In this document: piece after piece, positions 1-19,703 of the stretch
Layout of the letters: each line of letters starts with the position of its first letter
How positions within the stretch are numbered: position 1 is the first letter of the stretch
Virus record (IMG/VR): IMGVR_UViG_2778261252_000009
Span: 1-19,703 of that record
Strand: one strand, 5' to 3'
Source of the DNA: a virus
Taxonomy: Duplodnaviria > Heunggongvirae > Uroviricota > Caudoviricetes
Length of the DNA stretch: 19,703 bases
Position numbers and translations under genes: made by a program
The notes under the pieces: generated by a model
Databases searched by the model: none
Told to the model about the DNA's origin: nothing
What the model saw: the letters and a program-made list of their open reading frames with translations, nothing else

Positions 1-1053
1 TTACGGGGTAATGCCAACCGCTGCCGCCACTTTGTCGCCACTTGGCAGCGTTGCCAGAGGATTGAAACGGAGCGCCGTTTCCAGATGATCTGGTGCCAGA
101 TGTGCGTAACGCATAGTCATTTTTATATCGTGGTGTCCGAGAATTTTTTGTAAGGCGAGAATGTTTCCACCCGACATCATGAAGTGCGCCGCAAATGTAT
201 GGCGCAGAACGTGTGTGAGTTGACCGCGAGGGAGCACGATAGACGTTTTTTCCATCACGGATAAAAATTGAAAATAGCAGTCTGTAAAGAAATTGAACCC
301 ATCAAGCGCCATGATCTCTTCGTAAAGCTCTTTACTGATAGGGATGCTTCTGTTTTTCTTCCCCTTCGTTCTGACAAAGGTAATTCGGTATTTGGTCACC
401 TGTGAGCGGGTAAGATTTACGGCTTCACGCCAGCGTGCGCCTGTGCTTAAGCATATCTTAACTACCAGTGCCAGAATTGGGTCCTGACGTTTGCAATCAG
501 CCAGCAATTCAACAATCTGCTCATGGGTAAGCCATGCCATCTCTTTTTCTGCGATGGTGAATTTTCGCATGTTCTCCAGTGGGTTCGGATACGACCATTC
601 GCCCAGACGGGATAGTTCGCTAAAAACACTACTTAGATAGCTTTGCTCCAGGTTAATGGTGACCGGGCTTGCTCCTTTCTTCCATTTCTCGCTGAAGTAG
701 ATCTCGCCTGTCAGGCGTTTATCTCGATAGTGGGCAAACATTTTAGAGGTGAGATCGGTTGCAAGAGGATTGCCCAGAGCGTCAACCATCAACAGCAATT
801 TGTCATAGACATGCTGCCCAGCTGTCAGAGATTTACCATGTAGTTTGAACCATAGCTCAACCACGTCTTTCAGTGTTCGACGATCCACTGATTCACCCAG
901 CCAGGGCTTTGCTTCGGTTTCTTCCATCGTGTGGCGCTCAAAAGCCAGAGCTTCGCCTTTGGTGGCGAATTGTTTACGCACCCGACGCCCACTACGTCCG
1001 GCGGGGTAACATTCGCAAAGCCATTTTCCTGTGGTGAGTTTTCGTACTGCCAT
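1..1053 (-). CDS. int: Tyrosine integrase, P2/186 family
   Basis: 350-aa ORF with ATG at 1051-1053. Contains LSTGARWREA, a catalytic Arg box, and a C-terminal HxxR...Y region (LRHTFAAHFM...GH...MTMRYAHL) typical of P2-like integrases. Confidence 0.9.
   Translation of the reverse strand: MAVRKLTTGKWLCECYPAGRSGRRVRKQFATKGEALAFERHTMEETEAKPWLGESVDRRTLKDVVELWFKLHGKSLTAGQHVYDKLLLMVDALGNPLATDLTSKMFAHYRDKRLTGEIYFSEKWKKGASPVTINLEQSYLSSVFSELSRLGEWSYPNPLENMRKFTIAEKEMAWLTHEQIVELLADCKRQDPILALVVKICLSTGARWREAVNLTRSQVTKYRITFVRTKGKKNRSIPISKELYEEIMALDGFNFFTDCYFQFLSVMEKTSIVLPRGQLTHVLRHTFAAHFMMSGGNILALQKILGHHDIKMTMRYAHLAPDHLETALRFNPLATLPSGDKVAAAVGITP
19..40. repeat. Putative attL core (left copy of direct repeat), lying inside the 3' end of int
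   Basis: 21 of 22 positions identical to 16402-16423; flanking bases diverge on both sides. Confidence 0.6.
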
Positions 1054-1078
1054 TAAAAAGCCCTCATGTCAGAGGGCT
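1054..1078 (-). terminator. Putative intrinsic terminator or attenuator hairpin immediately upstream of the int start codon
   Basis: Minus strand reads AGCCCTC-TGACAT-GAGGGCT-TTTTTA-ATG: 7-bp stem, 6-nt loop, T-run. The GAGGG that would serve as the int Shine-Dalgarno lies in the 3' stem arm. Confidence 0.45.
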
Positions 1079-1126
1079 AAATTTAACTGTATGTTTGACC
1101 AGTGGTCAATGTATGTAAATATTAAA

Positions 1127-2896
1127 TCATACGTCAGGGGTAATCCAGTCGACTAAAGCCTCAATACTTTCGAAATCTGCACAGATATCTGAAAGAGGTT
1201 GTGTATCTGCTTTTGTTTTGAAATCAGCCCATACTGATTCATTTTTTTCTGTAAGACCCAAATGGTTTTCTATCGAACCATTTAGCCAAATCCAAATATT
1301 TGCATTTCTCAGTTTTGCGGCTAATGATGACAAAAATTCTCTGGCGCCGGGCTTTTGAGACATAATAGCAAATGCTTCAGCTGCGGTAGTGTTATTACCC
1401 TTTGTAGGCAAACCGGATCCATCGAGAGTGCATTCTCCATTAGCATGCATACTTCTCAAGATTTCTTTTAGTCGTAAAATATCCTCGTCATTATGTTCTA
1501 AGAAGTTGTTCCTTATTGCACCGCGGAACGCAAAATCTAAATCAACAATTGCTTTTGTAGGTATATCCATTGAATTTAGAATTTGCATCGTTTTAGATAT
1601 ACTTTCAACGGACCCTGTTTCAATTAGTGCTATTTGCATCTGACCTAATGTTTTATTTTTAACTTTGTTAAAAATAAATGGGAGCAGAGTAGTCTCTGTT
1701 TTACCTTCTGTTAGTATTACATTGTTAGCAAACAAAACTTTTGAAGACTGTGTTAATGAAAATAAATGGGTTGCTTGTGCTGGTCGTTGTTCGATTACTT
1801 TATTGACTGCTTCTTTTAATGTTAATCTGCAATGAGTGCCACGCTGACTGTTTTTTCTGATTAACACAGTGTCTTTTGCTAAGTCAGAGGTAATCATTTG
1901 AGATGAATGGGTAGAGAAAATTATTTGATATCCATGATGAGATAGTGTTTTTAGAGATTCTCTAATTTGTTCGATAGCAAATGGGTGAAGATATAACTCA
2001 GGTTCATCTATTAACAGTAGAGTAGTTGTTTTAATATCATCACCGTTGGTTATATCAGCTAAATGTCTTATTAGAGCCATCTGAATCGAACGCTGTGTGC
2101 CATGACCATAAGAAGAACAGTCACGAGCAATGCCGGGAAATGAATCTTCATATACTTTCACAGTCCCTGATTTAAATATATCCTTGAAGTCAGGGAGTTC
2201 GAAGTGTAGTTTTAAACTTATCCCAGGGAAGAAATCAGCAACTTTACTACTTATTGAATCATCAATATCATTGAGGTCCGATATTCGTTTATTACCGGTT
2301 GCAGTCATTCTTCTATTAACGGCATTTAAATGGCTTAGTATCCTTTGAGTGTGCTTCTCTTCTATTTTGCAACTCAATTCTGCCAGCAACTTACCTATTG
2401 TAGTTCCTGTTTTTGATTTTGAAGAATCATCCGCTGCATTTTCCATTGCACCTATACGTATTGGGTCTGGAAATAAAGCTTTTATCGCATTCTCAATACC
2501 CGTTGGTGATGTCCTGAATTCGTTATTTTCTGGGTTTTTAATTAATAATCTGACGTCTTTTGCACTTTGAGCACCAACAGGCTGTTGACGCTTAAATATC
2601 AATACCCCATCAATAATGTAGGGTGAAATTCTAGTTCTGTTTTCTTCTGTTAAAGCTGACAAAATATCTTCAGTAATACCCTTAACTGTACCTATAACTT
2701 CTATAGGGTTATCTGGATTAGTATAATCATCAGAGGACAAAAGTTTTTTCTTAAAAAGCCATTCAATAGCATTTAAAATCGTTGACTTACCAGCATTGTT
2801 GTAACCGATTAAAGGCGTGAATGAAGAAAAATTGATATCAATATCTTTGCAAGATCTAAAGTTTTTTATAGAAATCTTTGAAAGATGATGATTCAT
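1127..2896 (-). CDS. OLD-family ATP-dependent nuclease (N-terminal ABC-type ATPase, C-terminal Toprim); candidate anti-phage defense protein
   Basis: 589 aa. Walker A GYNNAGKST near N-terminus, Walker B LLLIDEPELYLHP, H-loop FSTHS. Toprim-like VILTEGKTE and DxD motif AIVDLDFA. Strong RBS GGAGGAG 6 nt upstream of ATG. Visibly AT-rich relative to neighbours. Confidence 0.8.
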   Translation of the reverse strand: MNHHLSKISIKNFRSCKDIDINFSSFTPLIGYNNAGKSTILNAIEWLFKKKLLSSDDYTNPDNPIEVIGTVKGITEDILSALTEENRTRISPYIIDGVLIFKRQQPVGAQSAKDVRLLIKNPENNEFRTSPTGIENAIKALFPDPIRIGAMENAADDSSKSKTGTTIGKLLAELSCKIEEKHTQRILSHLNAVNRRMTATGNKRISDLNDIDDSISSKVADFFPGISLKLHFELPDFKDIFKSGTVKVYEDSFPGIARDCSSYGHGTQRSIQMALIRHLADITNGDDIKTTTLLLIDEPELYLHPFAIEQIRESLKTLSHHGYQIIFSTHSSQMITSDLAKDTVLIRKNSQRGTHCRLTLKEAVNKVIEQRPAQATHLFSLTQSSKVLFANNVILTEGKTETTLLPFIFNKVKNKTLGQMQIALIETGSVESISKTMQILNSMDIPTKAIVDLDFAFRGAIRNNFLEHNDEDILRLKEILRSMHANGECTLDGSGLPTKGNNTTAAEAFAIMSQKPGAREFLSSLAAKLRNANIWIWLNGSIENHLGLTEKNESVWADFKTKADTQPLSDICADFESIEALVDWITPDV

Positions 2897-2939
2897 TTTA
2901 GACTCCTCCAGTAAGTATTTAAAAGTAATGTCTGCAATG

Positions 2940-3878
2940 TTATTGTATTGTTAAGATAATGCTGGCTATAATTTGAATATCCTCAATGGAACACTCAAAA
3001 TCCTTACTCCCACCAGAAACAAGAATTTTGTTCTTAGGTAAGCGAGTTAACTCTTTTAAAGATAACTCATTGTCAATTCCTACTAACCATTTTCCATCTC
3101 TAATTAGGTGAAATTCTTTATCACATATGACATGTTTTTCTCCATTGCTTACAAACATCAAGCTGCTAGTTTCTTGCTTCGGAAGTAGACACCGATCCAT
3201 GGATAAAAAACCTGACTCGACAAGCACGCCATTGACCAAATTGAACTTATTTAAAATTACAGTGTTTTCTTCTTGTGAACTATTTGGTGTTTCGATTCCT
3301 GTAACTAGCCAGGCGAGATCCGCTTTGGTTTCTAATGCGCATTTAATCACCCAATCCGCAGGGAAAGAATCTCGCATGTATCGTGTGGCTAATGTGCTTT
3401 TTGAAATACCAAGGTGGTCGGCTAAGGCTTGGCGGGTTTTAAACCCGTAAGCATTAACAATCCTCTCTATCGTGGCTTTTCCTCCGTTAGTAAGCTCAAT
3501 GTGATTCTCAATGCGGCGCTTAAAGGATGATTGATGAGCGTTGCTGTTAAACCCCTCATGTGGGACTGTTTCATCATGTTGTTCCACATAAGGGGGGAAA
3601 CTTTCTTCTGCATTGTTAGAACCAAAGGCCAGCCATTCTAGGGATGCGCCAGTTTCCATTGAACATATAACAACCCAATCAGCAGGGAAGGTATCGCGTG
3701 CATATCTATTAGCCATTGTGCTTTGTGAAATACCAAGATGCTTACAGAAGGCTTGGCGTGATTTGAAACCATAGGCCTTGAGTATCCTCTCAATGACTTT
3801 TTGCCCTCCACGATTCTGCATGACCATAGCTTTCAGACTATCTTCAATATGGCGAAATGTGATTTTTTGAGTTGACAT
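2940..3878 (-). CDS. cI: CI-like prophage repressor with tandemly duplicated N-terminal HTH domain
   Basis: 312 aa. Two copies of a ~62-aa motif (residues 25-86 and 133-194, IERI..AYGFK.RQA...HLGIS.ST.A.RY.RD.FPADWV..C..ET.A.L.WL..G), about 39 of 62 identical by hand alignment. Sits divergent from apl-cII in the 186 cI position. Confidence 0.7.
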   Translation of the reverse strand: MSTQKITFRHIEDSLKAMVMQNRGGQKVIERILKAYGFKSRQAFCKHLGISQSTMANRYARDTFPADWVVICSMETGASLEWLAFGSNNAEESFPPYVEQHDETVPHEGFNSNAHQSSFKRRIENHIELTNGGKATIERIVNAYGFKTRQALADHLGISKSTLATRYMRDSFPADWVIKCALETKADLAWLVTGIETPNSSQEENTVILNKFNLVNGVLVESGFLSMDRCLLPKQETSSLMFVSNGEKHVICDKEFHLIRDGKWLVGIDNELSLKELTRLPKNKILVSGGSKDFECSIEDIQIIASIILTIQ

Positions 3879-3965
3879 ATTCTTTATGTGAACCTATTCT
3901 CCGTTTTGTGATGTTTTGTCACGATTAATACCGGCTCACCACAAGCCAATAGGAGATGTTGCATC

Positions 3966-4187
3966 ATGACCCCTAACATTTCAATAACTCTGAATACGCC
4001 ACACGTCACAATTGAGCGTTATAGCGAACTTACTGGTCTTTCTATCGACACCATCAACGATATGCTGGCAGATGGTCGTATCCCTCGCCATCGCCTTCGG
4101 AAAGACAAGAAAAGAGAAAAGGTAATGATCAACCTTGCTGCTCTTACCGTTGATGCACTTACTGATTGCAATGTTGTATTCAACTAG
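3966..4187 (+). CDS. apl: Apl/Cox-like small HTH excisionase and regulator
   Basis: 73-aa ORF, first gene rightward of the switch region, RBS AGGAGA upstream; position equivalent to 186 apl. Confidence 0.55.
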
Positions 4188-4219
4188 TTCCATTTTGGGA
4201 TGTATCAGGAGTGTCGACT

Positions 4220-4729
4220 ATGTTTGATTACCAAGTTTCCAAACATCCACATTTTGATGAAGCCTGTCGTGCATTTGCATTGCGCCACAACTTGGTGCAA
4301 CTGGCAGAACGTGCAGGTATGAATGTGCAGATTCTGCGGAACAAGCTGAATCCAGCTCAACCTCATTTATTAACCGCACCAGAAATCTGGCTGCTTACCG
4401 ATCTGACTGAAGATTCAACGTTGGTAGATGGTTTTCTGGCACAGATTCACTGCCTGCCATGCGTACCAATTAATGAGGTGGCAAAAGAGAAACTGCCACA
4501 TTACGTCATGAGTGCAACCGCAGAGATCGGGCGTGTTGCTGCAGGTGCGGTATCTGGCGATGTAAAAACCAGTGCAGGTCGTCGTGATGCTATCAGCAGC
4601 ATTAACTCTGTAACACGACTGATGGCGTTGGCTGCTGTTTCATTGCAGGCCCGTTTACAGGCTAACCCTGCGATGGCGAGTGCAGTTGATACCGTGACTG
4701 GCCTCGGTGCTTCATTCGGTTTGCTGTGA
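4220..4729 (+). CDS. cII: CII-like transcriptional activator, phage 186 type
   Basis: 169 aa from ATG at 4220 with RBS AGGAGTG. N-terminus [19 protein letters not shown] matches my recollection of 186 CII, which is also 169 aa. Confidence 0.8.
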
Positions 4730-4736
4730 GGTGCTT

Positions 4737-5033
4737 ATGCTGACGAAAGAACCATCATTTGCATCGCTGCTGGTAAAACAAAGCCCGGCAATGCACTACG
4801 GTCACGGCTGGATCACAGGTGAGGATGGAAAACGCTGGCATCCATGTCATTCACAAGATGAATTGCTGTCTGAATTGACCACGAGGAAACGGAGAAAGTC
4901 CAAATGTATGCGGCAGAAAGTGAAGTGGTTTATCAGTTTCGTTACAGAGGGGAGAGTTATTCAGTACCTGAAGATGATTTGCTCTGTTGCTATCCGTCAT
5001 TGTCGGGCGATGGCAGTTACTTTTTCGCGTTAA
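4737..5033 (+). CDS. Hypothetical early protein, translationally coupled to cII
   Basis: ATG at 4737 with GAGG 5 nt upstream, 8 nt after the cII stop. Overlaps the next ORF by ~130 nt in another frame, so the true 3' end is uncertain. Confidence 0.4.
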   Translation: MLTKEPSFASLLVKQSPAMHYGHGWITGEDGKRWHPCHSQDELLSELTTRKRRKSKCMRQKVKWFISFVTEGRVIQYLKMICSVAIRHCRAMAVTFSR

Positions 5034-5128
5034 AGGATGGGACGTTTTTACGGGGAGAGCAGGTTAAAGAGACGATACGAAAAAATGTATCTCCTCTTGA
5101 GCGTTACCGTAAGAACAAAGAACGATAG
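4904..5128 (+). CDS. Hypothetical early protein
   Basis: 74-aa ORF with good RBS GGAGAAAG 5 nt upstream of ATG. Confidence 0.5.
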   Translation: MYAAESEVVYQFRYRGESYSVPEDDLLCCYPSLSGDGSYFFALKDGTFLRGEQVKETIRKNVSPLERYRKNKER

Positions 5129-5150
5129 CTGCGTTTGGGGGATATGAAGT

Positions 5151-5492
5151 ATGGCAATTAATGGCGCTGCAGCAACTGTTCCATTAAGCCCCGGTGAACG
5201 CCTGAATGGACTTAATCACATTGCGGAGTTAAGGGCGAAAGTTTTTGGCCTGAATATTGAGTCAGAGCTTGAGCGGTTTATTAAAGATATGCGTGATCCA
5301 CGGGATATCAATAATGAACAAAATAAACGGGCACTGGCTGCCATATTCTTTATGGCAAAAATTCCAGCTGAACGTCATAGCATCAGCATTAATGAGCTGA
5401 CCACTGACGAAAAGCGGGAGCTGATTAAAGCAATGAATCATTTTCGTGCAGTGGTGAGCTTATTTCCCAGACGGCTAACCATGCCGAATTAA
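5151..5492 (+). CDS. Hypothetical early-region protein
   Basis: 113-aa ORF, RBS GGGGGA upstream, same strand as the early operon. Confidence 0.5.
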   Translation: MAINGAAATVPLSPGERLNGLNHIAELRAKVFGLNIESELERFIKDMRDPRDINNEQNKRALAAIFFMAKIPAERHSISINELTTDEKRELIKAMNHFRAVVSLFPRRLTMPN

Positions 5493-5559
5493 CCAACTAA
5501 TGAAATTAATGGCGTAAACCCGCCGGGCATCCCTTTATCTAAATTCAGGAGAATTGATT

Positions 5560-5793
5560 ATGCGTAATATTGAAACCCTCACGACTAAAACCGGACCGGA
5601 TGACGCAGGGCTTAATATTTTACTGACAGAGGCTCGTCTGGAAGAACGCCGGGCAAGGGCTGAAGCAATGGCAGCTCGCCTTGATAGCCTGGCGTGTCAT
5701 ATCTCATCCCGTCAGCTAAACCACGTGGAAGCGGCAGAACTGCTGCGTGTGACTGCTGAAGCAATCCAGAACGAAGCGCAGGAGATCCACTAA
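5560..5793 (+). CDS. Hypothetical early-region protein
   Basis: ATG at 5560 with AGGAGA 7 nt upstream; its stop TAA overlaps the next ATG (TAATG). Confidence 0.5.
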   Translation: MRNIETLTTKTGPDDAGLNILLTEARLEERRARAEAMAARLDSLACHISSRQLNHVEAAELLRVTAEAIQNEAQEIH

Positions 5794-6020
5794 TGGCTGA
5801 TGCAATGGATCTCGTACAGCAGCGCGTTGAAGAAGAACGCCAGCGCCATATCCGTGCTGCCCGTGCCAAAACGCCGGGCGTGTCCCGCGTGCTTTGCGTT
5901 GAGTGTGAAGCGCCAATTCCGCCAGCACGCCGCCGTGCCATTCCGGGTGTGCAGCTTTGCATTACCTGTCAGGAAATCGCAGAGCTGAAAAGCAAACATT
6001 ACAACGGGGGTGCTGTATGA
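5793..6020 (+). CDS. TraR/DksA-type C4 zinc-finger protein
   Basis: 75 aa with CVECEAPIP...CITCQ (CxxC-N17-CxxC); P2-like phages carry such a gene upstream of A. Confidence 0.7.
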   Translation: MADAMDLVQQRVEEERQRHIRAARAKTPGVSRVLCVECEAPIPPARRRAIPGVQLCITCQEIAELKSKHYNGGAV

Positions 6021-6874
6021 GCACCATCCTGAAATGGGCGGGAAATAAAACCGCCGTAATGTCCGAACTGAAAAAACATCTTCCTGCTGGTCCGCGACTA
6101 GTTGAACCTTTCGCGGGTTCCTGTGCTGTGATGATGGAGACGGATTATCCCTGCTATCTGGTTGCGGATATTAATCCTGATTTAATCAACCTCTATAAAA
6201 AGGTTGCCGCTGATTGTGAATCGTTTATATCTCGCGCCAAAGTTTTATTTGAGATCGCAAACAGGGAGGTGGCTTATTACAACATAAGGCAGGAGTTTAA
6301 TTACTCAACTGAAATTACTGATTTCATGAAAGCGGTATATTTCCTGTATCTCAATCGTCACGGTTACCGTGGGTTATGTCGCTATAACAAGAGCGGGCAT
6401 TTCAACATTCCCTACGGTAATTATAAAAATCCGTATTTCCCTGAAAAAGAAATTCGCGCTTTTGCAGAAAAAGCCCAGCGAGCAACGTTTATCTGCGCCA
6501 GCTTTGATGAAACGCTGGCGATGTTGAAGGCGGGGGATGTGGTGTATTGCGATCCGCCTTATGACGGTACGTTTTCCGGCTATCACGCTGACGGCTTTAC
6601 TGAAGATGACCAGTATCACCTGGCATCCGTTCTTGAACATCGGTCATCAGAAGGACATCCGGTCATTGTTTCTAACAGTGACACATCCCTGATCCGTTCG
6701 CTGTATCGCAATTTTACTCACCACTATATCAAGGTAAAACGCAGCATCGGCGCAGCAGCTGGTGAGAGTAAATCAGCAACAGAAATCATTGCTGTTTCCG
6801 GGCCGCGCTGCTGGGTGGGATTTGATTATTCGCGTGGCGTGGATAGTTCTGCCGTGTACGGAGTACGTGCATGA
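6017..6874 (+). CDS. dam: DNA adenine methyltransferase, Dam family, with no adjacent restriction gene
   Basis: 285 aa. N-terminal LKWAGNK and FAGS motifs (AdoMet binding), catalytic DPPY ([10 protein letters not shown]), [15 protein letters not shown] similar to E. coli Dam. Start overlaps upstream stop (ATGA) and stop overlaps A start (ATGA). Confidence 0.9.
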
Positions 6875-9285
6875 GCCATGCCGATATGAGCAACTGCTGC
6901 GGCTTTAACGAGGCTGCCGCATCGTTCTCATGGAACAGCCCGAAAAAGGCCATTAACCCTTATCTGGACCCGGCGGAAGTTGCGCCGGTTTCTGCGCTTT
7001 CAAACCTGATCACTCTGTACGCTGCCGATAACGAGCAGGAACAACTGCGCCGCGAGGCACTGAGTGATCAGGTCTGGGAGCGTTATTTCTTTAATGAATC
7101 CCGTGATCCTGTCCAACGCGAAATAGAGCAGGATAAGCTCATTAGCCGGGCAAAGTTGGCGCATGAGCAGCAGCGTTTTAACCCGGACATGGTCATTCTG
7201 GCAGACGTCAGCGCCCAGCCCTCCCATATCAGCAAGCCGCTGATGCAACGTATTGAATACTTCAGCAGCCTGGGCAGGCCAAAGGCTTATTCCCGCTATT
7301 TACGTGAGACGATTAAGCCATGTCTGGAACGACTGGAGCATGTACGCGACAGCCAGCTATCTGCATCTTTTCGTTTTATGGCAAGCCATGTAGGGCTGGA
7401 CGGCCTGCTGATTCTGCCTGAAATGAGTCAGGATCAGGTGAAACGCCTGTCTACCCTTGTCGCTGCGCATATGAGCATGTGCCTTGATGCAGCTTGTGGT
7501 GATTTGTATGCCACCGATGACGTTAAGCCAGAAGAAATCCGCAAGACATGGGAAAAGGTGGCAGCGGAAACCCTGCGTCTGGATGTCATCCCGCCTGCGT
7601 TTGAGCAACTCCGTCGGAAAAGAAACCGCCGTAAACCCGTGCCCTATGAACTCATTCCGGGTTCGCTGGCGCGTATGTTGTGCGCCGACTGGTGGTACCG
7701 GAAATTATGGAAAATGCGTTGCGAATGGCGGGAAGAGCAGTTGCGTGCTGTCTGCCTGGTCAGCAAAAAAGCATCTCCCTATGTCAGCTATGAAGCCGTG
7801 ATGCATAAACGTGAGCAGCGCCGCAAGTCACTGGAGTTTTTCCGTTCTCATGAACTGGTGAACGAAGAGGGCGACACGCTGGATATGGAAGACGTGGTAA
7901 ACGCCAGCAGCAGCAACCCGGCGCACCGCCGCAATGAGATGATGGCCTGTGTTAAAGGTCTGGAGCTTATCGCGGAAATGCGCGGTGACTGCGCCGTTTT
8001 CTACACCATTACCTGTCCGTCACGTTTCCATTCCACGCTCAATAACGGCAGACCAAACCCAACCTGGACAAATGCGACGGTAAGACAAAGCAGCGATTAT
8101 CTGGTCGGCATGTTTGCTGCATTTCGTAAGGCGATGCACAAAGCCGGGTTGCGCTGGTATGGCGTGCGGGTGGCTGAGCCGCATCATGACGGTACAGTTC
8201 ACTGGCACCTGTTGTGTTTCATGCGCAAAAAAGACCGCCGCGCCATTACTGCATTGTTGCGTAAGTTTGCCATCCGTGAAGACCGCGAGGAACTGGGTAA
8301 TAACACTGGTCCACGCTTTAAATCTGAGCTGATAAACCCGCGCAAAGGAACGCCGACAAGCTACATCGCGAAATACATCAGTAAGAACATTGACGGGCGT
8401 GGTCTGGCTGGCGAGATCAGCAAGGAAACGGGTAAATCCCTGCGTGATAACGCTGAATACGTTAATGCCTGGGCGTCTCTGCATCGTGTTCAGCAATTCC
8501 GCTTCTTTGGTATTCCGGGACGTCAGGCTTACCGTGAACTTCGCTTGCTGGCTGGTCAGGCGGCAAGGCAACAGGGTGACAAAAAAGCAGGTGCGCCGGT
8601 ACTGGATAACCCGCGTCTTGATGCCATTCTGGCTGCTGCTGATGCTGGTTGTTTTGCCACCTACATCATGAAGCAGGGCGGCGTACTGGTTCCCCGCAAA
8701 TATCACCTCATCAGAACCGCTTATGAAATCAACGAAGAGCCAACCGCCTATGGCGATCACGGTATTCGTATTTATGGCATCTGGTCACCCATTGCAGAGG
8801 GCAAGATCTGCACTCATGCAGTGAAGTGGAAAATGGTTCGTAAGGCCGTTGACGTTCAGGAGGCGGCAGCCGACCAGGGCGCTTGCGCCCCTTGGACTCG
8901 TGGCAATAACTGTCCCCTTGCTGAAAATTTGAACCAACAAGGGAAAGACAAATCAGCTGATGGGGATACCAGAACGGATATCACCCGCATGGATGACAAG
9001 GAGTTGCACGATTACCTGCACAGAATGAGCAAAAAAGAGCGCCGGGAACTGGCAGAAAGATTACGCCTGGTTAAACCGAAACGGCGTAAAGACTACAAAC
9101 AGCGAATTACAGAGTATCAGCGTCAGCAGCTCGTCTATGAGCTGAAGTCCAGAGGATTTGATGGTAGCGAGAAAGAGGTCGATTTACTCCTTCGCGGCGG
9201 CAGTATTCCGTCAGGAGCAGGCCTGCGTATCTTCTATCGGAACCAGCGTTTGCAGGAAGATGATAAGTGGCGGGATCTGTATTAA
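6871..9285 (+). CDS. A: Rolling-circle replication initiation endonuclease, P2 gene A family
   Basis: 804 aa. HUH motif HWH at codons 444-446 (8200-8208) and paired catalytic tyrosines YIAKY at codons 498-502 (8362-8376), as in the phiX174 A / P2 A superfamily. Confidence 0.85.
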
Positions 9286-9377
9286 TTACGCGGGTTAACA
9301 ATTCGTGCTCTTAATAATACCAGGCATATCAGGCTGATGAACGTAAAAAAACGTTTTACATCAGTAAGATTATTATA

Positions 9378-9397
9378 TACTGTAAATATAAACAGTG
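9378..9397 (+). promoter_or_regulatory. LexA (SOS) box upstream of the tum/dinI-like module
   Basis: TACTGTAAATATAAACAGTG matches the CTGT-N8-ACAG consensus exactly (CTGT 9380-9383, ACAG 9392-9395), about 40 bp upstream of the ORF starting at 9438. Confidence 0.65.
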
Positions 9398-9437
9398 GTT
9401 ATGTATACAGTATTGCTTTGGTGTCATAGGAGGAAAG

Positions 9438-9626
9438 ATGCAGGACTATTTTTTGGAGTCTTTGAAGCTCCAGCGCATTGATTTTTTTCTTAAGCTTGTA
9501 GCGGCTAGTGAGTGTAGTGATGAAGAGAAGGGGCTGGCTCTGCAGTGGGTTTCTGAACTGACAGATGAACTCATGGCAAAAATCAGAACCCACGAATACA
9601 ACCGCTCAATGGATGTCATCAGCTGA
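9438..9626 (+). CDS. Small protein downstream of LexA box; possible Tum-like antirepressor component
   Basis: 62-aa ORF with RBS AGGAGG; function inferred from position only. Confidence 0.4.
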   Translation: MQDYFLESLKLQRIDFFLKLVAASECSDEEKGLALQWVSELTDELMAKIRTHEYNRSMDVIS

Positions 9627-9636
9627 GGTGACTTTT

Positions 9637-9870
9637 ATGCGCATTGAAATAATGATCGATAAAGAGCAGAAGATTAGCCAGTCTACACTGGACGCCCTTG
9701 AATCCGAGCTTTACCGCAATCTGCGCCCCCTGTATCCCAAAACGGTAATTCGTATCCGCAAAGGTAGCTCTAACGGTGTGGAACTGACCGGACTGCAACT
9801 GGACGAAGAAAGAAAACAAGTGATGAAAATTATGCAGAAGGTGTGGGAAGACGACAGCTGGCTGCATTAA
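9637..9870 (+). CDS. DinI-family protein
   Basis: 77 aa starting MRIEIMIDKEQ...LDALESELYRNLRPLYP...KIMQKVWEDDSW, resembling E. coli DinI (MRIEVTIAK...). RBS GAGG 8 nt upstream. Confidence 0.7.
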   Translation: MRIEIMIDKEQKISQSTLDALESELYRNLRPLYPKTVIRIRKGSSNGVELTGLQLDEERKQVMKIMQKVWEDDSWLH

Positions 9871-10073
9871 GAAACGTTGCTGGCGTCTGAACTTGCTTCT
9901 GGCGTCAGCAAGGTTGAACAACGAGCTGTGCGAGGCGTTAGCTCTGTGGTGCATGTCTATGCCGCATGAGATCGCATGATCGTTTGAGGATTGTTTTTGC
10001 TAAGGCCTGCCAGAACTGGCGGGCTTTTGCGTAGATCATGCAGGTGCATGAAAACCACTACATAAAGCGGGCA

Positions 10074-10099
10074 GGCGTGGCGGGGATACGAGCGCGCAC
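10074..10099. other. cos-like remnant (possible degenerate cohesive-end site)
   Basis: GGCGTGGCGGGGA matches the first 13 nt of the 186/P2 19-nt cohesive end as I recall it (GGCG[T/A]GGCGGGGAAAGCA[T/C]); the remaining 6 nt differ. Lies in a GC-rich non-coding stretch between the dinI-like gene and the cargo gene. Confidence 0.4.
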
Positions 10100-10218
10100 T
10101 TAAGGATAAATTGAAGTTGATTTAATTTTTCGACATGGATAATCTTAACTACGTATGATTATTGATAAAAAATAAACATAAAAAATTGTAGCGGATCTTA
10201 AAACTTATTAGGATTAGT

Positions 10219-11280
10219 ATGCTTAAAACAAATAAGGTATTTATTGACACACAAACGTACGTAAAGGCTGGTCTTCATTTTGAGGGGGTAGCATTTAAAG
10301 CTTTCCATGAATTATGTGCGAAAGGTGATTTAGTCTTAATTACAACTACAGTTGTAGAGAGAGAAGTAAAAGGTAAAATAGAGGAATCAATAAAGGATGC
10401 TCTGCAGGCTATAAACACAGTACAAAGAAAAGCTAGGCTTTTGAATAGTATTGATAATGGACCGCTCCATGGTTTTTTTCAGCAATTTAACGAACATGAA
10501 ATTCACGAAGCAGCACAAAAAGTTTTTGATGATTTTTTGAAAGGATGTCACGCCAAATTAGCTACAATAGAAGTGATAGATCTTAATGAGGTTTTAGATA
10601 AATACTTTGGCAAAGAACCACCATTTGGGCAAAATAAGAAAAAAAGTGAGTTTCCTGATGCAATCACTTTAGCTGCGGTAGAGCGATTTGTTAATGATGA
10701 AGATGTGTATATCATTTCTGAGGATAGTGACTTAAAAAATTATTGTGATGGTAAAAACAATCTTCATCAAATTGATTCACTTGATAAGTTTCTAGGTGAA
10801 TACAATACGCATACAAACGAATTAAGTAATAAATTGATGCAGTTTATCGAAAGCAAACGTGAAGACATAAGAGCGGACGTAATTGCCCAACTCAATGATG
10901 CCGATGGATATAACGTTTCAACTTGGGAAGACGCTGAATTGGATTCATTTGAAGTCGTCAATATTGATGACTTTGAACCATCAATAATTAAGATTAGCAA
11001 TAATTATTGTCTAGCGACCTTCTCTGTTTCTGTAGATTTTGAAGTTACTGTTTCTGGTCCAGACTTTAATAATGGGTATTGGGATAGCGAAGATAAAGTA
11101 ATGATTCCAATGGAGACAACCACACGAACTGAAGTTCAAGAGATTAGTTTCGATGTTGAAATTGAAGTTATGTATGAAATCGAGGATGGTGAATTAACAG
11201 ATATCGCATTTGATGTGAATATTGATAAGTTATCCCGAGGGATTGAGTTCTCTATTGAAGAAAATAATTTTGAATATTAA
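10219..11280 (+). CDS. Cargo protein with PIN-like N-terminal domain and acidic beta-rich C-terminal domain; candidate anti-phage or abortive-infection effector
   Basis: 353 aa. N-terminus KVFIDTQTY (Asp in first strand), later TLAAVERFVNDEDVYIISEDSDL resembling distal PIN acidic motifs. C-terminal half very D/E rich. Visibly AT-rich, flanked by an AT-rich upstream region and a hairpin terminator. Confidence 0.55.
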   Translation: MLKTNKVFIDTQTYVKAGLHFEGVAFKAFHELCAKGDLVLITTTVVEREVKGKIEESIKDALQAINTVQRKARLLNSIDNGPLHGFFQQFNEHEIHEAAQKVFDDFLKGCHAKLATIEVIDLNEVLDKYFGKEPPFGQNKKKSEFPDAITLAAVERFVNDEDVYIISEDSDLKNYCDGKNNLHQIDSLDKFLGEYNTHTNELSNKLMQFIESKREDIRADVIAQLNDADGYNVSTWEDAELDSFEVVNIDDFEPSIIKISNNYCLATFSVSVDFEVTVSGPDFNNGYWDSEDKVMIPMETTTRTEVQEISFDVEIEVMYEIEDGELTDIAFDVNIDKLSRGIEFSIEENNFEY

Positions 11281-11289
11281 TTCGTTCAT

Positions 11290-11320
11290 AACGGCATCAT
11301 TGTGATGCCGTTGGGTTTTA
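11290..11320 (+). terminator. Hairpin terminator between the convergent cargo gene and Q
   Basis: AACGGCATCA-TTG-TGATGCCGTT (10-bp perfect stem, 3-nt loop) followed by GGGTTTTA. Confidence 0.6.
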
Positions 11321-12343
11321 TAATGTATATATTTCAAAATTTATAATTTCATGACCAAGCCATCTGTTTATTTCCATGAATCTTTTTTGAAGTGGTAATA
11401 GTTCATTTCTTACGAAGACGCAGCTCGCCTTCTCCACATCACCAAAACCCCCAACATTATTCGGCAAAATTCCCATCATCTGAGGCGGTACGCGGTGTGC
11501 CGCCATCATGTCATCACGGCTGACGTTCTTGATGTTCAGAAATTCATCCTTCGCCGCGACTTCTGACAACGGGATGATTTGAAGCCCGTCCTTTTTGCCG
11601 TTAGGCGAGTACATAAACAGGTTGCGGAAGTTGCCAGGGCCTTTGGCGCTTTTCATCGCATTGCGGAGGTTGTTCACATCCTCCTGGTTCTGCGCGGCAT
11701 CGGTCATGTACATGATGAAGCCTGCATGGCTGCCGTTAATGTAATACTTCCGGCGGAACAGCGTGGCGGACTCGTTGAGCAGGGCTGACGGAATGGCAGA
11801 AAGATAACCTGGTAGGCCGTAGATCTCCTGGTTGATGTCAGGTTCCATCAGATGAAAAATGCTGCCTTTCGTGAACTGATACGGCTGGGTTGTCATACCG
11901 TATTGCACAAACCAGTAGGTATCCAGATCTAACCCGCGTCGGGTGTATTTTGCCAGAGCAGGCTCAAGGGCGATAACTTCACCGAAGCGGTTCGTGCGTT
12001 TCTCCAGGTAGGCGTTACCAAATACCAGATAGTCCTGCACAAAACGTGAAAAAGCCTGCTGGCTGAGCAGCGGGTGAGGGATGTAGGTACTGGTCAGAAT
12101 GTTGCATTTCACCGCAATTGGTGAGCTGTGATGCACGGCGGCGCGGAAGGTTCGTGCCAGTCCGTCAAAGCTGACGGGCGGCTCATACCAGCGATCCATC
12201 TGTACGCATTCCACATAGTCCAGCAGTTCACGGCGGTCCAGAACAGGAACGGGATCGCCAAAGCTGAATGCTTCGGCTGAAGTTTGGCTTTTATGCTTGA
12301 GCTGATTCGTCGCCGCAGCGCGGTTTTTCTTACTCTTTCCCAT
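11318..12343 (-). CDS. Q: Portal protein, P2 gpQ family
   Basis: About 341 aa (P2 Q is ~344 aa by my recollection); ATG at 12341-12343 overlaps the stop of the upstream terminase fragment; gene order P then Q as in P2. Confidence 0.85.
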   Translation of the reverse strand: MGKSKKNRAAATNQLKHKSQTSAEAFSFGDPVPVLDRRELLDYVECVQMDRWYEPPVSFDGLARTFRAAVHHSSPIAVKCNILTSTYIPHPLLSQQAFSRFVQDYLVFGNAYLEKRTNRFGEVIALEPALAKYTRRGLDLDTYWFVQYGMTTQPYQFTKGSIFHLMEPDINQEIYGLPGYLSAIPSALLNESATLFRRKYYINGSHAGFIMYMTDAAQNQEDVNNLRNAMKSAKGPGNFRNLFMYSPNGKKDGLQIIPLSEVAAKDEFLNIKNVSRDDMMAAHRVPPQMMGILPNNVGGFGDVEKASCVFVRNELLPLQKRFMEINRWLGHEIINFEIYTL

Positions 12344-13323
12344 CAAAAAATCTCCACAATATTGCTGGTATTGGCGGACTCGCCCTGCAGCGGTTCATTA
12401 AACAGTGCGTGCATTGTTGCCCAGGCCAGATCGGCGTGGCTGGCTTCTTCGCTGCGGCTGGCTTCATAGGTCGGGCGGTTGCCACTGGCGGTGGTGGCGC
12501 GACGGATTGCCATAAATGACTGCGCTATGTCGGTGTGTCCGGCGTCAAACTCCAGACGGCGGTGGCTGATAATGTCGTAGGCCTTGAGTACCAGGGCGTT
12601 TTTGACGTTGGGGTTGTAGACAAACTCCCGGACGGCAGGAAAAAACACTTTCACGTTCTCGTAAACCCCGTGACCAACGCCGGTTGAGTCGATGCCGATA
12701 TAGGTCACGTTGTACTGTTCGGTCAGTTTTTTGATGGCGTCAGCCTGGGCGCGAAAGTCCATCCCGCGCCACTGGTGACGCTCAAGAATGCGGAACTTGC
12801 CGCCCGGCACGGCTGGCGGTGCCACCACCACGCATCCGGCACTGTCGCCGTTCTGCGTACCTTTCGCCGGGTCATAACCGATCCACACTTCGCGCCAGCC
12901 AAACGGGCGCAGTGCCAGTGCATGAAAGTCGGTCCAGACTTCCCAGCTGTCCACCATGCACGCCTGCAGCTCGCTGAGCGGGAACACGGACGCGAGATCG
13001 TCCACGAACTCGCACATCAGCAGGTTCTGGTATTCGTCCGGGCTGTACTCCATGCGCAACTGGTCAAGGTCGAACAGGTTGCAGCCGCCGCGCACCGCAT
13101 CTTCCACGGTGACTATCTGGCGGTATTGCCCGTCTGCGCACAGCAGGCCGGGGGCCAGATTGCTGTGGGACAGGTCGATGTCCACCTTATCGGCTTTGTT
13201 GCGCCCACGGTTGAACAGCGCACCGGACCAGAACGGATACGGCAGCAGTAACTCGAACCAGCAACGCGTTGTCCTGGCTGGCTGGTGCACCACTGGCACT
13301 GCTGCGACGCGGGCTTGCTTCAT
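12343..13323 (-). pseudogene. P: Terminase large subunit (P2 gpP family), N-terminally truncated; only distal ATPase region plus nuclease domain retained
   Basis: 326-aa ORF with no Walker A; contains the RNase-H-like nuclease motif VWIGYDPAKG...D. P2 P is ~590 aa by my recollection. The ORF's 5' end overlaps the tape-measure fragment on the opposite strand. Confidence 0.75.
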
Positions 13324-14513
13324 CGGGCAATGCTGCGGGTTTACTTACTGCGCCGTTGTCGTCTTTGCGCCGCACGGCATCACTGACGGGAAATGTCCTG
13401 AAAACTGTAGCAGGTGCGCCGGTTGCACTTTTGCGGTCTGGATTATCCGGTTTACGTGCTGTTGCTGTGATGTTTATGAATCCTCTGGCGGTACTGCGCG
13501 GTGGACTGACCGCCGCAGGCACGGTGTTGCGAGTACTGGCATCTGGTCCACTGGCGATGCTGCGCGTTGCCCTGTATGCCATATCTGGTCTGTTAGGTGC
13601 TCTGCTCAGTCCGATAGGTCTTGTGGTTACTGCACTGGCAGGCGTGGCGCTGGTTGTCTGGAAATACTGGCAACCCATCACCGCATTTCTCGATGGCGTG
13701 GTGGAGGGATTCAAAGCGGCGGCAGGTCCCATCAGTGCTGCATTTGAACCACTTAAGCCTGTGTTTCAGTGGATTGGCGACAAAGTACAGGCGCTGTGGG
13801 GCTGGTTTACTGATCTGCTGACGCCCGTTAAGTCGACCTCTGCCGAACTGCAGAGCGCAGCGGCAATGGGGCGACGATTCGGGGAGGCACTGGCGGAAGG
13901 GCTGAATATGGTTATGCATCCGCTGGACTCCCTGAAATCTGGCGTTTCCTGGTTGCTGGATAAACTCGGCATTGTCAGTAAAGAGGCTGCAAAGGCGAAA
14001 CTGCCGGAAAGCGTGACGCGTCAGCAACCTGCGACGGTGAATGCAGACGGTAAAGTGATGATGCCATCGGGTGGTTTTCCATCATGGGGATATGGCTTTG
14101 CGGGGATGTATGACAGCGGCGGCTATATCCCGCGCGGGCAGTTTGGCATCGTCGGTGAAAACGGGCCGGAAATTGTTAACGGCCCGGCAAACGTGACCAG
14201 CCGGAGAAATACAGCTGCACTGGCTGCCGTTGTTGCCGGAATGATGGGCGTTGCTGCCGCGCCTGCAGAGCTTCCACCGTTGCATCCTTTGGCACTTCCC
14301 GCGAAAGGCGGCGAAGCGATGGTGAGTCGTGCAGCCACTGTGCCGCCCGTTCAACGGATTGAGGCACCGACGCAGATCATCATTCAGACGCAGCCAGGAC
14401 AAAGTGCGCAGGATATTGCGTGGGAGGTGGCCCGCCAGCTTGATGAACGTGAACGCAGGCTGAAGGCAAAAGCCAGGAGTAACTACAGCGATCAGGGGGG
14501 ATACGACGCATGA
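13269..14513 (+). pseudogene. T: Tail tape measure protein (P2 gpT family), C-terminal fragment
   Basis: 414-aa ORF, Ala/Leu/Gly-rich with GENGPEIV near the C-terminus, followed by U and D as in P2 (T is ~815 aa in P2 by my recollection). The 5' boundary of genuine T sequence is uncertain. Confidence 0.7.
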
Positions 14514-14995
14514 TGATGGTGCTGGGATTGTACGTGTTTATGCTGCGCACCGTGCCGTATCAGGAACTGCAGTATCAACGCAGCTGGCGACATGCGGCTA
14601 ACAGCCGGGTAAATCGTCGTCCGTCCACGCAGTTTCTGGGACCGGACAACGACATGCTGACGCTTTCCGGTGTTCTTATGCCGGAGATAACAGGCGGCAG
14701 GCTGTCGTTGCTGGCACTTGAGCAGATGGCAGAACAGGGGAAAGCATGGCCCCTGATTGAAGGCAGCGGCACGATTTACGGCATGTATGTGATTGAGGGA
14801 CTGAATCAGACTAAAACGGAGTTTTTCCGCGACGGTATGCCGCGCCGGATTGAGTTCACCCTGTCGCTCAAACGAGTGGATGAATCCCTGTCCGATATGT
14901 TCGGTGATCTCAGTGCGCAACTGAATAATCTGCAGGAAACGGCAACATCTGCTTTAAGCGATATCAGTAAAACGGTGGGAGGGCTGCTGTCGTGA
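14510..14995 (+). CDS. U: Tail protein, P2 gpU family
   Basis: 161 aa; start overlaps T stop (ATGA); synteny T-U-D. Confidence 0.8.
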   Translation: MMMVLGLYVFMLRTVPYQELQYQRSWRHAANSRVNRRPSTQFLGPDNDMLTLSGVLMPEITGGRLSLLALEQMAEQGKAWPLIEGSGTIYGMYVIEGLNQTKTEFFRDGMPRRIEFTLSLKRVDESLSDMFGDLSAQLNNLQETATSALSDISKTVGGLLS

Positions 14996-16092
14996 ATTTC
15001 AGCTCTGAGCTGCTTAACAAGGGCAACAAAACTCCCGCATTCAGCATCAGTATTGAGGGCAGGGATATCACTACTGTCCTGGATAATCGCCTGATGAGTC
15101 TGACGTTGACGGACAATAGGGGCTTTGAAGCGGACCAGCTTGATCTGGAGCTGGACGACGCCGACGGAAAAATCGTGCTGCCGCGCCGTGGTGCGGTCAT
15201 TACGCTGGCGCTGGGCTGGAAGGGGCAGCCGCTTTTCCCGAAAGGGGCATTCACGGTGGACGAGATTGAACACACTGGCGCACCGGACCGCCTGACTATC
15301 CGGGCGCGAAGTGCTGATTTTCGGGAAACGCTGAATACCCGCCGTGAAAAATCGTGGCATAAGACCACCGTCGGGGAAGTGGTGAAGGAAATAGCTGCGC
15401 GTCACAAACTGAAGATGGCACTGGGTAAAGACCTGTCGGATAAACCCGTGGATCATATAGACCAGACTAATGAGAGTGACGGCAGTTTTCTGATGCGGCT
15501 GGCGCGACAGTACGGTGCCATCGCGTCGGTGAAAAATGGCAATCTGTTATTCATCCGGCAGGGGCAGGGCAAAAGCGCCACTGGTAAACCACTGCCGGTG
15601 ATCACTATCACACGGAAGGACGGCGACAGTCACCGCTTTACCCTGGCAGATCGCGGAGCTTACACGGGCGTCATTGCCAGCTGGTTGCATACCCGCGAAC
15701 CCGCGAAGAAAGAAAGCACCACGGTGAAGCGTAAGCGCAGGACTAAGAAGCAGAAGAAAGAGCCGGAAGCGAAGCAGGGCGATTACCTGGTGGGTACGGA
15801 TGAAAACGTGCTGGTACTTAATCGCACTTATGCCAACCGGAGCAACGCCGAACGGGCAGCGAAAATGCAGTGGGAACGCCTGCAACGCGGCGTTGCATCA
15901 TTCTCGCTACAACTGGCGGAAGGGCGGGCAGATCTCTACACAGAAATGCCTGTGAAGGTCAGTGGCTTTAAACAGCCGATAGATGATGCGGAATGGACCA
16001 TTACGACTCTGACGCATACCGTCAGCCCGGATAACGGTTTTACGACCAGTCTGGAGCTTGAAGTGAGGATTGATGATTTCGAAATGGAATGA
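14992..16092 (+). CDS. D: Tail protein, P2 gpD family
   Basis: 366 aa, GTG start overlapping U stop (GTGA), RBS GGGAGGG; last gene of the tail operon before ogr. Confidence 0.8.
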   Translation: MNFSSELLNKGNKTPAFSISIEGRDITTVLDNRLMSLTLTDNRGFEADQLDLELDDADGKIVLPRRGAVITLALGWKGQPLFPKGAFTVDEIEHTGAPDRLTIRARSADFRETLNTRREKSWHKTTVGEVVKEIAARHKLKMALGKDLSDKPVDHIDQTNESDGSFLMRLARQYGAIASVKNGNLLFIRQGQGKSATGKPLPVITITRKDGDSHRFTLADRGAYTGVIASWLHTREPAKKESTTVKRKRRTKKQKKEPEAKQGDYLVGTDENVLVLNRTYANRSNAERAAKMQWERLQRGVASFSLQLAEGRADLYTEMPVKVSGFKQPIDDAEWTITTLTHTVSPDNGFTTSLELEVRIDDFEME

Positions 16093-16182
16093 TTCTTCGC
16101 AATGGAGAACTTTTAAGTTTGCAAAATGGAATAATGCGGTATCATTATTGTGAATTTAGCAAAAATGGGGAGAACTCGAAAA

Positions 16183-16401
16183 ATGATGATTTGCCCACTG
16201 TGTGGAAGTGCCGCCCATACTCGCAGCAGTTTTCAGGTATCTTCATTGACCAAAGAGCGTTACAACCAGTGCCAGAACATTAACTGCAGCCATACTTTTG
16301 TTACCCATGAAACTTTTGTTCGTTCGATTGCAACGCCAAAAGAGTCAAATCCGGTTCAGCCGCATCCAATGAAATCAGGACAGGTGGCGCTCTCTCTTTG
16401 A
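16183..16401 (+). CDS. ogr: Ogr/Delta-type zinc-finger late-gene activator
   Basis: 72 aa from ATG 16183 with CPLCGSAAH...CQNINCSHTF, matching the P2 Ogr pattern CPLC...H...C..NC and its 72-aa length. Confidence 0.8.
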   Translation: MMICPLCGSAAHTRSSFQVSSLTKERYNQCQNINCSHTFVTHETFVRSIATPKESNPVQPHPMKSGQVALSL

Positions 16402-16423
16402 CGCTGCCGCCATTTTGTCGCCA
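16402..16423. repeat. Putative attR core (right copy of direct repeat), immediately after the ogr stop
   Basis: CGCTGCCGCCATTTTGTCGCCA, 21 of 22 identical to 19-40. Confidence 0.6.
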
Positions 16424-16481
16424 TCGTTAAAAAACAGTGTTTCTAACATCATGATTTTAAACAGCTTAAATTTCAGGCAAC

Positions 16482-16524
16482 AAAAAACCCATCAACCTTG
16501 AACCGAAATGGCGGGGTTGATGGG
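16482..16524 (-). terminator. Intrinsic terminator of ybjL
   Basis: CCCATCAACC (16488-16497) pairs with GGTTGATGGG (16515-16524) around a 17-nt loop; on the minus strand the hairpin is followed by TTTTTT. Confidence 0.7.
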
Positions 16525-16636
16525 CTCCACAAAATGGGGACATCAAAGAAAAGCAGTGGCACTAATTAAGACTGATGCCCTGCGGAAAAGTTCTGCGGTT
16601 GTGCAAAAAAATTTCATTTTCAGGGCAACTTCAGTT

Positions 16637-18322
16637 TTATCCTAATCCTGGCCATACCATGACGATGATTGTCCCTGCCAGCGTCAGCAGGACGTTGGCG
16701 ATTGCGTAGGTGCCCGCATAGCCCAGCGCAGGGATGTTACTGCGAGCTGTATCACTGATGATCTCCATTGCCGGCGCGCAGGTGCGTGCGCCCATCATTG
16801 CGCCGAACAACAGTGCGCGGTTCATTCGCAATACATAAGCACCGAACAAGAAACAGATAACCACGGGCACAAGACTGACAATTAATCCGGCAATCAACAT
16901 CTGACCGCCAATCGCGCCCAGGCCGTTATTAATACCGCTACCGGCGCTCAGACCAACGCCTGCCATAAACACCATCAAGCCGAACTCTTTCACCATGCTT
17001 AATGCACCTTGCGGAATGTAACCGAAGGTCGGGTGGTTAGCACGCATAAAGCCCAGCATAATTCCGGCGAATAACAACCCGGCAGCGTTCCCCATGCCGA
17101 AACTGAATGTGCTGAACTGGAAGGTGATCATCCCGATCATCAGCCCAATAACAAAGAAGGCGCAGAATGCCAGCAGGTCAGTGACCTGGCTGTGAATCGA
17201 GATAAAGCCGATGCGATCGGCGATGGTTTTTACGCGGCGGGCATCGCCGCTGACTTGTAAAACGTCACCTTTGTTAAGCACGACGTTGTCATCTATCGGC
17301 ATCTCAATCTGGCTACGAATGACGCGGTTAAGGAAGCAACCGTGATCGGTCAACTTCAGTTGTGCGAGACGTTTACCTACAGCGTTATGGTTTTTAACGA
17401 CCACTTCTTCAGTGACGATACGCATGTCGAGAAGGTCACGATCGAAAACTTCTTTACCGTTACGGAAGCTGGGATCGAGTCGGGCATGGGCGTCGGGATA
17501 GCCTACCAACGCTATTTCATCGCCCATTTGTAGCACGGCATCACCGTCTGGATTTGCCAGAATCCCGTTACGTCGAATACGTTCAATGTAGCAGCCGGTT
17601 TGTCGATAAATACCCAGTTCACGCAGATTTTTGCCGTCGGTCCAGGCCACCAGTTCCGGGCCGACGCGATAGGCGCGGATCACCGGTAAATAAACCTTAC
17701 GGTTGGCATCAGTGTCCAGGCCACGTTCGCGGGCGATTTGCTGGGCGCTGGTCTGTAAGTCCTGATGCTGCAATTTCGGCAAGTAACGCGCACCAACAAT
17801 CAAACTCACCAGACCGATTAAATAGGTTAAGGCATACCCGAGGCTCAGATTATCCAGTGCCAGTGAGAGCTGCCTGCTTTCCATGCCGGAATGACGCAGT
17901 GTATCGCCAGCACCGACCAGAACCGGTGTCGACGTCATAGAGCCTGCTAACATACCGGCCGTCAGGCCAATATCCCAGCCAAACAGCTTACCTAACCCTA
18001 AGGCGATCACCAGCGCACTGCCAACCATCACCAGTGCTAACATTAGGTAATTTTTCCCATCGCGAAAAAAAATGGAAAAAAAGTTCGGTCCGGCTTCGAC
18101 CCCGACGCAGAAAATAAACAGCATAAAGCCAAGATTAAGCGCATCGGTGTTAATGCTGAAATGTTGTTGGCCTAATAACAGCGATACGACTAAAACGCCA
18201 ATGGAATTACCCAGTTGGATCGAACCAAGTCGTAACTTTCCGAGACATAGCCCAAGCGCGAGGACCACAAATAATAACAGAATGTAATTCCCATTTAACA
18301 ATTCGGCGACGTTTATATTCAC
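16637..18322 (-). CDS. ybjL: Putative transport protein YbjL (two TrkA-C domains flanked by membrane domains)
   Basis: 561 aa; N-terminus [34 protein letters not shown] matches E. coli YbjL as I recall it. Confidence 0.93.
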
Positions 18323-18591
18323 GGAGGCTAACTTCTTGTTTACTAGTAAGCTGTTGAAAGAAATGGTAATTTACGATAATGTTTTTTACCAGAATTCAGG
18401 GCGCAGATTCATTCAGCGCACCTAAACGATAGTAAAGTAACAATATATTTTACTAGTGTAATCACATTAGGTATCAACGGCTATATGAATTGCGTTGGCC
18501 TATATTAGCATGGAATGCGAAGCGGCTTTATCTTACTGAACGCCACACTGGCGAAAAATGTGTTCGATAGACGCAGTGTCAGGAGGAACGA

Positions 18592-18969
18592 GTGAAACAT
18601 AAACAACGTTGGGCGGGGGCAATCTGCTGTTTTGTCCTCTTCATTGTGGTGTGCCTTTTTCTGGCGACGCACATGAAAGGCGCTTTTCGGGCTGCCGGGC
18701 ATCCTGAAATCGGCTTGCTATTTTTCATTCTTCCTGGAGCAGTCGCCAGCTTCTTTTCACAGCGTAGAGAAGTCCTGAAACCTCTGTTTGGCGCAATGCT
18801 GGCGGCACCCTGTTCGATGCTCATTATGCGGCTGTTTTTTTCACCGACGCGCTCATTCTGGCAAGAGCTGGCATGGTTACTAAGCGCGGTGTTCTGGTGT
18901 GCGCTGGGGGCACTGTGTTTCTTATTTATCAGTAGTTTGTTTAAACCACAGCACAGAAAAAATCAGTAA
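18592..18969 (+). CDS. ybjM: Inner membrane protein YbjM
   Basis: 125 aa, GTG start with AGGAGG 5 nt upstream; hydrophobic; position between ybjL and grxA as in E. coli. Confidence 0.88.
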   Translation: MKHKQRWAGAICCFVLFIVVCLFLATHMKGAFRAAGHPEIGLLFFILPGAVASFFSQRREVLKPLFGAMLAAPCSMLIMRLFFSPTRSFWQELAWLLSAVFWCALGALCFLFISSLFKPQHRKNQ

Positions 18970-18992
18970 AGCCCTCAACGCGAGGGCTTGTC
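18969..18992. terminator. Bidirectional hairpin terminator between convergent ybjM and grxA
   Basis: AAGCCCTC-AACGC-GAGGGCTT directly after the ybjM stop and before the grxA stop. Confidence 0.6.
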
Positions 18993-18998
18993 AGACGA

Positions 18999-19256
18999 TC
19001 AGGCGTCCAGATTTTCTTTCACCCATGCAGCAAAATCGGTATAGCCGCCGATATGTTGCTGATCGACAAAAATCTGCGGCACGGTTTCTACGGGTTTACC
19101 TGCCTTTTGTTGTAGATCTTCTTTAGTGATCCCTTCCGCACGAATATCTACATACTGATACTGAAAATCATCGCGTTCATTGCTCAATTTCTCAGCCAGA
19201 TCTTTTGCACGCACACAGTAAGGGCAACCCGAACGACCAAAAATAACGGTTTGCAT
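18999..19256 (-). CDS. grxA: Glutaredoxin 1
   Basis: 85 aa from MQTVIFGRSGCPYCVRAK with the CPYC active site; ATG at 19254-19256. Confidence 0.93.
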   Translation of the reverse strand: MQTVIFGRSGCPYCVRAKDLAEKLSNERDDFQYQYVDIRAEGITKEDLQQKAGKPVETVPQIFVDQQHIGGYTDFAAWVKENLDA

Positions 19257-19415
19257 TATTTCTCTCCTCATAGATTTATGCCTGTAATGATCACGCTAAA
19301 ATGTATTCGCTGAAAGTAGGTTTAACCTGTTGCATTAATTGCTAAAAGCTATAACTGTTAAACACAATACAGTGAAAAGTTTTAGACTGAAGGCTCACTT
19401 TGCAGAGGGAAGCGT

Positions 19416-19703
19416 ATGCGCGCGATCGGTAAATTGCCTAAAGGCGTGTTGATACTGGAATTTATCGGAATGATGCTACTGGCGGTGGCGCTGCTGTCGG
19501 TAAGCGACTCCCTGTCGCTGCCTGAGCCATTTTCTCGGCCAGAAGTGCAGATTCTGATGATTTTTCTCGGTGTTTTGCTCATGCTTCCCGCTGCGGTGGT
19601 GGTTATTCTTCAGGTGGCAAAACGTCTTGCCCCACAGCTGATGAACCGTCCACCGCAATATTCACGTTCAGAAAGAGAAAAAGATAATGACGCCAACCAT
19701 TGA
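19416..19703 (+). CDS. ybjC: Small membrane protein YbjC
   Basis: 95-aa ORF ending at the window edge with TGA; hydrophobic segments; synteny with grxA. Confidence 0.85.
   Translation: MRAIGKLPKGVLILEFIGMMLLAVALLSVSDSLSLPEPFSRPEVQILMIFLGVLLMLPAAVVVILQVAKRLAPQLMNRPPQYSRSEREKDNDANH

Follow-up and report, generated by a model that had tools for sequence, protein, structure and literature searches.

Judged from its gene content and order, the analyzed window (the whole stretch of DNA under study, 19,703 nt) is a defective prophage of the Fels-2/186-like branch of the P2 family (Peduoviridae), and taken as a whole it very probably reflects the ordinary, recent loss of one ~17-kb segment, and not a satellite. 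The element (16,566 bp) was inserted at the 3' end of the E. coli small RNA gene rybB, between rcdA and ybjL, where the genome of E. coli VE-V10-F matched the window at 100%; a tRNA scan of the window returned no genes. P2-like prophages at rybB are known already, having been recorded for E. coli W, B and Crooks (PMC3032704), and the element is an ordinary, recently formed defective one, which shares insertion site and phage family with those of W, B (the carrier of retron Ec86) and Crooks but differs from them in cargo and deletion. The retained genes (int, Old, cI, apl/cox, cII, fil, dam, A, tum/dinI, PIN, Q, U, D and ogr) were all full length, and the retained ORFs showed 94-100% identity to complete phage records. 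Each gene named in the initial annotation was recovered as an uninterrupted ORF, including int and A, for which it had asked whether careful alignment would reveal frameshifts or nonsense mutations, and whose catalytic motifs aligned intact; its gene inventory was thereby confirmed, while the att positions and the degenerate cos site that it proposed were not.

The loss of structural genes was traced to one clean junction with a 2-bp overlap. Homology to gene P of Klebsiella phage KP12 stopped at position 13239, leaving the C-terminal 298 codons of the terminase large subunit (12343..13239, minus strand; Pfam Terminase_6C and the tail of 6N), and the junction itself (13238..13239) is a TA common to P (P+897) and the tape-measure gene T (T+1313). 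With respect to KP12, 16,998 bp are missing (P+898 to T+1312). On the P side lies the portal gene Q (11318..12343, minus strand; Pfam Phage_portal, 94% identical to KP12 Q), intact and without a late promoter. On the other side, the 3' part of T (to 14513), U (14510-14995) and D (14992-16092), which together span 13240..16092 on the plus strand (PHROG 5690/28, Pfam GpU and GPD), are 97-99% identical to KP12 and equally promoterless; they are followed on the same strand by a promoter-like site detected by promoter scan (16118-16145) and by the late activator gene ogr (16183-16401; Pfam Ogr_Delta), whose product is 100% identical to KP12 Ogr. Compared with Fels-2 and 186, the element lacks ~17 kb of late genes, from half of P through two-thirds of T; M, N, O, the P/O promoter region and the genes for lysis, baseplate, fibre, sheath and tube all fall within the absent stretch, and the late operons (P-Q, O-S, V-G, F-D) and their Ogr-dependent promoters are not present as a complete set. 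One illegitimate deletion of ~17 kb, mediated by the TA microhomology, would have joined P codon ~291 to the last third of T, and would have cost the element both terminase functions, all four late promoters, its capsid and lysis genes and those for the baseplate, fibre, sheath and tube. P2-family genomes keep their early genes (int to tum) in one contiguous block and their late genes (P to D) in another, so that one deletion in the late block spares the early functions without selection; everything outside the deletion would be unchanged because the event is recent, and not because it was selected.

The tyrosine integrase Int (350 aa; 1..1053, minus strand; Pfam Int_N and Phage_integrase), at whose stop codon the window starts, is 100% identical to KP12 Int, and its catalytic set R..K..HxxR..H..Y aligned with those of P2 and 186 Int. 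The initial annotation had taken positions 19 and 16423 as the att ends of the element, an assignment that was discarded because the repeats found there are both internal to phage DNA and match the Int arm-site consensus. This 22-nt repeat, CGCTGCCGCCAYTTTGTCGCCA, comprises two tandem 10/11 matches to the 186 consensus YAYCGCCAYTY, and its two copies, inside the 3' end of int (19..40, plus strand) and directly after ogr (16402..16423, plus strand), are positioned like the P2 P' and P arm sites, respectively, and are predicted to act as such. The att core, located by alignment to the empty K-12 site, where rybB is attB, is the 14-bp sequence AACAAAAAACCCAT; its attR copy (16479-16492) overlaps the 3' end and terminator of rybB (16479..16557, minus strand; Rfam RybB, 105 bits, full length), and KP12 homology stopped at 16492. 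The attL copy lies 87 bp to the left of window position 1, outside the window, and is present in VE-V10-F. The element has a tyrosine integrase beside attP, whose core, common to attB, is flanked left and right by arm-type sites; Int arm sites flanking attP are shared with Fels-2 and 186, although the 186 att site is ileY and that of the element is rybB.

The order of genes (int-cI / apl-cII-fil ... A, LexA-controlled tum/dinI, cos, Q-P ... T-U-D-ogr) is that of Fels-2 and 186, and the 186-type switch, with cI divergent from apl-cII-fil and tum under LexA control, was arranged as annotated in 186, to which the cII and Int of the element are 69% and 54% identical. The CI repressor (312 aa; 2940..3878, minus strand; two Pfam Phage_CI_repr domains plus Phage_CI_C) differs from those of Fels-2 and 186 in having two tandem HTH domains (an internal repeat) ahead of the CI C-terminal domain, an architecture also found in the 33.5-kb Klebsiella phage 4LV2017 (58% identity, 95% coverage); PADLOC returned no matches for it. 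On the plus strand, a putative pR-like promoter of the lytic operon (3872..3900; TTGACA-17-TATTCT) precedes apl, which encodes an Apl/Cox-like excisionase-repressor (73 aa; 3966..4187; PHROG 575, E=1e-31) 100% identical in KP12 and 813R9, and is followed by cII (4220-4729; Pfam Phage_CP76), fil (4737-5033; Pfam Phage_186_Fil) and a group of Pfam-identified genes encoding DUF5347, DUF2732, a TraR/DksA zinc finger and a Dam methylase (5151..6874). The dam gene is intact in the window, while the VE-V10-F copy is split by an IS2 with a 5-bp ATTAT duplication at window positions ~6144-6148.

Rolling-circle replication would depend on the initiator A (804 aa, HUH with two Tyr; 6871..9285, plus strand; Pfam Phage_GPA, E=2e-127), in which both the HUH motif and YIAKY were present; the ori lies inside the gene, as an ori-like GCGCC hairpin plus CAATAACTGT near 8860-8910, homologous to the annotated P2 and 186 nick sites. 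Downstream, the SOS-responsive module named in the initial annotation was borne out (9380..9870, plus strand): a perfect LexA box of the form CTGT-N8-ACAG (CTGTAAATATAAACAG, 9380-9395) is situated 43 bp upstream of a 62-aa ORF (9438-9626), followed by a DinI-like ORF (9637-9870), with matches to PHROG 698 and to PHROG 189/Pfam DinI, respectively. The module is placed as the p95-tum operon of 186, and by analogy a tum-like antirepressor role is inferred for it.

Between A and Q, a 19-nt cos was found with one flank substitution (10047..10099, plus strand; cohesive-end sequence at 10074-10092 with conserved flanks), a putative cleavage site. Its function had been doubted on the grounds of a 13/19 match, but a degenerate site was ruled out: although the 19-mer matches P2 at 14/19 and 186 at 15/19 positions, it is the consensus of its own lineage, identical (19/19), together with its 45-nt left flank, in 13 relatives, of which nine are from E. 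coli or metagenomes and the others are KP12, 813R9, Fels-2 and Yersinia phage MLG42. On both sides it shows homology to the cos annotated in P2 and in 186, and the sole oddity was a G>A at 10098 in an otherwise invariant YGCGCGC, which could already disable packaging. Besides cos, the products A, Q and DinI are 90-100% identical to those of Fels-2. P2 and 186, the helpers that had been proposed, do not fit, as their cos ends differ from those of the element (at 5/19 positions for P2/P4), so a helper of the Fels-2 lineage would be needed.

Two slots correspond to the published P2 defence hotspots (PMC9122126, PMC13586616). In the int-cI hotspot described in PMC13586616, where Fels-2 and 186 have no such gene, lies an OLD-family ATPase/TOPRIM nuclease (1127..2896, minus strand; Pfam AAA_15 and OLD-like_TOPRIM) with a full-length PADLOC match to Old (E=9e-235, 779 bits, residues 3-585). 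One gene encodes both the N-terminal ABC-type ATPase and the C-terminal TOPRIM domain, and as a homologue of P2 Old (37% identity over 585 aa) the protein has a predicted exclusion function. The cos/A-Q slot, which held different genes in each relative, here carries a PIN_12-domain protein (10219..11280, plus strand; Pfam PIN_12, E=2e-25) with zero PADLOC or PHROG matches. The proposal of two putative defence cargo genes was upheld for Old by PADLOC, Pfam and homology, whereas the suggested defence role of the PIN protein derives from its position. GF31, a relative in the sample, had a retron in the same hotspot (cf. the Ec86 carrier E. coli B).

The P|T junction was detected in 2 of 5426 complete E. 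coli genomes, VE-V10-F and VE-V11-M, both from one study and both with the prophage at rybB between the same flanks. They differed by 6 SNPs over 8.3 kb spanning the junction and the chromosomal flank, which points to a recent event. VE-V11-M had the same junction with a different immunity type and different cassettes in both hotspots; on this comparison, its remnant is one that swapped immunity and cargo modules after the deletion, so the element is not evolutionarily inert. Whether defective elements swap cassettes is an open question raised explicitly in PMC13586616, and one junction with two hotspot and immunity sets is direct evidence that they keep doing so. In the defective P2-like elements of that study, too, the A-Q and integrase-primase hotspots carry defence genes that appear functional; for the present element, the comparison with VE-V11-M shows an exchange of both cassettes once it was already defective. 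The K-12 'ogr-D'' remnant, on the list of PMC3032704, similarly keeps D and ogr at its right end; the element is far less decayed than either, with early region, cos and both att sites intact. At least 43 genomes had Q within ~3 kb of T/U/D, and the many other rybB remnants with different late-region deletions show ongoing erosion: the type of strain 1223 occurred in about 27 genomes of varied origin, from N137, dinI and attR are gone together with adjacent host genes, and others have lost attR or parts of Q and P. These remnants were ranked by similarity to the window, so the sample is biased toward those keeping its parts.

From the observed gene integrity, the att, cos and ori homology and the rare single junction, a behaviour can be proposed. 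The element would most likely maintain CI immunity and express Old and PIN as lysogenic-conversion/defence genes; after SOS induction, derepression via Tum, excision via Int and Apl and replication via A are probable. It would be unable to make particles, but a heteroimmune helper sharing its cos lineage could in principle package it, most plausibly as a 33.1-kb dimer, which amounts to about one headful. The initial annotation went further, seeing a prophage decaying toward a satellite, with selection having kept the functions for excision, replication, trans-activation and packaging by a co-resident P2-like helper. Intact-looking parts for excision, SOS derepression, rolling-circle replication and cos cleavage were indeed found, so that all required cis and trans parts appear in place; the length is almost exactly half that of relatives of 33.4-33.7 kb, so a dimer fills a head, and the two immunity/cargo sets at one junction indicate DNA exchange between the remnant and the phage pool. 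In the case of P4, heads of P2 size take up the genome of sid mutants as dimers and trimers. Decay toward a satellite is nevertheless highly improbable, given that one deletion explains the retention without selection and no hijack genes were seen: every annotated ORF of at least 60 aa in the matching genome was a P2/186-family gene or hotspot cargo, and neither a dedicated helper-sensing/hijack or capsid-redirecting function nor an analogue of sid, psu, delta, epsilon, cpm or a redirecting terS was identified by Pfam or PHROG. Most virion genes are gone by deletion, yet 5 kb of dead structural DNA is carried (promoterless Q, half of P, half of T, U and D), the junction is confined to two genomes with the same locus and flanks, and no second Fels-2-like prophage that could serve as a related helper was detectable in VE-V10-F. 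IS2 already interrupts dam in that sibling, the invariant cos flank carries a point change, and the losses of attR or of parts of Q and P in other rybB remnants leave no conserved 'satellite' architecture. P4 resembles the element in having an integrase and replication of its own, a cos that a P2-family terminase recognises, a late activator of the Ogr/Delta type and, next to cos, a defence hotspot (PMC9122126). Of the P4-like markers searched by Pfam or PHROG, psu-delta-sid, the alpha primase-helicase and epsilon/alpA were missing, the Ogr/Delta-family protein alone being common to both; furthermore, P4 measures 11.6 kb against ~16.6 kb, whereas the element carries dead structural genes and derives from a would-be helper by a single deletion. 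Helper packaging, if any, is a by-product of structure and not an evolved strategy.

A domesticated immunity and defence island, in which the host gains from CI immunity, Old, PIN and Dam, so that lysis and virion loss is favoured and the early region is kept by host-level purifying selection, would explain why late-region deletions sparing cargo, ogr and the early region are found repeatedly across many lineages (the ~27 genomes of the 1223 type among them), why defective P2-like elements with intact defence genes have been reported (PMC13586616), and why cargo and immunity in VE-V11-M were replaced and not lost. This explanation is less likely than the ordinary recent deletion, and rather doubtful in itself: the similarity-ranked sample favours remnants that retain such parts, the losses in N137 run against it, and retention of int, A and cos would be needless.

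The ordinary deletion nonetheless had non-random endpoints. The initial annotation had argued against random erosion, and in this respect it was right, although the reason differs from satellite selection: 'simple erosion' is incomplete as an account of the origin of the deletion because the endpoints are strongly non-random. The same nucleotide, P+897 (...ACGGA[TA]AGCAC), was an endpoint in eight different junctions, with T+1313, FII+394, V+477, U+178, E+135, D+400 and D+793 as partners and Q+592 on the other side, and seven further sites were reused two or three times each, often on opposite sides. Coincident endpoint pairs numbered 39 against 0.5 expected, a count reached in 0 of 20,000 simulations; the microhomology ended at the same base every time, TA sites pairing with TA and TG with TG, and the recurring endpoints were found across unrelated strains and in metagenomes. 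Of E. coli records, 23 were broken within 150 nt of the P site; a scan for P-site junctions in one genome per species yielded only intact P genes with a point difference.

These observations make it reasonably probable that a site-preferring break-and-join process, with P+897 as its main site, produced the deletion, in place of generic illegitimate recombination. Candidates for it are IS-linked excision, a hotspot for a nuclease or topoisomerase, and template switching upon replication arrest while A drives rolling-circle replication. Models of prophage decay usually assume that deletion is random and selection follows; a component of deletion directed by sequence or process, if true, would change how prophage domestication is inferred. 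A broader combination seems fairly unlikely: that break-and-join at one terminase nucleotide (P+897, window position 13239) and about seven secondary sites drives loss of the virion module, that the resulting half-genomes keep lysogeny, replication, cos and defence cassettes and continue to exchange them with the phage pool, and that the dimer, being one headful, may occasionally travel in helper capsids.

Part of the recurrence may come from secondary deletions of one ancestral junction, and none of the causes checked accounts for the recurring terminase endpoint. An IS2-linked deletion was rejected, as a chimeric query of the left P side and the IS2 end, in both orientations, gave no contiguous match in 5426 genomes, with no IS2 abutting the P site. 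No common 4-6-mer at a fixed offset, as a Type IIS/III-like motif would require, occurred within +/-60 nt of the seven hot sites recognised before T5. The natural crossover repeats of the phage invertase (TTGGTTTGGGAGAA) are unlike the TA/TG hot sites, and the ori nick context of A (CTTGG|ACTCG) is unlike the break sites; for Chi-protected ends, EcoKI, EcoRII, the gyrase consensus and integron secondary sites, inspection by eye revealed nothing that fitted consistently. The P, T1 and V sites showed no unusual secondary structure, their DNA folding being no better than that of shuffles, and among the hot sites folded E' alone sits at a hairpin (z = -1.85).

Relative to the Klebsiella phage KP12, which served as reference for mapping, homology extends up to 13239 for the terminase gene P and from 13238 onward for the tape measure gene T, the TA dinucleotide being common to both. 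The 16,998 bp missing with respect to KP12 comprise the N-terminal half of P and genes O, N, M, L and X, followed by the lysis genes, R and S, the genes from V to G, FI, FII and E, and reach into T, whose initial 1312 nt are lost. All late promoters were removed with the deletion, which leaves Q, U, D and the fragments of P and T orphaned; this was the only rearrangement, with no second one found. Among 5426 complete E. coli genomes the exact P-T junction was present in two, those of VE-V10-F and VE-V11-M. These strains are both from Hanoi and carry the prophage at rybB next to the same rare rcdA allele; over 8.3 kb that take in Q, the junction, ogr and the flanking chromosome, 6 substitutions separate them.

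The genes named in the initial annotation were all found to be uninterrupted ORFs, and its observation was largely right except for the ends of the element and its view of cos. Int is 100% identical to KP12 Int and shares the catalytic residues of its P2 and 186 counterparts, the Cox/Apl-type excisionase (73 aa, 3966-4187, PHROG 575) is 100% identical in KP12 and the related phage 813R9, and Ogr is 100% identical to that of KP12. In the A protein both the HUH motif and the tyrosines of YIAKY are present, and within A lie a GCGCC hairpin and CAATAACTGT, with homology to the nick regions annotated in P2 and 186. A perfect LexA box (9380-9395) precedes a 62-aa ORF and then a DinI-like ORF, matching the position of the p95-tum operon of 186; the 62-aa protein may be an antirepressor. 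The CI repressor (312 aa, 2940-3878, minus strand) contains two tandem Phage_CI_repr HTH domains before the usual C-terminal domain, a duplication also visible at the nucleotide level (repeat 3328-3470 / 3652-3794, 72% identity). Damage was ruled out as its cause by the same architecture in the complete 33.5-kb Klebsiella phage 4LV2017, and it is found in ~50 phage records as well. Amino-acid identity to P2 proper was only 31-64%, and the phage belongs to the Fels-2/186-like branch, not with P2 proper.

The cos 19-mer (GGCGTGGCGGGGATACGAG, 10074-10092) matches that of P2 at 14/19 and that of 186 at 15/19 positions, and had been taken for a degenerate P2 site. The same 19-mer together with its 45-nt left flank is identical in Fels-2, the isolated Yersinia phage vB_YpM_MLG42, KP12, 813R9 and every E. 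coli relative examined, and the flanks AAGYGGGCR (left) and YGCGCGC (right) align to the annotated P2 and 186 cohesive ends; it is therefore the lineage's own cos and not a decayed P2 one. The heptamer to the right of the cohesive end (10093-10099) reads CGCGCAC in the window and VE-V10-F (G>A at 10098) against a consensus YGCGCGC in P2, 186 and 13/13 relatives, and the consensus G is retained in WWCOL-315, which bears the same PIN cassette. The G>A change may be a cos-weakening mutation.

The window matched the VE-V10-F chromosome at 100%, the sole structural difference being an IS2 in the phage dam of VE-V10-F, absent from the window (VE-V10-F locus L001 12149-13479; target at window ~6144-6148, GACGG[ATTAT]CCC, 5-bp duplication ATTAT). 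The phage-like part is flanked by rcdA and ybjL, an interval that in K-12 holds the sRNA gene rybB alone, and a full-length rybB was detected at 16479-16557 on the minus strand (Rfam RybB, 105 bits). When the empty K-12 site was aligned to both junctions, the shared att core was AACAAAAAACCCAT (~26 bp counting imperfect matches), a sequence in overlap with the terminator of rybB. The attR copy occupies 16479-16492, KP12 homology ending at 16492, and the attL copy lies outside the window, 87 bp left of position 1, where it is present in VE-V10-F (L001 5913-5926); the excisable element thus measures 16,566 bp. Insertion was into the terminator of a sigma-E sRNA gene, the rybB 3' end being rebuilt at attR and the terminal 14 bp only being retained on the attL side. 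In E. coli W, B and Crooks, rybB is already on record as a P2-like prophage site (PMC3032704). The copies of a 22-nt repeat at 19-40 and 16402-16423, initially proposed as att sites bounding the element, are both internal to phage DNA; each consists of two tandem 10/11 matches to the annotated 186 Int arm-site consensus YAYCGCCAYTY, and they occupy the same positions as the arms of P2, where the P arm lies just after ogr and the P' arm within the 3' end of int. The repeats are cis sites for recombination, not crossover sites.

The set of retained functions had been interpreted as a nascent satellite, shaped for mobilization by a helper. With all parts present, the element may have a capacity for helper-dependent packaging; its dimer would measure 33.1 kb, one genome length of its relatives (33.4-33.7 kb), and sid mutants of P4 are packaged as multimers in P2-size heads. 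In P2-family genomes, however, early and late genes form two contiguous blocks, and int, the switch, A, tum, cos and ogr are intact because one deletion confined to the late block necessarily spares them, which makes their retention uninformative on selection. Besides, no hijacking gene was found among the window's genes (Pfam/PHROG assignments), and the exact junction is confined to the two Hanoi genomes. The VE-V10-F genome matched the Q-ogr query at one place only, so no close helper is co-resident, and P2 and 186 would be unmatched helpers because of the cos differences. The nascent-satellite interpretation is not supported and an evolved satellite lifestyle is very improbable; the element is a defective prophage of an ordinary sort, formed recently by a single deletion, and both its kind and its site are known. 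Its interest lies in the non-random breakpoints and in the exchange of cassettes after the deletion.

Breakpoints were mapped onto KP12 for 20 other rybB remnants and three metagenome contigs (recurrent endpoints in loci L004-L007, L013-L024, L028-L031, L033, L034 and L043), picked from similarity-ranked match lists, so that counts show recurrence and not population frequencies. The P endpoint ...ACGGA[TA]AGCAC (nucleotide 897 of P, P+897; window 13238-13239) was the same nucleotide in eight different junctions. The Q-proximal side of P was retained with partners T+1313 (window), FII+394 (ECCWS199), V+477 (TW14425), U+178 (EC261), and E+135, D+400 and D+793 (metagenome contigs), and the other side with Q+592 (N137). 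T+1313 (window 13240) was reused with W+103 in Survcare253 and served as the left end of a junction with T+1665 in H5, and six further sites (E'+59, V+477, K+160, O+77/78, T+1665 and the centre of the P/O Ogr box) were reused 2-3 times, often switching sides between strains. The recurrence is solid: 39 pairs of endpoints coincided within 2 nt where 0.5 would be expected, a count that 20,000 simulations never approached. Nearly all junctions showed microhomology of 2-5 nt, TA sites pairing with TA and TG sites with TG. Three of the sequences (H5, ECCWS199 and contig L034) retain internal fragments with hot sites at both ends (L015 15135-16992, E' to T+1313; L006 16143-16698, FII+394 to E'+63; L034 1769-3876, E+135 to T+1323); these had 99.3-100% identity to KP12 against 94-97% in their flanks, which suggests a separate origin.

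As to the cause of these hotspots, no common motif was found at the hot sites, nor any unusual DNA structure except at E', and no IS2 abutted the P site. Invertase sites and the A nick site were discarded as candidates, as neither resembles the break sites. The IS2 target in the dam gene of VE-V10-F loosely resembles the P hot site (AACGGATAAGC).

Regarding cargo, a full-length Old-family nuclease gene (1127-2896; PADLOC Old, E=9e-235) is placed between int and cI, a minor P2 defence hotspot (PMC13586616), and a PIN_12 gene (10219-11280) lies between A and Q adjoining cos, in the main hotspot (PMC9122126). The PIN_12 protein had no match in PADLOC or PHROG, and its gene is a putative defence gene by position only. 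In P2, tin/old are found on the A side of cos, whereas in the window's lineage the cargo sits between cos and Q. Across the region examined (window 10100-11317; related loci L003, L004-L007, L009 and L013-L017), the variable defence cassette starts 7-9 nt past the cos 19-mer/cohesive end and extends ~100 nt into the 3' end of Q; a second variable gene is sometimes found between dinI and cos.

Where the window has Old and the 312-aa CI, the immunity region of VE-V11-M has a 189-aa CI and a 63-aa gene, and a TIGR02391 gene takes the PIN position in its hotspot. The early regions (window 1-10100 vs. VE-V11-M locus L005 301-8575) diverge by 1.2%, with 70 substitutions in 6.1 kb. Given the shared junction and the different left half, the left half of one remnant was therefore replaced by recombination after the defect arose. 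Defence and immunity cassettes were thus swapped once the prophage was already defective.

Among the other remnants, one form (L022 and matches H175-H201) consists of Q, intact P, O+78 joined to T+1874, and then U-D-ogr. The ~27 complete genomes that carry it are of dog, cattle, pig, human and river origin; either it is an old allele passed on vertically or it has spread widely. The N137 remnant (L017 13421-20670) has undergone three deletions, the last of which runs from the baseplate gene J to artJ, beyond the prophage, with loss of ogr, attR, rybB, ybjL and ~12 host genes; thus, not all remnants retain their ends.

Follow-up and report, generated by a model that had tools for sequence, protein, structure and literature searches.

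An intact old-like gene, very probably a Class 1 OLD defense gene, in the int-cI cargo slot of a P2/186-like Escherichia coli prophage

We analyzed a window of 19,703 nucleotides (the whole of the stretch studied, positions 1 to 19,703 of IMG/VR record IMGVR_UViG_2778261252_000009), in which the carrier of the gene described here is a P2/186-like (Peduoviridae) E. coli prophage. Between the repressor gene cI and the integrase gene int, and on the same strand as both, as a sequence-only reading of this DNA had placed it, lies an intact open reading frame (ORF) of 589 amino acids with an ATG start. A Shine-Dalgarno sequence, GGAGG, is found at 2905-2909, 8 nt 5' of this ATG. The same reading had called the gene AT-rich, and its GC content of 35.3% is indeed below that of the window (47.7%) and of gene A (52.9%). 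The Walker A, Walker B, and H-loop motifs and the Toprim glutamate and DxD were all recovered as they had been quoted. The features of the locus and of the encoded protein are as follows.

1..1053, minus strand: int, tyrosine integrase, 350 aa, downstream flank of the slot
1054..1120, minus strand: conserved int leader, part of the backbone by homology to sibling prophages
1121..3327, minus strand: swapped cargo module, bounded where nucleotide homology to sibling prophages is lost
1127..2896, minus strand: old-like gene for a Class 1 OLD protein, from ORF, profiles, alignment, and predicted structure
1532..1720, minus strand: Toprim catalytic core of the OLD protein, from profile and alignment to P2 Old
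1532-1546, minus strand: VDLDF, aa 451-455, with D452-x-D454 (metal A)
1694-1720, minus strand: VILTEGKTE, aa 393-401, with E397 (metal A) and E401 (metal B)
1904-1918, minus strand: H-loop FSTHS, aa 327-331, with H330
1997-2020, minus strand: Walker B LLLIDEPE, aa 293-300, with D297/E298
2780-2806, minus strand: Walker A GYNNAGKST, aa 31-39, with K37, the equivalent of P2 Old K37
2897..2939, minus strand: cI-old spacer, 43 nt, holding the GGAGG
2940..3878, minus strand: cI repressor, 186-type, 312 aa, two Phage_CI_repr HTH domains and Phage_CI_C
About aa 1-380 of the OLD protein: ABC ATPase domain
About aa 166-222: helical dimerization insert within the ATPase
H304: D-loop residue, C-terminal of Walker B
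About aa 388-457: Toprim domain
C-terminal helical region: S541 and E543 (metal B), also K551

The assignment of this protein to the OLD family, first made from its motifs, held up against profiles, sequence comparison, predicted fold, and gene context. Pfam returned AAA_15 (E = 5e-33), AAA_21 (E = 4e-17), and SMC_N, as well as OLD-like_TOPRIM (PF20469; E = 1.5e-16) with profile positions 1-67 of 67 covered; the profile searches did not shift the protein to another ATPase family. The PADLOC Old model matched with 779 bits (E = 9e-235) over model positions 2-578 of 578. Judged from these scores, the domain matches are far beyond chance. Aligned to P2 Old, as the reading had proposed, the protein was 37% identical across 99% of the length, and the two were collinear. 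A phmmer search of the PDB gave the Thermus scotoductus OLD (6P74; E = 2e-13) and GajA (1e-7). The AF2 monomer model (pLDDT 86) matched the folds of 6P74 and GajA over the full length; in the Foldseek ranking 6P74 came first (E = 1.5e-22), and GajA and retron Eco8 came lower. In this model, long helices at aa 166-197 and 206-222 lie within the ATPase.

The gene appears to stand alone. Among all substantial ORFs of the window, Pfam and PADLOC found no UvrD-like helicase, no RVT/reverse transcriptase, and no separate Toprim. Rfam at the gathering threshold returned RybB alone in the window and no retron RNA, and ARAGORN found no tRNA there. The remaining window ORFs are 186/P2 core genes, a PIN_12 cargo gene, or host genes. 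The claim that no helicase or retron partner lies nearby therefore held for the window as searched by Pfam, PADLOC, and Rfam, and a partner that would reassign the gene, such as a Gabija-type helicase, was not found; the gene downstream is int. Class 1 is supported by these negative results for the window, and the single-gene Class 1 reading also agrees with the PADLOC Old score and with 6P74 as the top match by both sequence and fold. We examined the nearest upstream and downstream ORFs at 71 and 74 loci of the wider family, respectively, by Pfam and found heterogeneous neighbors with no recurrent partner. Type I restriction-modification (R-M) subunits occurred beside OLD at about 5-7 of these loci, the ResIII/DEAD matches among the neighbors were type I restriction subunits, and the UvrD-type family was absent from the commonest neighbor Pfam families at the 74 loci. 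The intact gene is very probably a Class 1 OLD anti-phage defense gene.

The catalytic residues known from P2 Old were nearly all retained. In P2 Old, mutation of 11 residues abolished killing of recBC(ts) E. coli, K37A being one such change (PMC7049728). In our alignment, 10 of the 11 were identical in the prophage OLD (equivalents of P2 K37, D299, H306, H332, E398, E402, D453, D455, E543, and K550), and these 10 were invariant across the family alignment of 45 sequences. In the numbering used here, K37, D297, H304, and H330 were invariant in the 45 homologues, E298 was at least 90% conserved, and E397/E401/D452/D454 are the equivalents of P2 E398/E402/D453/D455. The eleventh residue, P2 D541, is replaced by S541, the same as S478 of Thermus scotoductus (Ts) OLD. 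The gene showed purifying selection, with a dN/dS of 0.07 versus the Citrobacter allele. Only the comparisons with this allele, the 53% Klebsiella allele, and P2 gave usable dN/dS values; the others were set aside because dS was saturated. The main OLD clade, which contains the prophage OLD, spans Enterobacteria to Bacteroidota, Campylobacterota, Cyanobacteria, and CPR bacteria at 44-56% identity, and P2 Old is an equidistant outlier, with 35-39% identity to the whole of it.

Comparison with sibling prophages indicates that the gene is exchangeable cargo. Backbone homology ends at about 1114-1120 and restarts at 3328, and the module between consists of old, the spacer, and the 3' part of cI, which codes for the CI C-terminal domain (aa 185-312). 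Since the right-hand recombination boundary lies inside cI, cargo swaps also replace the CI C-terminal domain. The OLD gene occupied the int-cI slot in 14 of 5,426 complete E. coli genomes, and elsewhere in E. coli the slot held many alternative cargos (spread sample, 60 of 1,136 genomes). Sibling cargos included PD-Lambda-1, a PADLOC-listed defense cargo, a DUF4747 pair, DUF262+HEPN, DUF4041/SNIPE-associated genes, and others; alternative cargo was found in E. coli H15, SA53-3, CAVP766, and EC20-72C-1 and in Klebsiella phages 4LV2017 and KP12. The order cI-OLD-int was also seen in prophages of Citrobacter, Klebsiella, and Serratia, whose OLD alleles showed 84, 77, 63, and 53% identity, and in 13 IMG/VR contigs. 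Across 30 IMG/VR contigs covering both OLD lineages, the 77-100% lineage was always arranged CI-OLD-Int, and the 37% lineage was arranged Q-Old-(tin)-A in 8 of about 10 contigs. The int-cI position is thus not exceptional: it is a variable cargo slot of P2-like phages, and one that has been described before (PMC9122126, PMC13586616, bioRxiv 10.1101/2024.10.15.618418). A cI-int hotspot has been reported in Vibrio K139-like phages (PMC9122126), 8% of P2 defense systems sit "between integrase and primase" (PMC13586616), and a "third hotspot" has been reported between a tail gene and CI (10.1101/2024.10.15.618418). In this literature on P2-like hotspots, we found the slot described and no specific mention of Old in it. 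It is important to note that the prophage is internally deleted in the source strain, so any benefit would now go to the host and not to a viable phage. In strain D5, the prophage is complete.

The sequence-only reading had also reported a hairpin with a T-run just before int. A terminator-like hairpin is present at 1059-1078 on the minus strand (AGCCCTC-TGACAT-GAGGGCT), followed by T5 and then by the int ATG at 1053, and the folding energy of the 77-nt old-int spacer is -20.8 kcal/mol (z = -4.3). We rejected the idea that it is a terminator imported with old, as it sits in conserved backbone: relatives with other cargo keep the hairpin, with compensatory stem changes, which argues that it is not cargo. 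The int leader also holds the palindrome TTGACCACTGGTCAA at 1095-1109 and a promoter-like TTGACC-N18-TAAATT.

On its other side, the gene lies close to cI. We found no terminator-like site and no significant structure (z = -0.93) in the cI-old spacer (2897..2939), and cI-OLD spacers in homologous prophages are 20-52 nt long, which together make co-transcription with cI a reasonable inference. A candidate internal old promoter in this spacer was rejected, its best match to consensus (9/12) being no better than shuffled expectation. Because the gene follows cI by 43 nt on the same strand across a terminator-free spacer, it likely comes second on the leftward transcript of cI and would then be made in the lysogen.

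Taken together, we consider it probable that this gene is a Class 1 anti-phage moron for superinfection exclusion, carried in the int-cI slot and expressed from the cI operon. By analogy with P2 Old, it likely acts in abortive-infection defense. The protein would form a homodimer through the helical insert of the ABC ATPase, as homology with P2 Old suggests, and would do no damage as long as the cell is uninfected. Once a foreign phage disturbs the cell, hydrolysis of ATP would allow the Toprim domain to cleave by its two-metal mechanism, and the infected cell would be shut down before the invader finishes its cycle. For P2 Old the trigger is inhibition of RecBCD by Gam-type proteins: P2 Old is toxic on RecBCD inhibition (Gam, Gp5.9, or recBC mutants) and excludes lambda, and once activated by Gam or Gp5.9 it carries out ATPase-dependent cleavage of tRNA anticodon stems, cutting after C in CNG motifs (PMC12445682). 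Host tRNA anticodon stems would likewise be the most likely substrate here, with translation arrest as the outcome, as in this closest characterized relative. [quoted passage not shown] We hold a RecBCD-linked trigger with a tRNA substrate only tentatively, at slightly less than even confidence. A more speculative proposal, which we regard as improbable, is that OLD of the main clade is obligatorily tied to the cI operon and even inherited together with the C-terminal (oligomerization) domain of CI, being on in the lysogen and off by pR/pL interference in lytic growth, and that the nuclease might have CI or this domain as a direct restraint or partner. If true, this would put a Class 1 OLD under repressor-linked control, in contrast to P2 old with its stand-alone promoter, and the split of the two OLD lineages between hotspots in P2-like phages would have a functional reason.

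Among the alternatives, the one with most weight keeps the defense function and changes the target. The protein may nick or degrade phage or host DNA and so block replication, with a trigger unrelated to RecBCD, as modeled on Vc OLD (a nickase) and Ts OLD (an exo/endonuclease in vitro). Its two-metal Toprim site is common to the DNA-cleaving Ts OLD and Class 2 enzymes, S541 is as in Ts OLD and not as in P2 Old, P2 Old is a divergent outlier of the clade, and Vc OLD shows that a Class 1 enzyme can nick DNA and function without RecBCD. On the other hand, Vc OLD shares less than 25% identity with P2 Old and Ts OLD, Ts OLD matches the prophage OLD weakly (E 2e-13), and the closest characterized relative is still P2 Old at 37%; during P2 Old toxicity, tRNA is cleaved and the genomic and plasmid DNA of the cells stays intact. 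Overall, we consider DNA-directed defense unlikely.

Two further readings would take the gene out of single-gene defense. It could serve prophage maintenance or lysogeny through post-segregational killing, selection against recBC hosts, or a role linked to the CI C-terminal domain; the gene and the 3' part of cI are inherited as one module, OLD is retained beside cI in heavily decayed prophage remnants, and killing of recBC hosts is the founding phenotype of P2 Old. But the same-flanked slot carries unrelated defense-type cargos, including PD-Lambda-1, distant OLD relatives occur in chromosomal defense contexts (type I R-M operons) with no CI near, and the Serratia OLD allele is paired with an unrelated CI C-terminal domain (27% identity), which leaves maintenance very improbable. 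Secondary matches to the GajA, AriA, and retron Eco8 profiles might suggest a multi-gene system of the Gabija, PARIS, or retron type with an overlooked partner. These PADLOC models (AriA, GajA, and retron ATPase-Toprim) scored 60-120 bits, with a maximum of 119 and with GajA at most 98, versus 779 for Old, and NCBIfam gave sub-threshold matches only, all far under their cut-offs (for the retron Eco8 effector, 62 bits against a cut-off of 250). Further, a single ORF here encodes both ATPase and Toprim, which are split in AriA/AriB, and the window, with int next downstream, held no helicase, reverse transcriptase, or retron noncoding RNA. The noncoding DNA of the cargo module amounts to only 6 nt and 43 nt, too little to accommodate a partner gene, and we regard this reading as the least credible of all, close to negligible.

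The nearest counterpart of the prophage OLD is P2 Old (P13520), the Class 1 archetype, with 586 aa compared with 589 aa here. Both proteins combine an ABC ATPase, a dimerization insert, and a Toprim domain, and both genes are single AT-rich morons of P2-family temperate phages, for which expression in the lysogen is expected. They differ in position: P2 old lies between gpA and gpQ beside cos, with tin and its own promoter, whereas the prophage gene lies between cI and int. The location of P2 old near cos, as given in the earlier reading, is correct; it adjoins cosR, and transcript starts of its own have been mapped. Ts OLD (6P74) has the same three-domain architecture and agrees in metal-A/metal-B geometry, the metal-B Ser included, but it has 528 aa, without part of the C-terminal helical region, and a fold-level identity of ∼17%. 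Vc OLD is, as here, a single-gene Class 1 system beside an integrase on a mobile element, in its case a phage defense element; it acts by abortive infection and needs the Walker A/B and Toprim acidic residues, but its lineage is far removed, with <25% identity to P2 and Ts OLD, and the ICP1 protein Oad1 counteracts it.

The lambda cI-rexA-rexB arrangement offers a parallel in gene order, as an exclusion gene lies directly downstream of the repressor gene and is therefore on in the lysogen. The rexAB proteins and their mechanism are unrelated, and for the prophage OLD the shared transcript with cI is something we infer. As in the described defense hotspots of P2-like phages (gpA-gpQ, Z/fun, and the minor int/cI-proximal one), the flanks of this slot are conserved and its AT-rich cargo, which includes known defense systems, is interchangeable, but here the right boundary falls inside cI. 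The gene, its class, and the hotspot are all of previously described kinds and constitute no new system or category; the PADLOC Old model, a standard defense finder, already recognizes the gene. The Class 1 OLDs with a documented anti-phage phenotype are only P2 Old and Vc OLD, plus E. coli YbjD on induced expression. As a member of the much larger main clade in a tractable E. coli prophage, the prophage OLD would be a convenient Class 1 representative, and it could address whether RecBCD-linked activation and cleavage of the tRNA anticodon arm are general or specific to P2.

A single uninterrupted ORF of 589 codons, the OLD gene, occupies the interval between the integrase gene (int) and the repressor gene cI, with all three genes on one strand. 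The features of the window that bear on it are as follows.

1-1053 (-), tyrosine integrase gene, 3' neighbor of the OLD gene
1054-1120 (-), conserved int leader
1095-1109, perfect palindrome TTGACCACTGGTCAA in the int leader
1127-2896 (-), OLD gene
2905-2909, GGAGG upstream of its ATG start codon
2940-3878 (-), 186-type CI repressor gene, 5' neighbor of the OLD gene
10219-11280 (+), second cargo gene, 34 to 37% GC, in the classic gpA-gpQ (old/tin) hotspot
16479-16557 (-), RybB sRNA gene (Rfam, 105 bits)

The sequence-only reading had described an AT-rich gene between cI and int, and this description held. Each motif it quoted was found where expected: Walker A (GYNNAGKST, amino acids 31 to 39), Walker B (LLLIDEPE, 293 to 300), the H-loop (FSTHS, 327 to 331), the Toprim glutamate (VILTEGKTE, 393 to 401), and DxD (VDLDF, 451 to 455). 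The GC content of the gene was 35.3%; the window as a whole has 47.7%, and replication gene A has 52.9%. Purifying selection on the gene is strong (dN/dS of 0.07 against the Citrobacter allele).

The assignment to an OLD-type ATPase with a Toprim domain was borne out by profile searches. Pfam returned AAA_15 (E = 5e-33), AAA_21 (E = 4e-17), and OLD-like_TOPRIM (E = 1.5e-16, whole profile covered), while all NCBIfam matches fell far under their cutoffs. The PADLOC "Old" model matched over its full length (779 bits; E = 9e-235), compared with at most 119 bits for the AriA, GajA, and retron ATPase-Toprim models. Along 99% of its length, the protein gives a collinear alignment with phage P2 Old (37% identity). 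The top sequence match among solved structures was the Class 1 OLD of Thermus scotoductus (Ts OLD; 6P74), which also ranked first when an AlphaFold2 model built from 45 homologues (mean pLDDT, 86; pTM, 0.79) was searched against the PDB with Foldseek (E = 1.5e-22); GajA and the retron Eco8 effector ranked lower. In the model, long helices (166 to 197 and 206 to 222) are inserted in the ATPase fold, and the Toprim domain is four-stranded. The gene, annotated in RefSeq as "ATP-dependent nuclease," is an uncharacterized Class 1 OLD that standard defense-system profiles detect. A role outside defense is unlikely.

Eleven mutations of P2 Old each abolish killing of recBC(ts) Escherichia coli (Schiltz et al.; PMC7049728): K37A, D299A, H306A, H332A, E398A, E402A, D453A, D455A, D541A, E543A, and K550A. 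The equivalent residues here are, in the same order, K37, D297, H304, H330, E397, E401, D452, D454, S541, E543, and K551. All except S541 are identical to P2 Old and do not vary among the 45 aligned sequences; S541 is the counterpart of Ts OLD S478, whereas P2 Old has D541.

OLD classes are defined by gene context (PMC7049728, PMC10568477), and by these definitions the gene is Class 1, as had been proposed. The other substantial ORFs of the window are one PIN_12 cargo gene, the host gene ybjL, and 186/P2 core genes (Apl-like, CII, Fil, DUF5347, DUF2732, TraR/DksA, Dam, gpA, DinI-like, portal, terminase fragment, tape-measure fragment, gpU, and gpD); neither a UvrD-like helicase of the Gabija type nor a reverse transcriptase was among them. 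RybB was the sole Rfam match in the window at the gathering threshold, and ARAGORN found no tRNA there. A hidden multi-gene system is therefore unlikely, particularly as the cargo module leaves only 6 nt and 43 nt of noncoding DNA and so has no space for a partner gene. Among 74 more distant family members, surveyed for their nearest upstream and downstream ORFs on one-genome-per-species contigs, no recurrent partner was found; the only repeated theme was type I restriction-modification subunits, at about 5 to 7 loci. Main-clade OLD genes of Bacteroidota and some Proteobacteria sit within type I restriction-modification operons (loci L057, L058, L062, L067, L072, L078, L088, and others), with HsdS/HsdM upstream and HsdR directly downstream across gaps of 2 to 11 nt. 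A review states that Class 1 OLDs do not neighbor other defense genes, which these loci contradict.

The window matches E. coli VE-V10-F at 100% identity. The element, a 186-like prophage of the Peduoviridae, has its insertion site between rcdA and rybB/ybjL. Because homology to Klebsiella phage KP12 stops at 16492, attR, the right prophage end, overlaps the 3' end of rybB. In this strain the prophage carries an internal deletion, with its junction at 13238/13239 in the region from 12343 to 14513: terminase gene P is reduced to its C-terminal 326 codons and fused directly to a tape-measure gene fragment, so all capsid and lysis genes and most tail genes are absent. E. coli D5 carries the same prophage complete (99.99% identity up to 13239), and at least 80% of the stretch from 11000 to 19703 recurs in about 50 complete genomes. 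The second cargo gene encodes 353 amino acids with an N-terminal PIN_12 domain; PADLOC gave no match for this protein, a candidate uncharacterized defense or toxin gene.

At the nucleotide level, homology to sibling prophages extends through int and its leader to ∼1114 to 1120, is then lost, and returns at 3328 within cI. The int-cI interval is a cargo slot. In KP12 it holds a 558-amino-acid protein (4962 to 6638 of locus L002) annotated "chromosome segregation ATPase," whose profile match is PD-Lambda-1 (E = 7e-120); in phage 4LV2017, a DUF4747 protein; in E. coli H15 and CAVP766, a DUF4747 protein followed by a 201-amino-acid ORF; and in E. coli SA53-3, a 325-amino-acid hypothetical protein. 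A spread sample drawn from the 1,136 E. coli genomes with the same flanks added DUF262+HEPN, DUF4041/SNIPE-associated, AAA ATPase, DUF2971, and Panacea cargos; the slot seemed empty in at least one genome. This OLD is present in just 14 of 5,426 complete E. coli genomes. The sequence-only reading placed the insertion correctly, and to it must be added that the slot is a known hotspot. A cI-int hotspot is published for Vibrio K139-like P2 relatives (Rousset et al.; PMC9122126), 8% of P2 defense systems lie between integrase and primase (PMC13586616), and the iLund4u preprint describes a third P2 hotspot from a tail gene to CI (10.1101/2024.10.15.618418). Our literature search found no publication naming an OLD in this slot.

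The repressor is chimeric. CI has two tandem Phage_CI_repr HTH domains and Phage_CI_C, at 312 amino acids versus 185 to 198 in relatives. Compared with E. coli and Klebsiella siblings that carry other cargo, its HTH regions share 72 to 85% identity and its C-terminal domain (amino acids 185 to 312; nt 2940 to 3327) only ∼27%; with the C-terminal domains of the OLD-linked CI proteins of Citrobacter and Klebsiella michiganensis, that domain shares 65% and 56%. Nucleotide homology to the Citrobacter element is unbroken from int through old to 3470. The breakpoint of cargo exchange at this slot therefore lies inside cI, so that the repressor C-terminal domain moves with the cargo and is coinherited with OLD; the Serratia OLD allele is without this linkage.

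The cI-OLD-int order recurs with OLD proteins of 84% (Citrobacter freundii), 77% (K. michiganensis), 63% (Serratia), and 53% (another K. michiganensis allele) identity; cI-old spacers in the Citrobacter, K. michiganensis, and Serratia prophages are 20 to 52 nt. The order CI-OLD-Int holds in all 13 IMG/VR contigs that carry a 77 to 100% (main-clade) homologue, and portal-Old-(tin)-gpA in 8 of ∼10 that carry a 37% (P2-type) homologue, where flanks were detected. These two OLD lineages of P2-like phages thus largely occupy different hotspots. A third lineage (35% identity) lies beyond Int, as CI-Int-OLD, in two contigs.

Several other settings were observed. A Pf-like filamentous prophage of Pseudomonas aeruginosa (Zot, DUF2523) carries a 54%-identical OLD (L095, 6001 to 7761; also L096) with integrase directly downstream and small regulator-like genes upstream; although the phage type is unrelated, this is the same place in the lysogeny module. 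In K. michiganensis (L006, L007, L093, and L094), OLD and CI are kept in heavily decayed P2-like remnants with portal, gpU, and gpD fragments and a split integrase, which suggests domestication of the repressor-OLD pair. In L093 and L094 an RVT_1 reverse transcriptase lies ∼3 kb away, in the other hotspot.

Between cI and old, the 43-nt spacer lacks any terminator-like site or significant structure (z = -0.93), and its promoter match is at chance level; old is therefore likely to be cotranscribed with cI. The 77 nt between old and int have strong structure (-20.8 kcal/mol; z = -4.3). The int leader there holds a promoter-like TTGACC-N18-TAAATT (-) and a 7-bp GC-rich terminator-like hairpin followed by T5 touching the int ATG, with no obvious Shine-Dalgarno sequence next to that ATG. 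The hairpin and T-run noted earlier are present, but we rejected them as a feature of the OLD insertion: they lie in conserved backbone, and in relatives with other cargo the stem differs (TGCTCTCC...GGAGGGCA), with compensatory changes, while hairpin and T-run still form. The leader belongs to int regulation, and its features suggest attenuation or translational control of int.

In the best-supported reading, which comes from homology to P2 Old, the protein would be made constitutively as a normally silent ATPase-nuclease until an invading phage activates it, whereupon infection would be aborted. P2 Old is triggered by RecBCD inhibition through lambda Gam or T7 Gp5.9 and kills by ATP-hydrolysis-dependent double cleavage of tRNA anticodon stems, mainly of tRNA-Thr(UGU), leaving DNA intact (PMC12445682). 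Because identity is 37%, trigger and substrate are not confidently transferable, and we hold a P2-Old-like mechanism only tentatively, at somewhat short of an even chance. We rate it above its main rival, a DNA-directed mechanism like that of Vibrio cholerae OLD, which nicks DNA independently of RecBCD and blocks ICP1 replication (PMC12392090); that mechanism we consider rather doubtful here.

The main clade of the family is very widely conserved, and P2 Old is an outlier of it. P2 Old is equidistant (35 to 39% identity) from every sampled main-clade member; in the same alignment, the window protein shares 47 to 56% identity with members of several proteobacterial classes. A tblastn genome scan (best-segment identity, 42 to 54%) reached Bacteroidota, Campylobacterota, Cyanobacteria, and CPR bacteria. 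P2 was the only one of 50,697 deposited phage genomes with a full-length homologue. This outlier status, the partition of OLD lineages by hotspot, and the coinheritance of OLD with the CI C-terminal domain are modestly new, and the E. coli allele would offer a convenient experimental representative of the main OLD clade.

Follow-up and report, generated by a model that had tools for sequence, protein, structure and literature searches.

A 186-type CI immunity repressor with two HTH domains of different lineages, common in enterobacterial prophages

The window analysed here, a 19,703-nucleotide stretch of a Caudoviricetes virus record (IMGVR_UViG_2778261252_000009), carries on its minus strand (2940..3878) an ATG-initiated cI gene whose 312-aa product is the immunity repressor of an E. 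coli 186-type P2-like (Peduoviridae) prophage, as identified from the ORF, Pfam, RefSeq and Foldseek. The protein is made up of an N-terminal tail, a first HTH domain (D1), a disordered linker, a second HTH domain (D2) and a single CI C-terminal domain (CTD). Sequence comparison indicates that D1 and D2 stem from two N-terminal domain (NTD) lineages, each of which is also the sole NTD of single-domain CIs, and that D2 and the CTD together represent an ordinary 186-type CI. This doubled CI is genuine, represents a hitherto undescribed variant within a known family of repressors, and is common in enterobacterial prophages: literature searches on PF07022, on tandem or two-HTH repressors and on P2-like CI duplication retrieved no description of a two-HTH CI architecture, and a 2011 survey of P2-like regulatory genes mentions just longer linkers and CTDs. 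We consider it probable that the protein is a maintenance repressor in which an extra HTH of different lineage, D1, precedes a complete 186-type CI, with D1 and D2 reading arrays of half-sites.

Domain layout and ancestry of the two HTH copies

Pfam matched PF07022 (Phage_CI_repr) in two stretches of the protein (whole-protein E 3.8e-58) and PF16452 (Phage_CI_C) over residues 210-308 (E 1.4e-22), in agreement with the first-pass annotation, which had read the two copies as HTH domains of CI type with one C-terminal domain after them; the HTH envelopes used here (residues 23-88 and 131-196) are those of a custom-built HMM. The label given by RefSeq to the protein, where E. coli prophages carry it in identical form, is 'phage repressor protein CI', and no NCBIfam or PADLOC model matches it. 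The best Foldseek matches are 2FJR (186 CI at full length) and 2FKD (its CTD as a 14-mer). That a 186-type CI has one HTH, as stated in the first-pass annotation, was borne out by 186 CI (2FJR), whose residues 10-182 align end to end with residues 136-308 of the query (D2 plus CTD), and only there.

The N-terminal tail (residues 1-22, MSTQKITFRH...; 3813..3878, minus strand), delimited by alignment, includes a predicted helix at residues 13-20 and shows conservation both among doubled CIs and among single CIs of the D1 type, four of which (L130-L133) start MSN(I/N)(N/K)IT(I)RH. It is followed by D1 (residues 23-88; 3615..3812, minus strand), with the recognition helix SQSTMANRYAR; by a linker and pre-D2 tail (residues 89-130; 3489..3614, minus strand), predicted to be disordered and poorly conserved; by D2 (residues 131-196; 3291..3488, minus strand), with the recognition helix SKSTLATRYMR; and by the CTD, the oligomerisation domain (residues 210-308; 2955..3251, minus strand), which is 33% identical to the CTD of 186 and whose fold matches 2FKD_A in Foldseek (TM 0.89, rmsd 1.2 A). 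The AlphaFold2 monomer model consists of three separate folded domains, with five helices in each HTH copy, pLDDT of 89-96 in the CTD and below 50 at linker residues 90-126, and a whole-model pTM of 0.42. Self-cleaving repressors of the lambda CI and LexA type have an S24 domain with a Ser-Lys dyad, whereas the window CI gave no Pfam match to Peptidase_S24 (PF00717) at E <= 0.1, and the CTDs of LexA and lambda CI bear only a distant fold resemblance to its CTD in Foldseek (9-18% identity).

Realignment of residues 25-86 with residues 133-194 returned 39 identities in 62 positions, the same count as in the hand alignment on which two homologous domains of about 62 aa had been proposed. The DNA-level repeat reported at an offset of 324 bp was likewise recovered (118/180 identical, 66%, between 3627-3806 and 3303-3482); a repeat search independently gave a direct repeat of 3402-3470 and 3726-3794 with the same 324-bp spacing and 74% identity, and local self-alignment of the protein scored 225 against 26 +/- 4 (maximum 44) in 500 shuffles. 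The copies are old, as 20 of the 39 conserved residues are encoded by different codons. What did not hold is the view that they arose by internal duplication of the gene itself. Type-I D1 domains and P0069-like single-CI NTDs form one NJ bipartition, set against all D2 and other NTDs (291/300 bootstrap replicates, 97%), which places D1 and D2 in separate lineages, and the layout is old and widespread. Single-domain versions, for which the first-pass annotation had proposed a comparison with related prophages, exist for both types: the D1 lineage stands alone in CIs of about 208 aa (P0069-like), D1 reaching 86% identity with the NTD of P0069 and having the same recognition helix, and D2 is nearest to the single CIs P0033 and P0036 (82% over the domain, same recognition helix).

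Across 30 type-I doubled CIs, D1 shows 82% pairwise identity, D2 78%, the linker 13% and the CTD 36%. The recognition helices of D1 and D2 are nearly invariant in these proteins, and throughout the family NTDs are far better conserved than CTDs. The low conservation of the linker and its low pLDDT, with three domains modelled apart, lend no support to a packed form of the covalently linked 'pseudo-dimer' of HTH domains that had been envisaged. In at least 45 protein clusters the doubled architecture is, as judged from sequence conservation, maintained by purifying selection. D2, which has the recognition helix of ordinary single-domain CIs, is under selection as strong as that on D1.

Locus, induction module and distribution

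The gene order (int, cargo, cI, divergent apl, cII, fil, and on up to A) is the same as in coliphage 186, whose CI combines the same two Pfam families and is likewise encoded upstream of int, facing apl-cII. In the window, cI heads a leftward lysogenic operon with one cargo gene (old) before int, and faces an apl/cox-like gene for an excisionase-repressor (3966..4187, plus strand; phrog_575, E 1e-31) and a gene for a 186-type CII activator (4220..4729, plus strand; PF06892, E 3e-42).

Induction of 186 proceeds through the LexA-repressed antirepressor Tum and not through RecA-stimulated autocleavage. A LexA box read from the sequence (CTGT-N8-ACAG; 9380..9395, plus strand) precedes an SOS operon in the window, in the same position as p95/LexA in phage 186. 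The operon encodes a 62-aa protein (9438..9626, plus strand; phrog_698, unknown function) and a DinI-like protein (9637..9870, plus strand; PF06183) with 41% identity (E 3e-24) to the C-terminal half of 186 Tum. The 62-aa protein, which may be the antirepressor, does not resemble 186 Tum in its N-terminal half when the two are compared. It is 98-100% identical in single-CI and doubled-CI phages, so that its co-occurrence with either type of CI is not discriminating. The operon and its LexA box would form the induction module acting on CI; by analogy with the Tum/DinI-type operon of 186, induction presumably runs through this LexA-controlled segment (9380-9870) and is of the antirepressor type instead of self-cleavage.

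The two-HTH layout was found in at least 45 protein clusters (90% identity) across Enterobacterales and in about 252 of 5426 complete E. coli genomes. Of the 48 loci recovered in a scan of species-representative genomes, only 2 had a doubled CI; collections of viral contigs and of E. coli genomes are far richer in them. Doubled CIs annotated just as "repressor CI" include those of the CFT073 prophage, which has the same Apl and CII proteins as the window without any difference, of E2348/69 prophages and of Klebsiella phage 4LV2017 (Elveevirus), in which the corresponding locus encodes a doubled CI of 313 aa. The layout is accordingly in use in functional phages. At least three further first-domain types exist in addition to distant tandem-HTH CIs, and this recurrence argues that the layout has been selected. 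A three-HTH form occurs in L103. A 1034-aa protein with eight matched stretches (P0219), considered as an eight-HTH form, was rejected as a false positive, being a ubiquitin-like repeat protein. In prophages of the E2348/69 type the doubled CI is encoded by a second gene behind a normal cI, and it is therefore not always the sole repressor of the switch; this arrangement represents one allele group among 48 distinct upstream regions.

The early promoter and candidate operators

A candidate early lytic promoter pR (3872..3900, plus strand; promoter scan match 10/12) consists of a -35 element TTGACA at 3872-3877, overlapping cI codons 1-3 and hence the start of the N-terminal tail, a 17-bp spacer and a -10 element TATTCT at 3895-3900. 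Its position relative to the cI start is that of the annotated pR of phage 186, and it is conserved in 25 distinct doubled-cI intergenic regions. Three candidate half-sites lie around it, and their assignment to operators is made by analogy throughout. S1 (cI-sense GGTTCACATAAAG; 3883..3893, minus strand), inside the pR spacer, is homologous to GGATCACAAAACG of D1-type single CIs, and its core matches the TTCAC half-site of the 186 FL and FR operators; its fourth base varies among relatives (TCA/G/TCA). S2 (cI-sense aTCACAAAAC; 3903..3911, minus strand) lies just downstream of the -10 and 20 bp from S1, the two flanking the -10, and its TCACA is invariant in all doubled-cI regions. S3 (GTCAC on the plus strand, GTGAC in cI sense; 3913..3922, plus strand) is inverted relative to S2, at a spacing that differs by up to 2 bp among relatives.

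GTGA/TCAC occurs five times in 111 bp around pR, a count reached by only 0.3% of equal-sized windows. This local clustering is the only significant one, TCACAAAAC with at most one mismatch not being enriched window-wide (7 observed, 6.7 expected). The cI-proximal 40 bp, comprising S2, the -10 and S1, are about 36/40 identical between doubled-CI and D1-type single-CI phages, and the apl-proximal half of the intergenic region matches P0070-like single-CI phages. Given that these latter phages also have S3, S3 may not be an operator at all. The conservation of S1-S3 does not constitute independent evidence, since type-I doubled-CI intergenic regions are alignable throughout.

The annotated FL and FR operators of 186 are TTCAC-N5-GTGAA palindromes. 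This A-type palindrome lies upstream of 13 of the 14 closest single-domain cI genes and of none of the 43 doubled ones (0/34 type-I, 0/9 other), so that operator geometry departs from that of single-domain relatives, in keeping with the change in geometry predicted by the first-pass annotation. The two-HTH layout probably changes how the repressor reads its operators. At the pR of the window, unlike that of 186, neither TTCAC-N5-GTGAA nor TCTCAATTGGGAGA palindromes were found, nor were A-type palindromes in the looser form TTCAC-N3-12-GTGAA (at most one mismatch) or the B-type cores CCCAANTGGG and CTCAATTGGG. In the window, the A/B-type search matched only a hybrid GCTCAATTGTGAC, which lies within apl, and, in linker-coding DNA, a weak CCCACATGAG. 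The motif search gave no clear FL/FR equivalent in the window allele and no clear D2-type operator: neither an A-type palindrome, sought over 1 kb, nor the B-type CCCAANTGGG is present. In relatives, a B-type-like site occurs at +302 to +371, in the pre-D2 coding DNA of many doubled cI genes.

Proposed mode of action and alternatives

In 186, pR operators lie about two helical turns apart and are complemented by the distal FL and FR, and CI dimers form a 14-mer wheel that wraps or loops DNA. The norm for 186-type CIs is one NTD per chain, with a CTD dimer presenting one HTH pair per operator; the window CI has two NTDs. Fold similarity suggests that its CTD dimerises and oligomerises as that of 186 CI does, which would provide two DNA-binding-competent HTH domains per chain and four per dimer, D1 being tied to D2 by the flexible linker of about 40 residues. 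D1 would read S1 and S2, the half-sites of TCACAAA type that lie close to the promoter on either side of the pR -10, since D1 and the 40-bp promoter/operator segment are co-inherited and match those of D1-only CIs. D2 would most likely add contacts with the inverted GTGAC half-site, which is 10-12 bp away from S2, with distal sites or with both, in parallel with FL and FR of 186. Operators would accordingly be arrays of single half-sites read by tethered domains, as opposed to TTCAC-N5-GTGAA palindromes read by a rigid NTD pair.

The window protein shares TTCAC-type half-sites with 186 but differs from 186 CI in its extra N-terminal HTH of another lineage, its disordered linker and its 22-aa N-terminal tail. 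Single-domain 186-type CIs (P0069-like, 'D1-type'; P0033/P0036- and P0070-like, 'D2-type'; the Fels-2, Cartapus and RE2010 class) have one NTD each, and phages encoding them have intergenic halves, the 62-aa SOS ORF and identical recognition helices in common with the window, whose CI joins both NTD lineages in one chain. Engineered single-chain 434 repressors and eukaryotic POU domains are tandem-HTH DNA binders in one polypeptide; they likewise combine two HTH modules with a flexible linker, such that half-site orientation and spacing need not be palindromic, but share only the HTH fold with the window CI, to which an oligomerising CTD is attached (valency of at least 4 per complex). Wmk of prophage WO also has two HTH domains (PMC12889037). 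According to PMC2995052, the operators of P2 C, the immunity repressor of a P2-like phage, are direct, non-palindromic repeats; P2 C is an unrelated single-domain protein of about 99 aa that lacks PF07022 and PF16452 and works in a different type of switch.

As 186 CI is one of few repressors with a detailed quantitative switch model (seven-dimer wheel, DNA wrapping, FL/FR looping), a common natural two-HTH variant tests how far that model requires palindromes to be read by a rigid NTD pair. The variant is also a worked example of how immunity evolves through accretion of a domain together with its cognate operator, rather than by point mutation, and one that is easily studied given the doubled CIs of CFT073, E2348/69 and the sequenced Klebsiella phage 4LV2017. 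Because pipelines annotate these proteins merely as 'CI', predictions of immunity group or prophage cross-immunity from CI similarity will fail in about 5% of complete E. coli genomes.

A more speculative possibility, to which we give limited credence, is that tandem-NTD CIs are bivalent repressors that captured a foreign NTD with its promoter/operator cassette and silence two heteroimmune groups, D1 acting at the phage's own pR and D2 being kept mainly for operators that belong to heteroimmune 186-type phages with single-domain CIs, or with these roles exchanged. They would then confer superinfection immunity against two groups and, in some prophages, act as a pure anti-phage cargo gene. Suggestive of this are the circulation of CIs in which a D1-type or D2-type NTD is the sole one, the identity of the D2 recognition helix with that of P0033-like CIs, whose operator is TTCACTTGGAGTGAC, and the fact that a D2-type operator is not evident in the window's own switch. 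E2348/69- and L061-type prophages carry the doubled cI behind a normal cI, beside a KAP NTPase, in the cI-int slot; this slot is a variable-cargo position, and a defence hotspot in Vibrio P2-like phages (PMC9122126). The argument is nevertheless purely inferential: the pre-D2 B-type-like site of many doubled cI genes could serve their own switch, D1 might sterically hinder D2, and the tandem-gene arrangement is confined to a minority. If true, repeated independent fusions (at least four first-domain types, with the three-HTH form of L103 as an intermediate) would be a general route for temperate phages to widen or switch immunity while keeping the old specificity.

We regard it as improbable that D1 is a regulatory or decoy domain and not a DNA reader, buffering the SOS antirepressor, raising the induction threshold or altering oligomerisation. 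The near-identical 62-aa SOS protein of single- and doubled-CI phages may target a conserved NTD surface, and NTD conservation is far above that of the CTD family-wide; however, D1 has exactly the recognition helix of P0069-like CIs, where a D1 is the only DNA-binding domain, a matching promoter/operator segment travels with D1, and the 62-aa protein, dissimilar to the Tum N-terminal half, is itself no more than a candidate antirepressor. Least credible by far is a dedicated regulator of the OLD nuclease, as also raised by the first-pass annotation and in line with the adjacency and common orientation of cI and old, or a decaying, functionless fusion, as could be read from one 99%-identical copy (L052) that a frameshift has cut to 237 aa. 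In relatives, what comes next after a doubled cI is either int itself or one of at least 10 unrelated genes, with OLD in this place only in the allele group of the window, so that cI is not the partner of OLD; the gene lies opposite apl, where cI is canonically found; and purifying selection and its presence in a sequenced Klebsiella phage speak against decay.

An inverted repeat at a distance of about 300 bp from pR, in the linker-coding DNA (3552..3595, no strand assigned), has 15-nt arms with 87% complementarity and a spacer of 14 nt, and is possibly a distal operator or else an RNA hairpin; by a rough estimate, about 0.07 such repeats (spacer of at most 50 nt) are expected by chance per 1.4 kb.

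Architecture of the repressor and ancestry of its DNA-binding domains

The window cI gene (2940-3878, minus strand) appears to encode the immunity repressor of the prophage, a 186-type CI to which an N-terminal HTH domain of a second lineage has been added. Its 312-aa product carries two Phage_CI_repr HTH domains (D1, residues 23-88; D2, residues 131-196) followed by one Phage_CI_C domain (CTD, residues 210-308). The two copies reported in the first-pass annotation are real: its count of 39 identical positions out of 62 between residues 25-86 and 133-194 was exact, the repeat it had seen in the DNA is present (118/180 identical at a 324-bp offset), and self-alignment of the protein scored 225, versus 26 +/- 4 for shuffles. 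Since 20 of the 39 conserved residues use different codons in D1 and D2, the copies are old. Canonical 186 CI has a single N-terminal domain (NTD); 2FJR aligns with query residues 136-308 only.

AlphaFold2, supplied with a 41-sequence alignment of doubled CIs (those with the HTH-HTH-CTD layout), predicted three folded units: two five-helix HTH domains, D1 having an additional N-terminal helix (residues 13-20), and a beta-rich CTD with pLDDT around 90. Foldseek matches include 2FJR (E 1e-16), the lambda-186 hybrid 7JVT and the 186 CTD 2FKD (TM 0.89, rmsd 1.2 Å). With a pLDDT below 50 over the D1-D2 link (residues 90-126) and a whole-model pTM of 0.42, there is no sign of fixed D1-D2 packing, and a packed form of the covalently linked pseudo-dimer proposed earlier is not supported; the predicted chain resembles beads on a string.

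The idea of an internal tandem duplication holds in that the two domains are homologous, but not as a duplication within the gene, as D1 and D2 belong to separate lineages: the D1 domains of type-I doubled CIs (those with a window-like D1) and P0069-like NTDs were separated from all D2, other single NTDs and other first domains in 291 of 300 NJ bootstrap replicates. The nearest relatives of D1 domains are other D1 domains, and certain CIs of roughly 208 aa (P0069-like; loci L130-L133) have a D1-type domain as their sole NTD. D2 domains are intermixed with single-domain CI NTDs; the 185-aa single CIs P0033 and P0036 have an NTD 82% identical to the query D2 and are 69-72% identical to the query over D2 and CTD. 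The layout is best accounted for by two NTD lineages and not by in-gene duplication. It arose repeatedly, because at least three more first-domain types exist (MDLRRGGKAAIDRIM..., MDLTKGGRGAIERMV..., MNFKNGGQAVITRML...). The tail preceding D2 in other doubled CIs (K-x-P-x-E-x-x-I-N-x-N-Q-G-G) corresponds to the sequence with which P0070-like single CIs begin (MSTSKYPNEIKINPNQGG). We note that at locus L103 (2360-3516) an ORF of 198 aa encodes two CI-type HTH domains plus a stub of only the first CTD residues. Its stop codon and the start codon of an intact single-domain cI share the sequence ATGA, giving three HTH in a row; this arrangement may be a plausible intermediate in domain accretion.

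In a set of 30 type-I doubled CIs, D1 and D2 average 82% and 78% pairwise identity, against 13% in the linker and 36% in the CTD, and the recognition helices are nearly invariant (D1, GISQSTMANRYARDTFPADW; D2, SKSTLA(N/T)RY(M/L)RD); D1 is thus constrained at least as much as D2. Its recognition helix is that of CIs in which D1 is the only DNA-binding domain. The CFT073 prophage (L186) has Apl and CII proteins identical to those of the window (same WP accessions) and a conserved pR region, while its cI DNA matches over D1-linker-D2 only (68.7% identity) and not over the CTD. Conserved NTDs and divergent CTDs are found family-wide, the opposite of the usual expectation for immunity specificity.

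Candidate operators around pR

A sigma-70-like promoter occupies the position of 186 pR on the plus strand (-35 TTGACA at 3872-3877, overlapping cI codons 1-3; -10 TATTCT at 3895-3900), and the 111 bp around it hold five TCAC/GTGA cores, a count reached by 0.3% of equal-sized windows. Candidate half-sites are S1 (GGTTCACATAAAG in the cI sense) in the promoter spacer, S2 (ATCACAAAAC) directly after the -10 and 20 bp from S1, and S3, an inverted GTGAC 10 bp beyond S2 whose distance from S2 differs by up to 2 bp among relatives. The annotated operators of 186 are FL and FR (TTCAC-N5-GTGAA, A-type) and a central pR site (TCTCTCAATTGGGAGA, B-type). An A-type palindrome (TTCACTTGGAGTGAC at -16) lies upstream of 13 of 14 P0033-like single cI genes, but is missing from all 43 doubled-cI regions (34 of type I, 9 of other types), so that the predicted change in operator geometry is borne out for this palindrome.

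The regulatory region is a mosaic mirroring the protein. The 40 bp adjacent to cI (S2, -10, S1) are identical at about 36 positions to that segment in D1-type single-CI phages, in which TTCACAA occurs as three direct repeats. The window's apl-proximal half is found also in P0070-like single-CI phages, which have a B-type palindrome (AAGTCCCCAAATGGGAAC) instead of these repeats. D1 and a promoter/operator cassette thus travel together, and this co-inheritance is the main argument that D1 would read S1 and S2; conservation of the S1/S2 region alone would not be independent proof, the regions being alignable by descent. The most likely mechanism would be one in which tethered domains read the operators multivalently, D1 on the pR-proximal half-sites.

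P0070-like cI genes (L126, L110, L104, L008) carry an operator-like sequence, AAGT(A/C)CCCAA(A/T)TG(A/G)G(A/G)(A/T)C, at -42 and +17 from the start; the +17 site falls within the KYPNEI codons, where Asn/Ile and Glu/Gly peptide changes track the palindrome, suggestive of selection at the DNA level. Many doubled cI genes have kept this B-type-like +17 site in the coding DNA ahead of D2, where it lies 302-371 bp from their start codon (perfect in locus L078, AAGTCCCCAATTGGGAAC), a position reminiscent of FL in 186; the core TCTCAATTGGG is common to these sites and the central pR operator of 186. As the window allele lacks the pre-D2 site, D2 may contact S3, distal sites or the operators of other phages.

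Two other elements were noted in the window. An inverted repeat at 3552-3595 (15-nt arms, 13/15 complementary; 14-nt spacer) lies about 300 bp from pR, inside the DNA encoding the disordered D1-D2 linker. The sequence GTCACAATTGAGC at 4004-4016 (codons 13-17 of apl) pairs GTCAC, an A-type half-site, with a B-type half (CAATTGAG); it lies some 40 bp into apl, at the position of pL and of weak CI binding in 186. Its conservation, however, falls within a coding sequence that is itself conserved.

The cI-int slot and prophage induction

The start of the window is the left end of the P2/186-like prophage; in E. coli strain D5 an identical prophage adjoins rcdA, and the window cI allele is present in 14 complete E. 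coli genomes. The layout matches the switch region in the annotated 186 genome (NC_001317): int (1-1053, minus strand), cI, a divergent Apl/Cox-like gene (3966-4187, plus strand; phrog_575) and a 186-type CII (4220-4729, plus strand; PF06892), followed in order by Fil, DUF5347, DUF2732, a TraR/DksA-like gene, Dam and replication protein A. Between cI and int lies a full-length P2-Old-type ATPase/TOPRIM nuclease (1127-2896, minus strand; PADLOC Old, E 9e-235).

In relatives, the position downstream of doubled cI holds at least ten unrelated genes, among them a 349-aa protein (phage 4LV2017), predicted membrane/coiled-coil proteins and a KAP NTPase, and in locus L139 int follows directly. For this reason the cI-int gap of E. 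coli 186-like prophages behaves as a variable cargo/defence hotspot, resembling the cI-int hotspot reported in Vibrio P2-like phages (PMC9122126). A minority of loci (E2348/69, L185, NC_011601 855128-856671; L061, L154, L156, L159) have a tandem pair of cI genes. Next to apl, E2348/69 and L061-type contigs have a 189-aa single-domain cI with an A-type operator, followed by a 307-aa doubled cI, a KAP-family NTPase and int; here the doubled CI behaves like cargo, in the cargo slot behind a normal cI. This placement is compatible with doubled CIs acting on other phages in trans (dual immunity or hetero-immunity), a reading that we nevertheless consider unlikely. The alternative raised at first, a regulator paired with the adjacent OLD nuclease, was rejected given the diversity of downstream genes, OLD being found there only in the allele group of the window. 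The immunity repressor of the prophage itself thus remains the preferred assignment.

Downstream of gene A, a canonical LexA box (CTGTAAATATAAACAG, 9380-9395, plus strand) precedes a 62-aa ORF (9438-9626, plus strand; phrog_698) and a DinI-like gene (9637-9870, plus strand), whose product shares 41% identity with the C-terminal half of Tum from 186. Tum unites the antirepressor and the DinI-like part in one protein, whereas here the DinI-like part has a gene of its own. No similarity was found between the 62-aa ORF and the N-terminal half of Tum; the ORF is 98-100% identical in single-CI phages (Fels-2, Cartapus, RE2010) and the doubled-CI phage 4LV2017. Given the LexA box, the Tum-C-like DinI protein and the lack of a Peptidase_S24 signature in the window CI, induction is likely to proceed by an antirepressor. 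Between this SOS operon and the portal gene, a 353-aa PIN_12-domain protein (10219-11280, plus strand), with no match in PADLOC, occupies the gpA-gpQ hotspot, the old/tin site in P2.

Distribution of doubled CIs

Doubled CIs constitute a common, recurrent subfamily; no description of the HTH-HTH-CTD architecture was found in the published literature searched. The layout occurs in 45 clusters (90% identity) among the best 120 homologues, with hosts including E. coli, Salmonella, Klebsiella, Citrobacter, Enterobacter, Kosakonia and Edwardsiella. A doubled CI of 313 aa is present at this locus in Klebsiella phage 4LV2017 (Peduoviridae, Elveevirus), where its annotation says no more than "repressor protein CI". 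Of 5426 complete E. coli genomes, about 252 gave contiguous blastn matches over D1-linker-D2; among these, CFT073 and E2348/69 were examined individually. The whole CI family comprises 251 hits in a 50%-identity representative library; about a dozen of the best 150 are 285-358 aa long, and all five of these that were read (P0124, P0136, P0225, P0240, P0251) are HTH-HTH-CTD. One library protein has three HTH repeats. Some cI copies are decaying, as a presumed frameshift has shortened a 99%-identical copy of the window cI in L052 (IMGVR_UViG_2516143027_000010) to 237 aa.

Follow-up and report, generated by a model that had tools for sequence, protein, structure and literature searches.

The question raised by this locus is what two small genes behind a LexA box, set between replication gene A and a cos-like site, do for the prophage that carries them. 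The answer we favor, with high though not complete confidence, is that these genes form the SOS operon of a Fels-2/PSP3-type prophage, in which the product of the first cistron, TumA, would act as an antirepressor and that of the second, TumB, belongs to the DinI family. An earlier note on this DNA, made from its letters alone, had read it as a LexA-controlled induction module. What it had observed holds and its reading is supported, and we return to its claims where the evidence on each is given.

The window (the whole stretch of DNA analyzed, 19,703 nucleotides) is a P2/186-like (Peduoviridae) Escherichia coli prophage lying between rcdA and ybjL, a chromosomal site it has in common with DuoHS of E. 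coli HS. Gene order around gene A agrees with that of 186, Fels-2 and PSP3. The surroundings of the operon are these:

1-1053, minus strand: int
1127-2896, minus strand: OLD nuclease gene
2940-3878, minus strand: gene for a 186-type CI repressor of 312 aa, the presumed target of TumA
Between CI and gene A: apl-like, cII, fil, DUF5347, DUF2732, DksA-type zinc finger and Dam genes
6871-9285, plus strand: replication gene A, the upstream neighbor of the operon, annotated as a replication endonuclease in the identical D5 prophage
10219-11280, beyond the two small ORFs: PIN_12 protein gene
After PIN_12: portal gene Q (minus strand), then a truncated terminase gene P fused to a tape-measure fragment
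Right end of the window: gpU, gpD and ogr, then host ybjL

The copy of the prophage in the window is defective. Only 326 aa of terminase P remain, fused to the C-terminal portion of the tape-measure gene, and the capsid, lysis, baseplate, fiber and sheath genes are absent from the prophage's gene content. With head, lysis and most tail genes gone, induction cannot yield virions, and the switch could here do no more than start early gene expression, excision and replication. By BLAST, the window and strain VE-V10-F are 100% identical both over 9286-10218 and over the internal deletion junction. Only two of 5426 complete genomes (VE-V10-F and VE-V11-M) have this junction at 100% identity, so the deletion looks recent, and retention of the operon therefore needs no selective explanation. 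The prophage is intact in strains D5 and elppa10. That of D5 equals the window at 100% over 9286-10218, and D5 and HS have the same DinI-like protein (WP_001217575.1). The operon itself is 100% intact in the window, the same as the copy in strains with complete prophages.

The control region and the two cistrons are laid out as follows:

9355-9360, plus strand: candidate -35 hexamer TTTACA, in an SOS promoter that corresponds to 186 p95
9378-9383 or 9376-9381, plus strand: candidate -10 region, TACTGT (17-nt spacer) or TATACT (15-nt spacer), respectively
9378-9397, plus strand: LexA box 1, TACTGTAAATATAAACAGTG, with the core CTGT-N8-ACAG at 9380-9395
9393-9412, plus strand: putative LexA box 2, CAGTGGTTATGTATACAGTA, with the core GTG-N10-CAG at 9395-9410
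9438-9626, plus strand: ORF1, predicted antirepressor gene of tumA type, 62 aa, with Shine-Dalgarno AGGAGG at 9428-9433
9637-9870, plus strand: ORF2, tumB or DinI-like gene, 77 aa, with Shine-Dalgarno GAGGTGA at 9625-9631

A perfect CTGT-N8-ACAG operator had been claimed upstream of the two ORFs, and it is there, a single time in the 19.7-kb window. Taken alone the motif is weak evidence, because it specifies only eight bases and 42 of 200 shuffled sequences contain at least one. The 20-mer carries the case: TACTGTAAATATAAACAGTG differs from the LexA consensus TACTGTATATATATACAGTA at three positions, is the only such match in the window, and has no counterpart with three or fewer mismatches in any of the 200 shuffles, on which ground a chance origin of the box was rejected. 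The operator lies 42 nt 5' of the two cistrons. Box 1 is identical in E. coli HS DuoHS, Fels-2 and phage 813R9, and each of the seven divergent relatives aligned has a LexA box ahead of its tumA or tum.

Judged by its sequence, the operator is a double LexA operator of the colicin type. The core of box 2 shares one base (a G) with that of box 1, as in colicin operators; its left half is degenerate and non-consensus (GTGG). The 43 nt from 9372 to 9414 are 86-88% identical to sequence lying some 45 nt ahead of the colicin N and cloacin genes on Col plasmids. The colicin and cloacin operons have the same arrangement, CTG-N10-CAG and then GTG-N10-CAG with one G in common, and differ in that they drive a bacteriocin and have an unrelated upstream -35 region and an unrelated downstream leader. 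At colicin double operators two LexA dimers bind, and derepression is tight and late (PMC2994835). Occupancy of box 2 by LexA here is putative, by likeness to those operators, and occupancy of both boxes together in the window is likewise putative. Close relatives vary in box 2 only at three central spacer bases (9403-9405). The double operator belongs to Fels-2-type phages (the window, Yersinia MLG42 and Klebsiella phi4.1), whereas the 186, PSP3 and ESSI-2 types have a single consensus LexA box. The primary Fels-2 literature aside (Bunny et al. 2002), we regard the double operator as a mildly new point.

Box 1 overlaps either candidate -10. A generic promoter scan of the window made no call at this place, and so we infer the promoter, positioning it by analogy with 186 p95 and by conserved spacing. 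TTTACA, exactly 17 nt and TACTGT are kept in Yersinia MLG42 and Klebsiella phi4.1 while the sequence of the spacer has diverged, and the annotation of 186 p95 gives TTCACA, 18 nt and TACTGT, with the LexA box over the -10.

Both small ORFs have the good ribosome-binding sites ascribed to them: AGGAGG ends 4 nt before the ATG of ORF1, and GAGGTGA, which overlaps the ORF1 stop codon (TGA, 9624-9626), ends 5 nt before the ATG of ORF2. The start of ORF2 is at 9637; the frame from 9638 runs into stop codons. Two minus-strand ORFs lie over the module, at 9399-9593 and 9619-9954; given how strongly the plus-strand frames match their families, we discarded both as shadow ORFs.

Of the two products, ORF1 is the harder to place. 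It has no match in Pfam, NCBIfam or PADLOC, and essentially all records label it 'hypothetical protein', or occasionally 'levan regulatory protein'. In pairwise BLASTP, ORF1 aligned with neither 186 Tum nor PSP3 TumA, and identity to the N-domain of 186 Tum is only about 20%. The link to the N-half of Tum depends on profile searches, synteny and a short conserved motif. ORF1 matches phrog_698 (E=3.6e-38), phrog_8554 (2.4e-8) and phrog_1993 (2.2e-3), and residues 1-70 of 186 Tum match the same three profiles: phrog_1993 at 1.5e-23, phrog_8554 at 3.4e-12 and phrog_698 at 5.9e-6. These matches are collinear; on phrog_698, residues 6-44 of Tum fall on profile positions 6-44. With hhalign, an alignment of the ORF1 family places residues 3-43 on 3-43 of Tum (P=5e-4), and a multiple alignment has a conserved core of C26 and A34-L35. 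Yersinia phage MLG42 provides a bridge, with a TumA that shares 84% identity with ORF1: in tblastn, 186 Tum residues 1-145 run in one piece over the phage's tumA-tumB pair. The profile matches, the collinearity and this tblastn result together lead us to regard ORF1 and ORF2 as Tum in two parts, each half with a cistron of its own.

ORF1 is strongly conserved, with homologues in 482 clusters at 90% identity, none of which brings a Pfam domain or a telling name. It is identical at 61 of 62 positions to the DuoHS tum, ECHS_RS04495, a 189-bp gene directly 5' of the DinI-like gene in E. coli HS. AlphaFold2 models it as a two-helix hairpin (pLDDT 90). A sequence search of the PDB with the ORF1 family profile returned nothing meaningful, and when the model was compared with viral structures by Foldseek, no match was significant and those obtained were generic hairpins (best E=0.7).

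That ORF2 is DinI-like, as the earlier note had recognized, is clear from the profile searches: it covers positions 1-63 of the 63 in Pfam DinI (PF06183) at E=6.6e-23 and 81.3 bits (cut-off 24.2), and it matches phrog_189 at E=1.5e-29. Its alignment with E. coli DinI (PDB 1GHH, residues 1-77; E=2.7e-6) runs over the full length, and it is 78% identical to PSP3 TumB and 41% identical to residues 71-145 of 186 Tum. With 42.7 bits, it falls below the NCBIfam NF007893 equivalog cut-off of 111, so we treat it as a phage DinI-like paralogue and not as host DinI. The most likely role of TumB, which we assign from family membership, is to bind RecA filaments and adjust how strong the SOS signal is or how long it lasts; in our reading, TumB is not the antirepressor.

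ORF1 and ORF2 are in different frames, with a +1 offset (9438 versus 9637). Since the frames differ and each cistron has its own Shine-Dalgarno, the split of tum here does not reflect a recent nonsense mutation. A hairpin at the junction (9615-9632) was flagged as terminator-like by a scan. It is no more stable than expected from shuffled sequence (z=-1.08), and we make no claim for it as an attenuator or coupling element.

The presumed target, the CI of the window, contains Phage_CI_repr twice and Phage_CI_C once by Pfam, which amounts to a tandem N-terminal HTH domain, and it has no S24 peptidase domain by the same search. It is 55% identical to the CI of DuoHS and 36% to that of 186. When the extra N-terminal HTH was used as a query, it was matched at ≥80% coverage in 14 of 5426 complete genomes. 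This tandem-HTH form is unusual, and a mildly new point. Given how the protein differs from DuoHS CI (55% identity, an extra HTH), its sensitivity to TumA is an assumption on our part.

Much of what can be said about how the module works comes from its relatives. In Fels-2 and PSP3, tum is split in two (Lemire et al. 2011, PMC3121763), and for PSP3 the antirepressor activity is placed in the upstream gene (personal communication cited in PMC3121763). The PSP3 record describes tumA as 'similar to 5' end 186 tum; UV induction of prophage' and tumB as 'similar to dinI and 3' end of 186 tum', so the division of a Tum module into two ORFs, suspected from the sequence, is real. PSP3, Fels-2 and DuoHS all resemble the window in having, between A and cos, an antirepressor cistron of 60-62 aa followed by a DinI-like cistron of 77 aa. 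The pair is STM2728 / STM2726.1 (STM2727) in Fels-2, and ECHS_RS04495 with the DinI-like ECHS_RS04500 in DuoHS. PSP3 is the more distant of the three: its TumA is only about 14% identical to ORF1, just one LexA box precedes the pair, and tumA and tumB are in frame. In both PSP3 and Yersinia MLG42, tumA and tumB share a frame with only a stop codon between them. Fels-2 and DuoHS show essentially no difference from the window within the module (ORF1 98% identical, promoter-operator identical), and the Fels-2 region is 97% identical to the window at the DNA level. The window departs from these two prophages in its downstream cargo genes, its type of CI and its large deletion.

Experiments exist for these close relatives. 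Exposure to the mutagen MX changed expression of the Fels-2 operon STM2726-STM2727-STM2728; STM2727, which the study lists with the LexA regulon, was induced 5.5- to 14.8-fold (PMC2225428). In E. coli HS, an in-frame deletion of ECHS_RS04495 abolishes the lysis and the viral foci that mitomycin C otherwise elicits from DuoHS, and lexA(Ind-) does likewise (PMC12055606). The tum deletion fuses the start and stop codons of the gene, and the Shine-Dalgarno of the DinI-like gene overlaps the tum stop; because the deletion could thereby alter translation of the DinI-like gene, TumB may contribute to the phenotype. Together with the lack of an S24 domain in CI, the effects of the tum deletion and of lexA(Ind-) in DuoHS support the view, already put forward in the earlier note, that CI is inactivated by an antirepressor and not by repressor cleavage.

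The archetype is 186, in which SOS derepresses the LexA-regulated p95 and Tum then sequesters CI reversibly (PMC7708051). As far as Shearwin et al. (1998) is relayed in PMC3121763 and PMC7708051, the biochemistry of Tum with CI is known for 186 Tum only. The earlier note had stated, correctly, that 186 induces through a LexA-repressed Tum with a DinI-like C-terminus: the annotation of the 186 record and the match of ORF2 to Tum both agree with this. The comparison of both ORFs with 186 Tum that it had proposed comes out in favor of homology, by profiles and hhalign for ORF1 and by pairwise alignment for ORF2. The likeness to 186 extends to the LexA box over the -10, an N- and a C-domain that are homologues of ORF1 and ORF2, a position between A and cos, and a CI of the non-cleavable type. 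The differences are that 186 Tum is one polypeptide of 146 aa, that its operator is a single LexA box, and that its operon includes an extra gene, orf97 (p95-tum-orf97). The 186 record also annotates internal starts in tum, giving a C-terminal 'truncated Tum', as induction modulators. The module in the window has no fused Tum of 146 aa and is the split tumA/tumB variant.

Two further groups help to separate the roles of the cistrons. In the Gifsy/Fels-1 phages, a LexA-repressed dinI homologue is followed by a gfoA/gftA antirepressor gene, and a non-cleavable repressor is inactivated by protein-protein interaction (PMC3121763). These phages differ from the window in their reversed gene order, in their unrelated antirepressors and repressors, and in being lambdoid. 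ESSI-2-like phages have a LexA-boxed tumA-like gene and no DinI gene, from which we gather that the first cistron suffices as the core of the module.

Put together, the mechanism would run as follows. In an undamaged cell, LexA dimers on the double operator (9378-9412) would cover the -10 and the start of a sigma-70 promoter, so that the operon stays off. Once DNA is damaged, RecA would be activated, LexA would cleave itself and the operon would be transcribed. TumA, at 62 aa a predicted two-helix protein, would then bind the 186-type CI non-covalently and stop it from binding its operators; with CI off, the rightward early operon (apl, cII, fil ... A) would be derepressed. TumB, from the second cistron, would act on RecA filaments and so modulate the SOS signal. 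In near-identical relatives, induction of the operon by DNA damage and the requirement for tumA and a cleavable LexA have been demonstrated; direct binding of TumA to CI in the window is presumed.

Could the roles be the other way around, with the DinI-like ORF2 as inducer or obligatory partner, ORF1 as an accessory or leader peptide, and 186 Tum in effect reassembled from two chains? The two halves are one polypeptide in 186, the linkage is tight (the ORF2 Shine-Dalgarno overlaps the ORF1 stop), and the deletion of ORF1 in DuoHS could be polar on translation of ORF2. We nevertheless consider this arrangement quite unlikely. A LexA-boxed tumA-like gene exists without a DinI gene in ESSI-2-type phages, the activity in PSP3 lies in the upstream gene by the personal communication already mentioned (PMC3121763), the DinI-like C-terminal fragments of 186 are annotated as modulators and not as inducers, and the DinI homologues of Gifsy are separate from the antirepressor (PMC3121763). 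A related idea, that ORF1 and ORF2 are joined into a Tum-like protein by programmed +1 frameshifting or readthrough, strikes us as extremely improbable. The genes do share a frame in PSP3 and MLG42, with just the stop codon between them, and the frame of ORF2 is open upstream to 9565, overlapping the 3' end of ORF1 by 62 nt; here, however, the cistrons are in different frames, no recognizable slippery site lies 5' of the stop codon, ORF2 has a strong Shine-Dalgarno and ATG of its own, and the junction hairpin is no more stable than shuffled sequence (z=-1.08).

A different kind of doubt concerns what the operon is for in a prophage that can no longer make virions. The module might have left induction behind and become an SOS accessory, host-beneficial or selfish, that modulates RecA in the manner of DinI or acts in trans as an antirepressor on other P2-like prophages. 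Salmonella prophage antirepressors do act in trans on co-resident prophages (PMC3121763), and the capsid, lysis and tail genes are gone here, yet the operon has lost nothing and is identical to that of complete prophages. The junction's occurrence in only two of 5426 complete genomes points instead to a recent deletion, after which no selection is needed to explain an intact operon, and we give the accessory role only a slim chance. An SOS operon for prophage induction, with TumA as its antirepressor, is the reading we keep.

Beyond that reading lies a wider picture, which we offer as possible but doubtful when taken as a whole. The Fels-2-type operator would have been acquired from Col plasmids, or be shared with them by exchange, giving a higher damage threshold and later induction than in 186 or PSP3; TumA would target the conserved N-domain of CI and act in trans on heteroimmune relatives; and the deleted prophage would serve as an SOS trans-inducer, or as a non-lytic switch for the OLD/PIN island. 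The second element has an observation behind it: TumA is nearly invariant across prophages with differing CI proteins (N-terminal domains about 77% identical, the rest about 44%, with a tandem-HTH form in the window), for which reason it may target the CI N-domain.

Little of this counts as discovery, since the mechanism is established for 186, PSP3, Fels-2 and DuoHS. The module is already known in these phages, to which only the double operator and the tandem-HTH CI add something mildly new. The earlier note had missed this prior knowledge, along with the double operator and the defect of the prophage. The practical value is one of annotation: the antirepressor has no Pfam or NCBIfam family and goes unnamed in databases, and it is the tumA-type gene that decides whether these prophages respond to DNA-damaging antibiotics. 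The region has DNA matches in 1280 of 5426 complete E. coli genomes (about a quarter). The colicin-like double operator, for its part, offers a small and testable reason why P2-like prophages differ in their induction thresholds.

Three features lie between the end of ORF2 and the PIN_12 gene:

9873-9915, plus strand: strong hairpin directly 3' of ORF2, without a U-run
10005-10028, plus strand: GC-rich hairpin followed by TTTT, perhaps the operon terminator, perhaps part of the cos flank
10074-10092, plus strand: cos-like cohesive-end sequence, the 19-mer GGCGTGGCGGGGATACGAG

The module had been placed between gene A and a cos-like site, and so it is. GGCGTGGCGGGGATACGAG agrees with the annotated 186 cos, GGCGTGGCGGGGAAAGCAT, at 14 of 19 positions, and the left flank cataaag.gggca is shared. 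Folded as RNA, 9868-10040 reaches -66.7 kcal/mol (z=-2.86), and an inverted repeat resembling the hairpin at 10005-10028 is found in the cos-proximal right end of 186.

The tum operator, the pair of overlapping LexA boxes that precedes the two-gene tum module of this prophage, lies within a 43-nt stretch (9372-9414) that is 86-88% identical to the SOS promoter-operators located ahead of the genes for colicin N and cloacin. Those promoter-operators reside on small Col plasmids whereas ours belongs to a prophage, and this degree of sequence identity suggests a double LexA operator cassette that is common to, or has been exchanged between, the tum module and Col plasmids. The module itself has a natural 'TumA only' form, which is found in ESSI-2-like phages. 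There, a tumA-like gene has one consensus LexA box, and a DinI-like gene is absent downstream of it at both loci compared:

L010, 1201-1413: tumA-like gene
L011, 1201-1380: tumA-like gene

In the window, the DinI-like gene (ORF2) is followed by a very stable hairpin that lacks a U-run and is conserved within the region common to the window and its relatives:

9873-9915: imperfect hairpin, directly 3' of the ORF2 stop codon

The CI repressor of the prophage has an unusual architecture when set against its relatives:

2940-3878, minus strand: CI repressor gene, 312 aa, two Phage_CI_repr domains and one Phage_CI_C domain

The two helix-turn-helix (HTH) domains are in tandem (residues ~23-88 and ~130-195), with the single Phage_CI_C domain C-terminal to both, whereas the CI proteins of 186 (192 aa) and of DuoHS (189 aa), the E. 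coli HS prophage at the same chromosomal site, have one HTH domain each. In strain D5, RefSeq lists this two-HTH CI as a single CDS, and a query spanning the extra N-terminal HTH domain was matched by 14 of 5426 complete E. coli genomes (coverage ≥80%, identity ≥99%).

Two further genes occupy positions where related phages differ; a cos-like site lies upstream of the second:

1127-2896, minus strand: gene for a full-length nuclease of the OLD family (ATPase/TOPRIM); PADLOC hit Old, E=9e-235
10074-10092: cos-like cohesive-end sequence GGCGTGGCGGGGATACGAG, left flank 186-like
10219-11280, plus strand: PIN_12-domain protein, 353 aa, between cos and portal gene Q

The nuclease gene is inserted between int and cI, where DuoHS has only small hypothetical genes. 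The PIN_12 protein had no match in PADLOC; because its place is taken by different genes in each of Fels-2, DuoHS and phage 813R9, the site between cos and Q looks like a variable cargo/defence hotspot of P2-like phages. The cos-like sequence is upstream of this cargo gene, and the left end of packaged DNA would therefore hold the cargo.

The prophage has also suffered a large internal loss:

~12343-14513: region spanning the internal deletion, junction near 13238

At the junction, terminase P keeps only its C-terminal half (326 aa), which is fused to a C-terminal portion of the tape-measure gene; the genes for capsid, lysis, baseplate, fibre, sheath and tube are lost. At 100% identity, it occurs only in E. 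coli strains VE-V10-F and VE-V11-M; strains D5 and elppa10 carry the same prophage without the deletion.

Follow-up and report, generated by a model that had tools for sequence, protein, structure and literature searches.

A PIN_12-domain gene between cos and the portal gene of a P2-like Escherichia coli prophage, a probable anti-phage defence gene related to Cosus

Proteins of the DUF4935 (PIN_12) group were described within the PIN-like superfamily in 2017, without the assignment of a function, as products of monocistronic genes of about 350 aa, which combine a PIN domain of the VapC group, with four to five conserved acidic residues and a helical insert after strand 2, with a C-terminal alpha/beta region that has no known structural homolog (Matelska et al. 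2017, PMC5499597). Their anti-phage activity has been demonstrated only recently, in the case of Cosus and DS-5. [quoted passage not shown] Its presence in the first cassette position, or its high expression, is associated with an 11% fitness cost, and under a strong promoter it either is toxic to PAO1 or cannot be transformed into this strain. The protein is predicted to form a homo-hexamer. Among 11 Cosus mutants, D153A and D177A included, the only strongly defective ones named are T12A, D14A, and D96A, which reduce protection by more than 1e5-fold. As D153A and D177A are not named among them, the dependence of Cosus on the full canonical PIN site is undocumented. A mutation in the T7 tail protein gp12 partly evades a weakened Cosus mutant, which hints at an interference with genome injection, and the authors, who term PIN12 an 'RNA-binding' domain, propose a dual activity for Cosus (Kieffer et al., 10.1101/2024.07.02.601719).

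The second system, DS-5 ('PN12'), is a validated two-gene defence pair that comprises WP_021513008.1 and the PIN_12 protein WP_021513009.1 (DeWeirdt, Mahoney and Laub, Science 2026, PMC13092281). The protection is lost upon the mutation of PIN catalytic residues and also upon the deletion of the partner gene, and this deletion does not unleash toxicity (PMC13092281). DS-5 is a cargo of a P2-like prophage. The cos-proximal slot between gpA and gpQ of such phages has been defined as a defence hotspot by Rousset et al. (2022, PMC9122126), who entered PIN_12 genes for the P2 hotspot in their Table S5, none of them assayed. The same hotspot was revisited in NAR 2026, and about 19% of P2-like hotspots are left unannotated by current tools.

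The window analysed here, i.e., the whole stretch of 19,703 nucleotides of the IMG/VR record IMGVR_UViG_2778261252_000009, is a region of E. coli chromosome with a 186/Fels-2-type P2-like prophage (Table 1). A gene of this prophage, referred to below as the cargo gene, had been predicted to encode an undescribed, 353-aa defence effector in the A-to-Q interval that brackets cos. The interval and the size of the protein were indicated properly, and the position can be refined: cos lies upstream of the gene, which is placed between cos and Q. A search for the exact P2 cos 19-mer gave no match at up to three mismatches, and cos was located by its similarity to that of phage Cartapus. As this similarity ends directly past the cos core, we delimit the cargo module to approximately 10100-11317, from cos to the stop codon of Q. 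On the A side, the hotspot is flanked by the DinI-like gene of the conserved backbone, which precedes DS-5 as well, and on its far side by the portal gene, also a part of the conserved backbone. The backbone similarity to 60 phages covers about 55-58% of the region 9300-12400, skipping the cargo gene. A survey of the A-to-Q interval in related phages, which the original prediction had proposed, revealed alternative cargo: the flanks are kept, while the place of the cargo gene is taken by AIPR, Abi-alpha, TIR, DUF4145, or Hypoth_Ymh genes. The cargo gene is a variable, non-backbone insert of the gpA-gpQ hotspot, bordered by gpA, DinI, and cos on one side and by portal Q on the other. In occupying this slot and in the low-GC, single-module organisation, it resembles old and tin of P2 and other cargo of the hotspot, although the proteins encoded by the latter are unrelated to the PIN_12 protein described here. 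The Old homolog of the present prophage, unlike P2 old, is encoded in another slot.

Table 1. Features of the window and of the cargo module
Feature	Position	Strand	Remarks
Integrase	1-1053	-	
Old homolog	1127-2896	-	between int and cI
CI repressor	2940-3878	-	
CII, Fil, Dam methylase			between CI repressor and gpA in the prophage order
gpA	6871-9285		
62-aa ORF			after gpA, listed with DinI
DinI-like gene	9637-9870	+	Pfam DinI; RefSeq annotation in strain D5
cos core	10042-10098	.	near-identical to OV696611 1-59, annotated as the putative cos site in phage Cartapus
Cargo-module leader, AT-rich	10100-10218	+	sigma70-like site and AGGA inside
Cargo gene	10219-11280	+	ORF with ATG start, 353 aa
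PIN_12 nuclease domain	10219-10773	+	residues 1-185
Two long linker helices	10774-10902	+	residues ~186-228; AF2 DSSP H188-212, H214-227
Acidic beta-rich C-domain and stop codon	10903-11280	+	residues 229-353
Intrinsic-terminator-like hairpin	11289-11313	+	10-11 bp stem, 3-nt loop, T-run
Portal gene Q	11318-12346	-	Pfam Phage_portal; RefSeq annotation
Truncated terminase, then distal tail genes GpU and GpD, then host transporter gene			past portal Q

The GC content of the cargo gene (0.338) and of the module 10100-11317 (0.331) is clearly lower than that of gpA (0.529) and of the portal gene (0.502), and the 120 nt upstream of the gene are AT-rich as well. This leader contains a candidate, sigma70-like promoter (TCGACA-18-TATGAT, 10130-10159), which matches the consensus at 10 of 12 positions, and an AGGA motif at 10210-10213, 5 nt upstream of the ATG. 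As the number of promoter-like sites upstream of the cargo gene is not above the shuffled expectation, we consider this promoter a candidate only. Downstream of the gene, a perfect 10-bp inverted repeat (11290-11299 / 11303-11312) followed by a T-run forms a terminator-like hairpin between the stop codon of the cargo gene and that of the portal gene. The low GC content of the gene and of its upstream region, and the perfect hairpin, had been noted in the original prediction. Our checks of the sequence, GC content, leader, hairpin, and C-terminal half of the protein therefore confirm all its descriptive statements.

The view that the protein is undescribed and unassignable could not be upheld. 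Its residues 7-171 match the Pfam profile PF16289 (PIN_12, formerly DUF4935) over profile positions 1-171 of 172, with E = 1.6e-25 and a score of 90.9 bits at the gathering cut-off of 32, and the 2017 description of DUF4935 fits it exactly with respect to its length (353 aa), two-region architecture, and monocistronic gene. Further arguments against its being undescribed are the existence of the two validated PIN_12 systems, the RefSeq name of the product ('PIN domain-containing protein', WP_073511460.1), and the entries in Table S5 of Rousset et al. Scans of the protein with PADLOC, NCBIfam, and PHROGs revealed nothing specific. The lack of any matching model in PADLOC-DB 2.0 is uninformative, since Cosus and DS-5B have no PADLOC 2.0 model either. 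The accession WP_073511460 is not mentioned in those parts of the literature texts and supplement tables that were accessible to our search.

The PIN-like fold of the N-terminal domain, also anticipated, was confirmed by both the Pfam profile search and the structure prediction. The fold is VapC-like, and its closest structural neighbours are RNases. In the AlphaFold2 model (pLDDT 89, pTM 0.74), an alpha/beta PIN domain is followed by two long helices and a long-stranded antiparallel sheet; a search for solved structures of PIN_12/DUF4935 proteins found none. The acidic tetrad D10/E49/D147/D169 and D171 are invariant in the alignment of 34 homologs. The tetrad stays unchanged also in a joint alignment with Cosus, DS-5B, and a distant relative, WP_169111967.1, while D171 is invariant within the present subfamily alone. 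Thus, the two motifs to which acidic residues typical of PIN domains had been ascribed, KVFIDTQ (D10) and ISEDSDL (D169/D171), were chosen correctly, with the reservation that it is D169 that represents the fourth acid of the canonical PIN set, and the conservation of D171 is limited to the subfamily. The PIN domain carries, in addition, the signature PPF-x3-KKK-x-EFPDA.

The C-terminal ~170 aa are acidic and beta-rich, as had been proposed: the last 168 aa comprise 41 D/E residues vs. 10 K/R residues (net charge -31) and are predicted to be rich in beta-strands. An acidic C-terminal half is also a feature of Cosus (48 D/E vs. 11 K/R) and DS-5B (34 vs. 14). Conserved residues of the C-domain include Y231, W236-E237-D238, G280-P281-D282, E291, E314, and E348, and the C-terminal positions that are invariant in the alignment of 34 homologs are N232, W236, G280-P281-D282, E291, E314, and E348. 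Searches for the fold of this domain gave, at best, weak matches to cystatin/NTF2-like folds. A profile of residues 186-353 compared with 1.84 billion representative proteins gave 278 matches at E <= 1e-3. All proteins among the 150 of these 278 matches that were listed are about 345-385 aa long and have the domain at about 186-355, with the exception of fragments and one spurious repeat protein, so that among the matches listed the C-domain was seen only behind PIN_12. Mean pairwise identities within the family are nearly the same for the C-domain (51%) and the PIN domain (52%). The restriction of the listed matches to PIN_12 proteins and the nearly equal conservation of both parts indicate, therefore, that the C-domain is tied to this PIN domain as an obligate partner under constraint. 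A role of the C-domain as a portable sensor that pairs with other effectors was rejected in view of the single architecture found among the matches listed, and its origin as a fused DS-5A partner was rejected in view of the hhalign probability of 0.4%.

Cosus and the protein described here are both encoded by single genes without a partner, have about 355-382 aa, and are cargo of mobile elements, although the carrier is a prophage hotspot in one case and an integron cassette with attC in the case of Cosus. Both consist of PIN_12, two linker helices, and an acidic beta-rich C-domain, in that order, and share the PPF..KK.EFPDA signature, the acidic tetrad, and the Y-x4-WED motif of the C-domain. 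The sequence of Cosus was taken from Table S3 of Kieffer et al. and then from a clean database protein, P0313 (382 aa, Providencia stuartii). While tblastn against an imperfect copy of the brc24 DNA sequence recovered the central motif alone, the comparison of the cargo protein with P0313 by BLASTP revealed 29% identical residues in an alignment of 235 aa (E = 3e-17). The alignment of the present family with the Cosus family by hhalign (99.2%, E = 1.1e-19) extends over 315 co-linear columns, deep into the C-domain; the C-domain alone aligned with the Cosus family only weakly (hhalign, 34%). Of the Cosus residues that were mutated, D14, D153, and D177 correspond to D10, D147, and D169, respectively. 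T12, which is invariant in the Cosus family, aligns with F8, which is invariant here, and D96 is located in a Cosus-specific insertion that is absent here. Because of the overall identity of only about 21-29% and the lack of conservation of T12 and D96, we place the present protein, on the basis of these alignments, within PIN_12/DUF4935 as a representative of a subfamily sister to Cosus, distinct from both Cosus proper and DS-5.

DS-5 occupies the identical cos-to-portal slot of the same type of 186-like prophage. The alignment of the present family with the DS-5B family (hhalign, 98.1%, 228 columns) covers the PIN domain and linker helices only; the linker helices are within the region homologous to both DS-5B and Cosus. 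The C-domains of the present protein and DS-5B cannot be aligned by sequence, although their AF2 models share the overall layout, and the Y-x4-W-E-D motif common to the present protein and Cosus is not found in DS-5B. DS-5 additionally requires a second protein, DS-5A (DUF5830 and AcrIF4-like), encoded directly upstream, whereas no such gene is present here. A comparison of DS-5A with the present family by hhalign (0.4%) revealed no similarity anywhere in the protein. Other described systems with PIN or related domains differ in architecture: DS-3, a single-protein PIN system found with the use of DefensePredictor, is a 340-aa protein of a split-PIN type, and HEC-03 (ABC ATPase and PIN) and HEC-09 (NYN) of Payne et al. 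were likewise rejected as counterparts.

A PIN fold and metal-binding acids are common to the present protein and to VapC toxins of the type II VapBC systems. However, the present protein exceeds VapC more than twofold in length and has an additional, obligate domain, and its gene is neither accompanied by a VapB antitoxin gene nor autoregulated from a toxin-antitoxin operon. Outside the frame of the cargo gene, the module contains no ORF of at least 37 aa, and no credible small ORF was found around the gene. The surroundings of the gene in the window contain no tandem RNA repeats or repeat array and have no match to any Rfam family. Without repeats, an Rfam match, or a credible small ORF, an RNA antitoxin of type III and a small-protein antitoxin were both rejected. 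No neighbour gene is conserved across seven genomic contexts of homologs. The lack of a conserved neighbour, small ORF, repeat, or Rfam family indicates that the functional unit is a single gene.

A search for homologs and the inspection of their genomic settings indicate an association with mobile elements and with defence genes. The database search revealed 159 homologs, nearly all of about 355 aa and full length, chiefly from Gammaproteobacteria. A Pantoea homolog (53% identity) occupies the identical A-to-portal slot in another P2-like prophage. The homolog of P. aeruginosa is adjacent to AbiTii and located at a Pf prophage border, that of Salmonella is encoded on an ICE next to an AAA_15 and HNH (Septu-like) pair, and that of Vibrio resides in a thyA-splitting island that carries also a Gabija-like pair. 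Another Pseudomonas homolog is carried by a mobilisable island, and a homolog of Desulfocastanea adjoins DUF4062 and NYN genes. Relatives are also encoded by 87 plasmids, 58 of them conjugative, and by one sequenced Enterobacter phage, ENT4 (41% identity).

Taking into account the distant relationship of the gene product to Cosus and the location of its gene in the known cos-adjacent hotspot of P2-like phages, we propose that the cargo gene probably serves defence and represents a kind of defence gene that is known already. In our estimation, with a probability of about 0.7, its product is an anti-phage nuclease of the PIN_12/DUF4935 kind that works alone as one polypeptide, belongs to the Cosus sister subfamily, and is encoded by hotspot cargo. 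A single-gene, nuclease-type anti-phage role is what the original prediction had suggested, and we retain it as the best reading. What the analysis shows directly is the fold, the conservation of the active-site residues, the relationship to defence proteins that have been validated, the organisation as a single gene, and the settings in the hotspot, in defence islands, and on mobile elements; the defence phenotype of the subfamily, its substrate, the role of the C-domain, and the trigger are inferred. In a lysogen, the cargo gene would be transcribed from its own AT-rich promoter up to its own terminator, and the protein would be harmless at native levels, being restrained in uninfected cells. 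Upon infection with a heterologous phage, the Mg2+-dependent PIN site formed by D10, E49, D147, and D169 would cleave nucleic acid, thereby halting phage development. As the structural neighbours of the domain are RNases, the substrate would most likely be RNA, like that of PIN enzymes of VapC type. The acidic C-domain would control the nuclease via oligomerisation, autoinhibition and/or the recognition of a trigger. By analogy to Cosus, the protection may act in a single cell rather than via abortive infection. A more specific and rather doubtful variant regards the C-domain as an internal mimic of nucleic acid, or pseudo-antitoxin, which occludes the PIN site in cis or in an oligomer and is displaced by a phage nucleic-acid-binding protein or another trigger. 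If this were the case, DUF4935 proteins would be single-chain immune switches that unite a toxin, an antitoxin, and a sensor, the divergence of C-domains between the present subfamily, Cosus, and DS-5B would set the specificity of the trigger, and DS-5B would represent a case in which a part of this job has passed to the partner.

The properties of Cosus permit also a reading in which the protein defends the cell without bulk RNA cleavage, by acting on incoming phage DNA or genome entry, or with its PIN-like domain being mainly a nucleic-acid-binding one. The protection by Cosus at high MOI without escapers, the partial evasion through T7 gp12, the 'RNA-binding' label and dual activity suggested by its authors, and the absence of the canonical Asp mutants from those named as strongly defective are all consistent with it, as is the presence of an N-terminal cold-shock (nucleic-acid-binding) domain in some proteins of the Cosus family. 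We consider this reading unlikely: DS-5 requires the PIN catalytic residues, the closest structural neighbours are RNases, and the invariance of four metal-binding acids over very divergent subfamilies argues for catalysis. The VapC-like fold invites, in turn, the assumption of a single-chain addiction or toxin module, in which a PIN toxin curbed by the acidic C-domain, acting as an antitoxin in cis, would stabilise the prophage or mobile element. The lack of a separate antitoxin in the window, the very acidic C-domain in all three subfamilies, the cost of Cosus and its toxicity or lack of transformants in PAO1 under a strong promoter, and the retention of the gene in a prophage remnant would fit such a module. 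However, both relatives that were tested, Cosus and DS-5, confer strong phage resistance, the deletion of the DS-5 partner unleashed no toxicity, the slot is one in which defence genes are exchanged, and nothing in our analysis points to post-segregational killing, all of which makes an addiction function quite unlikely.

A benefit to the phage itself, in the form of a nuclease for lytic growth (takeover of host RNA or DNA, or action against satellites, such as P4) or of an anti-defence factor, would agree with the gene being phage-borne and adjoining cos and the packaging genes, and with the occurrence of the 41% homolog in phage ENT4. Such a role is quite improbable given the distribution and organisation of the gene. 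Of 5,426 complete E. coli genomes, only 36 contain the module (10100-11320) at >=99% identity, despite the backbone being common; related phages have AIPR, Abi, TIR, or DUF4145 genes in its place; most homologs are on plasmids, ICEs, or chromosomal islands without phage context; and the gene has its own (candidate) promoter and terminator and is oriented opposite to the late operon. Thus, the reading of the cargo gene as a stand-alone PIN_12 defence nuclease is the one that we prefer.

The cargo gene represents a distinct subfamily of the known PIN_12 kind in a known hotspot. It is useful as a compact model but is not surprising. It is an E. coli-native, single-gene PIN_12 representative with its own (candidate) promoter and terminator and, as it combines the slot of DS-5 with a Cosus-like C-domain and has no partner, it offers a natural comparison in studies on the role of the C-domain and on subfamily specificity. 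It adds one assignable item to the ~19% of P2-like hotspots that are unannotated and reveals no new principle. The cluster of the cargo protein at 90% identity extends beyond E. coli to Klebsiella and E. albertii. The distant relative WP_169111967.1, to which the present family is similar over the full length (98.9% in the profile comparison), has a predicted DefensePredictor log-odds of 13.8, in line with the defence reading.

The prophage in the window is a deletion remnant. At the junction, which only two (VE-V10-F and VE-V11-M) of the 5,426 complete E. coli genomes share, a terminase gene whose product lacks about 260 N-terminal residues meets the 3' portion of the tape-measure gene. Beyond the latter lie GpU, GpD, and an ORF of ogr size. 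Capsid and lysis genes are all absent, as are most of the tail genes. Despite this deletion, both defence cargo genes, namely those of the Old homolog and the PIN_12 protein, have been retained. Other carriers of this prophage, such as E. coli strain D5, have it intact.

The gene of the Old homolog is the second AT-rich cargo gene of the prophage (GC content of 0.353). Its product is homologous along its full length to the exclusion nuclease Old of phage P2 (PADLOC Old, E = 9e-235) and comprises AAA_15 and OLD-like TOPRIM domains (Pfam). P2 itself uses the A-to-cos slot for Old. In the prophage studied here, the full-length homolog lies between the genes for integrase and CI repressor; Old thus occupies the int-cI slot instead. 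The adjacent CI repressor ORF contains two Phage_CI_repr HTH stretches and is longer than its counterpart in a related Pantoea prophage (312 aa vs. 201 aa). It could represent a duplication or extension of the repressor N-terminus, or else an over-long ORF call.

Features of the window and of loci with PIN_12 homologs
Feature	Sequence	Position	Strand	Detail
Old homolog	window	1127-2896	-	between integrase and CI repressor
CI repressor ORF	window	2940-3878	-	312 aa
Terminase, N-terminally shortened	window	12343-13323	-	
Deletion junction	window	~13238-13330		terminase fused back-to-back to tape-measure 3' part
Tape-measure gene, 3' part	window	13269-14513	+	
Genes preceding PIN_12 homolog	L002, Pantoea sp. 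RIT-PI-b prophage	6236-7943		two genes
Extra ORF	L014, DS-5 locus	4621-5046	-	141 aa
Region of the defence island	L008, Vibrio coralliirubri	1-13561		
PIN_12 homolog	L015, Enterobacter phage ENT4 (PV844615)	4001-5056		41% identity

The P2 hotspot of the DS-5 locus contains further genes: in L014 an extra ORF on the opposite strand, and in the arrangement of Table S5 of Rousset et al. (entry NZ_NRZH01000197; PMC9122126) a KAP_NTPase. Thus, the hotspot can stack several modules. In the same hotspot of the Pantoea prophage, the PIN_12 homolog is preceded by genes for a 197 aa protein of unknown kind and a 367 aa HTH_3 and Peptidase_M78 (ImmA/IrrE-like) protein, which may form a regulatory or defence module of their own, stacked in this slot.

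Among the sequenced phages collected in INPHARED, only ENT4 carries a homolog of the window's PIN_12 protein. No P2-like portal, gpA, or cos was found within 4 kb of this gene in the unannotated record; therefore, the PIN_12 gene travels on another type of phage as well. The Vibrio island, of roughly 12 kb, contains CTD6/MC2/AAA_23 genes, a PIN_12 homolog, and a Gabija-like pair (AAA_15-OLD-TOPRIM and UvrD). It appears to be inserted into thyA, as thymidylate-synthase fragments are present at either end.

In some Cosus family proteins of 462-467 aa (P0411, P0412, P0414, and P0426), an N-terminal cold-shock domain (PF00313) is joined to the PIN_12 unit. This fusion hints at an action of the family on RNA or ssDNA.

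Follow-up and report, generated by a model that had tools for sequence, protein, structure and literature searches.

The window, that is, the whole stretch of DNA analysed (19,703 nucleotides), contains a set of genes and sites of a phage related to P2: integrase, repressor (CI), methylase and early genes, the replication gene A and its ori, as well as cos, ogr and attR (Table 1). Two accessory genes accompany them, one for an Old-family nuclease at 1127-2896 and one for a PIN-domain protein at 10219-11280, in the variable locus near cos. The P2 gene order Q-P (leftward) ... T-U-D-ogr-att, a replication initiator gpA of the P2 type with an internal ori nick site and, by alignment, a probable P2-type cos sequence are all present, each of which marks a member of the Peduoviridae; judged by its genes and their order, the window is a P2-like prophage of this family, sited between rcdA and ybjL of E. 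coli. The homologue of the nick site lies within A at 8885-8910, as located by alignment to the P2 nick site annotated at 29892 (P2 GenBank annotation), and a scan for promoter-like sequences gave a site at 16118-16145 in the ogr region. The portal protein Q matches residues 1-341 of 345 at 95.9% identity (tblastn).

Table 1. Coordinates of the features discussed, in window positions
Feature	Position	Strand	Basis
Integrase, left end of the prophage	1..1053	-	NCBIfam tyrosine-recombinase matches; homology to the 4LV2017 integrase; RefSeq 'phage integrase'
Replication gene A, intact, 804 aa	6871..9285	+	Pfam Phage_GPA, E=2e-127
Probable cos, GGCGTGGCGGGGATACGAG, retained	10074..10092	+	Alignment with P2 cos, GGCGAGGCGGGGAAAGCAC
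Portal gene Q, intact, 341 aa	11318..12343	-	Pfam Phage_portal; 341-aa call in identical contigs; tblastn
Remnant of terminase large-subunit gene P, 897 nt, residues 291-588 and stop	12343..13239	-	Pfam; alignment; tblastn; RefSeq
Deletion junction, TA dinucleotide common to both parental sequences	13238..13239	.	Three-way alignment with the 4LV2017 and ESBL 15 parents
Run-on of the P frame, 28 codons (MKQARVAAVPVVHQPARTTRCWFELLLP), through antisense T DNA to an ATG	13240..13323	-	ORF translation; P homology ends at 13239
Remnant of tape-measure gene T, 1275 nt, codons 602-1025 of 1025 and stop	13239..14513	+	Alignment; tblastn; translation; RefSeq
Tail gene U, intact, 161 aa	14510..14995	+	Pfam Phage_P2_GpU; tblastn, full length, 98.8% identity
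Tail/late-control gene D, intact, 366 aa	14992..16092	+	Pfam Phage_GPD; tblastn, full length, 98.4% identity
ogr, late-gene activator, intact, 72 aa	16183..16401	+	Pfam family Ogr_Delta on the identical gene; translation
attR core, CAGGCAACAAAAAACCCAT	16474..16492	+	4LV2017 attR annotation transferred by alignment; direct repeat found in VE-V10-F

Outside the window, 88 nt left of position 1, is an attL core matching that of attR, which, with the attR core at its position in Table 1, gives the element a length of 16,580 bp as compared to 33.5 kb for the genomes of its relatives. Two of these served as parents for comparison, Klebsiella phage 4LV2017 (NC_047818) and an intact prophage of E. coli ESBL 15 (NZ_CP041678), the latter in the same chromosomal site (rcdA/ybjL) as the element; identity of the window to the two is 95-96%. 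With Elveevirus 4LV2017 it is collinear at 94-96% nucleotide identity, the deletion described below and the accessory loci excepted, and gene order is identical in both relatives, with 94-97% nucleotide identity extending over int, the early region, A, Q, the 3′ part of P, the 3′ part of T, U, D, ogr and attR. The window differs from both in lacking the central 15.3-17.0 kb and in its accessory genes, the Old gene adjoining int and that of the PIN_12 protein adjoining cos; at the latter locus, 4LV2017 has a retron-type pair instead. The host had been guessed from the sequence to be E. coli, and this was correct: although the top matches in the phage database are Klebsiella phages, the host flank and every exact match are from E. 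coli, and a Klebsiella origin was discarded.

Terminase and tape-measure remnants and the junction between them

The two head-to-head reading frames as first listed run from 12343 to 13323 on the minus strand (326 aa) and from 13269 to 14513 on the plus strand (414 aa), and overlap at 13269-13323. The first-pass annotation had taken them for a terminase without its N-terminal ATPase region, of which the nuclease end is kept, and for the C-terminal part of a tape-measure protein; neither gene is full length, and both readings hold. A full-length relative of P (588 aa) has the domains Terminase_5 (11-68), Terminase_6N (162-382) and Terminase_6C (410-571). The residues of P kept in the window are 99.7% identical (tblastn); Pfam finds the Terminase_6C nuclease complete and the Terminase_6N ATPase at profile positions 143-214 of 215 only, which means that Terminase_5 is lost together with the ATPase's N-terminal part, that the RNaseH-like nuclease domain is whole, and that the tail of the ATPase domain is still there. 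For T, tblastn aligns residues 629-1025 at 97.5% identity. The T remnant has no native start; its first start-like codons in frame are TTG at 13269 and ATG at 13470, and gene callers assign it to 13470-14513.

The 28-codon run-on at the start of the minus-strand frame is, as judged from the alignment, not terminase sequence, and no obvious ribosome-binding site was seen for it. Because it is T-derived DNA which the P frame happens to traverse, the overlap of the two frames is a by-product of mechanical ORF calling: it exists as first described, but it does not mark the junction, which lies at 13238/13239, 30 nt further left. RefSeq already annotates the P fragment as a pseudogene ('incomplete; missing N-terminus') and the T fragment as a pseudogene missing its N-terminus; the gain for annotation is that the 326-aa and the 347/414-aa frames are pseudogene fragments, not new proteins. 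A 16.6-kb defective P2-like prophage accounts for the head-to-head arrangement, which in itself is a routine finding.

Alignment to the two complete relatives resolved the junction to the base. Window positions 11385-13239 correspond to 12991-14845 of 4LV2017 and positions 13238-16592 to 30186-33540, in two abutting blocks; the breakpoints are thus 14845/30186 in 4LV2017, with 15,340 bp missing, and 20501/37537 in the ESBL 15 prophage locus, with 17,035 bp missing. The parental sequences read ...GAACGGA-TA-AGCAC on the P side and ...CTTCCGT-TA-CGGCAG on the T side; microhomology, which the first-pass annotation had proposed to look for, amounts to the 2-nt TA, and nothing longer is common to both sides. 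The lost segment (15.3 kb in 4LV2017 or 17.0 kb in ESBL 15 coordinates) comprises genes O to E with the 5′ part of P on one side and the 5′ 60% of T on the other, much as had been predicted. Searches by tblastn with O, N, M, L, X, holin, lysozyme, lysA-like, lysB, R, S, V, W, J, I, H, G, invertase, FI, FII and E gave no match anywhere in the window; the missing genes have not moved elsewhere in the element. In each of the two complete genomes carrying the junction only one place matches the retained parts of P and T, hence neither genome contains a second closely related copy of them. The idea of one deletion of about half a P2-sized genome stands with respect to size (46-48% of 33.5-35.6 kb), while a single event is not provable from one junction.

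A particle-forming P2-like prophage needs O, N, M, L, X, Y, K, R, S, V, W, J, I, H, G, FI, FII, E, T, U, D and a full-length P, a head, lysis and tail gene set that is incomplete here; building of capsids and tails and lysis of the cell would be impossible for the element alone. Nor is it a tailocin or other contractile injection system, in which sheath, tube and baseplate are kept and the head is lost, as FI, FII, V, W, J and I are absent. In the P2 record, activator sites of late promoters are located in the P-O interval as well as ahead of V and of FI, and the intervals homologous to the P2 late promoters pP, pO, pV and pF all fall, by position, inside the deleted segment, so that the element would have none of the Ogr-dependent late promoters of a particle-forming prophage. 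By the same token, the late promoter of Q (P_P, upstream of P) would have gone with the deleted DNA, and U and D would be left without the promoter of the F operon. Since all four Ogr-dependent promoters map there, Q, P′, T′, U and D are probably transcriptionally orphaned passengers. Loss of expression may nevertheless be incomplete, as read-through or weak promoters are possible and a promoter-like site is present on the minus strand at 13471-13442.

Origin of the deletion

The middle 15-17 kb have been lost by a clean cut-and-join from terminase to tape measure, which makes the element an ordinary defective prophage, and the junction very probably marks an illegitimate deletion, independent of homology, within a P2-like prophage between rcdA and ybjL. 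Where the breaks lie, which genes are present and that many isolates share the junction are matters of observation, and nothing was found that contradicts a deletion. The event would have involved a break in P after ...GAACGGATA, between codons 290 and 291, and a break within codon 601 of T, the two being joined via the TA microhomology alone. The intervening DNA, that is, 5′ P, O, N, M, L, X, lysis, R, S, V, W, J, I, H, G, FI, FII, E/E′ and the 5′ 60% of T, would have been lost, along with the invertase and a second fibre cassette if the ancestor had them. Repair of the break was presumably by microhomology end-joining or template switching and not by site-specific or homologous recombination.

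Several more specific mechanisms were considered and rejected. Recombination at quasi-sites of an invertase does not fit: the native crossover sites in the related prophage, TTCTCACATACC-TT-GGTTTGGGAGAA, are centred on TT/AA and follow a Hin/Cin-type consensus which no breakpoint resembles, and among the breakpoints in P, T, FII, I and D (for the latter three, see below) there is no pair of the kind a site-specific recombinase would leave, with both sides like a crossover site. Neither the nick sequence of ori, GCGCCCCTTG/GACTCGTGG, which a pseudo-ori for the rolling-circle Rep protein gpA should mimic, nor the att core, CAGGCAACAAAAAACCCAT, on which a secondary site of the integrase would be modelled, is similar to the breakpoints. 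Resection limited by Chi lacks a Chi near the retained end, the only candidate being GCTGGTGC at 13281-13288 with one mismatch. Hairpins or cruciforms at the breakpoints have folding energies no better than those of shuffled controls (z-scores -0.5 to +0.95), and adjacent deletion mediated by an IS should leave traces, yet there is no IS sequence or extra base at any junction. For self-targeting by a Type I-E CRISPR system an AAG PAM does overlap the site, but Cas3 would, by argument, degrade the retained side. A 13-nt exact repeat, ACCAGAACGGATA, occurs in gene A (8968-8980) and again at 13227-13239, where its end coincides with the junction (anchored probability ~6e-4); it is treated as coincidental because it is not conserved in A of the E423 or ESBL 15 lineages. 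What plain illegitimate recombination does leave unaccounted for is a left breakpoint that recurs in other prophages, and the break may be non-random.

A recurrent left breakpoint in P

Nine distinct deletion alleles of prophages at the ybjL site were compared, collected by searches seeded with the window junction and hence subject to some ascertainment bias. Like the window element, those of D2, CPE35, EC27, JS316, WS4437A-1, ECCWS199, Z1323CEC0018 and E423 have lost the late region from O to T in part or entirely and have kept the early region, Q and ogr; they differ from it in their right partners (I, FII, T at other positions, or D), five of them in their left breakpoints as well, and some by second and third deletions. 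The left endpoints of four of the nine agree within 2 nt: besides the window, where the partner is T, the terminase position is joined to I in E423 and to FII in ECCWS199, both exactly, and to D in Z1323CEC0018, 2 nt short. The right partners of the four are all different (29725, 35129, 37537 and 40063 of the ESBL 15 locus), and the same TA is used by three of them. The left breaks of the other five are at 20310, about 20819, 20974, 21062 and 21431. Only 16 of 1173 E. coli records have no continuous match across the breakpoint, and 14 of these are the four alleles. Outside E. coli, a P2-like prophage of Erwinia rhapontici, whose terminase protein is ~70% identical, carries a P gene cut short at a point 4 nt away. 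It is the one case near this site in a search of the protein database for truncated variants of P, which returned many fusion or truncation ORFs at other positions and which, being clustered, is unsuitable as a census.

It is conceivable, and we put this forward tentatively, that the deletion was begun by a sequence-specific break or strand transfer at ...GAACGGA/TA in P, the free end then being joined at any TA or a few matching bases. This would explain why one left endpoint goes with four right partners, why TA is common to three of the four alleles, why these alleles make up nearly all of the discontinuous records, and why the Erwinia break is so close. On the other side, neither an enzyme nor a motif could be identified and no cause was found for the recurrence; the breakpoint is unlike the crossover sites of the invertase, the nick site of gpA and the att core, it has no stable hairpin, Chi site or IS remnant, and the bias of the junction-seeded sample applies here too. 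The broader proposition, that the left end is a nucleotide-precise recurrent break site in P2-like terminase genes, evidenced by four independent E. coli alleles and an Erwinia break 4 nt off, appears to us more doubtful still. If true, an unrecognised site-specific break or one-ended strand-transfer process would repeatedly disable P2-like prophages via one-sided deletion of the late region, and a real hot spot of this kind would be a definite pathway of prophage inactivation that lends itself to experiment. The reuse of one nucleotide of P as a deletion endpoint with different partners is, together with the kept and swapped cargo discussed below, worth more than the deletion itself.

The shared endpoint could also mean that the junction arose stepwise, through two or more nested deletions with a common left end, for example P′-I′ or P′-FII′ first, followed by loss up to T, which we consider improbable. 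The same or nearly the same P′ end is indeed joined to I, FII and (2 nt shorter) D, both ECCWS199 and E423 contain more than one deletion, and the ECCWS199 junction (P′-FII′, ...GGATA/CGCGAAG) has TACG in common with the T site, a better match than the TA of the direct route. Yet the P′ alleles of the hot-spot carriers form no clade (over 897 nt, the window differs from intact ESBL 15 at 9 sites, ECCWS199 at 13 and Z1323 at 32), the Z1323 junction is not derivable from that of ECCWS199 by simple microhomology, and the second deletion must begin exactly at the first junction, which itself needs explanation.

Carriers of the junction and comparison with satellites and defective prophages

The half-size element might instead be a helper-dependent, satellite-like element, two copies of which, at 16.58 kb, would fill a head of P2 size if the particles came from a related helper phage; this seems very unlikely. 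That int, CI, A with its ori homologue, cos and ogr are all intact at 16,580 bp, as against the relatives' 33.5 kb, speaks for it, as does VE-V11-M, where the same junction is found with another immunity region and other cargo. Against it, the other deletion alleles at this site differ widely in size, with no size constraint visible, and the Pfam lists of called genes contain no Sid, Psu or other capsid-redirecting gene; more generally, none of the P4 markers (alpha primase-helicase, sid, psu, delta, epsilon) is in the Pfam lists for the called genes of the identical locus. Furthermore, every carrier found has the element at the one rcdA/ybjL site, which fits vertical descent and homologous recombination. 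With P4-type satellites the element does share an integrase, immunity, replication of its own, cos, an activator of the Ogr/Delta type and a variable defence locus beside cos; it differs from them in replicating by the gpA of P2 and not by the alpha primase of P4, in having no equivalents of sid, psu and epsilon, and in that portal, U and D stay in it as passengers.

Across 32 index blocks, at least 24 contigs encode an identical 326-aa frame spanning the junction. Among them are two complete genomes, AP027971 and AP027978, and two Logan assemblies that match the window without any difference; a 1-kb query over the junction gave 100% identity in both complete E. coli genomes. An artefact of assembly or scaffolding, in which the middle of an intact prophage has collapsed, is a general possibility for short-read assemblies, and is hardly credible here: both complete genomes and Logan assemblies made independently from different sequencing runs have the identical junction, and P and T share no repeat able to cause collapse, only TA. 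The deletion appears to be recent because both remnant frames are still open and the flanks match intact prophages of other strains at 100% identity, over 500 nt on the left in D5 and ESBL 15 and over 500 nt on the right in elppa10 and STS63-2-E.

We take the element to be akin to the cryptic P2 remnants of E. coli K-12 (D′-ogr) and E. coli B. Its counterparts also include defective P2-like prophages which retain defence genes (PMC13586616), and which, like the window element, have lost functions for mobility or morphogenesis with accessory and defence loci and ogr left intact. The element is distinguished from these prophages and from the remnants by its one clean internal deletion, with both ends, replication and cos present; it is neither a small terminal remnant nor a set of scattered pseudogenes. 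The question raised there (PMC13586616) is whether defective P2 elements have become stabilised as defence islands or go on exchanging defence genes, and it is on this that the kept Old nuclease, PIN-domain cargo, immunity, replication, cos and ogr bear, along with one swap of cargo after the deletion: VE-V11-M, with the same junction but a different immunity region and different cargo, indicates that DNA has been exchanged with other P2-like genomes since the deletion took place.

The deletion junction and the remnants of P and T

Searched against phage genomes with megablast, the window matches P2-like Klebsiella phages at about 96% identity, never over the entire query, and its alignment with the annotated genome of the Klebsiella phage 4LV2017 falls into separate blocks. 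Left of the junction, window 11385-13239 corresponds to 12991-14845 of the phage; right of it, 13238-16592 corresponds to 30186-33540, so that 15,340 bp are missing in 4LV2017 coordinates. Compared base by base, the window follows its P-side parent to ...GAACGGATA (13239) and its T-side parent from TACGGCAGC... (13238), with only TA common to both. The intact prophage that E. coli ESBL 15 carries at this chromosomal site, which also has an invertible fibre segment and an invertase, places the breakpoints at 20501/37537 of its locus, with 17,035 bp missing. The exact breakpoint, microhomology and an intact relative at the site, which the first-pass annotation had proposed to look for, were all found. 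The 2-nt microhomology, with repeat and IS both absent at the junction, suggests that a break was repaired by microhomology end-joining or template switching, and speaks against homologous or site-specific recombination.

Full-length P has 588 aa (Terminase_5, 11-68; ATPase domain, 162-382; nuclease domain, 410-571), of which the remnant P' keeps residues 291-588 with 99.7% identity. Full-length T has 1025 aa (PhageMin_Tail domain, 246-457); DNA alignment and the open frame indicate that T' keeps residues 602-1025, of which tblastn aligns 629-1025 at 97.5%. The genes O to E, invertase included, gave no tblastn match in the window. Truncation of both ORFs, as first described, is borne out, as is the loss of all capsid and lysis genes and of most tail genes. 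The overlap of the two 5' ends at 13269-13323 stands as a fact of ORF calling but not as the junction, which is 13238/13239: it falls entirely in T-derived DNA, the P frame staying open for 28 unrelated codons past the junction, up to an ATG, and the first start-like codon of the T frame being TTG at 13269. The single deletion that had been proposed is likely rather than certain. The earlier observation is confirmed and its interpretation supported; the deletion is an ordinary kind of feature, already in public records as two pseudogenes.

At least 24 contigs (32 index blocks) encode exactly the same junction-spanning ORF of 326 aa, including the complete E. coli genomes VE-V10-F (AP027971) and VE-V11-M (AP027978) and the Logan assemblies SRR6438316 and SRR9914188; all carriers have it at the same site, adjoining ybjL. 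Both Logan contigs are identical to the window, from which VE-V10-F is set apart by a single base and by an IS2 inserted into the prophage methylase gene (L015 8585-9813). Both halves of a 1-kb junction query occur in about 1,258 of 5,426 complete E. coli genomes, usually at two separate places, that is, in intact or differently arranged prophages; they are fused as in the window only in VE-V10-F and VE-V11-M, each of which has one matching place, so that a further close copy of these genes is absent. RefSeq labels both fragments "incomplete; missing N-terminus". The identical junction in complete genomes and Logan assemblies excludes an assembly artefact.

Gene content and function of the element

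An attL core 88 nt beyond the left edge of the window gives the element a length of 16,580 bp (to 16492).

Features of the window (genes from ORF calls and from searches of Pfam, NCBIfam and PADLOC)
Feature	Position	Strand	Remarks
Integrase	1-1053	minus	
Old-family ATP-dependent nuclease	1127-2896	minus	PADLOC Old E=9e-235
CI-type repressor	2940-3878	minus	followed by early genes
D12-class adenine methylase	5957-6874		
Replication gene A	6871-9285		DinI-like gene also listed
ori homologue	8885-8910		within A
cos sequence	10074-10092		
PIN_12-domain protein	10219-11280	plus	353 aa; low-GC stretch (GC 0.34-0.37); variable locus between cos and Q
Portal gene Q	11318-12343	minus	
Tail genes U and D, ogr			right of the P' and T' ORFs; then host ybjL, ybjM, grxA, ybjC
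attR	16474-16492		

The Old nuclease, which adjoins the integrase, is full-length, with AAA ATPase and TOPRIM domains; it is lacking in 4LV2017, the ESBL 15 prophage and VE-V11-M, where other genes occupy its position. The CI repressor, at 312 aa, is about twice as long as those of relatives (168-189 aa), the long form being found also in 4LV2017, and internal self-similarity of its gene (window 3328-3470 is about 70% identical to phage 3618-3760) suggests a tandem duplication of the repressor module. The PIN_12 protein had no match in PADLOC or NCBIfam and may be an uncharacterised defence gene; a PIN-domain gene of equal length sits at the same locus in Z1323CEC0018, which has a different deletion allele. 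In P2-like phages variable defence loci adjoin cos, between A and Q (PMC9122126), and PMC13586616 reports defective P2-like elements whose defence genes are conserved; the present element, defective but with its Old and PIN-domain cargo intact, fits this picture.

In the annotated P2 genome the Ogr-dependent activator sites of pP/pO lie between P and O, those of pV upstream of V and those of pF upstream of FI. The deletion took in all the homologous intervals, which would leave Q, P', T', U and D without their late promoters; the region has only two sigma-70-like matches, both weak, fewer than in shuffled controls. The element retains int, repressor, A with its ori homologue, cos, ogr and attR, and is presumably unable to make heads or tails, package its DNA or lyse the cell. 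That it might instead be a helper-dependent element is speculative: its size is almost exactly half that of intact relatives (33.4-33.6 kb), a dimer would conceivably fit a P2-size head, and cos, int, A and ogr are all kept, but little weight is given to this because other deletion alleles differ in size and all carriers are at one chromosomal site. A P4-type satellite is ruled out by replication through gpA and the absence of P4 markers among the Pfam matches of the called genes, and a tailocin by the absence of all sheath, tube and baseplate genes.

Other deletion alleles and the shared terminase breakpoint

Eight further deletion alleles of this prophage, all at the same chromosomal site, were found in other strains.

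Further deletion alleles (breakpoints in ESBL 15 locus coordinates)
Genome	Left end	Right end	Joined genes
D2	20974	37049	P'/T'
CPE35	21431	37634	P intact
EC27	21062	40276	P'/D'
JS316	20310	36710	P'/T'
WS4437A-1	~20819		P'/FII'
ECCWS199	20501	35129	P'/FII', plus second deletion
Z1323CEC0018 and nine other genomes	~20499	40063	P'/D'
E423	20501	29725	P'/I, plus two more deletions

ECCWS199 and E423 (L007 and L014) have each undergone two or three distinct internal deletions (the extra ones being E'/D' 35685/39635, Q'/P fragment 19106/20435 and FII'/D' 35211/39598), which shows that the late region has been eroded stepwise at this site. The ogr gene is intact in every allele examined; P2 remnants retaining ogr are also present in E. 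coli K-12 and B. Separately, protein P0005 of E. coli (465 aa) joins the N-terminal ~130 aa of U in frame to C-terminal P, and the opposite strands of these two genes mean that another E. coli prophage has an inversion junction.

The only surprising element of the finding is a recurrent breakpoint in the terminase gene. Four of the nine alleles have left ends that differ by no more than 2 nt in a gene of 1,767 nt. The positions for these breaks and the Erwinia one below are window 13237-13239 (20499-20501 of the ESBL 15 locus L009), L007 6501-6503, L011 6499, L014 7053 and L016 ~8020. The junctions read ...GAACGGATA/CGGCAG in the window, ...GAACGGATA/CGCGAAG in ECCWS199, ...GAACGGATA/TCCGTAT in E423 and ...GAACGGA/AAGCGAAG in Z1323; the same TA is used in three, and all four right partners differ (I, FII, T, D). 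A 120-nt probe over the site matched continuously in 1,157 of 1,173 records, these four alleles accounting for 14 of the 16 exceptions. Compared over 897 nt, the P' of the window shows 9 differences from the intact ESBL 15 allele, 13 from ECCWS199 and 32 from Z1323; since the carriers' P' sequences are not each other's closest relatives, independent origins are favoured. In a P2-like prophage of Erwinia rhapontici, with a terminase about 70% identical in protein, P is cut short only 4 nt away from this position, with the lysis region on the other side of the join. The chance of such clustering is roughly estimated at 1e-4 or less, with some bias as the allele searches were seeded with this junction.

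As to its cause, a 13-nt exact direct repeat, ACCAGAACGGATA, occurs at 8968-8980 in gene A, 74 nt downstream of the ori nick homologue, and at 13227-13239, ending exactly at the junction; its conservation does not extend to gene A of other hot-spot lineages, so that it is probably due to chance. The gpA nick site, the att core and the invertase crossover sites of the intact relative do not resemble the hot spot, and no Chi site, IS remnant, filler DNA or stable hairpin was found at the breakpoint.

Age of the deletion and later exchange

To the left and to the right of the junction, 500 nt match intact prophages of other strains with 100% identity, and the P' and T' frames are both still open; neither in these flanks nor in the remnant frames is decay after the deletion visible. 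In VE-V11-M the right half is near-identical to the window (6 differences in 8,280 nt) and the left part (L003 12067-20981 against window 1-10100) is 1.2% divergent, with a short CI and YdcA in place of the window's long CI and Old, and a Hypoth_Ymh (Ymh-type) gene in place of the PIN gene. Because the same junction is thus combined with a divergent left part, either the defective element has, since the deletion, undergone recombination with another P2-like genome, or homologous recombination has moved the segment that bears the junction. Recombination later than the deletion has exchanged the cargo and immunity of a defective prophage in VE-V11-M. Outside the window, rimK has an internal stop in VE-V10-F (L015 24232-25134), and nfsA, whose loss is known to lead to nitrofuran resistance, is broken into two ORFs in both window-identical Logan assemblies (L002 2915-3637).
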